Source: Klebsormidium nitens (taxonomy: Eukaryota > Plantae > Klebsormidiophyceae). Taken from it: 64,000 bases of DNA. The translations under genes were made by a program, and so were the position numbers. A model generated the notes under the pieces. The model made no database searches. It was given only the letters and a program-made list of their open reading frames with translations, and was not told where the DNA came from. The DNA lies in the NCBI GenBank assembly GCA_000708835.1, contig DF237146.1, positions 85,127 through 149,126 of the forward strand, read 5' to 3'. Positions 1 to 64,000 of this stretch are shown piece by piece. Each line of letters starts with the position of its first letter. Position 1 is the first letter of the stretch.

Positions 1-155
1 GCGTGATAAGCCCATTTTTGGGTGCTTTGCTGCTCACCACAAATGCTCAAATTGAACGACCGCCGCTCCGTCTCAATTCATGCAGGCATCAATGCAGCGC
101 AAGAGACGGGACCCCCGCCTGCGCGTCTTCCAGCCCCCCGCTTCCTCCCCCTCCC

Positions 156-565
156 NNNNNNNNNNNNNNNNNNNNNNNNNNNNNNNNNNNNNNNNNNNNN
201 NNNNNNNNNNNNNNNNNNNNNNNNNNNNNNNNNNNNNNNNNNNNNNNNNNNNNNNNNNNNNNNNNNNNNNNNNNNNNNNNNNNNNNNNNNNNNNNNNNNN
301 NNNNNNNNNNNNNNNNNNNNNNNNNNNNNNNNNNNNNNNNNNNNNNNNNNNNNNNNNNNNNNNNNNNNNNNNNNNNNNNNNNNNNNNNNNNNNNNNNNNN
401 NNNNNNNNNNNNNNNNNNNNNNNNNNNNNNNNNNNNNNNNNNNNNNNNNNNNNNNNNNNNNNNNNNNNNNNNNNNNNNNNNNNNNNNNNNNNNNNNNNNN
501 NNNNNNNNNNNNNNNNNNNNNNNNNNNNNNNNNNNNNNNNNNNNNNNNNNNNNNNNNNNNNNNNN
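156..565. other. Assembly gap (410 N)
   Basis: Run of N inside a C-rich, probably Pro-coding exon. Confidence 1.
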
Positions 566-1858
566 CCCATTTCGGGGGGCCGCTCCAGCCAGAGCTCCGT
601 CGCCCCCGGGGCCGGGGCTGCGTCACCAGGACGATGATCTGCCGGACGTAGAGCTGCCACACCTGGGATCGTACCAGCCGGTGAGCAAACCTGACGAACA
701 CTCCCGTTCAGGCGGTTAGTCTCAGTTAAAAGAGAGACTCGTTAGAGCAAATTGTTGCAAAGTTTGCAAGCGCAATGGGAGACTGAGGCCGGACTGACCT
801 TCCAAGCAAAGCGTTGATTATAAGATTCGGCAATAGTCTGCACTGTCAAAATTGGCTCAAGAAGCATGAGCGTGTGGACCGTCGGAGCGCATCAGAAGGA
901 GCGCCGCAAGTGAATCCCGCTCAGGCAAGGAGGGACTCCAGAACCGCACAGCCGTCCAATCTTTTCTCAAAGGGTTCAATGCATCGGCCAGATTGAGAGC
1001 GATTCAGCATCGTCAATCTCAAATTCATCGAACGTATTGAAAATGTGGCCGGCCACATTGTGTGCATGTTCGCTGGCGCAGACCACTTCAAGCTTTCTGT
1101 GCAAACTGAAGCATTCGATCGTTATTTTCATCGAATGGCCTTGCGATTCGAGAGGCGCCGACAATTATGCGGCGCACCTCCTGGCATGCAGTATCTTGCT
1201 TCTTAAGTGTTGCCTTAGCAAAGTCACGAACCTGAATCGCACAGTAAAGTCAAGCATTAGATCTACAGACCCTACATACTTTCAAGCTCGTCTCCATAGC
1301 CCGACACTTTAAGCGAAGCATCCCCTGCACGTGGGTCGAGCTAGGAGACAAAGTTGGTGCATCGGAAACGGACCCTCAGACTGGCACTCACGGTGCGTTC
1401 CTATGTTGCAGCTACGGCCGGCTCCCCGGCCTCCTGGAATCCTACCTCCTTTACCCCGGGGGCCTCCTCCAGCCCATGTTCAACCCCCCTTCCCGTACAT
1501 GGGCCACACGCCCCCTCGGGGCCCACTCCCGCCCCTTCCGCCGGGCCCCCCTCCGCCCCACTTTCAGCAGATCGAGGGGCGGCCCGGCCCAGCGCCGTAC
1601 CTGCCCCCACCCCCTCCCTTTCATGGGCCGTCCTCGACCCTAGGTGGAGCGCCGCAAAGGGGTCCTGAAAACAACAGAGGGCGGCGGAGACGGGGGGGAC
1701 GGAACCGGAAGCAAGGACCGGTTCTTGGAGGGGACCAGATGGGAGAGCGGGGGATGGCGCAGTGGCTGCAGGAAGAAGCGGGATCGGACTCGGATGGGGG
1801 AGGGGGCGAGCATGACGAGGCATTGGGCGAATGGCAGCCCCCTGGTAACGAGCGGTGA
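566..1858 (+). CDS. 3' part of a proline-rich protein with a basic RGRRRRGG patch (unknown function; 5' part lost in the gap or off-window)
   Basis: Exon ending 680 at CCG|gtgagc and terminal exon 1412-1858 after ctatgttgcag join in phase 0: ...HLGSYQP|LRPAPRPPGILPPLPRGPPP...GNER*. Confidence 0.55.
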
Positions 1859-3161
1859 AGTGCGCCAGGAAACGTGCGAGCACAGCACATGTATTGTAAA
1901 GATGCGATTTTAGCCATTTGGGAGGAATGGTCCGTGAAGAAGACTATAGATAGATTTTTAGCGTCTGTGAATGTCAGAAAGTCTTGTCCTTGAAAACCGG
2001 TCTTAGACAAACGGTTATTGGATACACTTGGTAGCTCGAAGTGTTTGAAAACCTAGAAAAGCAGCGATCTACCCACGGTCTTTGAGATCCGTTGGGCGTT
2101 TAAGCCAGGATCTGGCACCCCCGGCCTGCCGAGAAGCGGCACCAAAATCACGTGTATTGCATGCATGATACCAGCTTGGACAACGGTCACGTCCAGCCCA
2201 CAAACTAAGGCTGTGCAACATTATGAAAAATTAACCACTCATATGCATGAGTGAGTTACGGCCTCGGCCGGAATTCGGCTGCGTACATCTGGCAAGCATT
2301 GAAGGCCGCCTACCAGAGCAGTGACTTGCGGCAACGGTGATGACCTGGGATTGGCCATGAGGCTGCCGGCTAGCGGTGGGGGCGCCGCGCGCGGCCCTGC
2401 CGACGTACTGCATGTGCATATACGGGAACTTGAGCTGCATACAAGTATACAACAACGTCGGGCGTGACCGGCGCGGCCCGGCCCGCCCGCGTTCCTGATG
2501 TGGTATTAAAGTTTGAGAAGCTATATGCATGCCACTGGGATGCCAGAACGAGCCATTTGATCCGATCCAATCGTGTGCAATGGAAGCCCGAGTCGGACTC
2601 ATGTATAATGTGCATATACGCCCGCCGGAGCTAGAGATCTTACACAGCAGTCGACAGCGGCTACGCGCCGGTACCACCATGCATACGTATCATGTCAGTA
2701 TCATGCATATGTCACATATACAGTGATCGGACTCCGACGTATCAATGAATGTCAAATATCATCTATTGTAAAGGCTTTTACAATATATCTAGCTCGAATA
2801 TATAGCTAGTATACGCATGCGTTCGGACTAGCTGTCTAAGTTCGTATATAGGCATTCAATTCATCAACCTACTAGTAAGTCACAGTCGGAACGTATACTG
2901 TGAGTCCTGGGCAGCGGGGACCCATTGACACCATCATGTACACTATTTAGTATAAACATACACCATGAATGAATATGTTCATGTGTCAGTCACACTGCGC
3001 AATGCACCGAAAATCTAATTATATATGTGTCTAGCTGCATGCACCAACTTGGCAAGCAGCCGCCCGCCAAGGTCTTTTTGCCAAATCGATCGACCGTACG
3101 TGAGACGCCGCTCAACACGATCCCCAGATCATTCACGCGTGTCGTTGGGTTCGTTATAGCA

Positions 3162-6100
3162 TCAATCATGCATATTGCCCTGTGGTGCTCGCTGTCGATC
3201 CGCAATATCTGGAGTAACAATAAGTCCTGGACTTGAACTACTTACCCACAGAGCATTGTAAGGCTGGGTTGGGTCACGATTCGCTGGTTCCCACCAAGTA
3301 TTACGCACTCGCCGCTTGGAAGAGGCTCTGCATGGGCTGCTTGTCCATGCCTTGCGCGTTCCAGTCTTCTTGGAGCATCTCGAATAGCGGCGGCCGCTCG
3401 GGCACATTTGCAGAGTGGTCGGTCGCCTTCTGTTGGAAGAGAAAAGGTTGGCGGGGTTAAGCAAGCTAGCGTTGAGGATCCATAGCATCGTTTCCAGCGG
3501 GCTTCTGCCTCATGCAGATTCACGTCGCAACACTCAACCGGATCTGACCAGCTCATATCTGGAGACTTGAGCTACTAACAATCCACTCCAGGCCGCAACA
3601 AAGGATAGGATATGTCCATTGTGGACCGAATAGGCGTAGCCCACGAAGTGTAGGATTATGGTTCTTTCCATGTGATTGATCACGTTGTCTCTTTTTCTCC
3701 TGTTCCATCGAGGAATGCAACAATTTCTTGGCTGGTTCCAACTGTGCGGTCATTGGAAGTTTTCAGACCTCTTTTGGAGTGGATACGACGTGCGCATCAG
3801 AAACCAACTTGCGAATTTTACGACGTAGCCTTTGCAGAGGGTCGAGCATTTTGAAACTTTTTGATGATGGATCCGAGTCACACCCGCTGGAATATCTCTT
3901 TTACAAGGGTTGGCATCTGCTTGAAGCCCATCTCATTCTAACACCATCGACGTGTTCTTTTTGAAAGTTAGCAATAACATATGACGTCACTGTGAAAAGC
4001 CTGTGGAAAGGTTTAGGAGCGGGACGCATCAAAGTCGTCGGCTTAACGACTGAAACCTACAACGAAGAACGGCTAATGAATTCCAGAAAAAACATCAACG
4101 ATCAACGGGCAGCGATCCAAAGCGACTGATTGATAACGTGTCACCAGTCAGAAAACTTTCAGAAGCCGCCACTCAGTCCCGTTGACGGTTTCGGTGCGCT
4201 TGCCTTCTGTGGCGGTGTAGGCGCCCGCCCCTCTAGTTGTGGACAGTACAGCTTCAGGTCCTGCAACCGGGGGCTATCCCCGAGCGCTACTTGCGTGAGC
4301 TGGTCGCTCCAGACCATAAGCGTTTTCAGCTCGGGGCATTTCTCCAGGTGCAGGGTAGTCATGCCCCGGGCTTGAATTAAGGCGGTGGTTAGGTTGGGGC
4401 AGAGGGACAGGTTGACACTGACGAGTGTGGGGGACTGCGGGAAGAGCAGGACAAGACTCAAAGTGTCAGTCATGATTGTGAATTCGATAACGGATCAAAG
4501 ATGCAAATGAAGTAGAAAACGGAGGAGCCCAACGCTGGAGGAGCCGAACGAAGCGAAAACAATCGATTTCAGCTACCCGTTCCGAGGACCCGTTTGCATA
4601 CCGGCAGTGAGCTTCATCTGGTGCAGTATCTGATCTGCGTCATTCTTTAACCTTGTGAATCATGTTAAGTCCTGTTGGTGGAAGTCTCACTACGACGCCT
4701 CTCAAAACTCTCGCCACTCAATCTTGAAGTGTCGCGAAGCGTACGACCAATGCCGAGCCATCAGAAAGCAATCATTTGAGGAGGGTGGGAGCGTTCAGAA
4801 AAGTAATTCTAGCAGCCTGAACTGGTGGGGTGGGTCGGGGAAATTCGAGTGGAACGTGTGCAAAGCAGACTGACTATATTGTTCTGAAAGTTGCTAAGGT
4901 AACACCAACCCCAACCCAAATCGTTACTTGCTTCGTCTATCGACCCACCCTAGACGCCCAGATCAAATCGACGAATCATTCCAGTATCCGTGAAGCTTTC
5001 TACGCTTGAAATTGAAGAGTTTTGTGAACAGCTCATCGCTCACCTGGACAAGGACGTACGACAGATTTGCGCATGCGGACAGGTCGAGGTCCGTGAGGGC
5101 GGGGAACGGCGGCGAGAGGACGACACGTGTCAGCAGAGATGAGCCGCGCAGGGACAGACGGGTCTGCAGAAAAGAAGGAGCATCACGTGCTTGTCGCCGC
5201 AAAAGTGTGCGTAAATCAGTACTCTATCTTCGTCCTTTGATTTTCAAGTAACGTAATTCTAGGTTACGAGAGCGCAATCTGCATGTGCGCCGGATGACAG
5301 GTCCGGACAGAGTACTGACGTGAGCAAGTTCGTCGCTCGTTGGACTGCCTATATGTGCGTTGCTAGCCGTGGCTTCACCTGTCTGCCCAGCAGGATTGAA
5401 TCTAAATGACGTGGTGATGAGATGACCTTAGGCGCCGTTAAAGCACCCATCTCTCATTTGGAGATGAGCCTTTCAATTTTGTTACCTCAAAATAGCATGT
5501 GCGAATGCGGGGACGGAGTCAAGTTGGTGGGTTTCAAAACCAGGGACGTTGCGGATATCGGAAGAAGATAGACAGAGCCCGTGAAAGCTCACCAGCTTAG
5601 GGCTCGCCAGCCGCACGAGCTCCGCTACGAAAGCGTCCCCCAATTTGTCGTCCCAGTGCACATGAATCTGCGGCGTCAGAGATGGGTGCACGTTCTGTCC
5701 GTTCTGAAACTTACCCAGAAGAAGAAATCCTTCTGCGCGGCGTCTACCGGCGCAAATTTGATTGTCAGATCGTTTGCCGTTGGGTTTGACTGAGCGTATG
5801 TTACTATGATTTCTTGGAACCATTGAAATTTGATAAGATAAAGGTTGAGAGAGGCCAGAGACGGTAAGGTTGGAAAAGCTTCAGGGGATTGCGCAGCTGG
5901 TAAGTACAGCCGGTAAGGAATCTGCTGAAACTAGTTCGGGAAGCTCTCCGGCTCTAAGTTCGGCGACGTAGCTGGTCTATTTTTAACACTACCCAGATTA
6001 TCCTGCTCGGTCACACGAAAGCTACCTTGCTTGGCTTTGGAAGGGACCCACAAAATCAAACGGACTTCCAGCTGGCAACTTCTCCTAGCTGACCGGTAAA

Positions 6101-7095
6101 TGCACCCATCCAGCCGGGAGTACTGCTCACTAGTTGGATTACCGCAAGGAGCGCAGCAAGGTAAGGAGCTACACGCCTTCAAGATGTAAGCGAAATGCAT
6201 TACACCGACCGAGATTTGCCTCCGAGGTCGGCGACGAGTCAGTTTTTCCCAATTTTACCTCTGTGCACGCCCCCAGGACTTGTTCCCTGAGGGCCTGCCA
6301 CGTGGGCCAGAGCGCGGGGTCGGGGAGGACGGAAACGGACCGCTCCCAACGACCGGTAGCAATTGCCTGCGCGCCAGAAAACATAAGCAGCAACAACGAC
6401 TTCAGATGTGTGGACTAAACTCTTGCGAGACGGGTCTTGCTGTTTGCAACCTGCAAGTCCGTAAGGGCAGAGCCACTCGATCTAGCTCTTTGCTTTCGAA
6501 GCTGTGGCGAACACAAGGCGCTGATACCGCACCAGCTGTGAAAGCGACTGGACTCAGGACGTCTCAGGGGTGACCATAGGATGGTTGAGCTCAACGGCCT
6601 CAGCTGTGCAAGAGCTAAGAGGAGCGGCTGGATACATGTTTATGGTTTCGAGACACACGTAGCTGGGCTGTTCTTTGCTTCATCATTTTCAATCTGGTCA
6701 AAATCAAAGAACACATGCAGATACCTTTCACCAACTCATCCTCAAGTTCGTGAAGTCATACGTAGATGTCGGACAAAACTTCGCCAGATTTGCCCAGAAG
6801 CGGAACAGACGTTTCTTTCTGATTGTGCTGAAGGGCTCTGCCCTGAGTTCGCACTCCAGGCTAAAAGAACGGCCTACTCTCGAGCAGCATTCAACAAACT
6901 CAATCGACCTCAGCTTTTCAAGCATGTCCGCTCACAGAAGGTGTCCTCCTTCATTAACGCTTGCAAATTCCGGCGCGCTTCCAAGAGAAGCCTCACCTTT
7001 TCCCAGCCCGCGTCCCTACTCGGCTCTACGGGTTCCGCATTCTTCTTGCCTTTCTTGCCTTTCTTGCCCTTTCTCTTCTTCTCCTTTTTCGCCAT
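3162..7095 (-). CDS. Multi-exon leucine-rich-repeat protein (Cys-containing FBXL/AMN1-like repeats) with Lys-rich N-terminus
   Basis: ATG 7095 (MAKKEKKRKGKKGKKGKK). GT-AG-bounded exons at 6259-6366, 5486-5667, 5044-5163, 3309-3429 and 3162-3208, plus an exon starting at 4434. Repeats such as LTDLDLSACANL, LVSVNLSLCPNL, MTTLHLEKCPEL and LQDLKLYCPQL. Some internal junctions (around 5486 and 6700-6930) are unresolved. Confidence 0.7.
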
Positions 7096-8455
7096 CCTTT
7101 TGAGTGTACAATAGCACGAACGGTTACCTCCAGATTGAGCAATCAAAAGGAGAAGAATTCTAATAGTATATCTTGCTCAGTTGGAAAGTTCAGTGATGCA
7201 AACTCGAATGCTCCTACGTTGAATCTTGAAGCAACTTCGTCACGGTGTGTCTCATGGCGCCTAGCGATTCCATCTTGGATGACACCCGGTGCTCTCAAGC
7301 TGTACGGTGTAGTATACGGCTGGTCCACCAGAACGAGAGCAGATCGACTGCCGTTACTAGAGGGCCGTTAGTGGGCTTGAAAGTCACACTGTCACACTAT
7401 GACACTATCTGAAATTGGTTATGGATGATAAATCAAGATAGATTCAGGGCGCTTTGCGGCGCATTCATCTGTAGCAGCTTTATGCGCCGACTAGCTACCA
7501 TGTTCTGATCTAGTAGCTCCCGAATGGGCGTGCTGGCGAAACGAGCGCAGGAAGCTAGCGACAGGTCACAGTAGGCCCTTCAACCGTGTGAAACCCAAAT
7601 ATAGGTACTGCCATAAGGGGGTCGTTCAACGGAAGATCCGATGCAACCGCTCCTTTTGTAAACACGAATGCCGACGCTCTGAGCAGGCGGCCCTTTCCAG
7701 TCGTCGGTGAATGATCACGTCATCGTACCACTTTTGAGCGACGTCTTATATGACGTCAGGCTCGTCCCGGGCGCAGTTAGCAGACCCACGTGCCCTTGCC
7801 AAATCACTGCCGAGCCACGAGGCAGTTCCACGTGTCAATTGCGACCTCGTCGGACATTCGAATATTCGCATTCTGCAGCTGTGCCGTCTGCATGTTGCTC
7901 AATGATGCTTTTGCGGCCCGGGATTTGATCCTGATTTGCGCACACCGCAGCCAGACTGGGTATAATATGAAGTGATCAGCAAAACAGACTGGAACGTAGA
8001 GAAGCAAGGTGGTGCTAGCCAGCTTGCCCCTGGCTGTAGGCAGGGGCGGCTGCCGCTACGTAGGCACTGTTGAAGCAGAGCGTCTTTTTGGCTGCATTGG
8101 GGTTTCTCTGATTGATGTAACCTTCCGGAGCCCATCTTGGTAAGCACTCACATTGATCAGAGCCGGTTCGGGAGGAGAACAGTGATGAATGCGAGCATTA
8201 TAATTGCGTCAAACTTTTGGTACAGCAGTTGTCGTTTGTCATCAATAGGGGCTCTTTGTTTTGATCTGCGCTGTCAGTGTTGCTAGATAAAGTAGATTCT
8301 GTGGATGCACGTGAGCGGAGGAGCAAGGATCTCTGAGTTAGCTAACCAAAGCAGCCTTTCAAGGAACCCTGCACTGCTCTTTGCGCTGGCTGAGCTGACA
8401 GCTGTCAGTTCCCATCAAAGTGCCCGTCATCAGTGCCGCGTGCACGTCATAAGCT

Positions 8456-11400
8456 ATGGCCCCCACCAAGCAGCTCCTGGGCCTCGCAGCTGTGCTCCTG
8501 CTGCTGAGTGTTCCGCACCTAGTTGCGCCAGTATCAGCGAGCAGCAGACTCCTGAAAGACAAAGAGTTGGCAGATGTGGCGCCGGCGCCGTCCAAGCAAA
8601 CACCACCGGCCCCTACACTAACTCCCACTTCAAACCCCGACCCCAACCCCGACCCCCTCCAGTAACCCAACATCGGGGCCTGCTGGGGTCTTTGCTAAGA
8701 CCCCCTCTGCACCCCCAAGCCCAACTCCAAAGAAAACCCCCACATCGGCGCCTGCTCCGACGCCCGCTCCGGCACCCACTGCGTTTAGTTGCAGTGTTCC
8801 GGGGGCCCCGGCAGGCTGCAATGTCACTCAGTGCTGCACCCCCCAGGGCAGGACAGCGTGAGTTGCACCCCACGTCTGTAGTATGTTGCCTTTTCAAGGA
8901 GCACTGCGGAACTTCGTTGGATTTGCTCAGCAATGCGTAATCTGAGTCGGTGTGTCCTTGTCAATCTGCATTGAGGTGGAGTGATGGCCATTGATTGGTG
9001 ATTGTTGGTGTGCCCTGCCGGCCATGACGTCGGCATCGAGTGGGTGAGGCGGCAATCAAGTGTCGGCTCAACTGATGAGAGGGACATACATCACAGCTCT
9101 GATTCGCTGGTGACCATTTGCCTTTGATGTGCCCATGCACTTCGAGAATAAGGTCATGCATACATGTACAGAGCTACAAGTTCTGTACTCAAGGAGAACA
9201 TTCGTTTGATGTCTCTTACTAGAATACAGGAGCGTTCTGTCTCTGTGTCCAGGCCCACTCTCGAGCCTGGTGGTAACTGCTCTCTTCTATGTTACAATCA
9301 CATTTTCCCGTGAGGCCCCTCAAACTCCTTGAAAAATGCCACTCACTTCCTAGTACAGCTCGGTAGCCACACGATCAGAATACAGTCACATCACTCGCAC
9401 CCGAAAAATCGCTGATCGCACTCTCCCATTATGTCGCAGTGGGGTAAGCAGTACGAACCCCCCAGGGTATGCTGTTGAGGGGGATCCCAATGTTGCACCA
9501 CCCTTCAATCCCAATACGCCCTGGCAGATTCACACTCAGATTGGAGGTAAGGCTAGGAAAGGTTGTGATGGTCCACCTAATTTGTTCCTGCTTCCTTACA
9601 TGCAGCTATGCCCCGTAAGCTCTTCAGGCTGCAGTATACTGCTGAGTCTACAGGGTTTGCGCTAATGCATATCAATCAGATAGGCTGAATTTCTTTACTC
9701 CTCCGCTATTGTGCTTGCTTGGCTCTGCAGACTTTGACCTGGCAAAGCGTTGCTTTCAGAAGCCATGTTCATTTGTCGAAAGTTTCTTACCCAGACAATT
9801 CATGGCTTTCAGCAACATCTTATGTCGATCTCTGACATGCACAGTTCCTTCTTCTAGCGTCTTACATTATGTGGCTGAAGCTTCTCAGGACGACTCTGCT
9901 GTCCATCAGTGTCCATTAGCCAATAGCTGACCTCCTATGTGCTTGCCTGAAGGCTTGATACGAAACAGAACGATCTAAAACAGAACTTTCAATCCAACCC
10001 TGTCTGCAGGCTCGGCCCCTAACACTGCTCCCCAATCAGACCTTGGTTGCACTCAAGTCCGGTACGTTTGTCAGCTTAGCGGTGCACCCTTGATCTGAAT
10101 GAAAGTTTTCTATCCTGTTCCTGTTTGCAGACTCGTCCTCAACCTCCATTACCTTCCTTTGGGCGACTGGGTCCTATGTGGCAGCCCCCTCCGCCGTTGA
10201 CCCACTGCATGTTTGCCAGACCATTCCCTACAAGATGCAGATGGCTAGTAAGTGAAACGATTTCCTTTGCTCTACAACACTGCCAGTTGAACATTAACAC
10301 CAGTGCCAGGTGCCGTATAAGCAGGCGCCACATGGCAGCAGGTTGCGCACCGAACTGCCTTCATTCTGTCTGCAAAAGTCTCGTCAACACTTCAACGTTT
10401 GTGGCGCAAGCTAAAACTTGGAATATGTAGTATGAAGGGAGGGCGAGGGCTGGGCAACGGACGAATTCTGCGCAATCACAAGGAGAACAATACTGGCAGC
10501 CCGGGAGCTCGGTCATTTCTCCGCTTGTTCAACCCCCTGACATTCCTTTGAGATTTTTGAGCAGTATGAGTGAAAGTGCGCAGAGGCTGCTGAAATATCC
10601 GCATCGCTGGATATCCATCAAAATGAGACGTTCGCCCCTGGTTAGCCATTTCCCTCTATAGACTGCTTGTTGCATCATCATCATCATTACGCCCCCTGTT
10701 CGACGACGTTGTCGCACCAGCTGATGACATCAACCGTGCTGCTGCAGATCCAACCGCTTATCCCTTCGCCACGTGTGGGCTTGTTAGCGACCCCCTTGCC
10801 ACCGCTGCGGACCCCGCAACCGGGCCGGGATCGTTCGTGTACTACAGCAGTTCGGACAGCAGTCTTCGGACGTTTAGCACGTCTGTCGCCGGCACCGCCA
10901 AGGTTTATCAGCAGGTAAGAGCGCTGAAGTCTAGAACCAAAGCTGGAAGAAGCTCAAGAGAGAACTTAAAAAGGCAATTTGCGTGTTTGGAAGTTCGGGG
11001 AGAGTTCAGGCATTGGCATCTTCTGGTCGCCGATCTAGAGTCGTATCGCGGCATGAGGTAGAGTTGCTGCGATGTGTCCAGGCATGCCGGGTTATTGAAG
11101 GGCCGCAATTTTAAGGTATGAGAATATTAAACTCGAGGTAACTTAGCGCTGGGTTAACAGCCAACTGTCGGCTTTGTGTGCAGCTCGGTGGTCTGGCTAA
11201 CCAGGCCGGCCAGCAACCCGGAAGCAACCCTGGGTCAACCTACCGTTCCCCACTGCTTCACGCAGTTACGGTCCGGGGTTTCGCACCGGGTACCACTGTT
11301 TACTACAAGGTGAGGCATTCTCTTGAAGGCCCCTACTCGTGAGACCAACTGGGCGCTGTGAAACAGCCCACGTAGCCAAATTTGAGAGAGTTTGTGGTAT

Positions 11401-14400
11401 TATACGAACCCAGAAACCACGTCACTCTGTCAGGAGCTCCAAGGAAGTGGGTCGAGAAGGAAAGACAGGGGTCTCGAGTCGGAGTCTTGAATGATGAAAG
11501 TGCCTAGGCTTTGGGTTAAAGAGCGGCGCAAAAGCTCGACTCTACGCTCAACAGAGCCATCCGCGTTTCACAAGACCGTGTGGTCTGTGCTCGTTGTAAG
11601 GGCGTCAACCCACATCCAGGTCCGCTGAAAACTGTCTTCTCCACAGTCATAACATGCAGTTCGAATGTCCGAACGCGCGCGCTCCTTTCTCCTTCGCGAG
11701 CTCGGCCGCCAGGTCTGTAGATCGAAGGAAAAGCGCGGCTCAGCCGACTCTCGCATGAGCTCTCTGTTACTAGGCCTGAGCCGGAGCAGATGCGAAGAGC
11801 ATCCAAACGTTGCGCTTTCACTAAATCAGCTTTCAACAGATTCAGAATGTAAAGCCGCTGGAAGTAAACACGTTCCTTTCACCTCTGCCGTCCGCAGGTG
11901 GGCGATGCCAGCCGCGGCGCTATTTCGAACGTCCGGAGCGTGACGCTCCCGTCGCAGGGCTTCCCGTTCGTTATGGGCGTCACGGCTGACGTCGGCCAGA
12001 CCATCTACAGTGAGCAGACCATCCAAGGACTGCAGGTGAGGTTGCCGGTCATATCAAAGAATTTCGGCTGGTCACAAAGTTTATGTGTGGATCAATGTCC
12101 TGCATGCTTACTAATGAAGAGTGCGGGCAGCAGGGCGGTCAGCTCGAAAGTCGGTGTTGAGCGCGGTAAACGTACTTTCTTGCAATCAAATGGTTTGCCA
12201 AGTCGCCGGGGTTTTGGTTGACCTGAAACGATTTTGCGATTTCTGGAAAGTGAGCATAACCTGTTTCCGTTTTCTCTCGCGTCCTGCTGCCTTGAGTCCT
12301 CACCAGATTGCAAGATCCAATGCAACTATTGAACTCGGGCTTACTGGATAAGGGCGAGCTGCGGTTGCCATCTACCGGTCAATCTGAGTCTTCAGAGCTT
12401 ACCGGTCAATCTGACTTTTCAGAGCTTATGGTGTCAAGAGGTTGGACCGTTCCCGGTTAATCTAGTCGACGCTGATCTGATGGTCTTAGCGACTGCGCTT
12501 CACTATGGGACAGGGCATTGCTTATGAGGAAGGGGTTGAAACTTAACGAGTCAACGGAAAGGCGGACTTGCGGAGTGTGTTCCGCTAGGACCGGTGGGCT
12601 GTCTTTACTGTTAGCACCAGATTAGCTCTGTGCGGATTGAAAACCGTCCCTCCTTTGTGTCTTAGGGACTGGGCGCACAAGCAATTGTCGTGGCTGGAGA
12701 CCTTGCCTATGCCGATGGTGAGCTCGAACGTTTGGGGTTCAGAAGTCGGGGTTCAGTAGCACGAGCTCCTAGATACGTGTATGGTATTGAGGAAATTTAG
12801 CGGTTAAGGAAAACCTTGGTGTTTAAGAAACACCAGGGTTCGCGATCGTTGGCGCTGTAACGGAGACCGTCGGCTTCAATCTAGTAGAGTCAGCGGGAAT
12901 GAGCAGGACCGTCTTCAGCAGAAGGACGTCTCATCGAATCGTGCACTCGATTGACTGCTTATAAGCTGGATGGAGGTCCTCCAAAAATTGTTGTGGCCGA
13001 GCGCTTCAGTAGCGTTGACAAAAAGCGTTGGAAGTTAGCTTTTCTGGCGGTACCATAATGTCCTTAACAGAGACGTGTGGGATCAGAACTGCTGTTCAAG
13101 AGACAGCCCGACAGCTCTTCCTTCTCCACAAGCCCCCCACGTTACGGATCAGATTGCAGTCCAGTGTTTGGACTGGAGATCCGGCTGAGCTTTGGAAATT
13201 GATAAGGGGATTTAGACGCCCTATGTCTCTTGCAGACTACAACGACATTCAGCGCATCGGATGGCAGCCGCGCCGGTGGGACATTTGGGAGGTGCTCATG
13301 TCTCCGGTCTGCTCCGCCATCCCGTGTATGACCGCCATGGGTGAGGCATCCGGAACCATCCAATTTCTATTTTTCCGTTTTTGGTCCTACCGGGTCCAAT
13401 CACGTCCGTTTGATTTCGCTAGAAGTCTCTGACTTTCAAGAAGTCAATACCCGTGCATGACCGCCATGGGTGAGGCGTCCGAACCCGTCCGATGTCGGGG
13501 ACCCGTCCCTTTTTCATTGTCTGCGTCCGCTCGATCCGTCCGTTCTGCCGGAGTCGTCCAATTCCGATCGACTCCGGTTGACTTGCCTCCATAACGTGCA
13601 TGACCGCTTTGGGTGGAGTATGCGAAACCGTGCGGTTTTAGGGATCACAAGGTTTGAGGTCTCTGGTTTCAAGGGTTTGGGTTCTTCGAAACCATGTTAA
13701 CAGCCGTCTTTTCTGGGGACTCGTCCGCTTCCACTCGCGAACTTAGCGAATCTTACCAACTTTTTAAGTGTCTTTTTTGGTTCCTAATCTTCGTCTAGTC
13801 AGGCAGACTCTGGATGCTTCAGGGTTTACCGAGGTGTTCTCTGTGGACCATCTGGTGGATGTGAACCCAAGATGCGTCGAAACCTGTCACATGCGCTTGA
13901 ATCGGTCGAAATCATGCTTTGCTCGTCAGACAGTGTTTGAAGTGAGTTTAGAGGAAGTTGACCCATTGTTTCAAGAGTCCCTTCAGTCTGCGGAGGCAAG
14001 TTCCAGGGCGAGACTAACCTGGCAAATTGGTCCTTTGCAGGCAATCATGAGGAGGAGTCGGAGTTCTACTATGGTGACGACTGTGAGTAGAACAACCGAC
14101 CCGCTCTAGTTTTTCACGAATGCAATTTCATGCCATTTCATATCAGTCCATGACCTAGACTCGGCGCGTTTCGCACCTGAAACCACTCTTGGTTCCAATG
14201 CGAGCAGCCATACAGCAGAATGAACAATTCTGCTTTTCTATGGCTTACACTCTTAGACAAAGATGCCCTTGGACTTAAGCAAGTTTGGACCTTGTTTAGA
14301 CGACGAATGACTTACTTGACGTGCCGTGCTTTCTGGCGTTGCAGACGTGCCGACATTCAACTGCGAGACGTCTGCGGCCGCCGGAGGCGACGTGCCGCAG

Positions 14401-17400
14401 TGTGCTCTCAGCTGGAGGTAAGTTTACGTCATCAAAGATGAATTTGACAAATCTGTGAATGCTTTTCAGGACGTTATCTTGTCATTTCCGATGTCGGGAA
14501 AGAAAGTCGACGACTTGGAGGTCGAAACCTCCAAAAGCCGGCGAAGAAGGAGGGGGTAAGTTGGATCTGACAGAAAGAATAAGCCAGTTATGTTCGCGAA
14601 TACGATCGAAGGAGCGGAAGTAGCAGACGATTGGCATGCGGCATTCAAGTCTTATCCAACGATCATGGCGCGATCTTGCACGCCCAATTCTTGAGTTCGT
14701 TACCAAGCTTGATGCGTGCGAAAGCAATGCATTTGAAGATTTTCGACGGCTTAGAGTAACCACGTCGGCCGTTGTGAATTTCAAAGAAGCGTCGACCATT
14801 GATAAGCCTGAAAGATGTTGCAAGGTCGGCATGAACCTCAGAATATTACATTCTAAGCTGCCGCCAAAACTATTCCGGTTCCGTTGCAGGACCCGTCACC
14901 CGGTGGTCCCCGTCCCCTCCATGAACTTCAGCTTCCAACTCCCCGGCGGGGATAAGCTATACTACTCCGTCAAGATCGGCCCCGCCCGGTGCCTTTTCGC
15001 GTCCTCGTATGCGCAGAGCGCCCCTGGATCCGCCCAGTATAACTTCTTGCAGCAGGAGTTGATCAACTACAAGAACAGCCGCCGCGAGAACGGCGCCAAC
15101 CCGTGAGTGCCCAGTAATCTCTTCCGACGACCTGTTGGTTCTCTTGTTTTCAGCACTAGCAAATTAGGCATTCAGGTGCGTGAGTGCCCGGTGCTTTCGA
15201 CCGGATCGGTAAGTCTCCATTTTTACCCCCGCTATTTTTACCAGCAGCAATCCGAGAGTCCCCACCTGAAAACCTTGAAGTGCCCTTTTCGATCGGGGCG
15301 GCCTGTGTGATTTGCCCGGTGAATTATCATGTGTTTCTTCGCTGCATCGCCGTCATTTCGACGCCCGGTGCTCTGTACCGACTGCTAATTAAGGCCCCCG
15401 TGAAGGCGACGCCTCTCCAACCCTCGGTACTTTTCGCCGTCCAACTCCCCCTGCCCTTGCATTTGTGTGCTAACTACGTTCCGACATCGGTCGGCTGGCC
15501 AGTGCTTTTTAACAGCGCGCCACCAATTACTGCGCGCGCCACTTCCCAAGCGTCTGGTGCCCTCCGCTGACCGACTCTGCCGTTGCTTTCCGCGTCTGCT
15601 CGCGGGTGGTGGGCTCTCATAGTCCACTCCCCGACTCAGCGATGATTTACCGAGTGCTTCTCTGCCCCTTTCTAGACACCGGTCCTATTCCAACTCGCAC
15701 TGTCGCCCGTCGAAAGGTTCTCCATTACAGGATACACGTTTCTTGCAGGTGGCTGATCGTGGTAGTCCACGAGCCCCAGCTATCATCCACCCCCGGGCAG
15801 GCCTCGCAGCTGCAACCGGTCACAACTGTGACTCCTCTTTCACCTTCCTCTGGACGGCCCAGCATATTCCACTAACGATTTTGCAAACCCAAAAGTGGAC
15901 AATTTTCGCAGTTGGCTGATTGTAGTAGTCCACGAGCCCCAGCTATCATCCACCCCCGGGCAGGCCTCGCAGCTGCAACCGGTCACAACTGTGACTCAGG
16001 CCCAGGGCGCGGTTCTTCTCCCCGGGCAGGTCCTCCCGAGCAGTCCGACGTCACCCTACGGCAGCGCCAAGGGGTACTACTTCTTCAACAACCTGAACGA
16101 CCTCTTCTACCAGTACGGAGTCCACTTCGTAAGTTTTCAGCAAGGTTGTTTCCGCGTTAGATAGCTCAGCTGTACCGCTTGAAATTCAGACGCAAGCCTG
16201 GTTGTCGGTCATTTATTAACATTCATTAGCATTTGTGGGCTGTTTTGTTTCGCGAGATCTTGTACGCTGCCGTATTATGCATGCCTGTCTTCTTGTTGAT
16301 GAGCGTTTCGAGTGGGACGACTAGTGCGGTTTAACGATGCGTTGCCGTCTGAACGGTCCAGCAACACGGAAGATTCTCGACTTGGTGCTTCGTGCTCTGG
16401 TCTTTCTACTTCGTGAATCATTTGGTACAAGGCCCAGCCTTGTGGTGATTATTCCAGAACAGAGGCTTTGCTTGCTGCCGTTCCGTTGACAACAAACGTT
16501 TCAACCCGCAGTTCATCACTGGGCACCAACACGATTACGAGCGGAGCTACCCGGCGAAGGGCTACGATGTAAGCTGCCCAGTTCTGCAATGATACTTGTT
16601 CAGGACCAAAGCTGCGTGCGCTTATGAGGAGTGGTGCCGTTCTATCCGCCCACATGACTGTGCTTTTTCCAAGTCTTCCTCTCTGGTTTTGTCAGGATTC
16701 CGAAGGCGAAGGTGCCACTTTTGGTTGCTAGGCTGCGCCTCTTTTGGGCAGAGTGCCGGTTCTCCTTTCGCCGTTATTGTATCTCCCTTTGATTAGACGC
16801 CCAAGAAGAAGGTGGGGGTAGCTTGGGACCGGCAAAAACCAAGTGCGAGTACCGAGCGCCTTCAAAATCCGGGCTGCTTTTGGAAGTAAACTGCTCGCGT
16901 ATCCACCAAATCACCGGCACAACGTTGGTCAGGCACACGCTAAATATCAGTCGGGCTCATGCGCAGCTTATCATGACAATATAAAATGCGCGCGTTCATT
17001 CCACATTCTCACGCTCTCAACACAGAAGCGCAGGGGGATCGGCTCAAACCATTTCGTCCCAGTCTTGAGGTTGGACCACCTTCCTTTGCGATCGAGAGGG
17101 CGCCAAAACGACGATTGGTTCCATCAAAATGATCTTTTTCCTTTTCTGCTCAGAACGACAACTGCGGAGCGGTAACGCTCGTCGTGGGCGACGCCGGTAA
17201 CGAGGAGGGCGCGGAGGCCAGCTTCGTGGACCCTCAACCTAGTTGGTCCGCCAAGACGTCTTCGCTGTTCGGCTACGGCAAGCTGACGTTCCAGAGCGCA
17301 TCCGTCGCGCTGTGGCAGTGGATGGCCGACGACGGCTCCGCAATTGTTCAGGTGAGCACTTATGCCCTTTTCAGGATTCCTTCTTACTCAGATAATGTAA

Positions 17401-18029
17401 GTGCAGAGAGGGGATTCGTTGCCACTTGGCTGACGTGTGGATCGTAGACGACGCGTCGGCGATTTATTTCGAGTATGGTCGACGTTCAGCCAGTCTCTCT
17501 TGCTCTTACACACTGTCAGAAATCCATGGCTCTCATTTTGCCACGTGGCACCGGATGGCATATGACCAGCTGCGTTGGAATATGGTATCCGAATTTTGGT
17601 GGTACAACGTACGCAACGATCGCAACGCAGCAGTGAGCTGGTAACGACGGCTCGGGGACTGGATCGACAGCCTACGAAGTGCTTTTCAGAAGGCGCAATC
17701 GCAGGAATTGAACGGCATCAGTAATGCAAAGTCACTGTTTTGTCGACAGGATGGAAGCGTATGCTTTTTTAGACTCCTTCCGACTGGGAAATCTCGATTC
17801 CGTTCATTGCATCTGCTCAAACATGCCATCAGCTGAAATGTGTCCTCTGACAATTGGCTCCGCTTCAAAGACAGTGTCTGAGCGTGCCGTGTCGAAGTCA
17901 GGGCTACGAGTTTCTTGTTGCCGCTCCGCAGTTGCTTTCTATACTTCTCCCATCCTCACGCGGAATGGCCCGCTTTTGCTGCAGATGACCTTCACGAGGA
18001 ACGCCGGCTGTCTCAACCAGATGTACTAA
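8456..18029 (+). CDS. Secreted purple acid phosphatase (metallophosphoesterase; N-terminus resembles the plant PAP15/phytase-type clade) with a Thr/Pro-rich, Cys-containing N-terminal extension
   Basis: Signal peptide MAPTKQLLGLAAVLLLLSVP. Phase-consistent exons: 9440-9546 (PWQIHTQIG), from 10131 (SITFLWATG), 10748-10914, 11184-11309 (LLHAVTVRGFAPGTTVYYK), 11898-12035 (ADVG), 12666-12717 (GDLAY), 13236-13340, 14041-14073 (GNHE), 14345-14417, 14890-15102, 15912-16128 (VVVH), 16512-16568 (GHQHDYER), 17154-17351 (GDAGNEEG..PQPSWSA), 17985-18029. All five PAP ligand motifs (DxG, GDxxY, GNH[DE], VxxH, GHxH) are present. One apparent +1 frameshift near 8631. Confidence 0.93.
13321..13485 (+). repeat. 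Duplicated exon end and splice donor within the PAP gene
   Basis: cccgtgtatgaccgccatgggtgaggcatccggaacc (13321) recurs as cccgtgcatgaccgccatgggtgaggcgtccgaacc (13450). Confidence 0.9.
15749..15997 (+). repeat. 86-nt tandem partial exon duplication in the PAP gene
   Basis: 15749-15834 versus 15912-15997, 3 mismatches; each copy is preceded by a pyrimidine-rich cag acceptor. Confidence 0.95.
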
Positions 18030-19708
18030 GCTTGCGGCCCTGGGCGTTTAGGTTACTGAGAACACTTTGGAATCGATTGTTTCTAAGTTGGATTAGTTGC
18101 TGGAAGGTTGAAATTACCTCTGGTAAGCACGCAAACATATATTCGTAAGCTGCAAGCGAAGCGCCTGTAACAGGCGAGCATCCGCGTTGGCACGTCTTTT
18201 GAAAACTCAGTAACGAAGTTCGTCATCAATTTGCTCGCGAATAAGAGAAATCATTGCGCCGCGGTTCATTATTCCTAAGAGAGTTGAGAGAACTTGAAAA
18301 GTATTTTGCGTACATGAGAGGTGAAAACAGGTTATAGTATGGAATTAGTCGTGTAAGTGATTTGGAGCTCTGCCGATTTGAATTGTAGAGATTTTTAAGT
18401 CTCTGCGCGTTCGGCGCGTTCACGAGTTGGGCCGTCACCAACGTACTCAACCGTATGTTCCCGAGGGAGAACCAAAGTCGTTCGTTTCCTTGTTCCGGAA
18501 AAGCTGCTCGCATCTAGGGACCATCTGTCACTTGACATGTAGCGCTGAATGTACTTCAGTAGTCAGCCATGCGTGCGGCAGTGCAGAAAAGAAGGCGCGC
18601 ATTGAGGCATACACAGTCACTTAGCCATTGCGCGCCATTTGCTGGATGGTCAGACTGTACCTGCGAATGATGGTCACGACCGTCCTTGATCTAGCTTCGT
18701 AAGTTTGATGCACTCGTTCTTTACTTCATCGAGCATGCACGAGCTAGTATACGCGAGTTGCACTCCAGATGCAGGCTGACGGGCGACTGTTAGCGCTGAC
18801 TCATCGCTCAGGATTCCACTAGCTGCGCCCCATGCACGGCAACATAATTAATGGGCTGTTGATCGATTTGTTTATAAGAAGTATTGGTTAATTTCAGTTG
18901 ATAGTACATCATTGACGGTGAAACATCTGATTTCCACGAATCAAGCATTGCATAATTGTGGATTGCGAAACGAGACTCATGGGCTATCGGTACACATGGC
19001 ATGCTGAGTCGGGGCACGCGCTGCCGCGCAAGCGCAGTGGTTAGATTGGCTGACCATGCAATCACGCGGAGGCGGTGAGATAACATTATAGTATCTATAT
19101 CCAGAAACAAATTCAGAGTCCAACGGCGGCCCCGGCTAGTCAATGAGGTTTGGTGTCGTTTCAGAGAAGAGTCTAGTAAAGTAGAACGTAGTCAAAGTTG
19201 AATGCAAGAGCTGCTTACACTCTCTTGAGTCCGAGCGGCCGGAGGGCAGGCTTGATTTAGCACTGGGCACGAAGACTCAATTTTATACCTCCGCTGAAGC
19301 CATTATTTCCCAACACTATGCGCCGAAGACCGTGTCTGGTAGCTCTTTTATACACGCAGGTAGGACGTGGATTCCGCCAGGTTGAACTCATCAGCAATCC
19401 CGTCCCAAGATAGGTCAGCACGCTTTAAAGTAGTCTGCTTGTTGCTTGATGAGACGACGGACTTTAATTCGGCCGACTCCGCGTACCACTGCAGTCTGAG
19501 TACGGTACGCCGGGAAACGCAATAAATAGCTCACGGCGTGACATGATTTGGAGACAGATAAACACGTACTCGCTTAAAATGGAACGAAAGCGAGATCTGC
19601 GTCATGTGGAACAGGCAACCTCAGTTGGAACAAACAAGAACTAGGCTGATGCGCTCGTCTTTCCACGGGCGAGTATTCTTAATCCGTTACATCTAGGATC
19701 GACATAGA

Positions 19709-20612
19709 TTAAATAAGTCTTTGTCCTGCTTCCGCAGACGAGACGTCTTCTACTTGACCAACTATGGGGCTGAAACCCTGCTTTCCTTCAGGAACACAAT
19801 ACACGGGAACTTTGCAATCTGGAAACTGATACTCGGTTCCTTTGGAGTCCTTGAAGGTTAGGGTGTAGATCCTATATATTGGCGTGCACGTCGCGGCCGA
19901 GACGTCCCCTTGAATAGTCACGTAAGCGTAGAGTTCTATAGAAAGTCTGTCCTTGACTAAGCGGGTGCCATCAGCCCCTGGTACTGTCTTCTCCCACTCT
20001 TTGAACATCTCACTGTAAGTTGCTCCTAGAAGCTTCTGGCCAAACTCGGTAAAGGCCATGTCTAGAGCCACATGAGTAACCTCGGTTGATAAATCATCAG
20101 GGTCCCCTTCATGGCACGAATGTTCCTCGGGAACAATTTCAGTTTTATGAAACAGCCTCCCTCGAAGCCTGAAAAGGTACACGTATCGGGCCACATGAAT
20201 CTTAACATGTCTGGTGGGCTTTGGCGCTCCGCCTCTTGAGAACAATTTCTTACCCGGGAGCAAGAGGCGCTTCTTGAGTTGTTCAAAACCAAAACGTTTT
20301 GTGTTTCGGGTTTGTTCCAAACCCTCCTGGTTTGCCCGCTTCTTCATGACTGGCTCTCACTAACGCTAACTTTTTGTACCCACCTTGCTCTGCGATCCCC
20401 GCGTCAAGCTTTGCCACATCGTCACTCCGGATCGCGCCCATCTCTCTGCGATAGAGCGCCAGAAATTCTTCCCTCCAGACGGCAGGGTTCTTCTCCGCCA
20501 TTTCCAAGATACACTTGCAGGCGAAGGTAGCTCGCAGCAAAGACAGAGGGTCCTGCACCGCTAGCTTCTTAAGGATGGCCAAGACTGCGTCGCTTGGGAG
20601 GCCGGCCTCCAT
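19709..20612 (-). pseudogene. F-box-like paralog A, frameshifted
   Basis: GLPSDAVLAILKKLAVQDPLSLLRATFACK..VWREEF..GGYKKL. One extra A in the run at 20297-20300 links the 20283-20612 and 19709-20347 ORFs; paralog I reads through this point as HSRSGFEQIRKR. Confidence 0.85.
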
Positions 20613-20934
20613 CAGGCTGATGAGAACAAAACCAGAGGAGCTAGCGCGCCAGTGCCTGGTACTACAGCAAAAGTGTTTACCGAGAGCTGCGCTCGACGCG
20701 CTGCGTAAGCCGATGGCATTCGTCTGGCGGCATTGTCGCGGCCGCGGCGGTCGCTTGCGACTTTATCATATGGGCAGCGCAGGCGCGCCGCGCGGCGCGT
20801 GGCCGCGTTTACTTTCAAATCACACCGCGCAGTGTTCCTTGTTGACGCGGCCGCGGATGCTTTCATCGCGGAACCGCGGCCGCGCCGCACGGCCGGCCCA
20901 AAGGCCAAAGCCCGACGACGCCGTTTGTGCCAGT

Positions 20935-21819
20935 GACTATTCCCAAGGGAATGAACTTTAGCATTCCTTTCTTTATTCTAGTGAAACGTCCAACGTCAGA
21001 TGGATGGACGGTTTGGGGCAAGGACGGTCAGGGTTCGCTCTTCTGATGCCGCACTTCTCGGGTTGCGGCATAGGGGCGCTTATACGCAGAGGTTGCGTAT
21101 AAGCAGATGAACACCTTCGGTGAGCGAACCGTGACGTCACCGCTGGACGTTTCTTTGAAAGCCGTTGATACTTTCTTGATTCAAGGGACAGGATGATTTT
21201 TGCGGACGACTCATGCCTGCCGTTGATCAAAATAAAACCAATCTGTATGGTCGAGAGATGGTTCGTGAAATAGTGGTGAGTCACTGACTAGCGCCTGAAC
21301 AAAGCGTTGGTACTGTCACAATTGCAATTGTTTAGTTGATAAGGATGGCGCACGCTAAGAGCGCTTTTCAGCCATGGAAGAAAGCGAGATACCAGGCAGT
21401 GGGCTCTTCTAGTGATGTGCCCTCTCTGGCGCTGGAGGTTTCCACTCCTCCTTTTCAGGGCTATGACCGGAGGTGAGTCTTGTTTCATTCTTTGCTTGGT
21501 GATGAGGGAGGTGGGTGGGAAGAAAGAAAAATGGCGCCCTCTTAGCAGCGCCGAGACGCGCTGCTGCTGCCGCCTCAACTCACAGTGAAGTGAAGAAGAT
21601 TCGACTGCAACTGAGGTTTTGTTCACAATCTTGCTGAGGCTGCCGCCTAGTCAGCAAGTTTCGATTTCGAAGAGGCCAAACCCTGAGGGGAGGGTTTGGC
21701 CGCCGCGGTCGCGCGCGATTCGCACAGGGTTTAGGGCTTTGCCCGGCAGTCTGGTGCCTTAAGGCTTCTCGAGCATCTGATGGCCGTCCACAGATCGGAC
21801 GGACGGCCCGCATTCCTTA
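20935..21819 (-). mobile_element. Short non-autonomous derivative of the DIRS-like element (both termini plus about 470 bp of unrelated filler)
   Basis: About 21530-21819 is the near-identical reverse complement of the element 5' end (42967 to about 43270). 20935-21060 is identical to 52424-52549 (126 bp). No coding remnants seen in the filler. Confidence 0.85.
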
Positions 21820-21821
21820 GG

Positions 21822-22444
21822 TAGAGGTCCCGCCGGCCGTTTCTGTCACAAACAAAACCTCCGACGTGGCCGGGCCGGGTCCGAGCAATCCCCCTTGCAA
21901 TCGCCTGGAAATCTACAGAGTGCACCGGCTGAAGCGAAACGCCCAAGAAGGTTGTGTTGGGGAAAATCGAGTTCGCAACACTGTCCGCAACTTTGTTCTG
22001 GGGGTAGATGCCCCACAGCCAAAGGCTCCCCCGCAAGCGAACAAACGTTATGACCACCCCCCCGGACATGAGCCGTGACCGAAAGCAGCAAACAGCGCAT
22101 CTAGACTCCAGCACAGCGGCTTCCACCCCCTGGCTTTGTTCAACTAGCTTTTTTTTCCGTGCCGCACAACATCGAGCCGCCAACAGTCGTTTGTAACCAC
22201 CCAGAGCTTCTACCGCTGCATCAAGCTTGGCGACCTGTTCTGGGTGATAAGTTTCGGATTCCGAGTCGCCTTGCATATCCTCTGAGACATTGCGAAAGAA
22301 GGCTTCCTTCCAGATTCCTGTATTCTCCGCCGCCGCGCGGTGCAGGGGCGCCAAAGCGCACGTGCTCCGCAGCAAGAACAGGGGATCCAGAGCAGCCAGC
22401 TTGCGAAGGATGATCAGGATTATGTCTTGCGGAAGGCGCTCCAT
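21822..22444 (-). pseudogene. F-box-like paralog B, 5' half (cut by the element insertion)
   Basis: MERLPQDIILIILRKLAALDP...; close to paralog L up to CCT CTA, then switches to element sequence. Also has a 4-nt GGCC deletion just before the break. Confidence 0.9.
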
Positions 22445-22776
22445 GCCTGCGTTTGAACGACTGCCAGATAAACTCCACCCACTGGGCTGAAGGCCGAGTC
22501 TCAGTGCGGCCGCGGGTCCGCAACGCGGCGGCTCGGCGGCCGCGTGTCCAACCGCCGGGCGTGCTTGCTGCCCCGGTCGGGGTTTATGATGCGAAGTGTC
22601 CGCACCAGCGGCCGCAAGTCACGTGCGCGGCCGGGTCCGCGCTCGTGGTGGTCCGCGGCCGCCTAACGCGTTGCGGCCCTGCGCCACCCGGCCGCGCGAT
22701 CGACCACGGCGCACGCGCGGCGGGCCACGGCGCGCTTACAAGCACGCAGAAGTGAAAGAGGGCAGGAAGGGCGGAC

Positions 22777-23170
22777 ATGGAAGCTCTTTCTGGCGACGTG
22801 AATCTGATGGTCCTGCGCAAGCTAGCGCCGCAAGACTCTTCGTCCCTCTCTATGCAAGCAATTTGTGCCTGCCATTCAATTTATTCAGAAGGGCGAAAAA
22901 AGACCCGGCGTCTCAAAGGAAGCGTCCTTTGGAACAGCGGGGATAGCCTGAGCCCAGCAACGACGAGAGCGCGTTAAAGCGCACTTCAGCTCCTGTGGTG
23001 GATATAAGCGACTGGTCGAGGCGCGGTGTGAAGATTGTAATCGTTGGAAACCTGACTCAATCTGAAGAACGCGAAGCGCTCGCCAAATAAGGTGCTCTCG
23101 TCAACTTTGAAAGCAGTACTAGAAAGGCTGGTCATTCTGCGAGACGGAGGGAGATTGCTTCTGTGGCGCC
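22777..23170 (+). pseudogene. F-box-like paralog C, heavily decayed
   Basis: MEALSGDVNLMVLRKLAPQD..; GYKRLVEAR at 23000-23026; RLVILRDGGRLLLW near 23125-23166; separated by stops and frameshifts. Confidence 0.75.
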
Positions 23171-24302
23171 TAGTCTTAACCCGAGAGCAGATGCTGCCCT
23201 GCCACCGGCGTCAGCTGGGCGATTTCGCGGGCCGTTGGGGACCAGATTCTACTTTGCCGACTTACTTCTGATCACATCTCCGCTTGGGCAAGTCCTTTAG
23301 AGACAAGGGCGTTCGGTCTTCTCAGATGTCATTGGAAGCGGACGCGTCGAGCGGAATCGTTTTCTTTTTTGAACGCTACAGCTTCGTGCAGGCAAGGTCG
23401 CAGCCAAGAGTCAACTCATAGAAGCTGGGCCTATAAACTGAGTGCGCCGTCTAGATCTCCGAGGCGTTGGGAAATGTTTCTCAGGAAAAGCTTCACAAGG
23501 TCTACCAGGACAAGAATCCTCATTAGTAGCTCTGAAGAGGCTAATTTGAGACTGCAACACCGCCCTTTCTGCTATACTTACAAATCACCCCTTCCAAGCC
23601 ACGGGTAAATTGTATGGTCGGGCTTCTAAATATCGAAGTCGCGGAAAGTATTGTGCGCATATGATGCAAATTGCTGGCCAGGCAGATCACGTCGGACGTG
23701 CTGGCTCCGAGTGCTTGGCTGCATGGCCGATATATTTAGGCCCGCAATTTCAAACTCGTACCTTAGCAACGGAAAATTTCCGAACATGATGCGCATATTA
23801 TGCATTGCCGAGTCTTTCTTACGTCATGGTGGTCTTGTGAAACGAAATACGACAGTCTGCAAGAGAGAGTAAAGACGAATTTGGAACCAGTTCAAACAAC
23901 GTCGCTATCATAATGCAGACCGTTCAATCAGGCAGCGCCCGTTGCCATACTCTTTTCGCAGGCGTCCTAAAGATCTCGCATTTGCTACGAAAGGGTGAAA
24001 TTAGCTAAGCAAGTTGCACATAGCTGTACTGGATTTCAGCCCAATTGTTCCGGATTGCAATTGAAGAATTCGGGTCTTGCGGAAGAGGTTCAGGACAGAA
24101 CGCAATTGTTGTTTCTTGCATAGTCGGCATACTAGGAACGGGATGGGCGTTGAGCCGACAAATTTCAGAGAACGGTAAAGTAAAAGTCGGAGAGTTCAAC
24201 GAAGCTGCTTTGTCTTTTACAGATCTGGGCAGTCGACGTTTCTTTCAATGCTACCCCTGCCTTGTAAACAGTGCTGTAGAGCATGACGCCTTGACGCCTT
24301 GC

Positions 24303-25226
24303 TTACTTGGATAGCGATTCGAATTTAGATGGACCATTCCCAACCGAGTCTCCAGTTGGGCTGACTCTTTCCCCCGAATATCTCAGATAGGAATGCACGT
24401 CACAAGTTAAGTTCTCCTTATGCGGTTCCAAATGCGAACACAGAACGCCCCGCAAACGATACCATGTAATGGATCCGCCGACCGCCCAAGGTCTCTTCGG
24501 ACGGAGAATTTCACAGCAGGCAAGTTCTGTCAAAGCAGGTGATCTTGTCTCACAGGGTGGAAGTGTGTAGAGTTCTACAGACAGGGGCCCCGGCGGATCA
24601 TTCTCGACGCTGACTCCGATGGATTTGCCAGCAACAGAAGCGTTACGAGTCTGGCTTAATTCTTTCAGTATTGCTTGGGAACTCAAATATCCAGCTGCCG
24701 GGTACACCGGCTGGAGCGAAACGTCCGCAAATCTGTAAGACGCTGAGGTCGTATATGCAGCGTTGTCTGCTACTGTGTGTTCCGGGTAGATGCCCCACAT
24801 CCAAATGCTCCGCCCTAAGCGAACGAGGATCAGGATGATCCCCCCAGAGAAAAGACGCGCCCGAAAGCAGCATGCAGCGCAAAATCCATCCTCTCGTGTA
24901 GAGCGTGCCACCCCTTGGCTTTGTTCAGCACGGTTGATTTGCTTTGCCGCACAGCATCGGGCTATCAACAGTCGTTTGTACCCACCCAGAGCTTCCACCT
25001 TTGCATCCAATTTTACACCTTCCTCTGACTTGTGAATCTCAGACTGACAACTGTCTTGCACAGCCGTCGCTGAGCCACAAAACGCTTCCTTCCAAACGTC
25101 TGGATTTTCTGCCGCGGCGCGGTAGAAGGGCGCCAAATCACACGTGCTTCGCAACAACGAGAGGGGGTCCAGAGCAGCCAGCTTGCGGAGGGTGACCAAG
25201 ATCAGCTCGTTCGGAAGGCGCTCCAT
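24303..25226 (-). CDS. F-box-like paralog D, intact intronless 307 aa
   Basis: Open ORF; LPNELILVTLRKLAALDPLSLLRSTC..VWKEAF..LGGYKRL..GPLSVELY. Confidence 0.85.
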   Translation of the reverse strand: MERLPNELILVTLRKLAALDPLSLLRSTCDLAPFYRAAAENPDVWKEAFCGSATAVQDSCQSEIHKSEEGVKLDAKVEALGGYKRLLIARCCAAKQINRAEQSQGVARSTREDGFCAACCFRARLFSGGIILILVRLGRSIWMWGIYPEHTVADNAAYTTSASYRFADVSLQPVYPAAGYLSSQAILKELSQTRNASVAGKSIGVSVENDPPGPLSVELYTLPPCETRSPALTELACCEILRPKRPWAVGGSITWYRLRGVLCSHLEPHKENLTCDVHSYLRYSGERVSPTGDSVGNGPSKFESLSK

Positions 25227-25589
25227 GCCTGCGCTCAGAACGTCATGGGAGAACAGTACAAAGACTAGTAAACATCATCTGATGGTCGATACTCAGCGCG
25301 GCCGTGGGTCAAACCGGCGCGACTGGCCGCTCGTCGACCCAACGGGCGCGGCCGCGGGTTCTCTGGCGCGGCCGCGGCCGGTTTAGACGCGGCCGCCAAA
25401 GCCTCGCCTCCCACTCGTCGCGCGGCGGCGCGCGCGCACCCTGAGCCTTTTGCCGCCCAAGTGCGAATGTCGCTTTGGAAGGCGCCGCGCGCCTGGCTGC
25501 GTAACCAAAGGACGAGCGAAGGGCGCAGCAGAAGACTCAAATGGCTCAAGCACTTTGTGGATGTGGATAAAGCGGGAGTATAGCTCGTC

Positions 25590-26370
25590 ATGGAGGATCT
25601 ACCAAGCGAACTGGTAAGGGTCATCCTGTATAAGCTTGCGGCGCAGGATCTTCCCTCCTTGTTGCGGGCCACGTGTGCGTGGAAAGGTTTTCACCTGGAG
25701 GTAAAGGGAAGTCCTGAGATCTGGAAGGAAGCCTTTTGCGGCGGAAACTCGGGGCTTGCAGACGAGAAACCGGAAGCTGAGATCATGTTGTTGGGTGGGT
25801 ACAAGCGGCTGGTCAAAGCTCGGTGGGAGAATAGCCTTTGTTTGAAACCTGAACAAACACAAGGCCTAGGATGGGTCGCACCAAGTGAACCCAAGTTCTC
25901 ATATCTCGATTTGACCAGGAGTACTCACTACAAGTTCCTTGTCTTGATGAGAGAGCAAAGCAGGATCCTGTTATATATGGGGGTTGCTGATCCGCACGCC
26001 GTCAAGGCAGAAGACGCTCGGGGATTTCACCTTCAGATCCATAGTACATAGCCCTTATTCTAGTAGACTGAGAAAACCATCTTCTGTTGATCTCGAACTT
26101 TCTTTGTCTACTTCGGGGTTAGAGTCTCTCTTTTTCCAAGCACGCCCGACTTGCGGGAAGGGTTCGAAAGGACAGAAGAGCCTCAGGGTTGGAAGCGACC
26201 AGGTAATGCAGGGTCCTTTATTCGTGGACCTGTACCACTTTCGCCAGCCGCAAAGTAACCCAAGCTTGAGAGACGCAAAGACCTGGTTGTGTGAAATATA
26301 TCGTGGGCGAGACGATGCAGACGTTCCGGCATTTACGTTCGATGGACGTTTAATTTCCGTAGTTCTTTGA
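25590..26370 (+). pseudogene. F-box-like paralog E, frameshifted
   Basis: Family WG motif (IWGLLIRTPS) lies in a shifted frame at about 25971-25978; the C-terminal half (GPLFVDLY..KTWLCEIY) is in the 25984-26370 ORF. Confidence 0.85.
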
Positions 26371-27436
26371 TGTGAGCGAACGTTCTGAAAAACAATACAA
26401 ACCTCAATATTTGGCAGCTCTGGTCTCCACGTGTGCGCAGTCAAGGACAACGCCGGCGCCTAATTGGATAAGCAGTGGGACAGGACAGTCTCGCCTTAAA
26501 AGTGACATGGAAGACCCGTTTGTCACGGCGGTTATACATATTTGAACAAGGTCATGTTGCAAGTGGAAAAGTTTTGCGCGCGACTCGAGCCTCGATTCCT
26601 GATAGAACAGGAAGACCTGAGAAAACGTTTTGGTATTTTGTATCAACTATGATATTATGCATTCTTCCTACGCGCGTCAAAAAAGGAGTCAGGATAAAAT
26701 ACCCGTCCATGAAAAGCGTGCATAACTCATCCGAAAAAGATGGTTCAGGCTGTAAACACGATTCATCATGCAAAGCAGAAGTTGCATGTGTTCCGACACC
26801 CGATTACTTCTGCTTCTTTATGCAAGCAAGAGACTAATTAAGACTCCAAGAAAAGACGATCGTACTGTAAATCTGAATTAAGGAATCTAGATGCTAATAA
26901 ATCTCTTCGTCCCTCTTCTGGAAGTCGCACCATGTTCCAGACTTCGTTTTCATGATCAGCCCGGCAGCTTTACCACCCACTTGACACTTGTCGTCAATCG
27001 CTACCTCTGCATGGCATAGGGCAGGCCGCCTGGTCAATAGGAAGATCAGACTCATGATTAACCAAGGCCTTTGATCATTCACCCTCTCTCCAAAAATCTG
27101 CAAAACTCCGTTGCGTTTGCTCATGGGCGATCATATCAAAGATGGGCGCAGGCAGAACGCTTTAGCCCGCAGGTCCTAACTAGCGAACGGGGCCGTGAGC
27201 ACGGTTCCTTGGGCGATACCGCGTTTGATTTTGACCCGCGGCCGCTGAAGCGCCCTCCTGGGCCAGGCGGCCGCCCAACGTTTTGTCCAGGCGTGGCAAA
27301 AGCGGCCGCATGACACCGATAAAACCCCACGTCGCGTCGCGGCCGCGGACGCGCTTCGAAGGACGCGCAGATCAGCAACATCTCAATGGCGCCCTGCAAA
27401 AGTGAACAGAGTTTCGAGCAGAAGCAAAGCGCGACA

Positions 27437-28192
27437 ATGGAGATTCTGCCAGGCGAACTAGTGCGGGTCGTTCTGTCGAAGCTGGCGGCGCAGGACCCTC
27501 CATCATTGCTGCGGGCCACGTGTGCCTGCAAAGCCATTTACCGGGAGGTGGAAGGAGACTCTAAATTTTGGAAGGATGGATTCTTCGGCGGAGATTCAGA
27601 TATTGGAGAGCACTGCAAAGACGAGAGCCTGGAAGCTGAGATTTTGTTGGTAGGGGGGTACAAGCGGCTAGTGAAAGCTCGGTGGGAGGTGACAGAGTCC
27701 TCGGGTTTTGAACGAAGCCGGGAGTTGCTTTCACCGTGTAGTTCCAAGACTTCCAGTTTTGATGGAAGTAGAGAAATTAACGTCAAATACCTTGTCCTGG
27801 TGAGAGACCAGAAGAGGCTCATCTTGTGGGGCTTCTTAAAGTTCACGCCATCGGGGGACGTTAATCTCGGCGATTTGACACTCACTGCTGTGAGTCTCAG
27901 AGCTTCTACTCGGGGCGACGTTCGACTTTATCTGAGTACTTCGCGGATCGAGCCGCTTTGTTCAAATACTTGCACGAGTACCGAAGAGGTGTGGGAAGGA
28001 CAAAGCAGGATGGTCGGTAGCAACTGTATACTGCAAGGGCCAGTCTCCCTGGAAAGATACGATTTCCAGGAACCTCAAAGTAATCCAAAGAATCCTGAAA
28101 GCTGGTTATGTCACACATATGTAGGACACGGTAAAAAAGTCTGGTCAGTGGACCTTTCTGGACGTTTCCTTTCCGTGGGTCCTGCGCTTTGA
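27437..28192 (+). CDS. F-box-like paralog F, intact intronless
   Basis: Open ORF; MEILPGELVRVVLSKLAAQDPPSLLRATCACK..FWKDGF..VGGYKRL..LWG..GPVSLERY. Confidence 0.85.
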   Translation: MEILPGELVRVVLSKLAAQDPPSLLRATCACKAIYREVEGDSKFWKDGFFGGDSDIGEHCKDESLEAEILLVGGYKRLVKARWEVTESSGFERSRELLSPCSSKTSSFDGSREINVKYLVLVRDQKRLILWGFLKFTPSGDVNLGDLTLTAVSLRASTRGDVRLYLSTSRIEPLCSNTCTSTEEVWEGQSRMVGSNCILQGPVSLERYDFQEPQSNPKNPESWLCHTYVGHGKKVWSVDLSGRFLSVGPAL

Positions 28193-29738
28193 GGAGACAA
28201 AACGTGAGGGCATACGTTGCCCATACGTTGGGAGGATTCTTCTGTAACTCGGAGATCAAGTGGTAAGACTTGGAGTTGTTAAGGAAGGCGGAGCCTCAAA
28301 AGATTGTAACAGATTGCGAACAAAAAGCACAGAGGTCTTCAGCTTTCTATCTTGCCTTTTAAATCCGACAACGGGTTTAAGAGGAGTTCTGATTCCCAAA
28401 CTTAACCAGGCAGGATGCTTTAGAGTGCCACTGGAATTGCATTTCCACTCATCTTCAAGAGGTCTGGCGCTGGCTATGCATAAGAAAGTCGTCAAATGTG
28501 CTTTGACATTATGTCGCAAGACGTGATCGAGATTTGGAAGCCTTAAGAGAACGGCTGTCCTCTTGATTTGACGTACTCTGGGGTCATGATATCCCATGAG
28601 ACTTGCGGCCCACTCTTAGTTTCTTGTAAGTATACTAATCAAAAGATCGAGGCAGCGCCTTCGTTGGCATGGTGCAATGGGGCAGACAGTGGCCCAAGGA
28701 TATTGCGCGTTTATGTGTAACCAAGACGATTAGGCAATGCGAAGCTTCTCATTTGCTCTCAGCTCTCAACCTTCTATTAGCTTAATGCATGATTGCATGC
28801 GGTTGGTTCGAAGGGCTGCGCTCCGAACACATTCGGGTCGAACAGAAGCGGCCCAACGGCTTCAGCCATGACATTGCTACAATCAATGCTCTCGCGCGCA
28901 TGAATGGAAGCATCTGTACTCTTAGGATAAGTGCCAGAGCTATCCGTTTCTGCGTTCATACTACTTTTTAAACGGCAACTTGAAACATGCGTACATCTTC
29001 CAATTCGCCCTGATTGGAGAGTCCGATTCCGTATCTCGCGAATAACTCTTTGATTCGCAATGATCGATGTCCAAAAGATCCAGGGAAGGCGCGTACTCTA
29101 GGAGCGAATTCTGCAACCCATGAATAGTGACTTGCCAGTATGGATATCCTTGTCGGTTGCCCGTGCCAGTGCAGTGGGCCCTTCTGAATTGAATCTGAGC
29201 GCGGTGCATGATATCGATTTCGACGTGACCAGGGAAAGAGAGAGCATGTGATATTTTGTGTGTGTATTGTATGACCCGCCGCACACTCTCTTCACAGCTG
29301 TCGTCAATCGGTACCTCTGGCGTTAGGGCAGGCCGCCTGCCAGATGAGCTAGAAGATCGGTCTTTAATTTTCGAGGCTTCTCATTCACTCCCTCTCAATA
29401 ATCTGATAACAATCCCTGGCAATCAATCATGACAGTAATATTTTAGACGGGCTGCACAGGCAGAACGCTTTCGCCAGCAGGTCCGAAGCGGCGCGGCAAC
29501 GAAAGCGGAACCGAAAAAGCGAACGGGCCGTGAACGCGCGCGCGGTTCCATGGGCGTTTACTTCGAACCGCGGCCGGAGCGCCCTCGTTTTGCCTAGGCA
29601 CATCTTACCTCCACTGCGTAACATCCACAAAACCCCAAGTCCGGTCGCGGCCGCGGCCGCGCTTCGAAGGCCGCGCAGATCTGCAACGTCTCATGGAGTG
29701 CGAAGTCAGCAGAGTTTCGAGCAGAAGCAAAGCGCGCT

Positions 29739-30510
29739 ATGGAGACCCTACCTGGCGAAATAGTGCGGGTCGTTCTGTGGAAGCTAGCAGTGCAGGACCC
29801 TACGTCATTGCTCCGGGCCAGGTGTGTTTGCAAAGCCTTTCACCGAGAGGTGGAACGAACTCCTAAGATTTGGAAGGATGCATTCTTGGGCGGAGACTCA
29901 GATCTTGGAGAGCACTGCAGAGACGAGATCCTGGAATACGAGATTGAGATGATAGGGGGGTACAAGCGGCTGGTGAAAGCTTGGTGGGAGAAGACAAATA
30001 TTTTGGATTCTGAACAAACCCAGGGGGTGCATCCATCGTGTGCATCGATATCATTCTCTTTTGTAGGACGTAGAGATATTCCCATCAATTACCTTGACTT
30101 GATGGTTCGAGCAAAAGAGGCTCATCTTCGGGGGCTTGCTCAAGCATACGCCATCAGCGAATGCGGATCTCGACGATCTGACCCTCAAGTCTGTGAGTTT
30201 CAGTGCTACTCCTCCTGGAGACGTTAAATTTTATCTGGTTACCTCGGCTCTGGTTACCCTAGAGCCGCTCTCTCCTACAGCTCTCACGAGTCCCGGCGAA
30301 CTTGAAGCGTTGGAGGGGCAGACCAGATTTGCTGGCAGCAATTACCTTGTGCAGGGGCCAGTTTCCCTGGAGATATACGATTTCCAAGAATCTCACAGTA
30401 ATCCGAAGAAACCGAAGACCTGGTCGTGCAAAATATTCGTAGGACAAGATACTGAAGATTTAGCATTTGAACTTTCTGGACGTTTCTTTTCTGTGGGCTT
30501 TTCACTTTGA
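29739..30510 (+). pseudogene. F-box-like paralog G, frameshifted
   Basis: 2-nt deletion near 30108-30118 relative to F (AGA GAC CAG AAG AGG versus CGA GC AA AAG AGG); the C-terminal half is in the 30136-30510 ORF. Confidence 0.85.
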
Positions 30511-32022
30511 GGAGACAAGGCCAGTTATTTTGCATACTTCCTGACCGTAGTTCTAGGTTTTTGTCACAATTCATGACAGAGAACGGGGCGTGGTCAGGGA
30601 GTCTCATGAGAATCTTGGCAATCAGCCAGCTTGGCAGGCGTCTTTAAGGGCGGGCTGCGTAAGAATTTGAAAACCTGGTCCGCGCTGTAGAGTGCAAAAA
30701 AGACTTTCAGATTATGAGTTTTTCACATCGGAGCCGTCACTGAAATTTGCAAAAGCGCATCCACCTTTTTCTCAAACCCGGTATGCTACTTCGCTTTCAT
30801 CCGTCGACGGGGTCCTTGAAAATGTTGTGAAGCAGACTTGGACAAGAGAGGCGTGCATGATCACTATGATGCGACTGGGTCAGATTGCCAATTGCTCATC
30901 TGAGATGTGAAAACGAGCCATCTATAGCTAGAAAACTGCGATCGCGTACTTCGACTGACGTCGCAACTCAATTGTTTGAGCGCCAAAATGATTGGTACCA
31001 CAACTGTCAATTATCTGGAAGGGCTCTCTCTTTCAGTCGAAGTGGATGCATTCCGATCCTTTTGCTTTCTTTGGTGCCTCTGTCGGACCGACTCTATGAG
31101 GCTGGCAATCCCAGCGGACACGACGTCAAATGTTTTTTAAACATATAGAGAGGCGATTAAGAGATAAATATGATGGTGATTTAGACAGTCACGGTAGTCT
31201 AGTAGTACCGTTCCGCCATTTCTCCAGAGACGGATGAGGCTTAAGCGGTTTATATTCCGGACGGTTGCGGGCGGAACGTCGCATCCGCTTTGGTGCGCGT
31301 CGAATCGAGACGGATCAAAATGGATGAATCCACACGGACTTGTTAGTAGATAAATGTAAGTTTGTATTCTTTCAACGACGTCCTGATCCGCTATCCAATT
31401 GTGCCTCGACAGTGCTCTGCTATTGGCAACAATGACTAGCGTTCCACTAGCGTACATCCTCAAGATAGATTAACGTCTGGGGTGCCCTGTCGTACCTGCT
31501 TGATGAAAATCAATCGCTTTCAAGCAATGATCAACGTCATTCCGGCAGACTTTTCTGACATGTAGCTTGACGTGACCAGCTTGCCGGAACGCAAACAATA
31601 TTCTGTACGCAATTTAATATGTGCATAGGTAGTGTGACCAGCTTTAGAAGTACGAAAGCAGCTGGCGGTGGGTATATTCTGACGGGGCGCGCCGCCGCCG
31701 CAAACATTCGCGCGCGCCGCGCGGCCTGGCCGCCATTGGCAGGCCCGGGTACTACCGCGCGGCGCGCGGCCGGCGACAGGCCCGGGGCGCGTGTGCCGGC
31801 CGACCCAAACCGTTACCAAACCCCTGGCAAAACCGCGCGGCGCGTCCGCAGCGCGGCCGCGCGGGTGTACGTTGGCCGCCGGTCCGAGCGGCCCGCGCGC
31901 GACGACGTCTCCGCCATCCTTTTACTTCCAACTCTTGAACAAAAGCAGTCCTTTAGTCCTCGGAGTGTATTTCTTGCCGCTTTCACCACCGGTTAAAGAG
32001 GCAGATTTTGGTAAGAGGAAGG

Positions 32023-34570
32023 ATGGCGTCCGGCATGCAAGGGGGAAAAGGAAGGGTTCCGCTGGCGCGGTACTGGAGCCTCGCTCTAATGACCTGCTGT
32101 TGGACAGGTTCGGTTATGGCGACGTTCATTCTTTGAAAAGCATATGCATGTGAATATCACTTTGAGGTCAACTTTAACTTTTGCCCTTTGACGTGATAAC
32201 ATCAATCTTCATCAGAGATTCACTCTTTTCTGTCTCACTTTGTGTTGCATGTAAGCTACCTGATCATGGTCAGATCCGTTATACGGATCAGGGTAGGGGC
32301 ACTGCCACCAAGCTTTTCAAGGACTCATCATGGACAGTCAAAAGATTCCAGACGTTTGCGCAACTGCAAGTTTTTGGTCGACCCTGATATTTGTTCGGGA
32401 CCAGGTTTTCAGCGAAACAAACGTTCACAACATACTAAAGGTGACTTGCAGCCGTCTCAGGATCTTAAAACCTAGGCTCATGTTCAATAACGGGGTAATT
32501 GCATGATATTTGCACTTATCGTTGCTTCACTAGTCATGTTTGGTCAGTCTGCCGCTCGAGGATGTATGATCAGGAAACCAAACTTCCTTTCCTTGTCTGC
32601 AGTTCTCATTTGTCCCAATGTTTCCAACGCCCAAGCTCTCCCCGCCAACCAGTCGCTTCCGGAGCCGACCCTGGTGAATGAGTTCCTGCTTAGCAACCAG
32701 TTGAACTGGACCAATCCAGTGCTCGGGAAACCTCCCCGACCGCTCCAAGTGATCAAGTGCCAATCGCTGACAAAACCGGTGTACGACTTCTATCGAATCG
32801 AGGCACCCACGAATACTTGTCAGATCCCGCCTCCTGTTGTGAACGTTCTCCACCCCAAGCACACTCCCAAAGTGCTCCGCATCCTTCTGGGCATAACCAT
32901 CTTCCTCGGCGTTGTCATCGACGGCCTGGTATTTTTCTGGATGGTTTGGGGAGCGTTGCTCTTCGCTTTGTTCGGGGCTCTCACAATCCTATTCTCACAA
33001 TCCTAGCGCTAGTCGGTGGCCTCCTGATTTTCCTGCTGAGTTGGATCTGCTGTTGCTCTTTCCACTTCGATAAGAGCGAAGACTCTCTGGAGGCCCCAGA
33101 CGTAGAGCCACCGAGACTTGCGCCAATCAGGGACAATGACGTCACCAGTGGCAATAAAGCGGTTGATGATTGGGCCCGAATCGAGTCATTGAAGTCCGAG
33201 ATTGGCTGGTCGAACCATAATGACAGTGCAAAAGCAGAGCACACTTTCAGTTGGGAACCGGCCAACGAGTTCAACCCCTTCAGTCTCAGCTACACTAGCG
33301 AGCTGCAAGCAGAGGCTGCCAGCACGCAAGGACACGTGGCAGCTTCTCCGACAGCCGCAACTGACGTCAGACCTCAACCGGTGACTCTTTCCACCGGCCA
33401 GTCCGGGTCGGGATCGAATTCAGACCAGCAAACGCCCCCGGTGGTCTGCTTTAAGACCAAAGAAGGGAAGAAGGCCAGAAAGCGCAACCCACTCTGTCAA
33501 GGACTTCTGATTTTGACCTATGTCGTCACCTTGCCGGTGCTCGTTTACCTTATTATTTCGGTTGCTCGCATGGTGCCGGGAGGGGTCAAGTGCTTCACCA
33601 CGGATACCAGAGTGGAGCGACTGGGGCCGGTGCCTCTACCCGATCCCGCAAAAGGTATGATCTTTCCTGATGGGCACATTGTTTTCTGAAATCAACGCGG
33701 TGAATTCGCAGAGGGTTCTGCTGAGACCTCCTTTTGTTAGCCACGGCCTTGGCCAAGACTTTCGCATACCAGAGTACAAGCGGGAGGTTCTAACTCCTGA
33801 GCTCGTTGTTTGTTGAAAGTAAAGACGCGTCGTCACGTTCTGAATGACGTCTTTCCGTCCTTTTTCGATCTTACCTTGGTTAAAGGAGCACCGTACTGCT
33901 AAAGGTGATTGAAGTGAATAAACCTTCATGTATCTGCTGGACGTCAGAATTTCGATAAATTCATCAGGCGAGTCGAAATCAGCACGAGTTCGCACCTCAG
34001 GTTGCAGCAGCTTCTCCCGCGGCGTCTGAACAAAAGTGGTGGGCTTAAAACCGATCATCTGGTTGAGAAGTATTGAACCCTGCAGATGCATCTCTAGCCC
34101 AGATTTGGACATTGGCAGATTCATTCTCTACTTTAAATACAGTAGGAGCCGTAACTGACATCCTGTGCATGACTCCTTGCCCAGGTTTGAACCAGTACCT
34201 GGCGTCTAGGTCCAACGGGACCAGCCTGACTCTTCAGTCCTGCAAGAACGACCGCTTGCAAATCTACGCTCTCGCTCCGGACGGCTGCGGACGTCTGGCG
34301 GATCCGTACGGCGGCCGCTCACCGGACAACGAGCTGCCGGCCCGTATCCGCGCCATGTGTCCAAAGTTACTGAACGCGTGGAGTGCGAAGGATTTGGTTT
34401 ATGGCGCGCTACCGTGCTTGGCGATGGCGATAGCCAGCTGGTTTCTGGTACTGGACTGCTCGTTACCCCTGTGCGAGTGCGAGGAGTGTAAGAAGAAGCG
34501 GCAGAGGCGGGCGGAAGTTGCGACACAGACGGAGGAAGCTCCGCGTCAGCAACCTGGAGGGGCTGTCTAA
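32023..34570 (+). pseudogene. Signal-peptide, multi-pass membrane protein of unknown function, frameshifted by a 14-nt duplication
   Basis: Exons 32023-32107, 32603-33654 and 34143-34570 join in phase 1; several hydrophobic segments; TCTCACAATCCTA is repeated with period 14 at 32979-33005. Confidence 0.7.
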
Positions 34571-35293
34571 CATCCGCGGGCAGTGAGAAGAGGATATTGT
34601 CTGAAGAGGATAAGTGTGCGTAGATCTTGTTTGTGTGTCAAGGCTTGGACGTCGCGGTCGGGGTTCGTTACAGCAGTGACGGCATTAGTCGTCAGAGTAG
34701 TCGTTGCATAGTCCTCTGGAAGTCCTGCCTTGCAGAAGTTGCTGTAGTAGATAAACGGTTTTTCCATTACTCTCTGTCGAGACCTTCTGATTCGACTATT
34801 TCGTTCTCCAGAATTCTACTTTGGAAATGGACACTTGCGGCAGTATGTTTATCCAATAATCATCCCACTAGGCATTCTTTTAAGTCTTGATTGAAAACGC
34901 GCTTATTAATCACGACAAGAAGCTGATTGCTGGAGGATTCCAGGAATGCCGATGGAGGCTGCAGCCATGTTCGACGATTGCAATTTTCAACCAGCATGGG
35001 CGGAATGGTTGAAAGGTAATCCGGCTTACTCAGAGGCATGTCCTTGACGTTTTCCAACCAATTTGAAACGCGGCCAGATTGAAACGTAGGTCAAAAAAAG
35101 CGCGCAAACTAACACGGCCGCACCTTCAGCCGGGATAGCATCTCGAGCGCCCATCATCGTCGAACCCACTAACAACGTCATCAGAACCAAATCACCTTCG
35201 CGAGCGTGGAAATGACAAAAGCATGAGACCCGTCTGCCATTTATACTCGTGGCGTTGCTTCAAGAATCCTCAAGACCAAGCAAGCGGTCTGAG

Positions 35294-35384
35294 GCTCAGG
35301 CCCCATCTTTCTCTGCGGATTCCGTGCCCCTGCAAGCTTTTCTACGTGCAATTCTAGAGAATCCTGTCGTCTGGAAGGAAGCGT
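35294..35384 (+). pseudogene. Decayed F-box N-terminal stub upstream of paralog H
   Basis: gctcagg..ccccatct..ctgcgg..ctgcaagct..gtcgtctggaaggaagcgt aligns to the start of H. Confidence 0.6.
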
Positions 35385-35818
35385 GAGAAGGCCTTGCGCC
35401 GCTTGAAAATCCGCACCAACCGCAGAGCCTCGGACCGGCCGGCCGACGGCTGGCCGCGACGTCGTCAACGCGCGGGCACGCTACCGAAAGGACATGACAT
35501 CAAGCGCCGCGCGTGGCCGCGTTCTGGCGCAGCGTGGAAGGGCCGTCGCGAACGCGCAGCCGCGCGCGTCGGCGTCGGCACTGCCTTGAAATGGCGCCGC
35601 CGCGGTTATCCGGTCGCCGGGTAGTAGCGCGCGCTAGACGCGGCCCCCACTTTCCCACCGCGACTGCACTCGCGGCCGCTCGAGCGCCCACCAGACTAGA
35701 TCGACCCTACCTAAGTTGGCGACGCGCTAGAGCAAACAGGTTTAAAGCCTGGCCTCGGGCCGCCTGCTAAACAAATCGAAGCGTTGGCTTTTGCCAGGCA
35801 GCTGGGACAGCGCCAAAT

Positions 35819-36745
35819 ATGGAAGATCTTCCCAGCGACTTACTTTTGATCGTCCTTCGCAAGCTAGCGGCTCAGGACCCCATCTCTTTGCTGCGGGCCA
35901 CGTGCGCCTGCAAGCTGATTCTTCGGGTGACTGAGGAGAACCCAATCGTCTGGAAGGAAGCGTTTCTTGGGTCGGCGCCCACTGAACAAAACACGGGCGG
36001 TCTTGATGCTTACGTCACGTGTGCTGAGCTGGATGAGCGGGTGGATCGGCTGGGAGGGTATAAGCAGCTAGCGCTGATCAAAGCAGGTCGTCAGGGATTG
36101 TCCAATTCAAAAGTGGGGTCTGCTCTTCAAGAAAGCATCAGCAGCAAATTAGATGCCGACTTCGAGAGCAACCTTTTCCGGTTTCTGGCTGTCTTTAGAC
36201 AGCGAGGCCATCTTCTTTGGGCTGCCGGTTACACTGAGAAGCCAAAGTCACTCACCGACTATTTAGCCTTTGTTCAGCTACCAGAGAAAGGCGACGGTAA
36301 TTCTGGTGGAGCCTGTAGAATTCAAACTTTGAGTGTTCTCGACCTTGTCCCAGTCTACTTACCTGCTTCATGCAACAAGCTGGCAGCAAATCGGTCAGCA
36401 GGTACACGAAGAGGCATAAACGCGGAAGGAGAGAGTCTGGAAGATTTCAAGAATGGGAAGATTAACGTAGAGGTCTTTATATCGCTAAACAGAGGTTCCG
36501 TCCATCCGAGCAAGGTTTTCTCGCAAAGCTTCAGGCCTTGGCCATGGGATAGCAGAATTCTCATCGACCGCGACGCCTCTACCAAATCTGTGGCAGTAGC
36601 CGAAGCACAGGGGTTCTTCATCTTCGAAGACCCTGACCGACTTCAAAATGACTGGCTGTTCAAGTTTACAGTAATGATTGCGGCGGCTGGGATCCTTGGC
36701 AAGGCGCTACAGCATATGCGGGGGTGGATCTTGGGACATCCGTAA
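35819..36745 (+). CDS. F-box-like paralog H, intact intronless 308 aa
   Basis: Open ORF; MEDLPSDLLLIVLRKLAAQDPISLLRATCACK..VWKEAF..LGGYKQL. Confidence 0.87.
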   Translation: MEDLPSDLLLIVLRKLAAQDPISLLRATCACKLILRVTEENPIVWKEAFLGSAPTEQNTGGLDAYVTCAELDERVDRLGGYKQLALIKAGRQGLSNSKVGSALQESISSKLDADFESNLFRFLAVFRQRGHLLWAAGYTEKPKSLTDYLAFVQLPEKGDGNSGGACRIQTLSVLDLVPVYLPASCNKLAANRSAGTRRGINAEGESLEDFKNGKINVEVFISLNRGSVHPSKVFSQSFRPWPWDSRILIDRDASTKSVAVAEAQGFFIFEDPDRLQNDWLFKFTVMIAAAGILGKALQHMRGWILGHP

Positions 36746-38085
36746 TCTGTTCTTAGCTCCTTGATAAGATAAGATTAGTTTCAAGAAAGGTGCTGTGTTC
36801 ATTTCTGAGCGAGCTCTCATGACAGATTCAATCTGCTCTTTGCTCCGTTGAGCTCAATCGATAGAACTTGGATTCAAGACGTACATGTGATATTCTGATG
36901 ACTGGACTTGTTATCTGATACACGAGAGTTCTTGACGAGTAAAGGAAAAGTGGCACTATTCTCCGGGCATGGATGCGACAGGAAAACAATGGGGATGTTT
37001 GCAGCAGCCTAAGTTAAAATGTGCCCAATAATACTGACCGTTCGTACCCGTCCGCTTTCAGCGGTAACGGGCCGAGACTTGGTTGGTGTCCCAGTGAATC
37101 AAATATTTACATGAGCGCTTTTGCTGCTAATGGAAGTGCATAATTGAGGAGCAGCCGTTTGGTACTGCAGAACACGCTTCTCAACAAACATCAAATGCTC
37201 GATCGCGCATATTCTTCCCTCGTTTTCCCTCTCAGCAGCTCGACTAATTGTTTGTCTAGCTCGCGCAACATCGATCGGTGGGCGACAGCAAGATTTGTGA
37301 CCATCACGAAATTGCACGTTGAACGGATTTCTTTCTGTTTTGCAACATTAGGCGCTTGGCATCTTCCCGGAAAATTGTACTGCGCGTAAAACGAAGAAGT
37401 TCCTTACATCTAGCTCGCCCTTTTGACATTCGCATCCAATCCTGCATGTTTTATGTTTTGTGGGCAGTATCGTACCATTACGCATGCGCAACATGACGAG
37501 TGTGAGATCTTCTGCTATCGACGACCGTGTGACAGGCTACTGAGGGTGACAACAGCAGAACACCGATCCACATTCAACACCTATATTAGTATCTGTACTG
37601 GCACGATACTGTTTGCTTAGCCTCAAGCAAAACACAGTTTGGCACCTTGGAAACAGGTTCGTCGGAGGCAAAGGAATGAGAGCCGAATGACAGCAACTTA
37701 GGCGCTTCGTCTTTGCTCTCAGACGAGTGAGAGTGAGCCTGTCTGGGAACGTGCTTCGCGGCCGCGTGCCAGCTGGCGGCGGCCGCCGCGCCACTGGTCC
37801 GGTCAATCACGTCCGACCGTGACGCGGCCGCGCGGACGCGCGCATGCAACTAGTCACACGCGGAAAGCGCCCGCCGCGGCCGCGCCGCGGCCCTACGTGT
37901 TCCGCCCGACGTACTGACTCTCTCCCACCGCGGCCGCGACAATACCAGAGCGGCGCTGTTTTTCAGTTGACAAAGATGCACGCCATCAGACTCAGCAGAA
38001 GGGTAGCCGCACTCACGCTTGCGTGGAGACTCTGCTCAGTAAGGTGGGCTTCTTATGATCCGCCACCAGGTCATACATCCAAGGC

Positions 38086-39134
38086 ATGGAGCGCCTTCCA
38101 AGCGACGTGGTCCTGGCAATTTTGTTCAAGCTAGCGGTGCAGGACCCCCTTTCTTTACTGCGGGCGACCCTAGTCAGCAAGTCGATCTTTGAACTGACGA
38201 ATAAGACTCCTGCCATCTGGGGAGAAGCCTTCTTTGCGCCTTATCGTCAAGACATGACAACGATTCCGTTTGTAGATATGGAATATCTGGACGCTGCAAC
38301 TGTTGAGCACGGCGGGTACAAGCCGCTAGTGTTAGCGAAAGCCAGGCAATCGCAATCAGCGGCGAAACAAGGAGGTTTTACAACAAACCAGAAACATTCA
38401 CGTTCTGGTTTTGAACAAATCAGGAAACGCATCTTGCTCCAAGGAAGGTGTACCTTGTTCCCCAAGTCAAAGGTAGTCCATCAGAAGAAAGCTAGACTTT
38501 TGTAGCTGCAGAGTCAGGATAAGAGTTTGTTCAAGGCCAGCAGGTGGGTCCGCATGACAGCACACGCCCTTTCGATCGATCCTACATGCTTCATTCTCAT
38601 ATGTGGATCCTCGCCGTCCGTTCGTCCCTTATGGAAGTGCTACGTTGATCTGCATGTGACAGCGTTCCTCGAAGTAACCAACCTGCTGTCACTTCAGTAG
38701 CGATGTGTTGTTTGGGTCCCCGTATCCGGTTTGAAAAAAGTACAGTCTCGTATCTTGGGGACAAGGGCCGTGTTGCGATTGTAAGCGGAAGTCTAGGAGC
38801 ACGCGCGCAGTTACCCGTTTCGATTACTTTAAGATACGCATCCGTGAATGTGCTGGACGAGGTCTTCAGCATTCCTTTCCTTTCTTCAGTATCTCAGCAC
38901 GGTATCGACTTACGTCGTTCATGCTTAAAACCCTTGAGCGGCCCCAGACTGTTTGTTATCATCAGGTTGAACTTGCACACGAGAGGGTTTGAATTTCACT
39001 TGACTTCAAACGCACTGAAAGTTTGCCAGCAAGCCGCTCTGCCGCGTTTCAGCTCGTTTCCTAATTCACACAGTTCATTACGTTGGAATTCCACGCATGC
39101 AGAATCTACTTTCGTGGGCAGAAACCCAATCTAA
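38086..39134 (+). pseudogene. F-box-like paralog I, premature stop at 38503-38505 and later frameshift
   Basis: N-terminus is close to paralog A. The downstream 38703-39134 frame (VSITLRYASVNVLDEV) resembles the A C-terminus (LSIELYAYVTIQGDV). Confidence 0.72.
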
Positions 39135-40281
39135 TAGAGTGACGGGAGTAGCACCCTAAGATAAATCAGCGAGTCATGTATGGAATTCGTCAACAAGGGG
39201 TCAACAAAAACGCGCCTGTGGTACCATCAAATTACAGTTGAATAGAAAGTCACATAAGGCGTTTTGGCATCTTGAAAGGCGGGAGAAGAAAGGAAAGCGA
39301 GGCTGAGTTCCTTTTCATGCTTATGGGTCAGTATAATAAGACGTCTTTGGAAGGTTGGCGATGCCAGACGTTGAGAAAGGAGGTGCCCGAACGGCGCGCG
39401 GCCGCGTTCCTGGGGCGGCAGCTGGCGCCGCGCGCGAGCCCCAGATGCAGGATCGCAAGCGTGCGCGCAACCAGGCGCGAGCGTCCCCGCAACTAAGACG
39501 TACTACTCAGCTATACATAAACCCGCGTAGCATGTTCCAGTGGGCATTGCGAGATACCCATGATCAATCCGATTATAATTTCCAGCTACATATTCAACCA
39601 TTATGCGCTGCTCCGTCACAACTGGATGCATGTCTGTCGCGTGTTGGATTTGCACTTTCAAGCTCGACAACCTATAGGTACATGATTGGCACTGTTTGAA
39701 TCAAAGCGGTTCTATAGCTTGAGGCTTTGCGTCGCCCGTTCTTTATTCCGAGCGCTACTGTTTCGAGTGACCAGTTACCTGCCAACGCTTACGTTTAAGT
39801 GGCGCAAAGCGGATACAGCAACCGTCATGAGTTTGTTTCTCGGTCTTTCCCAACGAGCCGTCAGAATCTGTGGCAGCCCGGCCGCTTTGCAGAACCTCAG
39901 TGAGAAGCTTCGTAAGAAGCTTCGACCTGGGCCATGTTCATGCCACCGCGGGGGCGGCCGGACGACCAAGTGGCTTTTACAATAACACAAAGTAGCTTTT
40001 TCACACCGACCACAAGTGGCTTTTCTACACGGACCACAAGCGGATATTCACACCGACCACAATCAGGGACCTGAAGCCGGGCTGCAAGTCGCCTCCACTT
40101 CCGAGCGGCTTTTGCAACTTTAGCTAGCTAGGATTAAGAGCTGGGTCTGCGAACTCGTTCTCTAACTCGGCACTTGCGTAGTTAAGTGTTGATGATTGAA
40201 ACTTCCTCGAAGCGGCAAGTCGGTGACCGACGATTAGGCTTGGGCTTTGCAGACCTCCGAAAGCCTTAAACTTGTATCTTG

Positions 40282-40348
40282 CTTCGCAAGCTGAGCGGCC
40301 GAGGACCCAAGTCGGAATCCTTGTTTCAGGCTTCGGCACCTGCAAGCT
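40282..40348 (+). pseudogene. Decayed F-box N-terminal stub upstream of paralog J
   Basis: cttcgcaagctgagcggccgaggaccc..cacctgcaagct matches the RKLAAQDP..CK coding sequence with indels. Confidence 0.5.
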
Positions 40349-40422
40349 CTTCATTTTGAACGGCAGTTATTTTTCATCCCCAGGCACATGCAGGAACGGC
40401 GTGTGTCTAAGAAAGCGCGCTG

Positions 40423-40480
40423 GACGCGGCCGCGTTTTCGGCCGTGGTCGTGACGCGGCCGCGTTTTCGGCCGTGGTCGT
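40423..40480 (+). repeat. Perfect 29-nt tandem duplication in the paralog J promoter
   Basis: gacgcggccgcgttttcggccgtggtcgt twice. Confidence 0.95.
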
Positions 40481-40657
40481 ACCGCGGCCGCTCGAGCGCC
40501 CACCAAACTTATTCATCTTCAATATTGCAAGACGTCATGTGAACAAACCGCACTGCCAAGCGAGACCTTATAGCGGGTGCCACATGTGGCGACGATGCTT
40601 CAAGCACGGTGCTTCAAGTAGACAAGTTGTCTACCTTGAACGTCAGCGGGGCCGGGC

Positions 40658-41470
40658 ATGGAGAATCTTCCGAACGACGTACTTTTGATCGTCGTTCGCA
40701 AGCTAGCGGCTCAGGACCCCGTCTCCTTGCTGAGAGCCACTTGCTCCTGCAAGCATTTACTTCGGGTAACGGAGGGGAACCGCGTCGTGTGGAAAGAGGC
40801 GTTTCTTGGGTCGGCGCCCACTGAACAAAACACGGAGGTTCGCGATGCTTACGTCACTTGTGCTGAGCTGGATGTGGAGGTGGATAGCCTGGGAGGGTAC
40901 AAGCAGCTGGCGCTGATCAGAGCAGGACGTCAGCGAAACTCCATATCAGATTCGTGGTTCCTTTTTAACCAATTCAGTCCCGGAAATAGCAGAGCTTCTA
41001 TTGTTGATGCGAGCATCGTGGCCCGGTGTCTTCTTCTGTTCAGACAGCAGGGAAACATGTTCTGGACTGCCCATGCTGCTGGAACAAAATTGTTTCAAGA
41101 CTACGCAGCGTTTGGTCTACCGAACACTGGCGACCGGGCGTATGGCATCAGAACTGTGAATCCTCTCGACCTTCTCCCAGCCTACGTGTTTGCTCCATGC
41201 GACAAGGCAGAAAATGCGGGAAGAAGAAGCTCGGTCCAGATCAACGATGGGAGGATGCATGTGGAGGCTTACCTGTCCTTGAACAAAGATCCTATCCACC
41301 CAGCAAGGTTTTGCTCACGAATAATTGAACCTTGGCCGTGGGAGTGCGACGTTGTTGTGAAGAGCAACGACATTGCTGAAGACGTTCTCGTAGGCGAAGT
41401 TACGGGCTGCCTCGTCTATCAGGACCCCGACCCCCATGATCCAAACGACTGGTTTTATAAGGGTGCATAA
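40658..41470 (+). CDS. F-box-like paralog J, intact intronless 270 aa
   Basis: Open ORF; close paralog of H (shared SAPTEQNT..DAYVTCAELD). Confidence 0.87.
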   Translation: MENLPNDVLLIVVRKLAAQDPVSLLRATCSCKHLLRVTEGNRVVWKEAFLGSAPTEQNTEVRDAYVTCAELDVEVDSLGGYKQLALIRAGRQRNSISDSWFLFNQFSPGNSRASIVDASIVARCLLLFRQQGNMFWTAHAAGTKLFQDYAAFGLPNTGDRAYGIRTVNPLDLLPAYVFAPCDKAENAGRRSSVQINDGRMHVEAYLSLNKDPIHPARFCSRIIEPWPWECDVVVKSNDIAEDVLVGEVTGCLVYQDPDPHDPNDWFYKGA

Positions 41471-43162
41471 GATGGCAATCATAATCTGAGCGGTTGAAGT
41501 CTTGGCAAGGCCCTTCGGCCAATGTGGGGTGGCCCCTCAAGACTCCTCGTGCTCAAATTTCTCGCTAACTTTAGCTCATCGAATACTCCTCCAGACACCA
41601 TTGAAGTTCTTGTCCTAGGAGTGCGGCAACAGGCTGTGTAAAAAATGCAATTCAAGTCGGGGTACTTTTTGGGGGCTAAGACGCAGACGGATCTAACCAA
41701 AGGCGGCTCTCCCTGTCATATTTTTGTATCTTGAATCTAGTGGAAGTTTTCAGTGCTAGATTACACTTCAAGGTCTTGAAACGCAAAGAAGGATCTCGAT
41801 TGCATCTGCTTCGCTTGGCCTTTTTGTCAGGTTGCGCCTGTCAATGTATTGAACCGGGAGCCATGGTGTGTCTGGTGACCTTGCAAAATAAACTTTGTGG
41901 GCATGTGTAATTTGTGAGCACGTCAATGGTCTGCGCTTGGTATTCCACCTCCGCAAGAACTGCTTCTCTGTCAGCAATTCACGCTCCCTGCCACCGACTG
42001 GTGCTATTCTGGCATGTTCACTGTGCATCACGCTAGAACGAAGCTAGCGGATGTTATATAATCCGCTGAAGATGAGCAAGCCTCCGTTCAGAGATGCCCT
42101 TATGAATTGACTAGACACAGGATGGGCAGTGATTTGAATCTCTCTCTTTTGCCGACCTGGGTGTAATACTGCATCAACGTATGGACGAAATACTTGCTCC
42201 AATATGCCCGATGATTTTTTGAGACCAGATATGAACCCTCAGTTCTCATGACTTCCAAACAGCCATTAATGCACCGCAGACAAACCAATTGTTGAGCGGT
42301 CGGGTCACAAGCAATCATCCAAGCGAGCTTGATTGACATCCCCGTCCATCATTTAGCAGCAACGGTAGATCAGTGAAAAACGAACGGTTGAAATTACTTT
42401 TTCTGTCTTTTTGCTGCAAATTGTTCTGGACGTGGAGAAGCAGCTGTTGGGGCTACTGCGAGACCCGCGTTTCCTTAATGAGAAAAAGGGCTTCAGGGAT
42501 CACATCCCGTATTTTCTCAATTTCTAAACGATCACAATACGACTGAACCAGGATCCCTGTAATTAGCGGCGGCAGTCCGTATTGAAGAACAAGTACGAAG
42601 TGGCTGAGATCTTGCCAGCGGCTCGAACCGCTACGCGTAAAACGTTCTCATATGCTCGCGTTCCTGGGAATCTTAAACAGTTTTATCGACTTGCGCATGT
42701 TTCATGACGTGGGCGGTAATCCAAGATGGAACGAAGTGACGGAAGTTCGACTTTTCTTGTCACCGTCCCTGCATGTATGTTGCCAGTCTAGGCTACGAGC
42801 AGATGATCACAATCACACAGTAGTGCCGTGCCGACAGAACGGTGCGCTTAGCCAGCTGGAGGCCGCCTGAAGCGAGACATACGGGGCGAAGTTTGAAACC
42901 TTCAAGAGAGGAACTTGGAAAGAACGAACGAGAGCGGACTGAGAGCGAGTCCGGTTCCCTTTGACGTAAGGAATGCGGGCCGTCCGTCCGATCTGTGGAC
43001 GGCCATCAGATGCTCGAGAAGTCTTAAGGCACCAGACTGCCGGGCAAAGCCCTAAACCCTGTGCGAATCGCGCGCGACCGCGGCGGCCAAACCCTCCCCT
43101 CAGGGTTTGGCCTCTTCGAATTCGAAACTTGCTGAGTACTAGGCGGCAGCCTCAGCAAGATT

Positions 43163-44625
43163 GTGAACAAAACCTCGGTTGCAGTCGAATCTTCTTCACT
43201 TCACTGTGAGTTGAGGCGGCAGCAGCAGCGCGTCTTGGCGCTGCTAAGAGGGCGCCATTTTTCTTTCTTTGGAGAAGAAGCTTCTCCATTGGAGCTTGGA
43301 GAAGGAGTTCCCGTGGCCCTCTCTTGGTGGCCTGACAGAATGGATCACCATCTGAAAGCCCTGGTGGTGCTATCGGGAGGACCGGCTGCTCTGAAGGGTT
43401 TCAAGCTCCTACATCAAACAGAGAATAGTCCCATCTGGTGCGAAGTGATTGATGCAGCTCAGGAGGCTCAGCAAGATTCGGAAGCCGTCCTAGTCAAAGA
43501 CAACTACGGCAACGAGTTTCCTCGTCCTGTACCCCTCAAGGATTTGAGCATCGGCTACGGATCCAGGCTGCTGAAAGACCCTCTCATCCAGGCTCTTTTG
43601 AGACAGTGCATCGATGTCTCCCTGTTCTTGCAAGCTGACCTAAACGGAACTAAGGTCGACCCTTCATCCACTCAGTTTGGGGCAGGAGGCTCACAGGCCC
43701 CCAGCAGATTAGGCACACCAAACAGGAAGGAACCTCAATTCGATCCAAGCTTCTGGGAGAAGTTCAAGATTGCTCCAGATGGACCTTCCGAAGAATTCAA
43801 CTTTGATCTGCTGAAAGAAGCGGTCTCTCAGATTGCAATGAGAGGCTCCTTGACTGACTATATGGAGGTTGTGATGCAAGATTACCCTGACATGCAGAAG
43901 TCTTGGAAATCCAAGGCTCGGTATCTCCTAGATGTCTACAAGGAAGCTGATGCAAGGACCGCTAGGCTCATGGCAGCCACGTATTTCTTCGCCTCGAGAA
44001 TCAACTATGTCTCCACAGGTTGCGAGTACATGGCTACGCAGTACTGCGCTGAGGTTAAGGCAGATCTCCGGAAGTTTGGCAAGAGTGAAACCTGGTCCAA
44101 GGATACTGTCCTGAGATAGAGAGCATGATCCGTGAGAAGTTCTTCCACTTCTTGGCCATGGCTGAGAAAGAGCTCTCTAGAGGCAACGTCAAACCGATCA
44201 ATGGATGGGGAGATGCAAGGTGAGATCCCCCGTTAATCAGTGAATGATTCTAGTCTTGAGCTGCTGGCTTCAAGCACTTGCAGACAATTCTGAGAAAGAT
44301 GCCTTCTCGAATGAGACGTCGGCGTTACATTTGTTCTGGATGAGTTCCAAGAGCATCCCTTTATTGGGGGACGAAATGTCCAACTGTCATTACATCCAAC
44401 TTCTAAATGAAGCTGCCTTTTGGCTGAAAGTGCTCACAGTCGACCAGCTTGAATAGGGCGGTCGCTTTGCAACAGGCAGGTCATTCTTAATGAAGACCTG
44501 TGATTGCTTGCAGGAAGAACGGTCCAAACAAGGGTCCCGGACCGAGAGGTCCCAATCGTGCTCATGAAGACAGAAGCCAAGATGAACGAGATGATCACAC
44601 CTTGGGGAAGAGACCTAGAAGGTAG
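43163..44625 (+). pseudogene. gag-like ORF1 of the DIRS-like element
   Basis: 318-codon ORF (first ATG 43340) in the gag position; apparent 1-nt frameshift near 44112; possible spliced C-terminus (intron 44220-44513). Assignment is by position, not by motif. Confidence 0.6.
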
Positions 44626-45526
44626 ATAGCCTGACGAAAATCATTCAGAGACATGGTCCAAAGTTGAGCAGTTTGTAAATCCTGATACTTCCAAAAGATT
44701 CAGACTATTAGCTGATGTCGGTTTGCTTAGAGGCAGAAGAGAGGTTAGAGGAATCGATTAAAGTGACAATAGGGACCTGGTGAGCTTCTCAGGAGACGTC
44801 ACTGGATCCCCCGTTATGCTTCTGGATTTTGCATTCAACTCAATTCAGCTCAATTCCCTGTCATTCAGAGATGACATTCACGCACTTCATCAAGAGGCTG
44901 AATTCTGCGATGATCGAACTGCTCGAGCTGACCTGCAACATGAGTAAGCATAGTACAGCAACCTGATGATGCATTCATGATTGTACTTGAACAGGCTGTG
45001 CAACGTCAGTTTCTTGCACTTATGCTGCCTACGCTTTGAAACTGTAAGTGTGCATCATGCGCAAGCGGCTCCTACTGAGCCGTTCATGATGTCCTTTCAT
45101 CAGGTCCACAAGTGATGCAATGATCGAAGACAACCCTGACGATTGCACTGCCCTTTTGTGCAAACGATCTGAGTAAGTACTCTTAGTCCTGATTCCGCTC
45201 ATCTGGATACAATGTTATCCTAGTGATGCCGCACATTGAAGGTGGCGCAATTCATGCCAAGCAGATTAATCGAAATATTCTCATCCGAGATGCACTGCAG
45301 ATTGGACCTGATTGGCCATCTCACACACTCTTGTACCAAAAATAGGCCACTGCTCAAAAATGCAGATCATCAAAAAAGTCCCTTATCCCAGCAAGACCCG
45401 AAAGAACCCCTCGTACCTCTGATCACAAGAATCCGGGGTAAGCAGCTACCTGACCTGTCTAAGGTGCAATTTGATATTCAAAGAGACTAAAAGCCTCACA
45501 TATTAGCTCCAATTAGCCGAGCTAGC

Positions 45527-48012
45527 TTGACGCATTACCTTGGATCATTCCGAGAGAATACGGCGCAGGACTTCGAAGTATCAACTGCAACTCATAGAGT
45601 CTCGAATGATTACAGGGGTCAGGAAGAAACGCGATTCGACCCAGGGCCTTTACTGGAAGGCTTGAGCTTTGAAGCCGAAGAAGAGGAGTCACTTGAGAAG
45701 AGTACTTCCGAGTCTCCAAGCGAGGAGGTTGACTGCGAAGCAGATCCGCTCATTCCCGATTCTGCAACCGAGCCGAATAAGTTTCGACCAAGTCTAACAA
45801 AGCTCTGCACTTTTGAAGAGGTACCAGCCATTCCGGTCAGAGCTCCCTTCGACTACGACTCGGAAACCCTCAGGGACGGGGTGAGAGCGGTCCTCGCTGA
45901 AGTAGACGCATTTGGCCAAGGCAAACACGAACTAAATGAAGAGGCGGACCTGGCCTGGCTCAAAGATGTCAAAAGGAACGTCCTCGATCCCGATCAGTTT
46001 AGGGCAGGAAACTTCAATGAAACTCTCCCCGCTTGGGAGGAGCTCCTGAAGTACTCCAAGAGAAAGACCTCAAAGTTGGTTTTGGGAGCCCTGAAAGACG
46101 GCCTGAAGCCGTCGTTTGAAGGAACGGAGAAAGCTCTCGATTCCAAGAGGAAAGTGGTGAGAGCCATGCTCCACCAAACAGCTCTAAAAAGGGAAGTGAA
46201 CTCCTTCCTCAGCGGCAAATTTCCCAGCAGAGTGGAGTTCTCCAACCATCAATCAGCAGAGGACAACGCGGACTTTGTCTGGAATGAAGTCAAGAATAAC
46301 TTGGCATCCGGAGCGATCTCGGCCTACCCCAAGGGAAGCAAGCCCAAGGTGGTGAACCCGATTGGTGTGGTTTTCAATCCCAAGCCTAGAAAGATCCTCA
46401 ACGCTCGCTACATCAACCTCTTCATGAAGAAATACGACTTCAACTACGAGAAGCTCCGTGACATCCTCGTGTTTCTTAGGAAGGAGGGTTTCACGGCAAC
46501 TTGGGACCTCAAGTCTGGCTATTTCCATGTGCTCATTCATCCAGACTTTCGAACCTACTTTGGATTCAAGGTGGGCGAAGTCTACTTCCACTACAACGTT
46601 GTGAGCTTTGGCTATGCTCAAGCGTGCTACTTCTACACCGTGATTTCCTCCTCGAATTGCGAGCAAGAGGAGTCTACGTTTCGGGTTACGTGGACGACGG
46701 ACTGACGGCGAGCCAAGACAAAGCAAACTGCAGGTGGATCCTTGTCAAGATTCTCAAGCTTCTCACGCTTCTAGGGGCTCACTTCAGCATCCCAAAGTGT
46801 CTCTTGGAGCCTGCTCAGGTTGCCGATTGGCTCGGCTTTGTCGTGGACTCTCTTCACGAGCTCTTCCGGATCTCGGAGAAGAAAAAGCTCAAAGTTGTAG
46901 CAGTTCTGAAGCAGATTCTCGAGGCGAACGACGTCACGGCCCGGATGCTCGCCTCCATGGCAGGGAAACTCGTCTCCTTAGGCCCGGCAATGCTTCCCGC
47001 ATCCTTGTTCAGCCGTCCGCTTTTTGCAGCCATGCAAGGAAAGCTGAGCTGGGACGAGGTTTTCCAGAACCCAAATGAAGTAAAAGAAAGTGCCCGGCTC
47101 TTCTTGGAAAACTTCGATCGGTGGAACGGAAGGAGGTGGCACACTTTCCCGGTAACCCTTCAAACTTCATCTGATGCTTCAGACGTCGGATTTGGGGGTT
47201 TCGTCCAGTTCCCCGGCAAAGCCAAACTGCAGATCGCCGGGACTTTCTCCCAAGAGGAAGCAGCTCTGTCGAGCACAGCTCGGGAGATGAAGGGCCTTTT
47301 GAAGACCCTCCAAGCCGCCCTACAGGCTGCCGGACCGTCGGCCATCAGGAACTCCTGCTTGGTTCTCACGACTGACAATCGAGGGGCGACCTATGCTATT
47401 AATAGCATGCGAAGCAGCAGCCCTGACGTCAACAAGATCCTGCAAGATTTCTTCCTCTTCTCGTGCGAAAACGGGGTGGACGTCAAGGCCTACTGGAAGC
47501 CGCGGGAGGAGATGCAAGAAGAGGATGCACTGAGTCGTTTCCCGGATGCCTCTGACTGGGGTCTGAGCTCCCCTCTCTTCCAGAAAGTGACGGCCTGGTT
47601 TGGCGTTAAACCCTCCGTGGACCTCTTTGCGTCTGACATCTGGCACGTGACAGAGAAGTTCGTCTCGAAGGAATTCACACCCGGCTGCCTCGCCGTGGAC
47701 GCACTGAATCAAGACTGGCGGCAGCTGCTCAAGGAAGGGGACTGGGCCTGGATGTTCCCCCCTCTGAGGCACGTGGCACAAGCAATCCGTCTGATCGAGA
47801 AGTTCAGGATCAACGGCATTCTGATCGTGCCGCGCAGGAACGCGACGAACTGGTGGCACGTCATGCACAGCTGGGATCTCGCCTCCCCGCCCGAGCCAGT
47901 AGAGCTGCCCAGGAGCGAGTCGACTTGCGATCCCAGCCTGAGAGTGCCAGAAAGCGTGGTCAATCCAGCGTACTTCTCGCTTAGTGCAATAAAGATCGAG
48001 TGGAGGAACTAA
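45527..48012 (+). pseudogene. DIRS pol: reverse transcriptase, RNase H and Dam-like N6-adenine methyltransferase domain, frameshifted
   Basis: RT: TWDLKSGYFHV, VVSFG, YVDD. RNase H: SSDASDVGFGG, STAREM, TTDN, EEDALSR. Methylase-like: PSVDLFAS, AVDALNQDW, WMFPP, ILIVP. Frameshift near 46640. Confidence 0.92.
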
Positions 48013-48308
48013 CATACAAACACAGTTTCCAGTGCTTAGTTTTCGAGCGGATGTAGCACGACCGCCCAGAACGGTAGCACAAGGCCCCACTAGTCGCTCA
48101 GACATGCACGGTGAAGTCGAAGTTGGTGCGATGCGCTTCCGTTTCATAACCTTTATGGTCTTAGGTCTGGCATCTTGAATGATCAGCAACTGTGCACAAT
48201 TCCAAGCTGTTCGGTTAGACATGCTGAAAGGTCGCAAGATCGCATCATACACCTGAGCATGACGTGAGACGTGCTAATTGCATGCTCGTTCGAGGATAAA
48301 TCCCTATC

Positions 48309-49156
48309 TTAACGCGGCCGCAGTAGTCGGTCTTTCTGTACTACTGTTTCCCATATCTCCTCTACGTAGAGCTTGAAAGCACTCAGAGACTTATGTCGTG
48401 TCTTTTCCATTAACTCTCGGATGCTGTAGTTGAAACTCAAGGCCTCGTGCTGGATGGAAGAGCGCCGGAAGCTGTGTAAAGTCTCGCCCTCAAACAGCCC
48501 GGCAGCCCGCAAATGCTTCTGCAATCTCTTACGCAGAGTGCCCGAACTTATCGGGCCTGGTGCATAGCCTTTCCTATCTCGAGTCATGCACCGAAACAAA
48601 CAACCATCCTCCTCTATCTCGTATCCTAATCGTTCAAGCGCTGTGATTAGCTGAGCACTCGCCTCCAGGAAAGACAAACGGGCGGAACTTTCTGGGCTGG
48701 TGAGCGGAATCCGTGCCGACGGTTCTTGCCGCACGGTTTTCGACCAACCAGGAAGAGCGACCCCCTCCACCCGTTCACCTGTCTGTGCAGTAACTCCCCG
48801 CATTCTTTATCGCGGGCCCTGGACTCCCAAAGGTATAAGAACGCTGCACGATCCATCAGCAGATTGCATTGGTCGAGCCCGGTGCTGCAGGCAATTCCCC
48901 CCCCGAGAAAAGCTAATAGGTGATCCAGTTTCTCCTCTGAGAACACCTTGGCTCTTTTCTCTCGGACTCCTGCGTCGTGCAGCAAGACGGTGTAACCGTC
49001 ACGGTAAGATTTGACAAGCTCGGAACGGCCAGGATTGGCTGGCCCCTCAAAACCCATCAGCGTGTAGCTGCGCGAGATATGACTGACAGAATTCTTAACA
49101 GCGCTTGCTGACAGAACGTGCTCTCCAGTCTTGGGATTCACGGTACGACTCTCCCC
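48309..49156 (-). pseudogene. DIRS tyrosine recombinase (C-terminal part), antisense to gag/pol, frameshifted near 48780
   Basis: Catalytic set R (ESRARDKE), K (WSKT), HxxR (LHSFRR), H (TRHKS), Y (FKLY); core-binding region NPGRSELVKSY; N-terminus missing here. Confidence 0.9.
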
Positions 49157-49229
49157 TTATGTACAGTTTGTAGGTAAACTGAAGCACAGGTTTAGCAGTA
49201 CAAACCTAGCTAAACCCTCTGAACCCTGA

Positions 49230-49450
49230 GAAGGGCGGTCGCGCATGCGTCGCGGCCGCGGATCCGCTCTGCCGGGTCGATCCGCGATCGTCCGGGATCA
49301 GATCCCATATATGGCTATAGCTGGCTGTCTTCCTGATAAATTTGAGAGACAGGCTGAGACAGGCTGACGGATGGCGGTTGCAATTCCGCCCCCTTCAGTG
49401 AAACGTGGCCGCCAGGCGCTCTGCCGCGCAAGCGTACGCGCCTTCCGGCC
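49230..49450. promoter_or_regulatory. GC-rich promoter-like island containing GCGGCCGC
   Basis: Same GC-rich, GCGGCCGC-containing signature as seen upstream of most genes in the window (49252); adjoins the truncated element. Confidence 0.4.
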
Positions 49451-49906
49451 GCCACCTTGGTGGCCTCGACATAATGCAGTCTGATCATCCTTTTGCCAGA
49501 TACGAGCGCGCCAGCTCTACTGACGCCTGCAAACTTGTGCACCCAAAAATAGTAGAAGATTGTCTTCAAAGCTGCCAGTGGCCTGAGCCACACTGAGTGA
49601 GACGTCAAGACGTGGCGCGCTTTCCGACGGCTCAGCAAAGAACAAAGATAACCGGGAAGGGAGTCACTACATTGACCATCCCGTTGTCAAAAAGCGCACT
49701 TTAACTAGGTACATTTCGGGGTCCCGAACTTTCCGCTGGCTGGGGCTGGCACCGTCCGATGAGTGCCACGTATAGGGACCGAGTCCAAGTCTGTCAGAAT
49801 TGCACTTGTACACTGCGGCAGTACTTTCTCCGTCGAGTGTACTCGGAAAATTCAAGGTTACAAGAATTCACCGTCGGCAGGTTTATCCTAGCTGGCGGTA
49901 CTAGCC

Positions 49907-49986
49907 NNNNNNNNNNNNNNNNNNNNNNNNNNNNNNNNNNNNNNNNNNNNNNNNNNNNNNNNNNNNNNNNNNNNNNNNNNNNNNNN
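49907..49986. other. Assembly gap (80 N)
   Basis: Run of N. Confidence 1.
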
Positions 49987-50114
49987 CCAGTTCAATTCCG
50001 TACATTTGACGTGGCCCCGCTGGATGAACAGCCCCGTATCTTGCGGGCCCCGGGCAAATCGTAGTGCGCTTTTTGACAACCGGCCGGACAATGTAGTGAG
50101 TACGAGAGGCCGGT

Positions 50115-51020
50115 ATGGCCCACGGGGCAGCGACGTCTGTCTCTTCTTTGAGCGACCTTCCAGGCGACGTCGTTGTGACTATTCTCCGCAAGCTAGCAGC
50201 CACCGACCCGTGCTCCTTGCTGCCTGCCACGTGTGCCTGCAAAGCCTTCCGTCAGCAAGTGGAGGACAACCCTAGTATCTGGAAGCAAGCCTTCTTTGGC
50301 AAGGAGTCAGTGGGCGAAGACCGTGTCAGAGAAGAGCAGCTTGAAGACGTGGTGATGTCTCTCGGTGGATATGAGCGGCTCGTGAAGGCTTGCACTTGGG
50401 GAGAATGCCCGGAACGCATGAGGTCATCTGAACAAACCTGGAGAGACTGGTTGCTGTGGTGCGATTTCTCTCAGTACTTACTGGACGACAGGTTACCGGA
50501 TTGTTTCCCGGGAGTGACCAAGAACCTGATCGTCTTTAGAGAGCAGGGGCGACTTCTCCTTTGGGGCATTTTGACCTAGAATACTTATGGGCCGAAATTT
50601 TCGAATTGCAAGCGAGAGGAAAGGGGCGACTTCGAATGGATCGGAACGCGTCAAGGCAATGATCACATTGAACTTTTCCTGAGAACTTCTAGTTTTGAAA
50701 CAGTCAACTGTGGCGGCGCTAGCTCAGACAGATCAAGCGAAGTAGGACGAGTAAGAGTTTCTGAAAGCGGACATATGGTTACTGGACCAGTGTCGATGGA
50801 AATATACCTGTTTCCAGACCGCATGGCAGAACCATGTCCTTTTAATGCACCAATGTCAATGCTCAAAGGATCGAGGGCTTGGAAGTGCAGACTGAAATCT
50901 AAGAAAAATGAGGACTTCGGGTTTCAGCTGAGCGGTACTTTTTACGTGCTTTACCCAAAAACAGAAGAATCCACAAAAGCTCCGGCGCTTCCGGCAACGG
51001 ACGTATGCCCAATCTTGTGA
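50115..51020 (+). pseudogene. F-box-like paralog K, single in-frame TAG at 50577-50579
   Basis: LPGDVVVTILRKLAATDPCSLLPATCACK..LLWGILT*; the same frame continues without further stops through GPVSMEIY to 51020. Confidence 0.85.
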
Positions 51021-52149
51021 TCAAAAGAAGAATCTTCTAGCAGATAAAGAGCCTCGTATTCTTTCTATCCTTAGAGGGGCGTCTCGTTCCTTGTGGCCGT
51101 AAAGATTATTATTAAGTAGCTCATGGAACGTCGGATTTCGAGCTGTTACCAGGTTTGGCAGTGCACCGATCGCGCTACCCAAAAGCTCTCTGTTATACCT
51201 ATTGACTGGTAGAATTAAGAGTCGGCCCCCGCCAGATGTTGCGTCATGTCGGCCACTCCTTACGAATGCTGTCGTCAGTGCTGAAATATACGTTTTCCGT
51301 TCATAGAGAAACAGAGATCGTGAGTCCATCTGGGCGCGAACTACTCGACGTCCCTGCTCTTCGCTCAGCAACTTGCTGTCCGTTGAGATCGACGGCGTAT
51401 AACAACAAAACGTGCACGTATGCCAACAAAATATGCTACACGGTGCATGTAATCAGGACTCCCTTGTCGAGTCTCGACCAGCAACGTCGTTCCAAATGGA
51501 TGAATTTGCTGGCTGTGACGCTGTCATGAATGTGGCTGCAACAACCGTTATAGCATGCTGAGTGGTATTAAAAGTGTGCACCTTTCGTCGGTTGCGTGGC
51601 ACATGTGACAGTCGAAGAAATCTAGGTGCTGAAAGACTTCAATTACAAATCAGAGCAATCTGGACTCTCATAGAGTTGGATCTATACAAGTCAATATGTG
51701 ATTGGATAAATTAAGCGGGTGAAAACGGGTCACACAAACCAGCACTATAATAAAGCTACCAGTCATGCAGCCCGACTTCTACAAACAGCGGCCGTTGCTT
51801 GCCTTGTCCGAGGCTCGCATTCCCAGCTCTGGCATGGCTTGCAACAAGCGGACAGATCCATCAGATACGGTTATGGAAGCATTCGGGGTATACACATAGC
51901 GCCATTGATGTGTTTGCGAGTAAGGGGCCGATCACTTGCAACATCCGTCGATTGCTTTGGAATATGACGCCTTGCTGCAAAGTGTTCGAAATTCTAACAG
52001 AAAATCCAAGGTATCCAATCCCTAAGAGCTTTGCTAATGGGACGCACCATATCCAAATCTCGAGGTTATTGAACAAGGCCTGGATGACCTTGACCCTGCT
52101 TTTGTCTTGCAAACGGTGAAGCTTGATGTCTTTGACGTCATATTGCGTT

Positions 52150-52423
52150 TTAGGTATGCGGCTTGTTTTCCCAGCAGACTCTCCAGTGGGGCTCCTTCCT
52201 AGAGTCAAATTTCAGATAGGTAAACAGTTCACAGGGCAATTTCGCCTTCCCTCTATGACGCTTCGAATTTGTCCACAGATAGCCGCGCAACGAATAGCAT
52301 GTTCCGTTCTTGTGATCCACCCAAGCCTCTTTGGAGCTAAAAGTCTCGCAGCGGCAGACTGTAGAATGTTTTTCCAGCGCGGGTGCCCTTGTCTCGGAAG
52401 GCGGAAAGGTGTAGAATTCCACA
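52150..52423 (-). pseudogene. F-box-like paralog B, displaced 3' half
   Basis: VEFYTFPPS..CRCETFSSKEAWVDHKNGT..WENKPHT*, matching the paralog L C-terminus; begins exactly at the element terminus. Confidence 0.9.
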
Positions 52424-52852
52424 GACTATTCCCAAGGGAATGAACTTTAGCATTCCTTTCTTTATTCTAGTGAAACGTCCAACGTCAGATGGATGGACGG
52501 TTTGGGGCAAGGACGGTCAGGGTTCGCTCTTCTGATGCCGCACTTCTCGCCCCAAGAACACAATTGTCCCCAAGACAACTCTTATTGACAAATAATGGGT
52601 TCGCGTTTTACAGGGCTGCTTTCCAAGCCGTCTGCCGCAATCACGTCCTAGAAACTCGTGGGCTCTGCGCGAAAGCTTCGTCCTCCGACCAGGCAAGGTG
52701 GTCCGAATCAGAGACGTTGGAGCGTTACGAGCGTTCTCTGTCTGAGGTAGTGGCAGTAGCGGATCGAGCCACAACCGCCGAGAATGTCTCAGGTCGGAAG
52801 CGGGTTTTTGAAGAGTTGACCCGTTTTCTGGAGAAGAACGCTTACGGAGTCA
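52424..52852 (-). mobile_element. 3' terminus of the DIRS-like element with a probable YR N-terminal fragment (read on +)
   Basis: First 126 bp identical to 20935-21060. The + strand then encodes LERYERSLSEVVAVADRATTAENVSGRKRVFEELTRFLEKNAYGVT, a helical segment in the position and orientation expected for the missing YR N-terminus (inference). Confidence 0.75.
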
Positions 52853-52989
52853 CCACTTCTGCAGCCTGGAAGGCTAGCGGAAGATCAGCACTTGGTTTGT
52901 CTCTTTGTCTGGCCGGCGCCCTTGTGGGGCATTCGGTGCATTGTAACGTGCCATTGTCAACGGATTGAGTGGTGGGGCAATTGCAACTG

Positions 52990-55900
52990 ATGGCGAGGCG
53001 GCAGCAGCCCGTCTGCAGGGACTTCCAGAAGGGAAAGTGAGCACACTGCCGGCGGCTGTGTTTTGCATCCTGCTATCTGGGTGTGGGCCGCTACTGTAGA
53101 GGCCATGTTCTTCAGATGCGGAAGATCGCAGAGAATTGCAAAAGGCGTTTGCAAGCCTCTGAATTTGTAAAATGCAACTGGACACCATCCGCTGCTCTGC
53201 AAGTTCTGCTCAAAGACTGCCACCACTACAACCACCTTTTCTTTGCTTTCTTTATCAGTGAGTTTTCTTATCGACCTAATTGGCTCTAAAAGTAGTTGTA
53301 ACCTTGAAGGCTGGTCGCCGCACCACCACTTCCTGGCTTAGGAGCAGATCTCTACCGACCAGTATATCTGTTGCCCATTCTCTCCTGTACTTTACATCGC
53401 CGGAACGTCTGTTTTCTGGCAGGTCCAAAGGCTCACATGTCTTTCTATCAAATCAAGATCAGCGGCGCCGCTTTGTGCGACCAATCATCTGGACATTAGG
53501 ATCTCGTCAATCTCAATCATCTTCCACTTTGCAGCTGCCGCTTTGGGGCTCAGTGCAAGTTCTCCCATGACATTGGCCAGTCAGGAGGTGGGCGCCCTCA
53601 AAAGGTCAGCGCCTTCTCTTTCCTACGCTACCAGACGGTGCAAACAGGAATCCTCAATTCAAAAGGCCCAAACGGAATACCGAGCAAGACCTTGTTGTCT
53701 AGGTGGGCTTTTATTTGCCGTGGTAGTAAGCTCAGTGGAACGTCCGTGTCCCCTATCAGTCTATCTTACTATTGTATTTCGCCCTTCCTGCGAGCACCAA
53801 TACTATGGCCTTAAGTAAAGCTTAAGGGATTGCGCAAGTAAAGATCAAGGGACTTTGCATAGATGATTGCAACTGCGGAGTGCGGCGAAACTGACAGTGC
53901 ATGCATTTCATACGCACAAGCTAATAAAAGGAACTTTAGCCAGGGCATCCACTGAATGTTGAAGTGGGACCCCGGTGAAGCCGTTATTGATTCCAGTCAC
54001 AATCATAGCGCTGCTGAGAGTCGGCCCTTACACATGTTAGAGGTTTTTATCGGGCATCCTTAAGCCGAGTCTGATACTTTCCACTCCAGATTGAGCTCCC
54101 AAGTGAGAAATTTGGATAGGTTAGTGCCATTCAAGTGGCTCAGAACCTGCTTCAATGAACCCAGGAAAGGTGTTTGTCAGCCAAACTTCTATCGAATCAA
54201 ATTCTTTTCAAGGTGATGTTTCATCACTGCAATCTGACAAGGCCTCTAATGTCACCAAGTTTCTTCCCATGTCTTGTCCAATAACATTCTTTAAGGCTAA
54301 TGTCCCGTCTGGCCTCTTCTTGAAACACACATGCGAGGTTCCATGACGAGAGCATCAAATCGGCAACTGGCGTTGTGTACTGCAGAATGTCTTCGGTTCA
54401 AATGCTTTTGCGCCGCTCGCGAGTGGAGCAAAGGCCCCTGGGACTCCAGCCAAGGCGTCAGACAAGCCGGAACACCGGTAAGCTTCGGCGCTCCCCTGTT
54501 TGAGCTAACAATCGTCCTTGGCGGCCGCGCTCCAGTTTGAAAAGCTTTGCAGCTGAAGTCTGGTGCGGATGATCATGGGCCTTTGTCAGCGGTTCCAAGT
54601 GCCGTCGCTCGAATACACTTGGCTTTTCAAACCCAATTACAGACGAACAAGTTTGTAAACCGTCAGATGACCCTTCCAGATTGGGAGTTGGCTTGGCGAG
54701 CGAGTGGGTCAGATTTATCTGCCGCTCTCCAAATTTAGGTCAAGCACAGTCTCCGCATAGGTTTGTAGGATGGCGATGCATCAGATCCGTATGTTTGAAG
54801 TTTAGAAGTAAAGAAGTTCATGCTCAGAAGTTGCCTCCTTCCAAGCTGGCGCGTAGGCCCTCAATGCGTCAAGTTCGGACATGCCTCCTCTTTGGTGCCA
54901 CGATTTGTGGAAGCCTCACGTCCTCACTCCGTTGTGATTTCTTCAGGATCACACAGACTCGATCTAGTTTATAACGAACGCAGATTGGCCCCATCTTTTT
55001 CCCCGCACTTAGAGATTTCAATCACAATGAGTCCTCCGCTCGGGCCAGATTTGTCGTAAGATTTCAACAACCTTCGAAGTGCGGAGCCAGAGACGATCCA
55101 AGGATCTTGCATCTTTTCTGATACTACAATTCTGCACAGACCGCCAATGAAACCGCCGTTATCTTTTTCCAATACAGCAGCTGTCAGGTTATCTAGACCA
55201 AGGCGGACAGACCGCTTCCAAAATCATTAATTTACCGCTTTGCACGTCCGCATGCAGGTGCAACAACCCGCGGGTGTGTCAGGACCAGATCCGGGAGGAC
55301 TTCCAGACTGAGAAGCCCAAGTGGTGGACGCTGTCAGCGTATGCGCACTGGAAAAGGTCAGTGTCCGCACAGAGTTTGTGTCCTCTCAGAACCATGAAGG
55401 GTAAGCTTACCATGAAGAGTAGGCGCCATCACGGGTAACTGGGACAGGTGGGATTCGCTACGGGGTAAGGGTGGACACGGGTGCGCTGCGATTAAAATAC
55501 TGGTCTGGGTTTTAGTTTGACGTTCTCGCTCCTCTTCATGGCGTTTACCCTTCACGGAGAGGACCGTGGCCTGACGCTGGCACGGCGAAGCAGCCCCGCT
55601 GTTTGAATGGTAGAAGTAGGTCCCCTTTCTCGTGACTTGCTGTCCAATCAATCGTCCACATTAATTTTGAGCAGCCGACCCGCGTTGCCTCTCCTGTGCT
55701 CAAAACGCATCGGTCCGGTTGGTTGAAAATAGCAAGTGTTTGCTGCGCCATCTCCTGCGTGGCGACCCTCCATGCTGTTTTAGGTTTGGCGCAGGATCAA
55801 TCAGGTACCGCGTTCTGAGCGGTTCTTCGAAAGAGGCTCCCAGCTTTGCACCCTGTCCCATCGGTTCGTAAATTGTAAGCGACTACGATGGGCTTCGACT

Positions 55901-58307
55901 ACGACATATAGGCCAAACTTATGCCTGCTGACTGAACGCCTGCTTCCGCCTTTCTCCCAGCCTGCCGAACGACATCAGCGGTGACGTCAGCTTCGAGGAG
56001 CTCCGATGGGAGGGGTACAAGGCGGCCCAGCAGGGCACTCCGCTGCAGCAAGTCGTGAGTATCTACCCCGCTCTAGTTTCTACATGCTTTCCAGAAAATA
56101 AAAGACAACACGATTGTAATCTTTGTTCCCAGGCTCCTTGTCTGCAGACGCATAGCTTCTAAGGCGTTCTGTCGTCGGTTGGCTCAATCACGCTTCTTAA
56201 GGTTCTGAATCTGGTCCCTTCCGGTACTGGCATGTTGCAGACCTTCCAGTCCGTGCTCGCTAGATGCGGACTGCCGAACTGGGTGAACAAGATCCTGGCA
56301 TAGTCAGCAGAATGATCCTCAATTTCCGTTGCTTATTCTGGCAACCGAACATCTATTGCTTTCAAAATTGAAAGTTTTAGGGGCAGATCGATCAATCCGA
56401 AGGCGTCTGTAGACATTCCCGCCAAGCTCTCGGCAAGGTTAGACACGAGCTCTGTCAGCAGATTGCGCCGCCTTGCAAAATCCCTTTCATCAAGAATAGG
56501 GATTGTGTCTTCACCCTCGGAAGCTTCTCGATACTTAAAAAGGGACCTTCTTTTCTATCTCTTTTCTATCTCTGTGTCGAACTAGATTTGAGCTTCAGCA
56601 AAACTTTCTTGGTCATGTCCTCCTCACAGGTGGCACGAGAACAGCAGCTCGTACGCACCAAAGAGTCCGAGTATCAGCAACTTCTGCTAAACCCTTACCG
56701 CGGTCCCGGCCAAACCCAGGCCGTTACCTCTCCCCCTCCGGCTGGCACCGCTCTTCTTTTTGGCAAACCCGTTACCCCGGTTAACCAACCCACTAACCCA
56801 CCGTTTGGGCAGACCGGTTATGGTCAGCCCGCAAGCTTCGGAACTCCCCCTCCAGCGTTTGGAACCCAGGCGAATTCTCCGTTTGCCCAACCTCAGACAC
56901 AAACCCAAACCATCTTCGGTAGCAAGGCCGCGACTCCTAGCCAAAGTGGGTTTGGTCAAACCCCGGGGGGTAACATCTTTGGGGTTAAGCCCGCGGTTAC
57001 CCCTAGCCCGTTTGGCGCTCCGAGCTCTCCGTTTGGAAGTCAAGCCTTAACCACGCCCCAAACCACCGCCCAAACCCCCTTCGGCGGGGGGACTATTTTT
57101 GGCCGTCAGGCAACCCCAGGGATCGCCACCCCTTCCGGGTTTGGGGGTTTTGGGCCGCAAACCCCGGCGCCATCTCAGAGTATATTCGGCAGGACACCTA
57201 GCGGGGCGGCGCCAAGTCCATTTGGAGCGCAGCCGGGGGGTCAATTTGGCACGCAGCCGATTCCCTCTTTTGGAAGCGGAGGAGCAAGCTCGCCGTTTGG
57301 AGCGGGGGCACAGAATTCGTTTGGGGCTGCCAACGGGTAAGAAGCAAAAGTCTTTGAACGCACAGCGTTGAACGAAGCGTGGCGTCATGAAGACGATACT
57401 CCATGCGTTCTGCTCGTGCATGGTTATTTGTTTTTGGAGGTCGCCGCAATCTTGCAAAAGGTGCGCAGAAGGCGTTGTGGAAGAACAGCAATTTCTTAGT
57501 TTTGAAGCAATTCCAAAGGGCTGCAGACCAATCCAAAGATTTGCCCAGTTTGTTGGATTGCTCCTTCGGTTTTGGAGCAGAATAGGGAGAGATATACGAG
57601 CGACAAAGTCAGAAACACTGAGGTGTGAAAAGAAGGATGTGCCTTGGCAAGCCTTTAAGCGTTCCTTCGCGGCTCGGAGTAAACAAACCCAATGCCTAAT
57701 TCCTTCTTGTGCTTGGACAGCATCGAGGTTTCACTTCTTGCCTGCCATGTTGAAAGCAAGGATGCCAAACTCAAACGTCAGCGCTACACTCTCACATGTA
57801 CTTCGTTTGGAAAAAGGCTGCCCCGCAACACGCGTCCAGATCTTTTCAGGAACATGATGAACGTACATGAAATGGGGGCTTCTCCAGCCGTTAGCACCGC
57901 TGCCCCGCCTCCAAGCGAACCCGGGGGAGATCCGCACCGGGACGTGTGGTTAGCGGAAAAGTTCGAACTGGGGAAGGTGAGTCAAGAGCAAGGCGCTGAG
58001 ATTTGTCGAGTGGGTCCATTTATCCCTTGAACTGATGGTAGATTTGCTGTTTGTGCTTGGAAGCATTTGGGAGTAGCACAACCACTCAGTTTTGTCCCTG
58101 AAGGAGCACTCAGTGTATGAAGCTATCCAACTAATCTGTGGCAGTCGCCGACTTTCGCTCCAGCGCTTGACGGATGCTTCGCTCTTTTTGTGTGTTTGAA
58201 GGAAACTTCGTAAAACTTTTGTTCCACCAAAGCGCTCGACGCTACTGAATTTGACCTTTTATATGTTGCAGATACCGGAAGAAGAACCGCCAATATATGC
58301 TCGGTGA
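52990..58307 (+). CDS. NUP42: NUP42/CG1 (NUPL2)-like nucleoporin: CCCH zinc finger, FG repeats, C-terminal Gle1-binding-type motif
   Basis: Phase-consistent exons: 52990-53036 and 53535-53604 (C-RDFQKGN-C-RFGAQ-C-KFS-H), 54386-54477, 55258-55356 (EDFQTEKPKWWTLSAYAHWK), 55961-56054 (DISGDVSFEELRWEGY), the large FG exon near 56630-57338 (PFG/IFG/FGG repeats), an exon ending KFELGK, and 58272-58307 (IPEEEPP..*). Confidence 0.9.
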
Positions 58308-59631
58308 CAAAGCTGCTCCGTAGAAAGAAAAAAACCGCAGAAAGATACCGCATCAAAGAACGGACCGTTGCTTGAGGTTGACTTCTTCAGGATAAATTGA
58401 ATCTTACGATTTCTTGCAAGACATTGGGGTGCCACGTTTCTTTCCGGGTTCCCCAACGGTGGTTCCAGTCAACCGTAGTGCATGACTTTGCTTCTCAGGA
58501 TGAAGCAAACACTGATCATTGAGTCTTCTCAAGAACTGAGCGCTTGTGGGGCAATCAACATACGGGTGTAGGGAGTTGCGCCGTCAATCAGTAAGAGAAG
58601 CCTGAGCTACGCGCGCATAGCAAGCGCAACGAAGAACACATGGACGCTCGGCTCCTTGAGATTATAAGAGCCGTTGTCCGGTGTGCTAGGCCGACTGAAT
58701 TGTCATTTGCCCAGAGCTAGTGTGTTTAAAGTGGTCAATGAAGCGACGTACAGCCGAGTTAGCTCAGTAGTGGTGTTCCTGGGCAGGTCCGATCTTATTC
58801 ATTCTACCTTCGAGAAGAGCATCGTCGCAAGTATGTTCGTTCATCGAGTTTGGCATGTCATAAACGCACACGAAGTTATTTCTACAAAAACGAAGTGACC
58901 ATCTCTAAGCTAGCGAGTACAGTATTGAATCATGTACATACATACAGTCTCGGGTACATTGTAACAGCGCTCTCCTCAACTCAAAAGTCTCGGCCTCCGG
59001 GCCCAGCATGAATTTAACAGCGCGTATGATTTCATGCGGTCATTCGCAGGCCCGCGCGCCGGCAGCCGCGCCGCACTTACAATCTAGAGCATTCTGGACT
59101 CTCGAACAGGTGGATCCACAGATCTTTGGTCAATTTAAGCGGGTGGAAAGCGCGGCGGGTTACACGAAACAGCAATATAAGAAAGGTACCAGTCCTGTAC
59201 TAGCCGGCCCGACGTTCAAAAAACAGTGGCCGTTGCTTGCCTTGTGCCCTAGCCGGAGTGATCGAGGCTCGCATTCCCACTGGCTCAGGCATGGCTTGCA
59301 ACAAGCCGACAGATTCTCCAATCACAGTCATATATTGAAGTGATCCGGGTATACACATAGTGCCGTCGATATGATCGCGAGTTGGCGGATGCCTTGCAAC
59401 ATGCATCGACTGCTATTCAGGAATATGGCGCGTGCAGTGCTGCAAAGTGTCCAACCCGTGACCAAATTTGAAGCAGAAAAGCCAATATACCCGAACCTAA
59501 AGCTTTGCTAGTAGCTAGGCCGCACCCTATCTGAATTACAGGCGACTTCAACGAGTCCTAGCTGACCTTGACTGCTCTTTCTGTGTTGCAAACGGTGAAG
59601 CAGCTTGACGTCTTTGACGTGATATTGCCGT

Positions 59632-60524
59632 TCAGGAACGTGGCTTGTTTTCCCAGCAGACTCTCCAGTGGGGCTCCTTCCTGGAGTCAAATTTCAGATA
59701 GGTAAACAATTCACAGGGCAACTTCAGATTTCCTCTATGAGGCTTTGAATTTGACCACAGATAGCCGCGCAACGAATACCATGTTCCGTTCTTGTGATCC
59801 ACCCAAGCCTCTTTTGGGCTGAAAGTCTCGCAGCGGCAGCCTGTAAAAGGTCCTTTCAAAGAGGGTGCGGAAGGTGGAAAGGTGTAGAACTCTACAGAGA
59901 GAGGCCCCGCCGGCCGGCCGTTCCTGTCACAAACAAAACCGTCCGTGTGGTCGGGCCGAGCCCGAGCAATCCCCCTTGCAATTGCCGGAAAATCCACGGA
60001 ATACACCGGCTGGAGCGAAACGCCCAAGAAAGCCGCCTTGGGGAAGATTGAGTTCGCAACGCTGTCCGCGACTTTGTTCTGGGGGTAGATTCCCCACTGC
60101 CAAAGGCTCCCCCGCAAGCGAAAAAAGGTTAGGACCACCCCCCCAGACAAAAGCCGTGACCGGAAGCAGCAAACAGCGCATCTAGACTCGAGCACAGCGG
60201 CTCCCACCCCCTGGTTTTGTTCAACTAGCTTTTTCTTCCGTGCCGCACAACATCGAGCTGCCAACAATCGTTTGTACCCACCCAGAGCTTCAACCATTGC
60301 ATCCAACTTTGCGACCTGTTCTGAATGATACTGTTCGGATTGCAGATTGCCTTGCACATCTTCTGAGACACTGTGAAAGAAGGCTTCTTTCCAGATCCCT
60401 GTATTCTCCGCCGCCGCGCGGTGCAGGGGCGCCAAAGCGCACGTGCTTCGCAGCAAGACAGGGGGTCCAGAGCAGCCAGCTTGCGGAGAATAACCAAGAG
60501 CAATTCAACCGGAAGGCGCTCCAT
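59632..60524 (-). pseudogene. F-box-like paralog L, 1-nt deletion near 60460
   Basis: CTG TCT TG versus CTG TTC TTG in B; otherwise a full-length reading frame to WENKPRS*. Confidence 0.87.
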
Positions 60525-61195
60525 GCCTGCCTTTAATCTAAACGTACTGCCAAGACAAGTCCGCCCATTGGGCTGAACGCGCGAAGGCCGAGTCTCAGCG
60601 CGGCCGCGGGTCTGGAACGCCGCGGCTCAGCGTCTGCGCGTCCAATTGCCGGGGGTATAGCGCCAGTACGTAAGCAGTTGGCGCGACCTTGCATTCCCAC
60701 CCAACCCAGCCGGGTACGTCTACCGGGCGCCCAGGGGCCTGCCCCTCTTGGCATAGGCTATGAGGCAAAGGGGCCCGGCGCCGTTATACGGGCTCAGCCC
60801 GTGCCGTTACCAAGCACTCACAGACCGTTCCCATTCAGCACGCCAAAAGAAGACGTCCAGCTTCCTTTTCCATTGAGATGAGCCTTCGCAGTGTGGCACA
60901 TCAGCCGCAATCTTGCTCACTTTCCACACTTCACTTTCTTCGGTGGCAATTTCTCTGAGGTTTAGTGGCTTCCGTGTGCGTTTTAGTCCTCTTGCAGTAG
61001 AATGACAGAGCCAAAAGCAGGCGGCTTTAGAGAAGCTGCAGGGCAGATTGGTGTGGCTCAGGGCTTTCAGGTTGGCCGGCAATTAATGTCAACAGGAATT
61101 GGTGTTCTGTTGTGGGGGCGCTTCCTAGTATCAGTCTCATCATCTCACTTAGCCTTGTAGGAGCAAATCAGAGCTGGCCCTTCAACTGAGTCGTC

Positions 61196-63734
61196 ATGGC
61201 AAGAGGCCGCCCTCATGGCCGGTCCAAGTCTGACCACAAAGTTTGTCAGGCAGCTCGACATGCGCGAGCTGCTGAGTACAGGGAGAGGATCGCCATCAGT
61301 GCTGAGCAGCAGGAGGCGCGGATTGCGGCGGTTAACGCAGAGTGCAACGTGGAGGATGCCCCTCGTAGGCGGCGGGGCCAGACGTCTAAGGATCCAAAGA
61401 CCAAGGCATCAGCTGCTCGGGTGTCAGCACATGGCCATTCTTCCAAGGCAACTAGCTGTGGGAAAAAGAAAGCAAACAAGCGACTGGAACATGCGCATGG
61501 CAAAGCTGCACAAAGAGGTGAGTTTCTGGTGCATGGCTTCTGGGTTGAATGCCGTGAGTTATGAAGCAGACGCAAAACAGAAGCTGGGAAGTGCTGGTGT
61601 GTAAGTTAGAAAGGGGACGGGTGGGTTGGCCTGCATTGTGTACCAAGAAGAGCATATCTGATTAGATAATGGAAGGAACGAAGTTGGTACACACTACTTT
61701 TGGTAGTGCGGTCAGAATGGTAAAGGGTGGCTGACTTCGCAGTTACTCATAAGATTCGGTGTCTTAGCGGGCATGTTTGTCCCTGGGGCGTACCAGACTT
61801 TGCCTCTTTTTCTTTAGAACATAAGAAGCTAATTCTGGTACATGCTGTCAATCACAAAAGCTCCAAGCAATCTTAGCGGGCATGGCCGTCCCTGGGACGT
61901 ACCAGACTTTGCCTCTTTCTCTTTAGAACGTAAGAGGCTGATTCTTGGTACATGCTGTCAATCACAAAGCTCCAGGCAATCTTAGCTTGCATGGCCGTCC
62001 TCGCAGTGTACCAGACTTTGCCTCTTTCTCTTTGGAACATAAGAGGCTGATCCGTACCAGACTTTGCCTCTTTCTCTTTAGAACATAAGAAGCTGATTCT
62101 GGTACATGCTGTCAATCACAAAGCTCCAAGCAATCTTAGCGGGCATGGCCGTCCTTGGGACGTACCAAGATCAGCCTCTTTCTCTTTAGAACATAAGAAG
62201 CTCACTCTTGGTACATGCTGTCAATCACAAAGTTCTGAGCAATCTTAGCGGGCATGGCCGTCCTTGCAGTGTACCAAGGTCCGCCTCTTTCTATTCAGAA
62301 TATAAAAGGCTGATTCTTGGTACGCGCTGGCAATTACAAACCTCCAACCTCACTGCCAGAAGAAAGAGACCTGACTGCAAAAGGCAGGGGCGCTCACCAA
62401 GGCTTGCATACATTTCCAAGTTTAGACTCTGGGTCCATTGCCCAACCTCTGCGCTTCTTAATTGCAGATTTGCACAGTCTTCACTGCTACGCATGCGGCG
62501 CCTCTGCAGAGTTTGGGCTGAGGGGAAGCAAGGAGGGGGGCAGCGTCAAGTACTCGTGCAGAGTGCACACCACGTCCAATGGTTGCTTTCGAGTCGACCG
62601 AGACCGCGCAGGTGAGACACTCGGGTAGCCTGCTGTTGACATGGTGTAAAGTTCGTGCAACGCTCATGTTTGCTCTCCCATTGTCAGCAATGAGCATTTA
62701 GAAAGACTGTCAAGAGATTTACATGCTCTGTATTGTCCTGCAGCATGGGTAGAGGACCAAGAGATGCGCCGCCTGAGAGCGCAGGAAAGGAGATTAAAAG
62801 AAGAGCTGCGAAACCTGGGAGGGACTTCGTATGCCGCGGAACCAGCGGCAGGTGAACGTGCAGTGCTGGTTGAGCCGGTCTAAAATCGTTTGCTCTTGTC
62901 AAAGTGGGGGCAGCGACTTCCCTTCTATGCCTTTGGTGCGTCGTGATCATCCTTTTATTCACTGATACGTGATGCTTCTGTTATTACAGAGCAACCCAGC
63001 GCTCCACCATGTGCTTCCGCACCTTGGAGTGAGTTCCAGAGTACAAGGGATTGTGTTTCGATGCCAATGAGCCGATCGCTCATAGGTAAGGCACTCTTAT
63101 TGCAGCTTTGATTGCAGCGCCGAATCCGCAATCACTATCAGAGCAGTTGGCCTGAAGATGCAGACACTTGAAGAGCACTTGGCTTGTCCCACTATATGAC
63201 AATTCGCTTGTCGTGCATGAGGATCCGCTGATCTCTTTGGACAAGGCCAGCTAGGTGCATCTAGTCTGAATGTGTTGTCCTCACATGCAGTTACTCTCCT
63301 AATGATTGGTGCCATAGAGAGCAATCCTGGACCGCCCTTGCCCTCAGAATTGGAAGAGGTGAGCCTGGCAAGGGGGATGCTGCAGTGCAGGGTGGGACCA
63401 GCACCGGTTGTGCTTGAGCATGAATTAGCAACATTGTGTCTTTTCTCAGTGTCCGTGGTACAAAAGGAGAGGGGCTACAGATCTGTTGTGCTGATCTCCT
63501 TTCTCTCTCTACCACAGATTGCAAATTGCAAAAGGAGTTGGCAGGAAGCTGACCCGCACATCAGCTCCACGCTGCTGGCTCACCTGGCACAGCAGAAGGT
63601 CAACTTCGCACACTGGGAAAGATCGTCTCGTGAAGACCGCTTGGAAGACATACGCGAACTGAAGAAGGCGTTTGAGGCAGAGGACGGAGGCAGATGGGCA
63701 CCGGGCTGGACTACGTTCCTTAGAGAGGCTCGGG
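61196..63734 (+). CDS. Unknown spliced gene, incomplete at the 3' end, containing a 2A-like motif
   Basis: Six GT-AG exons with matching phases and no stops: 61196-61517, 62510-62611, 62744-62851, 62990-63085, 63291-63358, 63518-63734. Confidence 0.7.
61763..62345. repeat. About 109-bp tandem minisatellite (about 5.5 diverged copies) in intron 1 of the 61196 gene
   Basis: Unit cttagcgggcatggccgtcc...gtaccagactttgcctctttctctttagaacataagaagctgattctggtacatgctgtcaatcacaaagctccaagcaat; copies start at about 61763, 61872, 61981, 62054 (partial), 62135 and 62244. Confidence 0.95.
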
Positions 63735-64000
63735 GTAAGCAGGTTCTTCTGTTTGATGAGTAGGCTAGCTACGATGCGGCCTATTTGAATGTTAGGATCA
63801 GAGGTTGTGGTAGATCTGGAACGAAGGAGCAGGAGCTAAGTGGTGTTGTTTAGCATGTAGCGGCGGGAAAGCTTGGAAAAGATGGCATGAGAGGGGACTC
63901 TGCTGATTTGGATGGTGTTGCCGGCCTTTTTGCAAGGGGATACAGTTGCTTCTTCATTAATTCTGCGGAGGACACTGGTGCATGCTAGGCATGGTGTGTT

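Follow-up and report, generated by a model that had tools for sequence, protein, structure and literature searches.

The window, a 64,000-nt stretch of the Klebsormidium nitens genome, harbours an array of F-box-like genes, a NUP42-like nucleoporin gene and, lying in pieces among them, a retrotransposon with a tyrosine recombinase (YR). The N-terminal F-box motif is matched by PF12937 above the cut-off in genes I and K and below threshold in A, E, F, H and J; gene B has a weak PF00646 match, and C and D have no F-box Pfam match. The host features are:

19712–20615, minus strand: F-box-like gene A, frameshifted; sister of I
21820–22444, minus strand: F-box-like gene B, 5' half; 85% identical to paralog L; weak PF00646 match (E 0.025)
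21820–42966, no strand: host segment of 21,147 nt flipped in the first event, with the B 5' half and genes C–F, H, I and J
35819–36745, plus strand: F-box-like gene H; sister of J
38086–38505, plus strand: F-box gene I, first ORF; PF12937 match of 25.7 bits, above the cut-off; sister of A
40658–41470, plus strand: F-box-like gene J; sister of H
49160–52866, no strand: second inversion (about 3.7 kb), with promoter-like DNA, gene K, the B 3' half, element repeat B1 and the YR N-terminal piece
51640–52423, minus strand: F-box-like gene B, 3' half and downstream DNA; 75% identical to 59074–59898; joins seamlessly to 21820
52990–57340, plus strand: NUP42-like nucleoporin gene; ATG 124 nt from the right breakpoint of the second inversion
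59074–60524, minus strand: paralog L, no element inside; taken as the unoccupied state of the gene B target

As originally predicted, the paralogs pair as A with I (support 100/100) and H with J (100/99); gene B is the sister of paralog L (99/99). The promoter sequence ascribed to both A and I was likewise recovered, as a 16-mer (ccgcggccgcgacaat) found upstream of these two genes (20732 for A, 37928 for I) and nowhere else. By contrast, the suggested homology of 36746–38085 to 41471–42966 plus the reverse complement of 20613–20934 dwindled to motif matches of 20–22 nt (E 0.003) and one 66-nt match at 68% (E 0.008). The NUP42-like gene has an ortholog, at locus L005, with weak Amo1_N and faint FG-repeat matches.

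A probable single element in complementary pieces

Alignment of the window places an inverted repeat pair at 21520–21822 and 42964–43269, 97.4% identical over 306 nt and thus in keeping with the roughly 290 bp and 97% estimated by eye. The exact ends of the two repeats are 21521–21819 and 42967–43268, and they differ by four substitutions and one 3-nt gap. They had been taken for the 5' ends of two oppositely oriented DIRS-like copies; most likely, a single PAT-like YR retrotransposon of the split-direct-repeat type instead accounts for both, as its repeats A2 and A1, respectively. Its parts are:

20935–21060, minus strand: repeat B2, the element 3' end; identical to 52424–52549; outer end abuts the gene A promoter
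21061–21519, minus strand: A2–B2 spacer of 459 nt; ends in GCCCCTATGCC, as in relatives L022 and L023
21345–21472, plus strand: predicted YR exon 1 within the spacer; ATG, 42 codons, phase-2 GT donor
21521–21819, minus strand: repeat A2 (the left "5' end" of the original prediction); start joined to the gene B 5' half
42967–43268, plus strand: repeat A1, the element 5' end; start TAAGGAATGCGGGCC the same in the related K. nitens copy L001
43340–44119, plus strand: gag-like ORF; tblastn matches at the same position in L001–L003
45491–48012, plus strand: pol (RT, RNase H-like, probable MT); frameshifted near 46650; RVT_1 E 0.0057
48312–49156, minus strand: YR middle and C-terminal part, antisense to pol; frameshift near 48800; broken at about 49159
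52424–52549, minus strand: repeat B1; end joined to the gene B 3' half
52614–52866, plus strand: first part (84 codons) of YR exon 2, with a phase-2 acceptor; 18 codons are absent between it and the body YR

Two copies are not what these pieces amount to: they sum to exactly one element, with every part present once (7,568 nt; A 302, spacer 459, B 126 nt), and their sizes match those of relatives. There is a single set of A1, B1, A2, spacer, B2 and ORFs, a tally that two reduced copies would also give, and the break in the element falls precisely on its internal B1|A2 junction. The 6.2-kb body was assembled gap-free between unique flanks, as expected of single-copy DNA. An early reading of 21061–21519 as host DNA displaced by two overlapping inversions was dropped, as relatives show this segment to be the element spacer; its full-length alignment to their spacers is not significant.

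Three relatives are intact (L003, L022 and L023). They are 7.76–8.08 kb long, share the order A1-ORFs-B1-A2-spacer-B2 and have a B repeat of 136–139 nt and a spacer of 339–644 nt; A1 and A2 differ by 2–8% within a single relative. In all three, a 2-nt core, AG, is common to the B1|A2, host|A1 and B2|host junctions; the internal junction mimics an integration junction. There is no target-site duplication but a short shared core, as seen from the empty gene B site, which is collinear with paralog L, and from the AG core of the relatives. The DIRS1-like combination of terminal inverted repeats and an internal complementary region is absent, the intact relatives carrying direct repeats, and the inverted pair in the window is a product of rearrangement. 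The split direct repeats A1...B1-A2...B2 are intact in these relatives, and all four repeats occur, rearranged, in the window; YR is antisense to pol both there and in every relative with a visible YR. On these two sequence characters, the element is classed as PAT-like and not DIRS1-like, and the DIRS-like label is set aside. An intact B1|A2 junction of its exact family was not found among the relatives, so that the sequence of this junction is a reconstruction; the K. nitens copies L001, L020 and L021 extend past contig ends, and no useful loci came from scanning metagenomes for gene B or with the RT alignment.

Of 20 aligned family members, 15 have an RVT_1 match (the best at E 2.9e-12); RNase H-like matches are weak, and a Dam methyltransferase match (E 1e-5) appeared in one homologue only and not in the pol protein of the window. 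The gag-like ORF has no Pfam match and no match in the 90% collection, and the ORFs of the window have no exact protein on record. PF00589 is found in half of the YR family members (3/6; E 1.6e-5, below the curated cut-off). The YR carries an HSFRR motif and a late tyrosine; its top fold match is Cre, a weak one (E 6e-3), and sequence searches of the PDB were blank or marginal.

The spliced YR and NUP42 models, both predictions, were examined exon by exon. An ATG exon with a phase-2 donor is found at the corresponding place in L003, L022, L023 and L006, and the donor of the spacer exon in the window fits the phase-2 acceptor at 52614. Repeat B on the gene B 3' half leads into the YR N-terminal piece, which, gauged against all five intact homologues, does not overlap the remaining YR and lies 18 codons from it. 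The predicted YR intron would thus contain the B1|A2 junction, splicing being deduced from these exon boundaries.

Two inversions and their possible causes

The predicted swap of flanks was confirmed, the two halves of gene B (21820–22444 and the piece ending at 52423) being collinear with the uninterrupted paralog. Rejoined from 21820 and 52423, gene B has no base gained or lost and is about 81% identical to paralog L on each side of the join. The predicted extent of the host inversion also stands (21820–42966), and the first event flipped 21.1 kb of host DNA, or 27.8 kb counting the element. Flipping this segment restores the order H-I-J-A, as had been anticipated, but does not by itself restore gene B, for which a second inversion (49160–52866) is needed as well. 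An inferred ancestor taken through both inversions gives the exact present order, as computed on the window.

In this ancestor, an element of about 7.6 kb (A1-gag-pol-antisense YR-B1-A2-spacer-B2) would have occupied the interval from the 3' side of J to the gene A promoter. Such elements are thought to enter the genome from a circular copy, the B|A junction of which recombines with a host sequence that has a core of 2–3 bases in common; one such junction, B1|A2, is retained within the integrated element. We consider it probable, from the joints in the sequence, that YR used this junction a second time, in cis, with a partner site in F-box gene B that lay about 28 kb off in the opposite orientation. 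A reciprocal exchange there would join the B 5' half to A2 and B1 to the B 3' half, and would invert everything between, i.e., the 21.1 kb of host DNA and A1-ORFs-B1. The same product could arise if both junctions of one incoming circle were used, and the two routes are indistinguishable. The gene B site and the reconstructed junction have CT in common and GGAAT in register; the J/A site, which speaks against this reading, is without the CT core, with G on one side and CA on the other. The first event separated YR exon 1 from exon 2, disabling the element's own recombinase gene; with B1|A2 in the predicted intron, any exchange at this junction would part the two exons. The original guess of ectopic recombination by the element's YR thus agrees with this reading as regards the enzyme, but the crossovers lie at B|A junctions and not within homologous 5' ends of two copies.

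The 3.7-kb inversion would have come later, breaking YR again. Its ends have no repeats, about 54 nt were lost, its junctions are unique sequence, and an 80-N scaffold gap falls inside it. The promoter-like DNA it carries (49160–49906) has no similarity to the upstream region of the relative's NUP42 gene, and a former NUP42 link is therefore unproven.

A second K. nitens locus, L006, belongs to another family (about 58% nucleotide identity) and shows the same kind of split, here around 478 bp of host DNA. AG is present at all four host junctions, a GTAC-rich run continues across the empty site, and B1 and B2 are a 24-nt indel apart. The recurrence of this footprint suggests an undescribed route to genome rearrangement by such elements. 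The chance of an independent second insertion this close is about 4e-4 and 9e-6 per copy.

These figures bear on the explanation nearest to the original prediction, which we regard as unlikely: two opposite insertions, at J/A and in gene B, one reduced to a solo A-spacer-B and the other stripped of A2-spacer-B2 by B1 x B2 recombination, with homologous recombination between the 300-bp A repeats flipping the 21 kb. The final sequence would be identical, and remnants of this kind exist, namely solo AB repeats in Ngaro (PMC8547959) and SIRE, the A2-B2 region of VIPER (PMC6681497); solo A-B repeats being a known outcome of ordinary recombination (same sources), they count against the cis-YR reading. 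The A1/A2 differences (four substitutions and the gap) could befit separate copies, but the 2–8% seen within single intact relatives covers them too. The scenario calls for two insertions close together and two deletions that complement each other exactly, and this twice, in two families; between full copies, the 7 kb of shared sequence would favour other products.

An artefact of the assembly, which was made with Newbler from 454/Illumina data (PMC4052687), has a low probability in our estimate. Either the segment between the 300-bp repeats would be misoriented, the truth being a solo A-spacer-B at J/A, A-ORFs-B in gene B and no 21-kb inversion, or a neighbouring pair of full copies would have been collapsed. 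Besides the short-read assembly as such, it is a possible sign of assembly bias that both complete K. nitens cases with visible ends are split (2/2) as against none of four in another assembly, that of a metagenome relative. However, there are no N gaps at the repeat junctions, A1 and A2 are distinct at five places, B1 and B2 of L006 are told apart by their indel, and the junctions of the second inversion are unique. Reads of the 454 Titanium type should span repeats of 126 and 302 nt. Misorientation alone would still leave complementary halves requiring a common origin.

Very improbable, finally, is an exchange by host repair in one element, in which the semi-palindromic B1|A2 junction broke and was then fused to gene B by way of 1–2 bases of microhomology. 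Inverted arms do flank the junction (CATTCC ... GGAATG), and the second inversion shows that repeat-free inversions occur at this locus; yet that inversion lost about 54 nt, whereas the exchange at B1|A2 was reciprocal, base-exact and on integration ends (as in L001, L003, L022 and L023), at two loci.

For the F-box array, the consequences are modest, with a single gene split and a single block flipped. The proposed "rearrangement engine" of F-box diversification is not demonstrated by what is a single event, which cost the cluster one F-box gene and the element its recombinase gene.

Comparison with known systems

PAT-like elements, i.e., PAT, TOC, kangaroo and the "novel" PAT form of Daphnia pulex (PMC4157794), share with the window element gag, RT/RH, a probable MT and an opposite-strand YR, the A1-B1-A2-B2 arrangement, a short common core and the lack of a target-site duplication. 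In the Daphnia form, the internal repeats likewise adjoin the 3' terminal repeat (PMC4157794). Kangaroo, which also has an inverted YR, carries them between MT and YR (PMC4157794), whereas B1-A2 here lies beyond the YR start. A further contrast to PAT-like elements is the A2-B2 spacer, which holds the predicted first YR exon, with an intron spanning A2 and B1. No description of an internal junction being reused to invert host DNA was found in a literature search, most subscription journals lying outside its reach.

The solo AB of Ngaro (PMC8547959) and the SIRE of VIPER (PMC6681497) are, like the window remnant, short A-spacer-B sequences devoid of ORFs. They are attributed to A1 x A2 recombination, degeneration or non-autonomous mobility; the remnant in the window, in contrast, has its exact complement nearby, inverted and with swapped flanks. 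It is possible, and offered tentatively, that every split-direct-repeat YR retrotransposon holds a spare usable site at B1|A2, whose reuse on nearby host DNA would regularly produce inversions (or deletions, if the target is direct) and some of the solo A-B or SIRE-like remnants; in the algal group, with the site in the YR intron, the element would be switched off each time.

What is known of target choice and joining by DIRS-order recombinases is largely a model; for DIRS-1, the circle junction was not amplifiable and YR specificity was uninvestigated (PMC7192593). A base-precise reciprocal exchange at an internal junction would be a natural footprint of the YR reaction, and as the donor site and the host targets can be named, this model becomes directly testable. 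Cre/lox-type inversions and those driven by archaeal integrases (the latter in PMC5495485) resemble the present case in a Cre-like fold, weakly matched here, and in reciprocal exchange between opposed sites. Unlike these, the window combines one true site with a host look-alike, in an apparently one-off and self-disabling event.

Ectopic homologous recombination of inverted transposon copies also leaves inverted repeats bordering a segment with swapped flanks, but it produces two whole or chimeric copies, whereas the parts seen here make up a single element, with the new joints at B and A ends. Inverted repeat pairs at breakpoints may therefore be two parts of one element and should be read as two copies only with caution. 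In the alternative or intramolecular transposition of maize Ac/Ds and of bacterial IS26 and Tn10, the element's own enzyme, a DDE transposase that generates target duplications, attacks a nearby target in cis, and the resulting inversion has one breakpoint at the element end. The window case differs in that a retroelement would have used a tyrosine recombinase at an internal junction and is itself split; alternative transposition would thereby gain a counterpart among retroelements, with gene knock-outs and local inversions as its outcome.

Repeats and element plan at the inversion ends

Our analysis was based on the K. nitens assembly, for which Newbler was run on 454 and Illumina data (PMC4052687), together with related loci. 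Self-comparison of the window returned an inverted repeat (21520-21822 vs 42964-43269) of 97.4% identity, matching the approximately 97% of the original prediction; the exact units, 21521-21819 and 42967-43268, differ by four substitutions and one 3-nt gap. The same comparison revealed a direct repeat absent from that prediction, its copies at 20935-21060 and 52424-52549 being identical.

The element body (42967-49156) carries gag and pol, the latter frameshifted, and a tyrosine recombinase (YR) in antisense orientation, and its family matches RVT_1 and PF00589; the YR structure model is modest (mean pLDDT 66), with Cre as its top, weak fold match. In another Klebsormidium, three relatives (L003, L022, L023; 7.76-8.08 kb) are intact, with the order A1-ORFs-B1-A2-spacer-B2. 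All three have AG as a 2-nt core, which recurs at the internal B1|A2 junction and where the element meets the host on either side; the related locus L007 has the identical order with a truncated A1. This split-direct-repeat plan is that of PAT-like elements (PMC3266345, PMC4157794), and the inverted-repeat plan of DIRS1 is not seen here. The element belongs to a known kind, albeit not the DIRS-like one first proposed. Read against the plan of the intact relatives (except the predicted exon), the window contains:

42967-43268, A1, the right 300-bp repeat
21521-21819, A2, the left 300-bp repeat
52424-52549, B1
20935-21060, B2
459 nt between A2 and B2, the spacer, whose terminal 11-mer also ends the L022 and L023 spacers
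21345-21472, YR strand, predicted YR exon 1 in the spacer, with ATG and phase-2 donor

These pieces most likely represent one element and not two oppositely oriented copies, as the parts, each occurring once, sum to a single element of 7,568 nt. The YR reading frame starts at a phase-2 acceptor (window 52614); such an acceptor, and an ATG exon with a phase-2 donor, are likewise found in L003, L022, L023 and L006, a second K. nitens locus, so that the two-exon layout of the antisense YR (21345-21472 and 52614 in the window) is conserved. Assessed exon by exon, the spacer donor and the acceptor at 52614 define a predicted intron spanning A2 and B1, their junction included. Against five intact homologues, the YR piece 52614-52866 and the body YR leave an 18-codon gap without overlap, which argues for a single gene with one break; the reconstructed element carries N at this break. 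The spacer also has a hairpin (21077-21104; 11-bp stem, 5-nt loop) close to its B2 end.

Gene B and the F-box array

The F-box-like gene B is divided, its 5' half starting from the left repeat (21820) and its 3' half reaching the second direct repeat (52423). Rejoined, the halves are collinear with the uninterrupted paralog L (59074-60524) without gain or loss, at ~81% on each side of the join, which bears out the swapped flanks noted originally. In a tree built from the initial 360 nt of 12 F-box-like copies, A is paired to I (100/100), H to J (100/99) and B to L (99/99), and a 16-mer is restricted to the A and I promoters, confirming both resemblances and the shared promoter sequence; the pairs A+I and H+J fit an earlier order H-I-J-A. 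Since the intergenic homology proposed as a further test is undetectable, support for the J/A adjacency comes from the tree and the element anatomy. The suggested engine of F-box diversification is unsupported, the effect being one split gene and one flipped block.

In the other Klebsormidium (L005:4553-5664), the ortholog of the gene at ~4280-7097 (-) lies head to head with NUP42, 1.1 kb apart, whereas 46 kb including the F-box array (7098-52990) separate them in the window; comparison of these distances indicates that the presence of the array here is specific to the lineage. No outgroup for the array order was found, the relative having only this 1.1 kb between the flanking genes. Genes E and F plus upstream DNA form a tandem duplication (26974-30518, 70-75%), and decayed F-box-like fragments lie beside B (22777-23055) and H (35293-35384). 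Frameshifts occur in gene A (~20290-20350), pol (~46650), YR (~48800) and paralog L (~60460), some of which may be 454 homopolymer errors. Elsewhere, a 90-bp direct duplication (15745-15834 and 15908-15997, 97% identity) and a tandem repeat array (61762-62347, copies 72-89% alike) are present.

Proposed order and mechanism of the rearrangements

In the putative ancestor, the element would lie between the J 3' side and the A promoter, with gene B whole. A first inversion would run from the B1|A2 junction to the gene B site (27.8 kb in all, with 21,147 nt of host DNA), and a second would flip 49160-52866 (3.7 kb); applied successively, the two reproduce the assembled order exactly. The first exchange is reciprocal with single-base precision. 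The gene B target and the inferred junction have CT in common, and GGAAT in the target stands in register with the beginning of A; a CT core was not seen at the J/A site. The second inversion lacks end repeats, lost ~54 nt of YR and has one breakpoint located 124 nt upstream of the ATG of the NUP42-like gene, whose upstream sequence is now YR coding sequence. Promoter-like, GCGGCCGC-bearing DNA (49160-49330 (-) and 52867-52990) would adjoin NUP42 upstream if the 3.7-kb inversion were undone; its comparison with the relative's promoter gave no similarity. Just before gene K, MITE-like 37-bp inverted repeats (89%; 49664-50099) bracket ~440 bp containing an 80-N scaffold gap.

According to the accepted model, integration proceeds from a circular copy via its end-to-end junction, using a few common bases and without duplication (PMC3266345, PMC7192593). 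An integrated split-repeat element retains an internal copy of this junction, and we consider it probable that the recombinase reused it on an inverted host site or, with identical products, used both junctions of one circle. Such an event would part the YR exons and, with these separated, leave the element unable to supply its own recombinase. Immediately beyond the core, host targets frequently resemble the beginning of repeat A (L022, L023, L003, window 52400-52424); in a small sample, 4-6 of 10 bases match at five of seven host sites, hinting at half-site recognition.

The second locus has the following arrangement:

DF237566.1, L006:573-8912, split element: reversed B2, spacer, reversed A2, 478 bp host, A1, ORFs, B1

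This element, of a different family (~58% nt identity in pol), is split at B1|A2 around an inverted 478-bp host segment and lies immediately upstream of a SARAF-family gene. The AG core of its family stands at all four host junctions, and in the rebuilt empty site a GTAC-rich run is unbroken across; a 24-nt indel distinguishes B1 from B2.

The original model, reduced to a solo A-spacer-B and a copy without A2-spacer-B2 inverted by homologous recombination, appears unlikely: although solo AB repeats have been described (PMC8547959, PMC6681497), this route would take two close insertions plus two complementary deletions, and would do so twice. For 104 Mb, the chance of an independent second insertion is ~4e-4 per copy within 21 kb and ~9e-6 within 478 bp; action in cis directly explains the proximity. 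Assembly error is more doubtful still, as the junctions lack gaps, the repeats are short and can be told apart, and the element body was assembled as single-copy DNA; caution is nevertheless due, since two of two complete K. nitens cases are split but none of the four in the relative. A minor and very improbable rival is host repair at the junction.

As A1 and A2 are now inverted repeats around 21 kb, homologous recombination could flip this segment back. For internal-junction reuse causing host inversions, no published account was found in a search that covered a minority of subscription journals; the nearest parallel is alternative transposition by DNA transposons.

Follow-up and report, generated by a model that had tools for sequence, protein, structure and literature searches.

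Probable splitting of an F-box-like gene by a tyrosine recombinase retroelement and separation of its halves by inversions in Klebsormidium nitens

The locus and its features

The window, i.e., the whole stretch of 64,000 nucleotides analysed here, belongs to contig DF237146.1 of Klebsormidium nitens and harbours at least 11 members of an F-box-like family. Seven of ten paralog N-termini match PF12937 (best E = 3.4e-7), and gene B itself aligns with PF00646 at E = 0.0089, which is below the cutoff; among solved structures, a search with a profile built from the paralog N-termini returned no F-box chain. A C-terminal region of the type found in gene B is shared only with the paralogs L and P2, both of which are uninterrupted and provide references for an empty site. 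The four gene segments are as follows:

21823-22444, minus strand: gene B, 5' half, with an F-box-like N-terminus, the ATG at 22444 and a closing A at 21822
52150-52425, minus strand: gene B, 3' half, opening SVEFYTFPPS.. and ending with a stop codon at 52150-52152
59263-60653, minus strand: paralog L, uninterrupted empty-site reference, adjoining parts of which match both halves of gene B
24303-25226, minus strand: paralog P2, a member of the gene B subfamily with an intact ORF (307 amino acids, single exon), second empty-site reference (..GPLSVELY..)

Each half of gene B adjoins the expected end of one and the same retroelement family, which is present as a short copy (E1) next to the 5' half and as a full-length copy (E2), the tail of which is detached from its body and adjoins the 3' half. 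The ORF that starts at the gene B ATG extends past the junction and ends within the element, at 21731. The features of the element, of the inverted segments and of a further transposon are:

20935-21821, minus strand: short copy E1 (885 nt), in which the 3' ('A') end (20935-21060/61) and the 5' ('B') end (21520-21819) enclose an unrelated middle of 459 nt (21061-21519)
42967-49172, plus strand: body of E2, beginning with the 5' end TAAGGAATGC..
43163-44119, plus strand: gag-like ORF of E2
45527-48012, plus strand: RT/RH/MT of E2, with a frameshift near 46600-46700
49156 to 48309, antisense: C-terminal part of the E2 recombinase, with a frameshift near 48780
52424-52898, plus strand: detached tail of E2, inverted relative to the body, with the 3' ('A') end at 52424-52549 and the N-terminal part of the recombinase at 52657-52875
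21823-42966: presumed inverted segment 1, about 21 kb, between the inverted B ends at 21520-21819 and 42967-43269
49173-52898: inverted segment 2, about 3.7 kb, with its left breakpoint at 49158-49173 and its right breakpoint at about 52866-52898
49666-50098: CACTA-like non-autonomous DNA transposon, containing the assembly gap 49907-49986

Rebuilt from its body and tail, the element measures 6681 nt (~6.7 kb) and has the ends TAAGGAATGC...GGGAATAG(TC), the 5' terminus TAAGGAATGC being defined from three copies. Its genes are arranged as gag, RT/RH/MT and, in the opposite orientation, a recombinase (YR). The two pol ORFs of E2 match RVT_1 weakly, in adjoining stretches of the profile, and they are 46-55% identical over 84-92% of their length to reverse transcriptase proteins of relatives, in which RVT_1 is found above threshold together with a Dam-like MT domain and Phage_integrase. 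The ORF at 46501-48012 is 48-49% identical to the relatives P0009 and P0002, which match PF05869 (Dam-like MT) at E = 1e-5 and E = 0.012, respectively, yet has no Pfam match of its own. The recombinase pieces in the window include ..ETLHSFRRS.. and are 41-66% identical to the recombinase of the relative L002. On their own, these pieces match no Pfam profile; the recombinase of the relative L003 reaches 27.1 bits against Phage_integrase, a score equal to the cutoff. The recombinase gene lies on the opposite strand downstream of pol in the relatives L002, L003 (three tandem units) and L005; the C-terminal part in E2 is inverted too, and a contig of a related organism, organism B, is consistent with this arrangement.

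By these features the element is assigned to the Kangaroo/PAT-like retrotransposons of the DIRS order. Kangaroo likewise carries its recombinase in inverted orientation (PMC4157794), and the likeness to PAT/Kangaroo elements comprises gag, RT/RNase H, an inverted tyrosine recombinase downstream of pol, the Dam-like MT region in relatives, insertion without target-site duplication and a green-lineage alga as the host. In contrast, PAT/Kangaroo elements have been described with split direct repeats (A1...B1-A2-B2), and none of at least 15 nt involves the termini of the rebuilt 6681-nt copy. Inverted terminal repeats of at least 15 nt and an internal copy of the end-to-end junction were likewise not found in the rebuilt element, the sole repeat of which is the 9-nt sequence AAGGAATGC; it occurs once at the 5' terminus and a second time at a distance of 28 nt from the 3' terminus. 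E2 is a dead copy, in which pol and recombinase are frameshifted and the recombinase gene is also cut by an inversion; it is decayed, and repeats may have been lost. The middle of E1 (21061-21519) showed no similarity to any sequence compared.

One source gene and a length-neutral insertion

On the minus strand, the 5' half of gene B ends ..GGGACCTCTA, where the last A is position 21822, and is followed by CC and TAAGGAATGC; at the other junction, ..CCCTTGGGAATAG is followed by TCTGTGGAATTCTAC, the first T of which is position 52425. These letters agree with the original prediction. Across the insertion site the paralogs read ..GGGGCCTCTC|TCTGTAGAGTTCTAC (L) and ..GGGGCCCCTG|TCTGTAGAACTCTAC (P2), and relative to both, the joined halves have 0 bases gained and 0 lost. 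The CC at the boundary of E1 and gene B (21820-21821) can be assigned to either side, and length-neutrality holds equally if the element is taken as TAAGG...AATAGTC, the extent common to the element copies. The junction of the 3' half with the element (52423/52424) is spanned by the read-derived contigs X1 rec7 and X2 rec15.

The halves had been predicted to rejoin seamlessly, and this is correct for the junction itself but not for the reading frame. Compared with L, gene B lacks 4 nt in a GGCC repeat at 21831-21839 (minus strand), 9-17 nt upstream of the junction, so that translation from the ATG enters the element as ..NGRRDLY and the 'PL' codons fall outside the frame. Paralog L, too, carries a frameshift, caused by a 1-nt deletion in the F-box, after codon 24. 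The rejoined gene B has no intact ORF and is a two-piece pseudogene.

For each half, L is the nearest paralog, and the divergence is similar: the 5' half is identical to L at 541/621 positions (87.1%) and the 3' half at 235/265 (88.7%). P2 is far from both (66% for the 5' half, 61% for the 3' half). The similarity to L also includes the non-coding flanks, where 21829-22559 matches 59910-60653 upstream of and along the 5' half, and 51809-52363 matches 59263-59845 along and beyond the 3' half. These alignments indicate that both halves derive from one source gene, in keeping with the proposal that they form one gene resembling L and do not group with different paralogs. An opposing explanation holds that two different paralogs, each cut independently by a site-preferring element, left one piece each. 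Such an explanation could draw on the size of the family, with at least 11 members in the window, and on the fact that YR elements recombine with short matching targets (PMC3266345), which makes a site preference conceivable. Yet, only B, L and P2 possess this C-terminal region, the two halves are equally divergent from L and similarly divergent from P2, and the element pieces on the two halves reassemble into one element. Moreover, the partner halves that two truncated genes should have left are absent, since no further orphan half of the subfamily, 5' or 3', occurs in the window. Two independent truncations that coincide to the nucleotide and carry complementary element ends in matching orientation would be far below chance expectation, and we consider two source paralogs highly improbable.

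Beyond the window, an uninterrupted allele of gene B was not found in metagenome contigs, and neither was a head-to-tail or circle junction of the element. Exact look-ups in public assemblies gave no record for P2 or for the ORF that crosses the 5' junction, and a family search with P2 as the query yielded only 4 distant relatives.

YR elements integrate without target-site duplication (PMC4157794, PMC3266345), and the length-neutral join of the halves relative to L and P2 agrees with the predicted insertion of a YR-family element in this manner. In the model for DIRS1, a short circle-junction sequence recombines with an identical genomic sequence (PMC3266345). The present insertion is similar in being length-neutral and in leaving a 2-nt ambiguity at each junction (CC on the 5' side, TC on the 3' side, with TC also in the empty site of the paralogs); it differs in that no circle junction was found for this element, and any figure for the length of the overlap is a guess. 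According to our proposal, gene B would have been a tandem-cluster paralog of the F-box-like family, most closely related to L, which was entered by a Kangaroo/PAT-like YR retrotransposon of about 6.7 kb. Conservative recombination would have neither duplicated nor removed target sequence, the 2 ambiguous nucleotides per junction (CC, TC) being the expected remnant of a short crossover overlap, and gene B may then have decayed and acquired its 4-nt deletion.

Inversions and alternative arrangements

Inversion 2 is real and cuts the recombinase gene of the element. Residues 92-327 are encoded at 49156-48450 (minus strand) and residues 4-76 at 52657-52875 (plus strand), while in organism B a 5.5-kb contig carries the two parts contiguously and, relative to the window, on opposite strands, in the uninverted form. 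The left breakpoint is spanned by the read-derived contigs X1 rec1, X2 rec8 and X6 rec27, the right breakpoint by X1 rec4 and X2 rec15 (the runs X1 and X2 possibly stem from the sample behind the assembly and are not independent of it), and contig X5 rec16 joins 49158 to 52854 on opposite strands. In organism B, a short contig end at about 52859-52873 suggests that the right junction of inversion 2 may be present there as well. X2 rec15 passes from the 3' half of gene B through the entire A repeat into the N-terminal part of the recombinase. At the break, about 15 conserved recombinase residues are absent and about 45 nt of the gene are unaccounted for. Neither homology nor a duplication indicative of a staggered break was found between the breakpoints, where the best local alignment score did not exceed that of shuffled sequence. 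Since the breakpoints show no repeat or microhomology, the mechanism looks like breakage and end joining.

An intron in the recombinase gene (GT at 52899, AG at 49173-49174, in-frame splice) was not adopted as an explanation for the split: relatives lack an intron there, the conserved motif ADVGAF..W.P.HS is absent from the window and the two parts are on opposite strands. The differences in X6 are exclusively C>T and G>A and were rejected as a sign of other element copies. For X6, a bisulfite library of this locus is the most likely source; MethylC-seq data of K. nitens exist (PMC5890265).

A further inversion would account for the remaining distance. The 5' end of the element on the E1 side has only one other copy, which is inverted at 42967-43269 and forms the start of the body whose tail adjoins the 3' half. 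The two B ends comprise 303 nt and are 98% identical, differing by 4 substitutions and one 3-nt indel, and a single flip between them restores the order 5' half - element - 3' half. This arrangement argues for inversion 1, presumably by a crossover between the inverted element ends. In the order we favour, inversion 2 would have broken the recombinase gene and the intergenic DNA upstream of an FG-nucleoporin gene, thus flipping the 3' half of gene B along with the 3' end of the element, and a subsequent crossover between the element and the oppositely oriented E1 would have inverted about 21 kb and carried off the 5' half, attached to the 5' end of E1. The predicted separation of the flanks by later rearrangements is thereby specified as two inversions, one of them seen in contigs and in the uninverted relative and the other suggested by the inverted element ends. 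The view that the full element was the original insert did not hold up as the only solution. If the crossover had taken place within the A ends (127 nt) and not within the B ends (303 nt), an identical map would result from an 885-nt insert, and thus the original insert may equally have been the full element or the short copy.

With opposed element ends exactly at its edges, inversion 1 resembles transposon-mediated inversions by ectopic recombination. It differs from that system in being known from the map alone, and inversion 2 has no repeats at its breakpoints. The element's own tyrosine recombinase might instead have catalysed the 21-kb inversion at the termini of two opposed copies. In that case the exchange of flanks would have taken place precisely at the ends of the element, and the segment may still flip in the population; this route and a crossover within the shared ends of 303 or 127 nt would leave the same present map, and we regard catalysis by the recombinase as very unlikely. 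Inversion 1, which leaves no novel junction, could also be a flip made by the assembler between the 303-nt inverted repeats. The real 21-kb segment would then be oppositely oriented, the 5' half would still adjoin the full element, and the halves would be parted by inversion 2 and the element only. Inverted repeats of 98% identity are a classic setting for orientation errors, and the scaffold is a draft with gaps. However, the repeat is short, its 4 substitutions and indel can be phased by reads or mate pairs, and the entire segment lies within one gap-free contig (566-49906); we regard an assembly error as unlikely.

The assembly gap lies within the CACTA-like transposon, a repeat at about 60x depth, and is crossed by no reading frame of gene B or the element. 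Terminal inverted repeats of about 36 nt (CACTACATTG..GTCAAAAAGCGCACT) are present on both sides of the gap, the 3-nt flank AGT is duplicated on both sides of the transposon, and contigs of organism B join 49660 directly to 50098, as expected for an empty site. For these reasons, the two sides belong together and the scaffold join is sound. The gap is probably longer than the 80 N given for it, and an Rfam search around the gap returned no match. A collapsed tandem duplication of about 31.5 kb, in which gene B is broken only by the 885-nt element at the copy boundary (3' half - A - middle - B - 5' half), was suggested by the map P-A-Q...R-A-S, where a direct 126-nt A repeat with 100% identity resembles a collapsed repeat. 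We rejected it on the basis of contig depth and of the contig that bridges the A repeat. The depth inside the unit (19.4-20 at 50210-52189) equals that outside (17.3-18 at 52626-53200) and is even lower in part of the unit (10.3-15.7), X2 rec15 leaves the A repeat into the N-terminal part of the recombinase and not into the E1 middle, and the split recombinase gene would be left unexplained. Among the readings weighed here, a collapse is the least probable. An insertion of the YR element into gene B, followed by two inversions that moved the halves 30 kb apart, is probably the history of the locus as a whole.

Significance of the locus

The locus is a real but ordinary case of transposon-driven genome decay and leaves the knowledge of such elements unchanged. 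For annotation purposes, the two pieces of gene B can be treated as one pseudogene and the two pieces of the element as one copy, and the locus lends itself as a test case for assembly checking. For a Kangaroo-like retrotransposon of a charophyte alga, it provides the states before and after insertion as a clean natural pair: two paralogs have kept the empty site and both filled junctions still exist, and together they show integration with zero bases added or removed and only a 2-nt ambiguity. Furthermore, it illustrates how an element may affect a tandem gene cluster, i.e., by two inversions that are nested and contained within 32 kb; through one of these, the recombinase-side end of the element has come to lie about 100 nt upstream of the ATG (52991) of the nucleoporin gene.

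Two halves of one F-box-like gene

The F-box-like gene B is present in two pieces:

22444 to 21823, minus strand: 5' half, from its ATG; the ORF starts MERLPQDIILIILRKLAALDPL.., then reads on into unrelated DNA
52425 to 52150, minus strand: 3' half, reading from SVEFYTFPPS.. at 52425 to a stop at 52150

In a self-comparison of the window, 21829-22559 and 51809-52363 have their counterparts in 59910-60653 and 59263-59845, respectively, and both pieces thereby correspond to adjoining parts of one uninterrupted paralog, termed L. At the first junction ..GGGACCTCTA ends the 5' half and is followed by CC and then TAAGGAATGC; at the second, ..GGGAATAG precedes the 3' half, which starts TCTGTGGAATTCTAC. 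At the same point L reads ..GGGGCCTCTC TCTGTAGAGTTCTAC, and the intact paralog P2 (24303-25226) reads ..GGGGCCCCTG TCTGTAGAACTCTAC; the halves therefore join with zero bases gained or lost. A comparison of element copies, including one on the K. nitens scaffold DF237827, sets their shared extent as TAAGGAATGC ... GGGAATAGTC. The join is length-neutral with this boundary also, and 2 nt at each gene/element junction (CC, TC) are ambiguous in assignment. Reading both junctions confirmed the letters given in the original prediction, and the length-neutral join relative to L and P2 bears out the proposed integration without target-site duplication.

The further claim that the halves rejoin seamlessly holds for the length of the junction, but not for the reading frame. 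Compared with L, gene B is 4 nt shorter in a GGCC repeat at 21831-21839, and accordingly its ATG frame reads ..NGRRDLY and continues into the element, leaving the ..RPAGPL codons out of frame. L has a separate 1-nt deletion, located after codon 24, and P2 alone of the three is an intact ORF (307 aa).

At least 11 F-box-like paralogs are clustered at 20355-60524; they have in common a GGYKRL motif and the N-terminus MExLPxDxVLxILRKLAAQDPxSLLRATC. At the family level the F-box assignment is upheld, 7 of 10 paralog N-termini matching PF12937; gene B itself scores below threshold (PF00646, E = 0.0089).

Identity of the gene B halves to the two reference paralogs
To L: 5' half 87.1% (621 nt); 3' half 88.7% (265 nt)
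To P2: 5' half 66%; 3' half 61%

By these values the two halves are alike in their divergence from L and P2. Within the window's family of 11 or more members, the C-terminal region of gene B occurs only in B, L and P2, and no orphan half of this subfamily was found other than the two of gene B. Independent truncation of two paralogs was rejected on these grounds, the halves being equally close to L. Grouping of the halves with different paralogs, set beforehand as the outcome contradicting a single source gene, was not seen within the data available: the comparison is confined to window members, and the family, which has no more than four relatives, all distant, among the proteins of the collection, is thus lineage-restricted.

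The retroelement

The full element comprises the following parts:

42967, plus strand: 5' start, with a gag-like ORF first
after the gag-like ORF, plus strand: RT, split over two frames
after RT, plus strand: RNase H/methyltransferase-like region
opposite strand to gag and pol: C-terminal two thirds of a tyrosine recombinase (..ETLHSFRRS..)

The pol of the full element shows 46-55% identity to proteins encoded on public contigs. The layout gag >, pol >, < recombinase is common to three of these (L002, L003, L005), and RVT_1, a Dam-like domain and Phage_integrase are found in the element's relatives. The inverted recombinase is shared with Kangaroo, of which it is a described hallmark within the PAT group (PMC4157794; PMC3266345), and a model of integration without target duplication is stated in PMC3266345. 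In L003 (ENA contig ctg333617, 24.9 kb) a related element is repeated head to tail at least three times with a unit length of exactly 6500 nt, and its ORFs for gag, pol and the inverted recombinase are intact; a tandem array is one reading, an assembled multimer or circle the other. The 9-mer AAGGAATGC stands at the 5' terminus of the full element (42967-42976) and recurs at a distance of 28 nt from the 3' terminus (52452-52460, minus sense). The internal copy, preceded by TAGAATAAAGA, which loosely resembles the 3' terminus GGGAATAGTCT, could be either a split repeat of minimal size or an internal junction copy.

Inversion 2 and the assembly gap

The minus strand carries recombinase residues 92-327 (L002 numbering) at 49156-48450. 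Residues 4-76 are encoded on the plus strand at 52657-52875, close to the element 3' end at 52424 and internal to it; this is the end that adjoins the gene B 3' half. In organism B, a relative, one 5.5-kb contig holds both parts contiguously, the canonical form, and matches opposite window strands with ~64 nt between the parts; the window is thus inverted at about 49173-52898 (inversion 2). Its left breakpoint is spanned by contigs built independently from the reads of sequencing runs X1, X2 and X6, its right breakpoint and the junction 52423/52424 by contigs of X1 and X2, one X2 contig extending from gene B across the entire 126-nt repeat as far as the recombinase N-part. X1 and X2 share a sample from which the assembly itself may have been made; X6 belongs to another study. 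These contigs and the uninverted form in organism B support the view that a later rearrangement separated the flanks. About 15 conserved recombinase residues are absent at the break, and no homology was found between the two breakpoints.

An FG-nucleoporin gene has its ATG at 52991, some 100 nt downstream of the right breakpoint; it starts with MARRQQPVCRDFQKGK, then GT, and has an FG-repeat exon at 56588-57340. Since inversion 2, the element 3' end and the recombinase 5' part have stood directly upstream of this gene, pointing towards it.

The inverted segment includes one further feature:

49666-50098: CACTA-type non-autonomous DNA transposon, holding the assembly gap 49907-49986

Terminal inverted repeats of ~36 nt, starting CACTACATTG, are present either side of the gap, flanked by an identical AGT (3-nt duplication), and organism B contigs join 49660 straight to 50098, an empty site; the scaffold join is therefore sound. 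The repeat has ~60 times the local depth. One contig of the repeat extends 627 nt past 49906, and the true gap is therefore probably longer than the assembly shows. No reading frame relevant to the split gene crosses the gap. Every difference between X6 and the window is C>T or G>A (48700-50200 and 50800-53200 compared), and X6 accordingly looks like bisulfite data. At a threshold of ≥90% likeness its coverage is confined to the element remnant, the neighbouring 500 nt and the CACTA element. This pattern suggests dense cytosine methylation over this stretch, and sparse methylation of the detached element tail that precedes the nucleoporin gene.

A proposed inversion 1 and the order of events

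With inversion 2 undone, the full element ends against the gene B 3' half in correct orientation, and its 5' end still adjoins unrelated DNA at 42966. The gene B 5' half adjoins the 5' end of a second copy, E1 (20935-21819, 885 nt). The two copies share only their ends, 303 nt at the 5' end (4 substitutions and a 3-nt indel) and 126-127 nt at the 3' end (100% identity). The 459-nt middle of E1 had no match in the sequence collections searched; it contains an exon-like ORF at 21347-21474 (+) (MAHAKSAFQPWKKARYQAVGSS..YDRR), followed by GTGAGT.

The 5' ends of the two copies are mutually inverted, and a single flip of 21823-42966 (inversion 1) would put the element back between the 5' and 3' halves of gene B. 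Had the crossover taken place in the 3' ends, the map would be identical, and the copy that originally inserted would be the short one. Since both crossovers give one and the same map, the original insert is not decidable between E1 and the full element, and the proposal that the full element inserted first is not upheld. Inversion 1 would leave no novel junction, and might, with low probability, be a flip made in assembly. A collapsed tandem duplication, which would produce the same circularly permuted map, was rejected because depth does not differ between the unit and its surroundings, and because the X2 contig described above bridges the 126-nt repeat.

The split of gene B by the element is real, and the original prediction was right in outline. 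The mechanism does not go beyond known biology: a YR retrotransposon would have inserted without target duplication, and two inversions would have come later, one by breakage and the other probably mediated by repeats.
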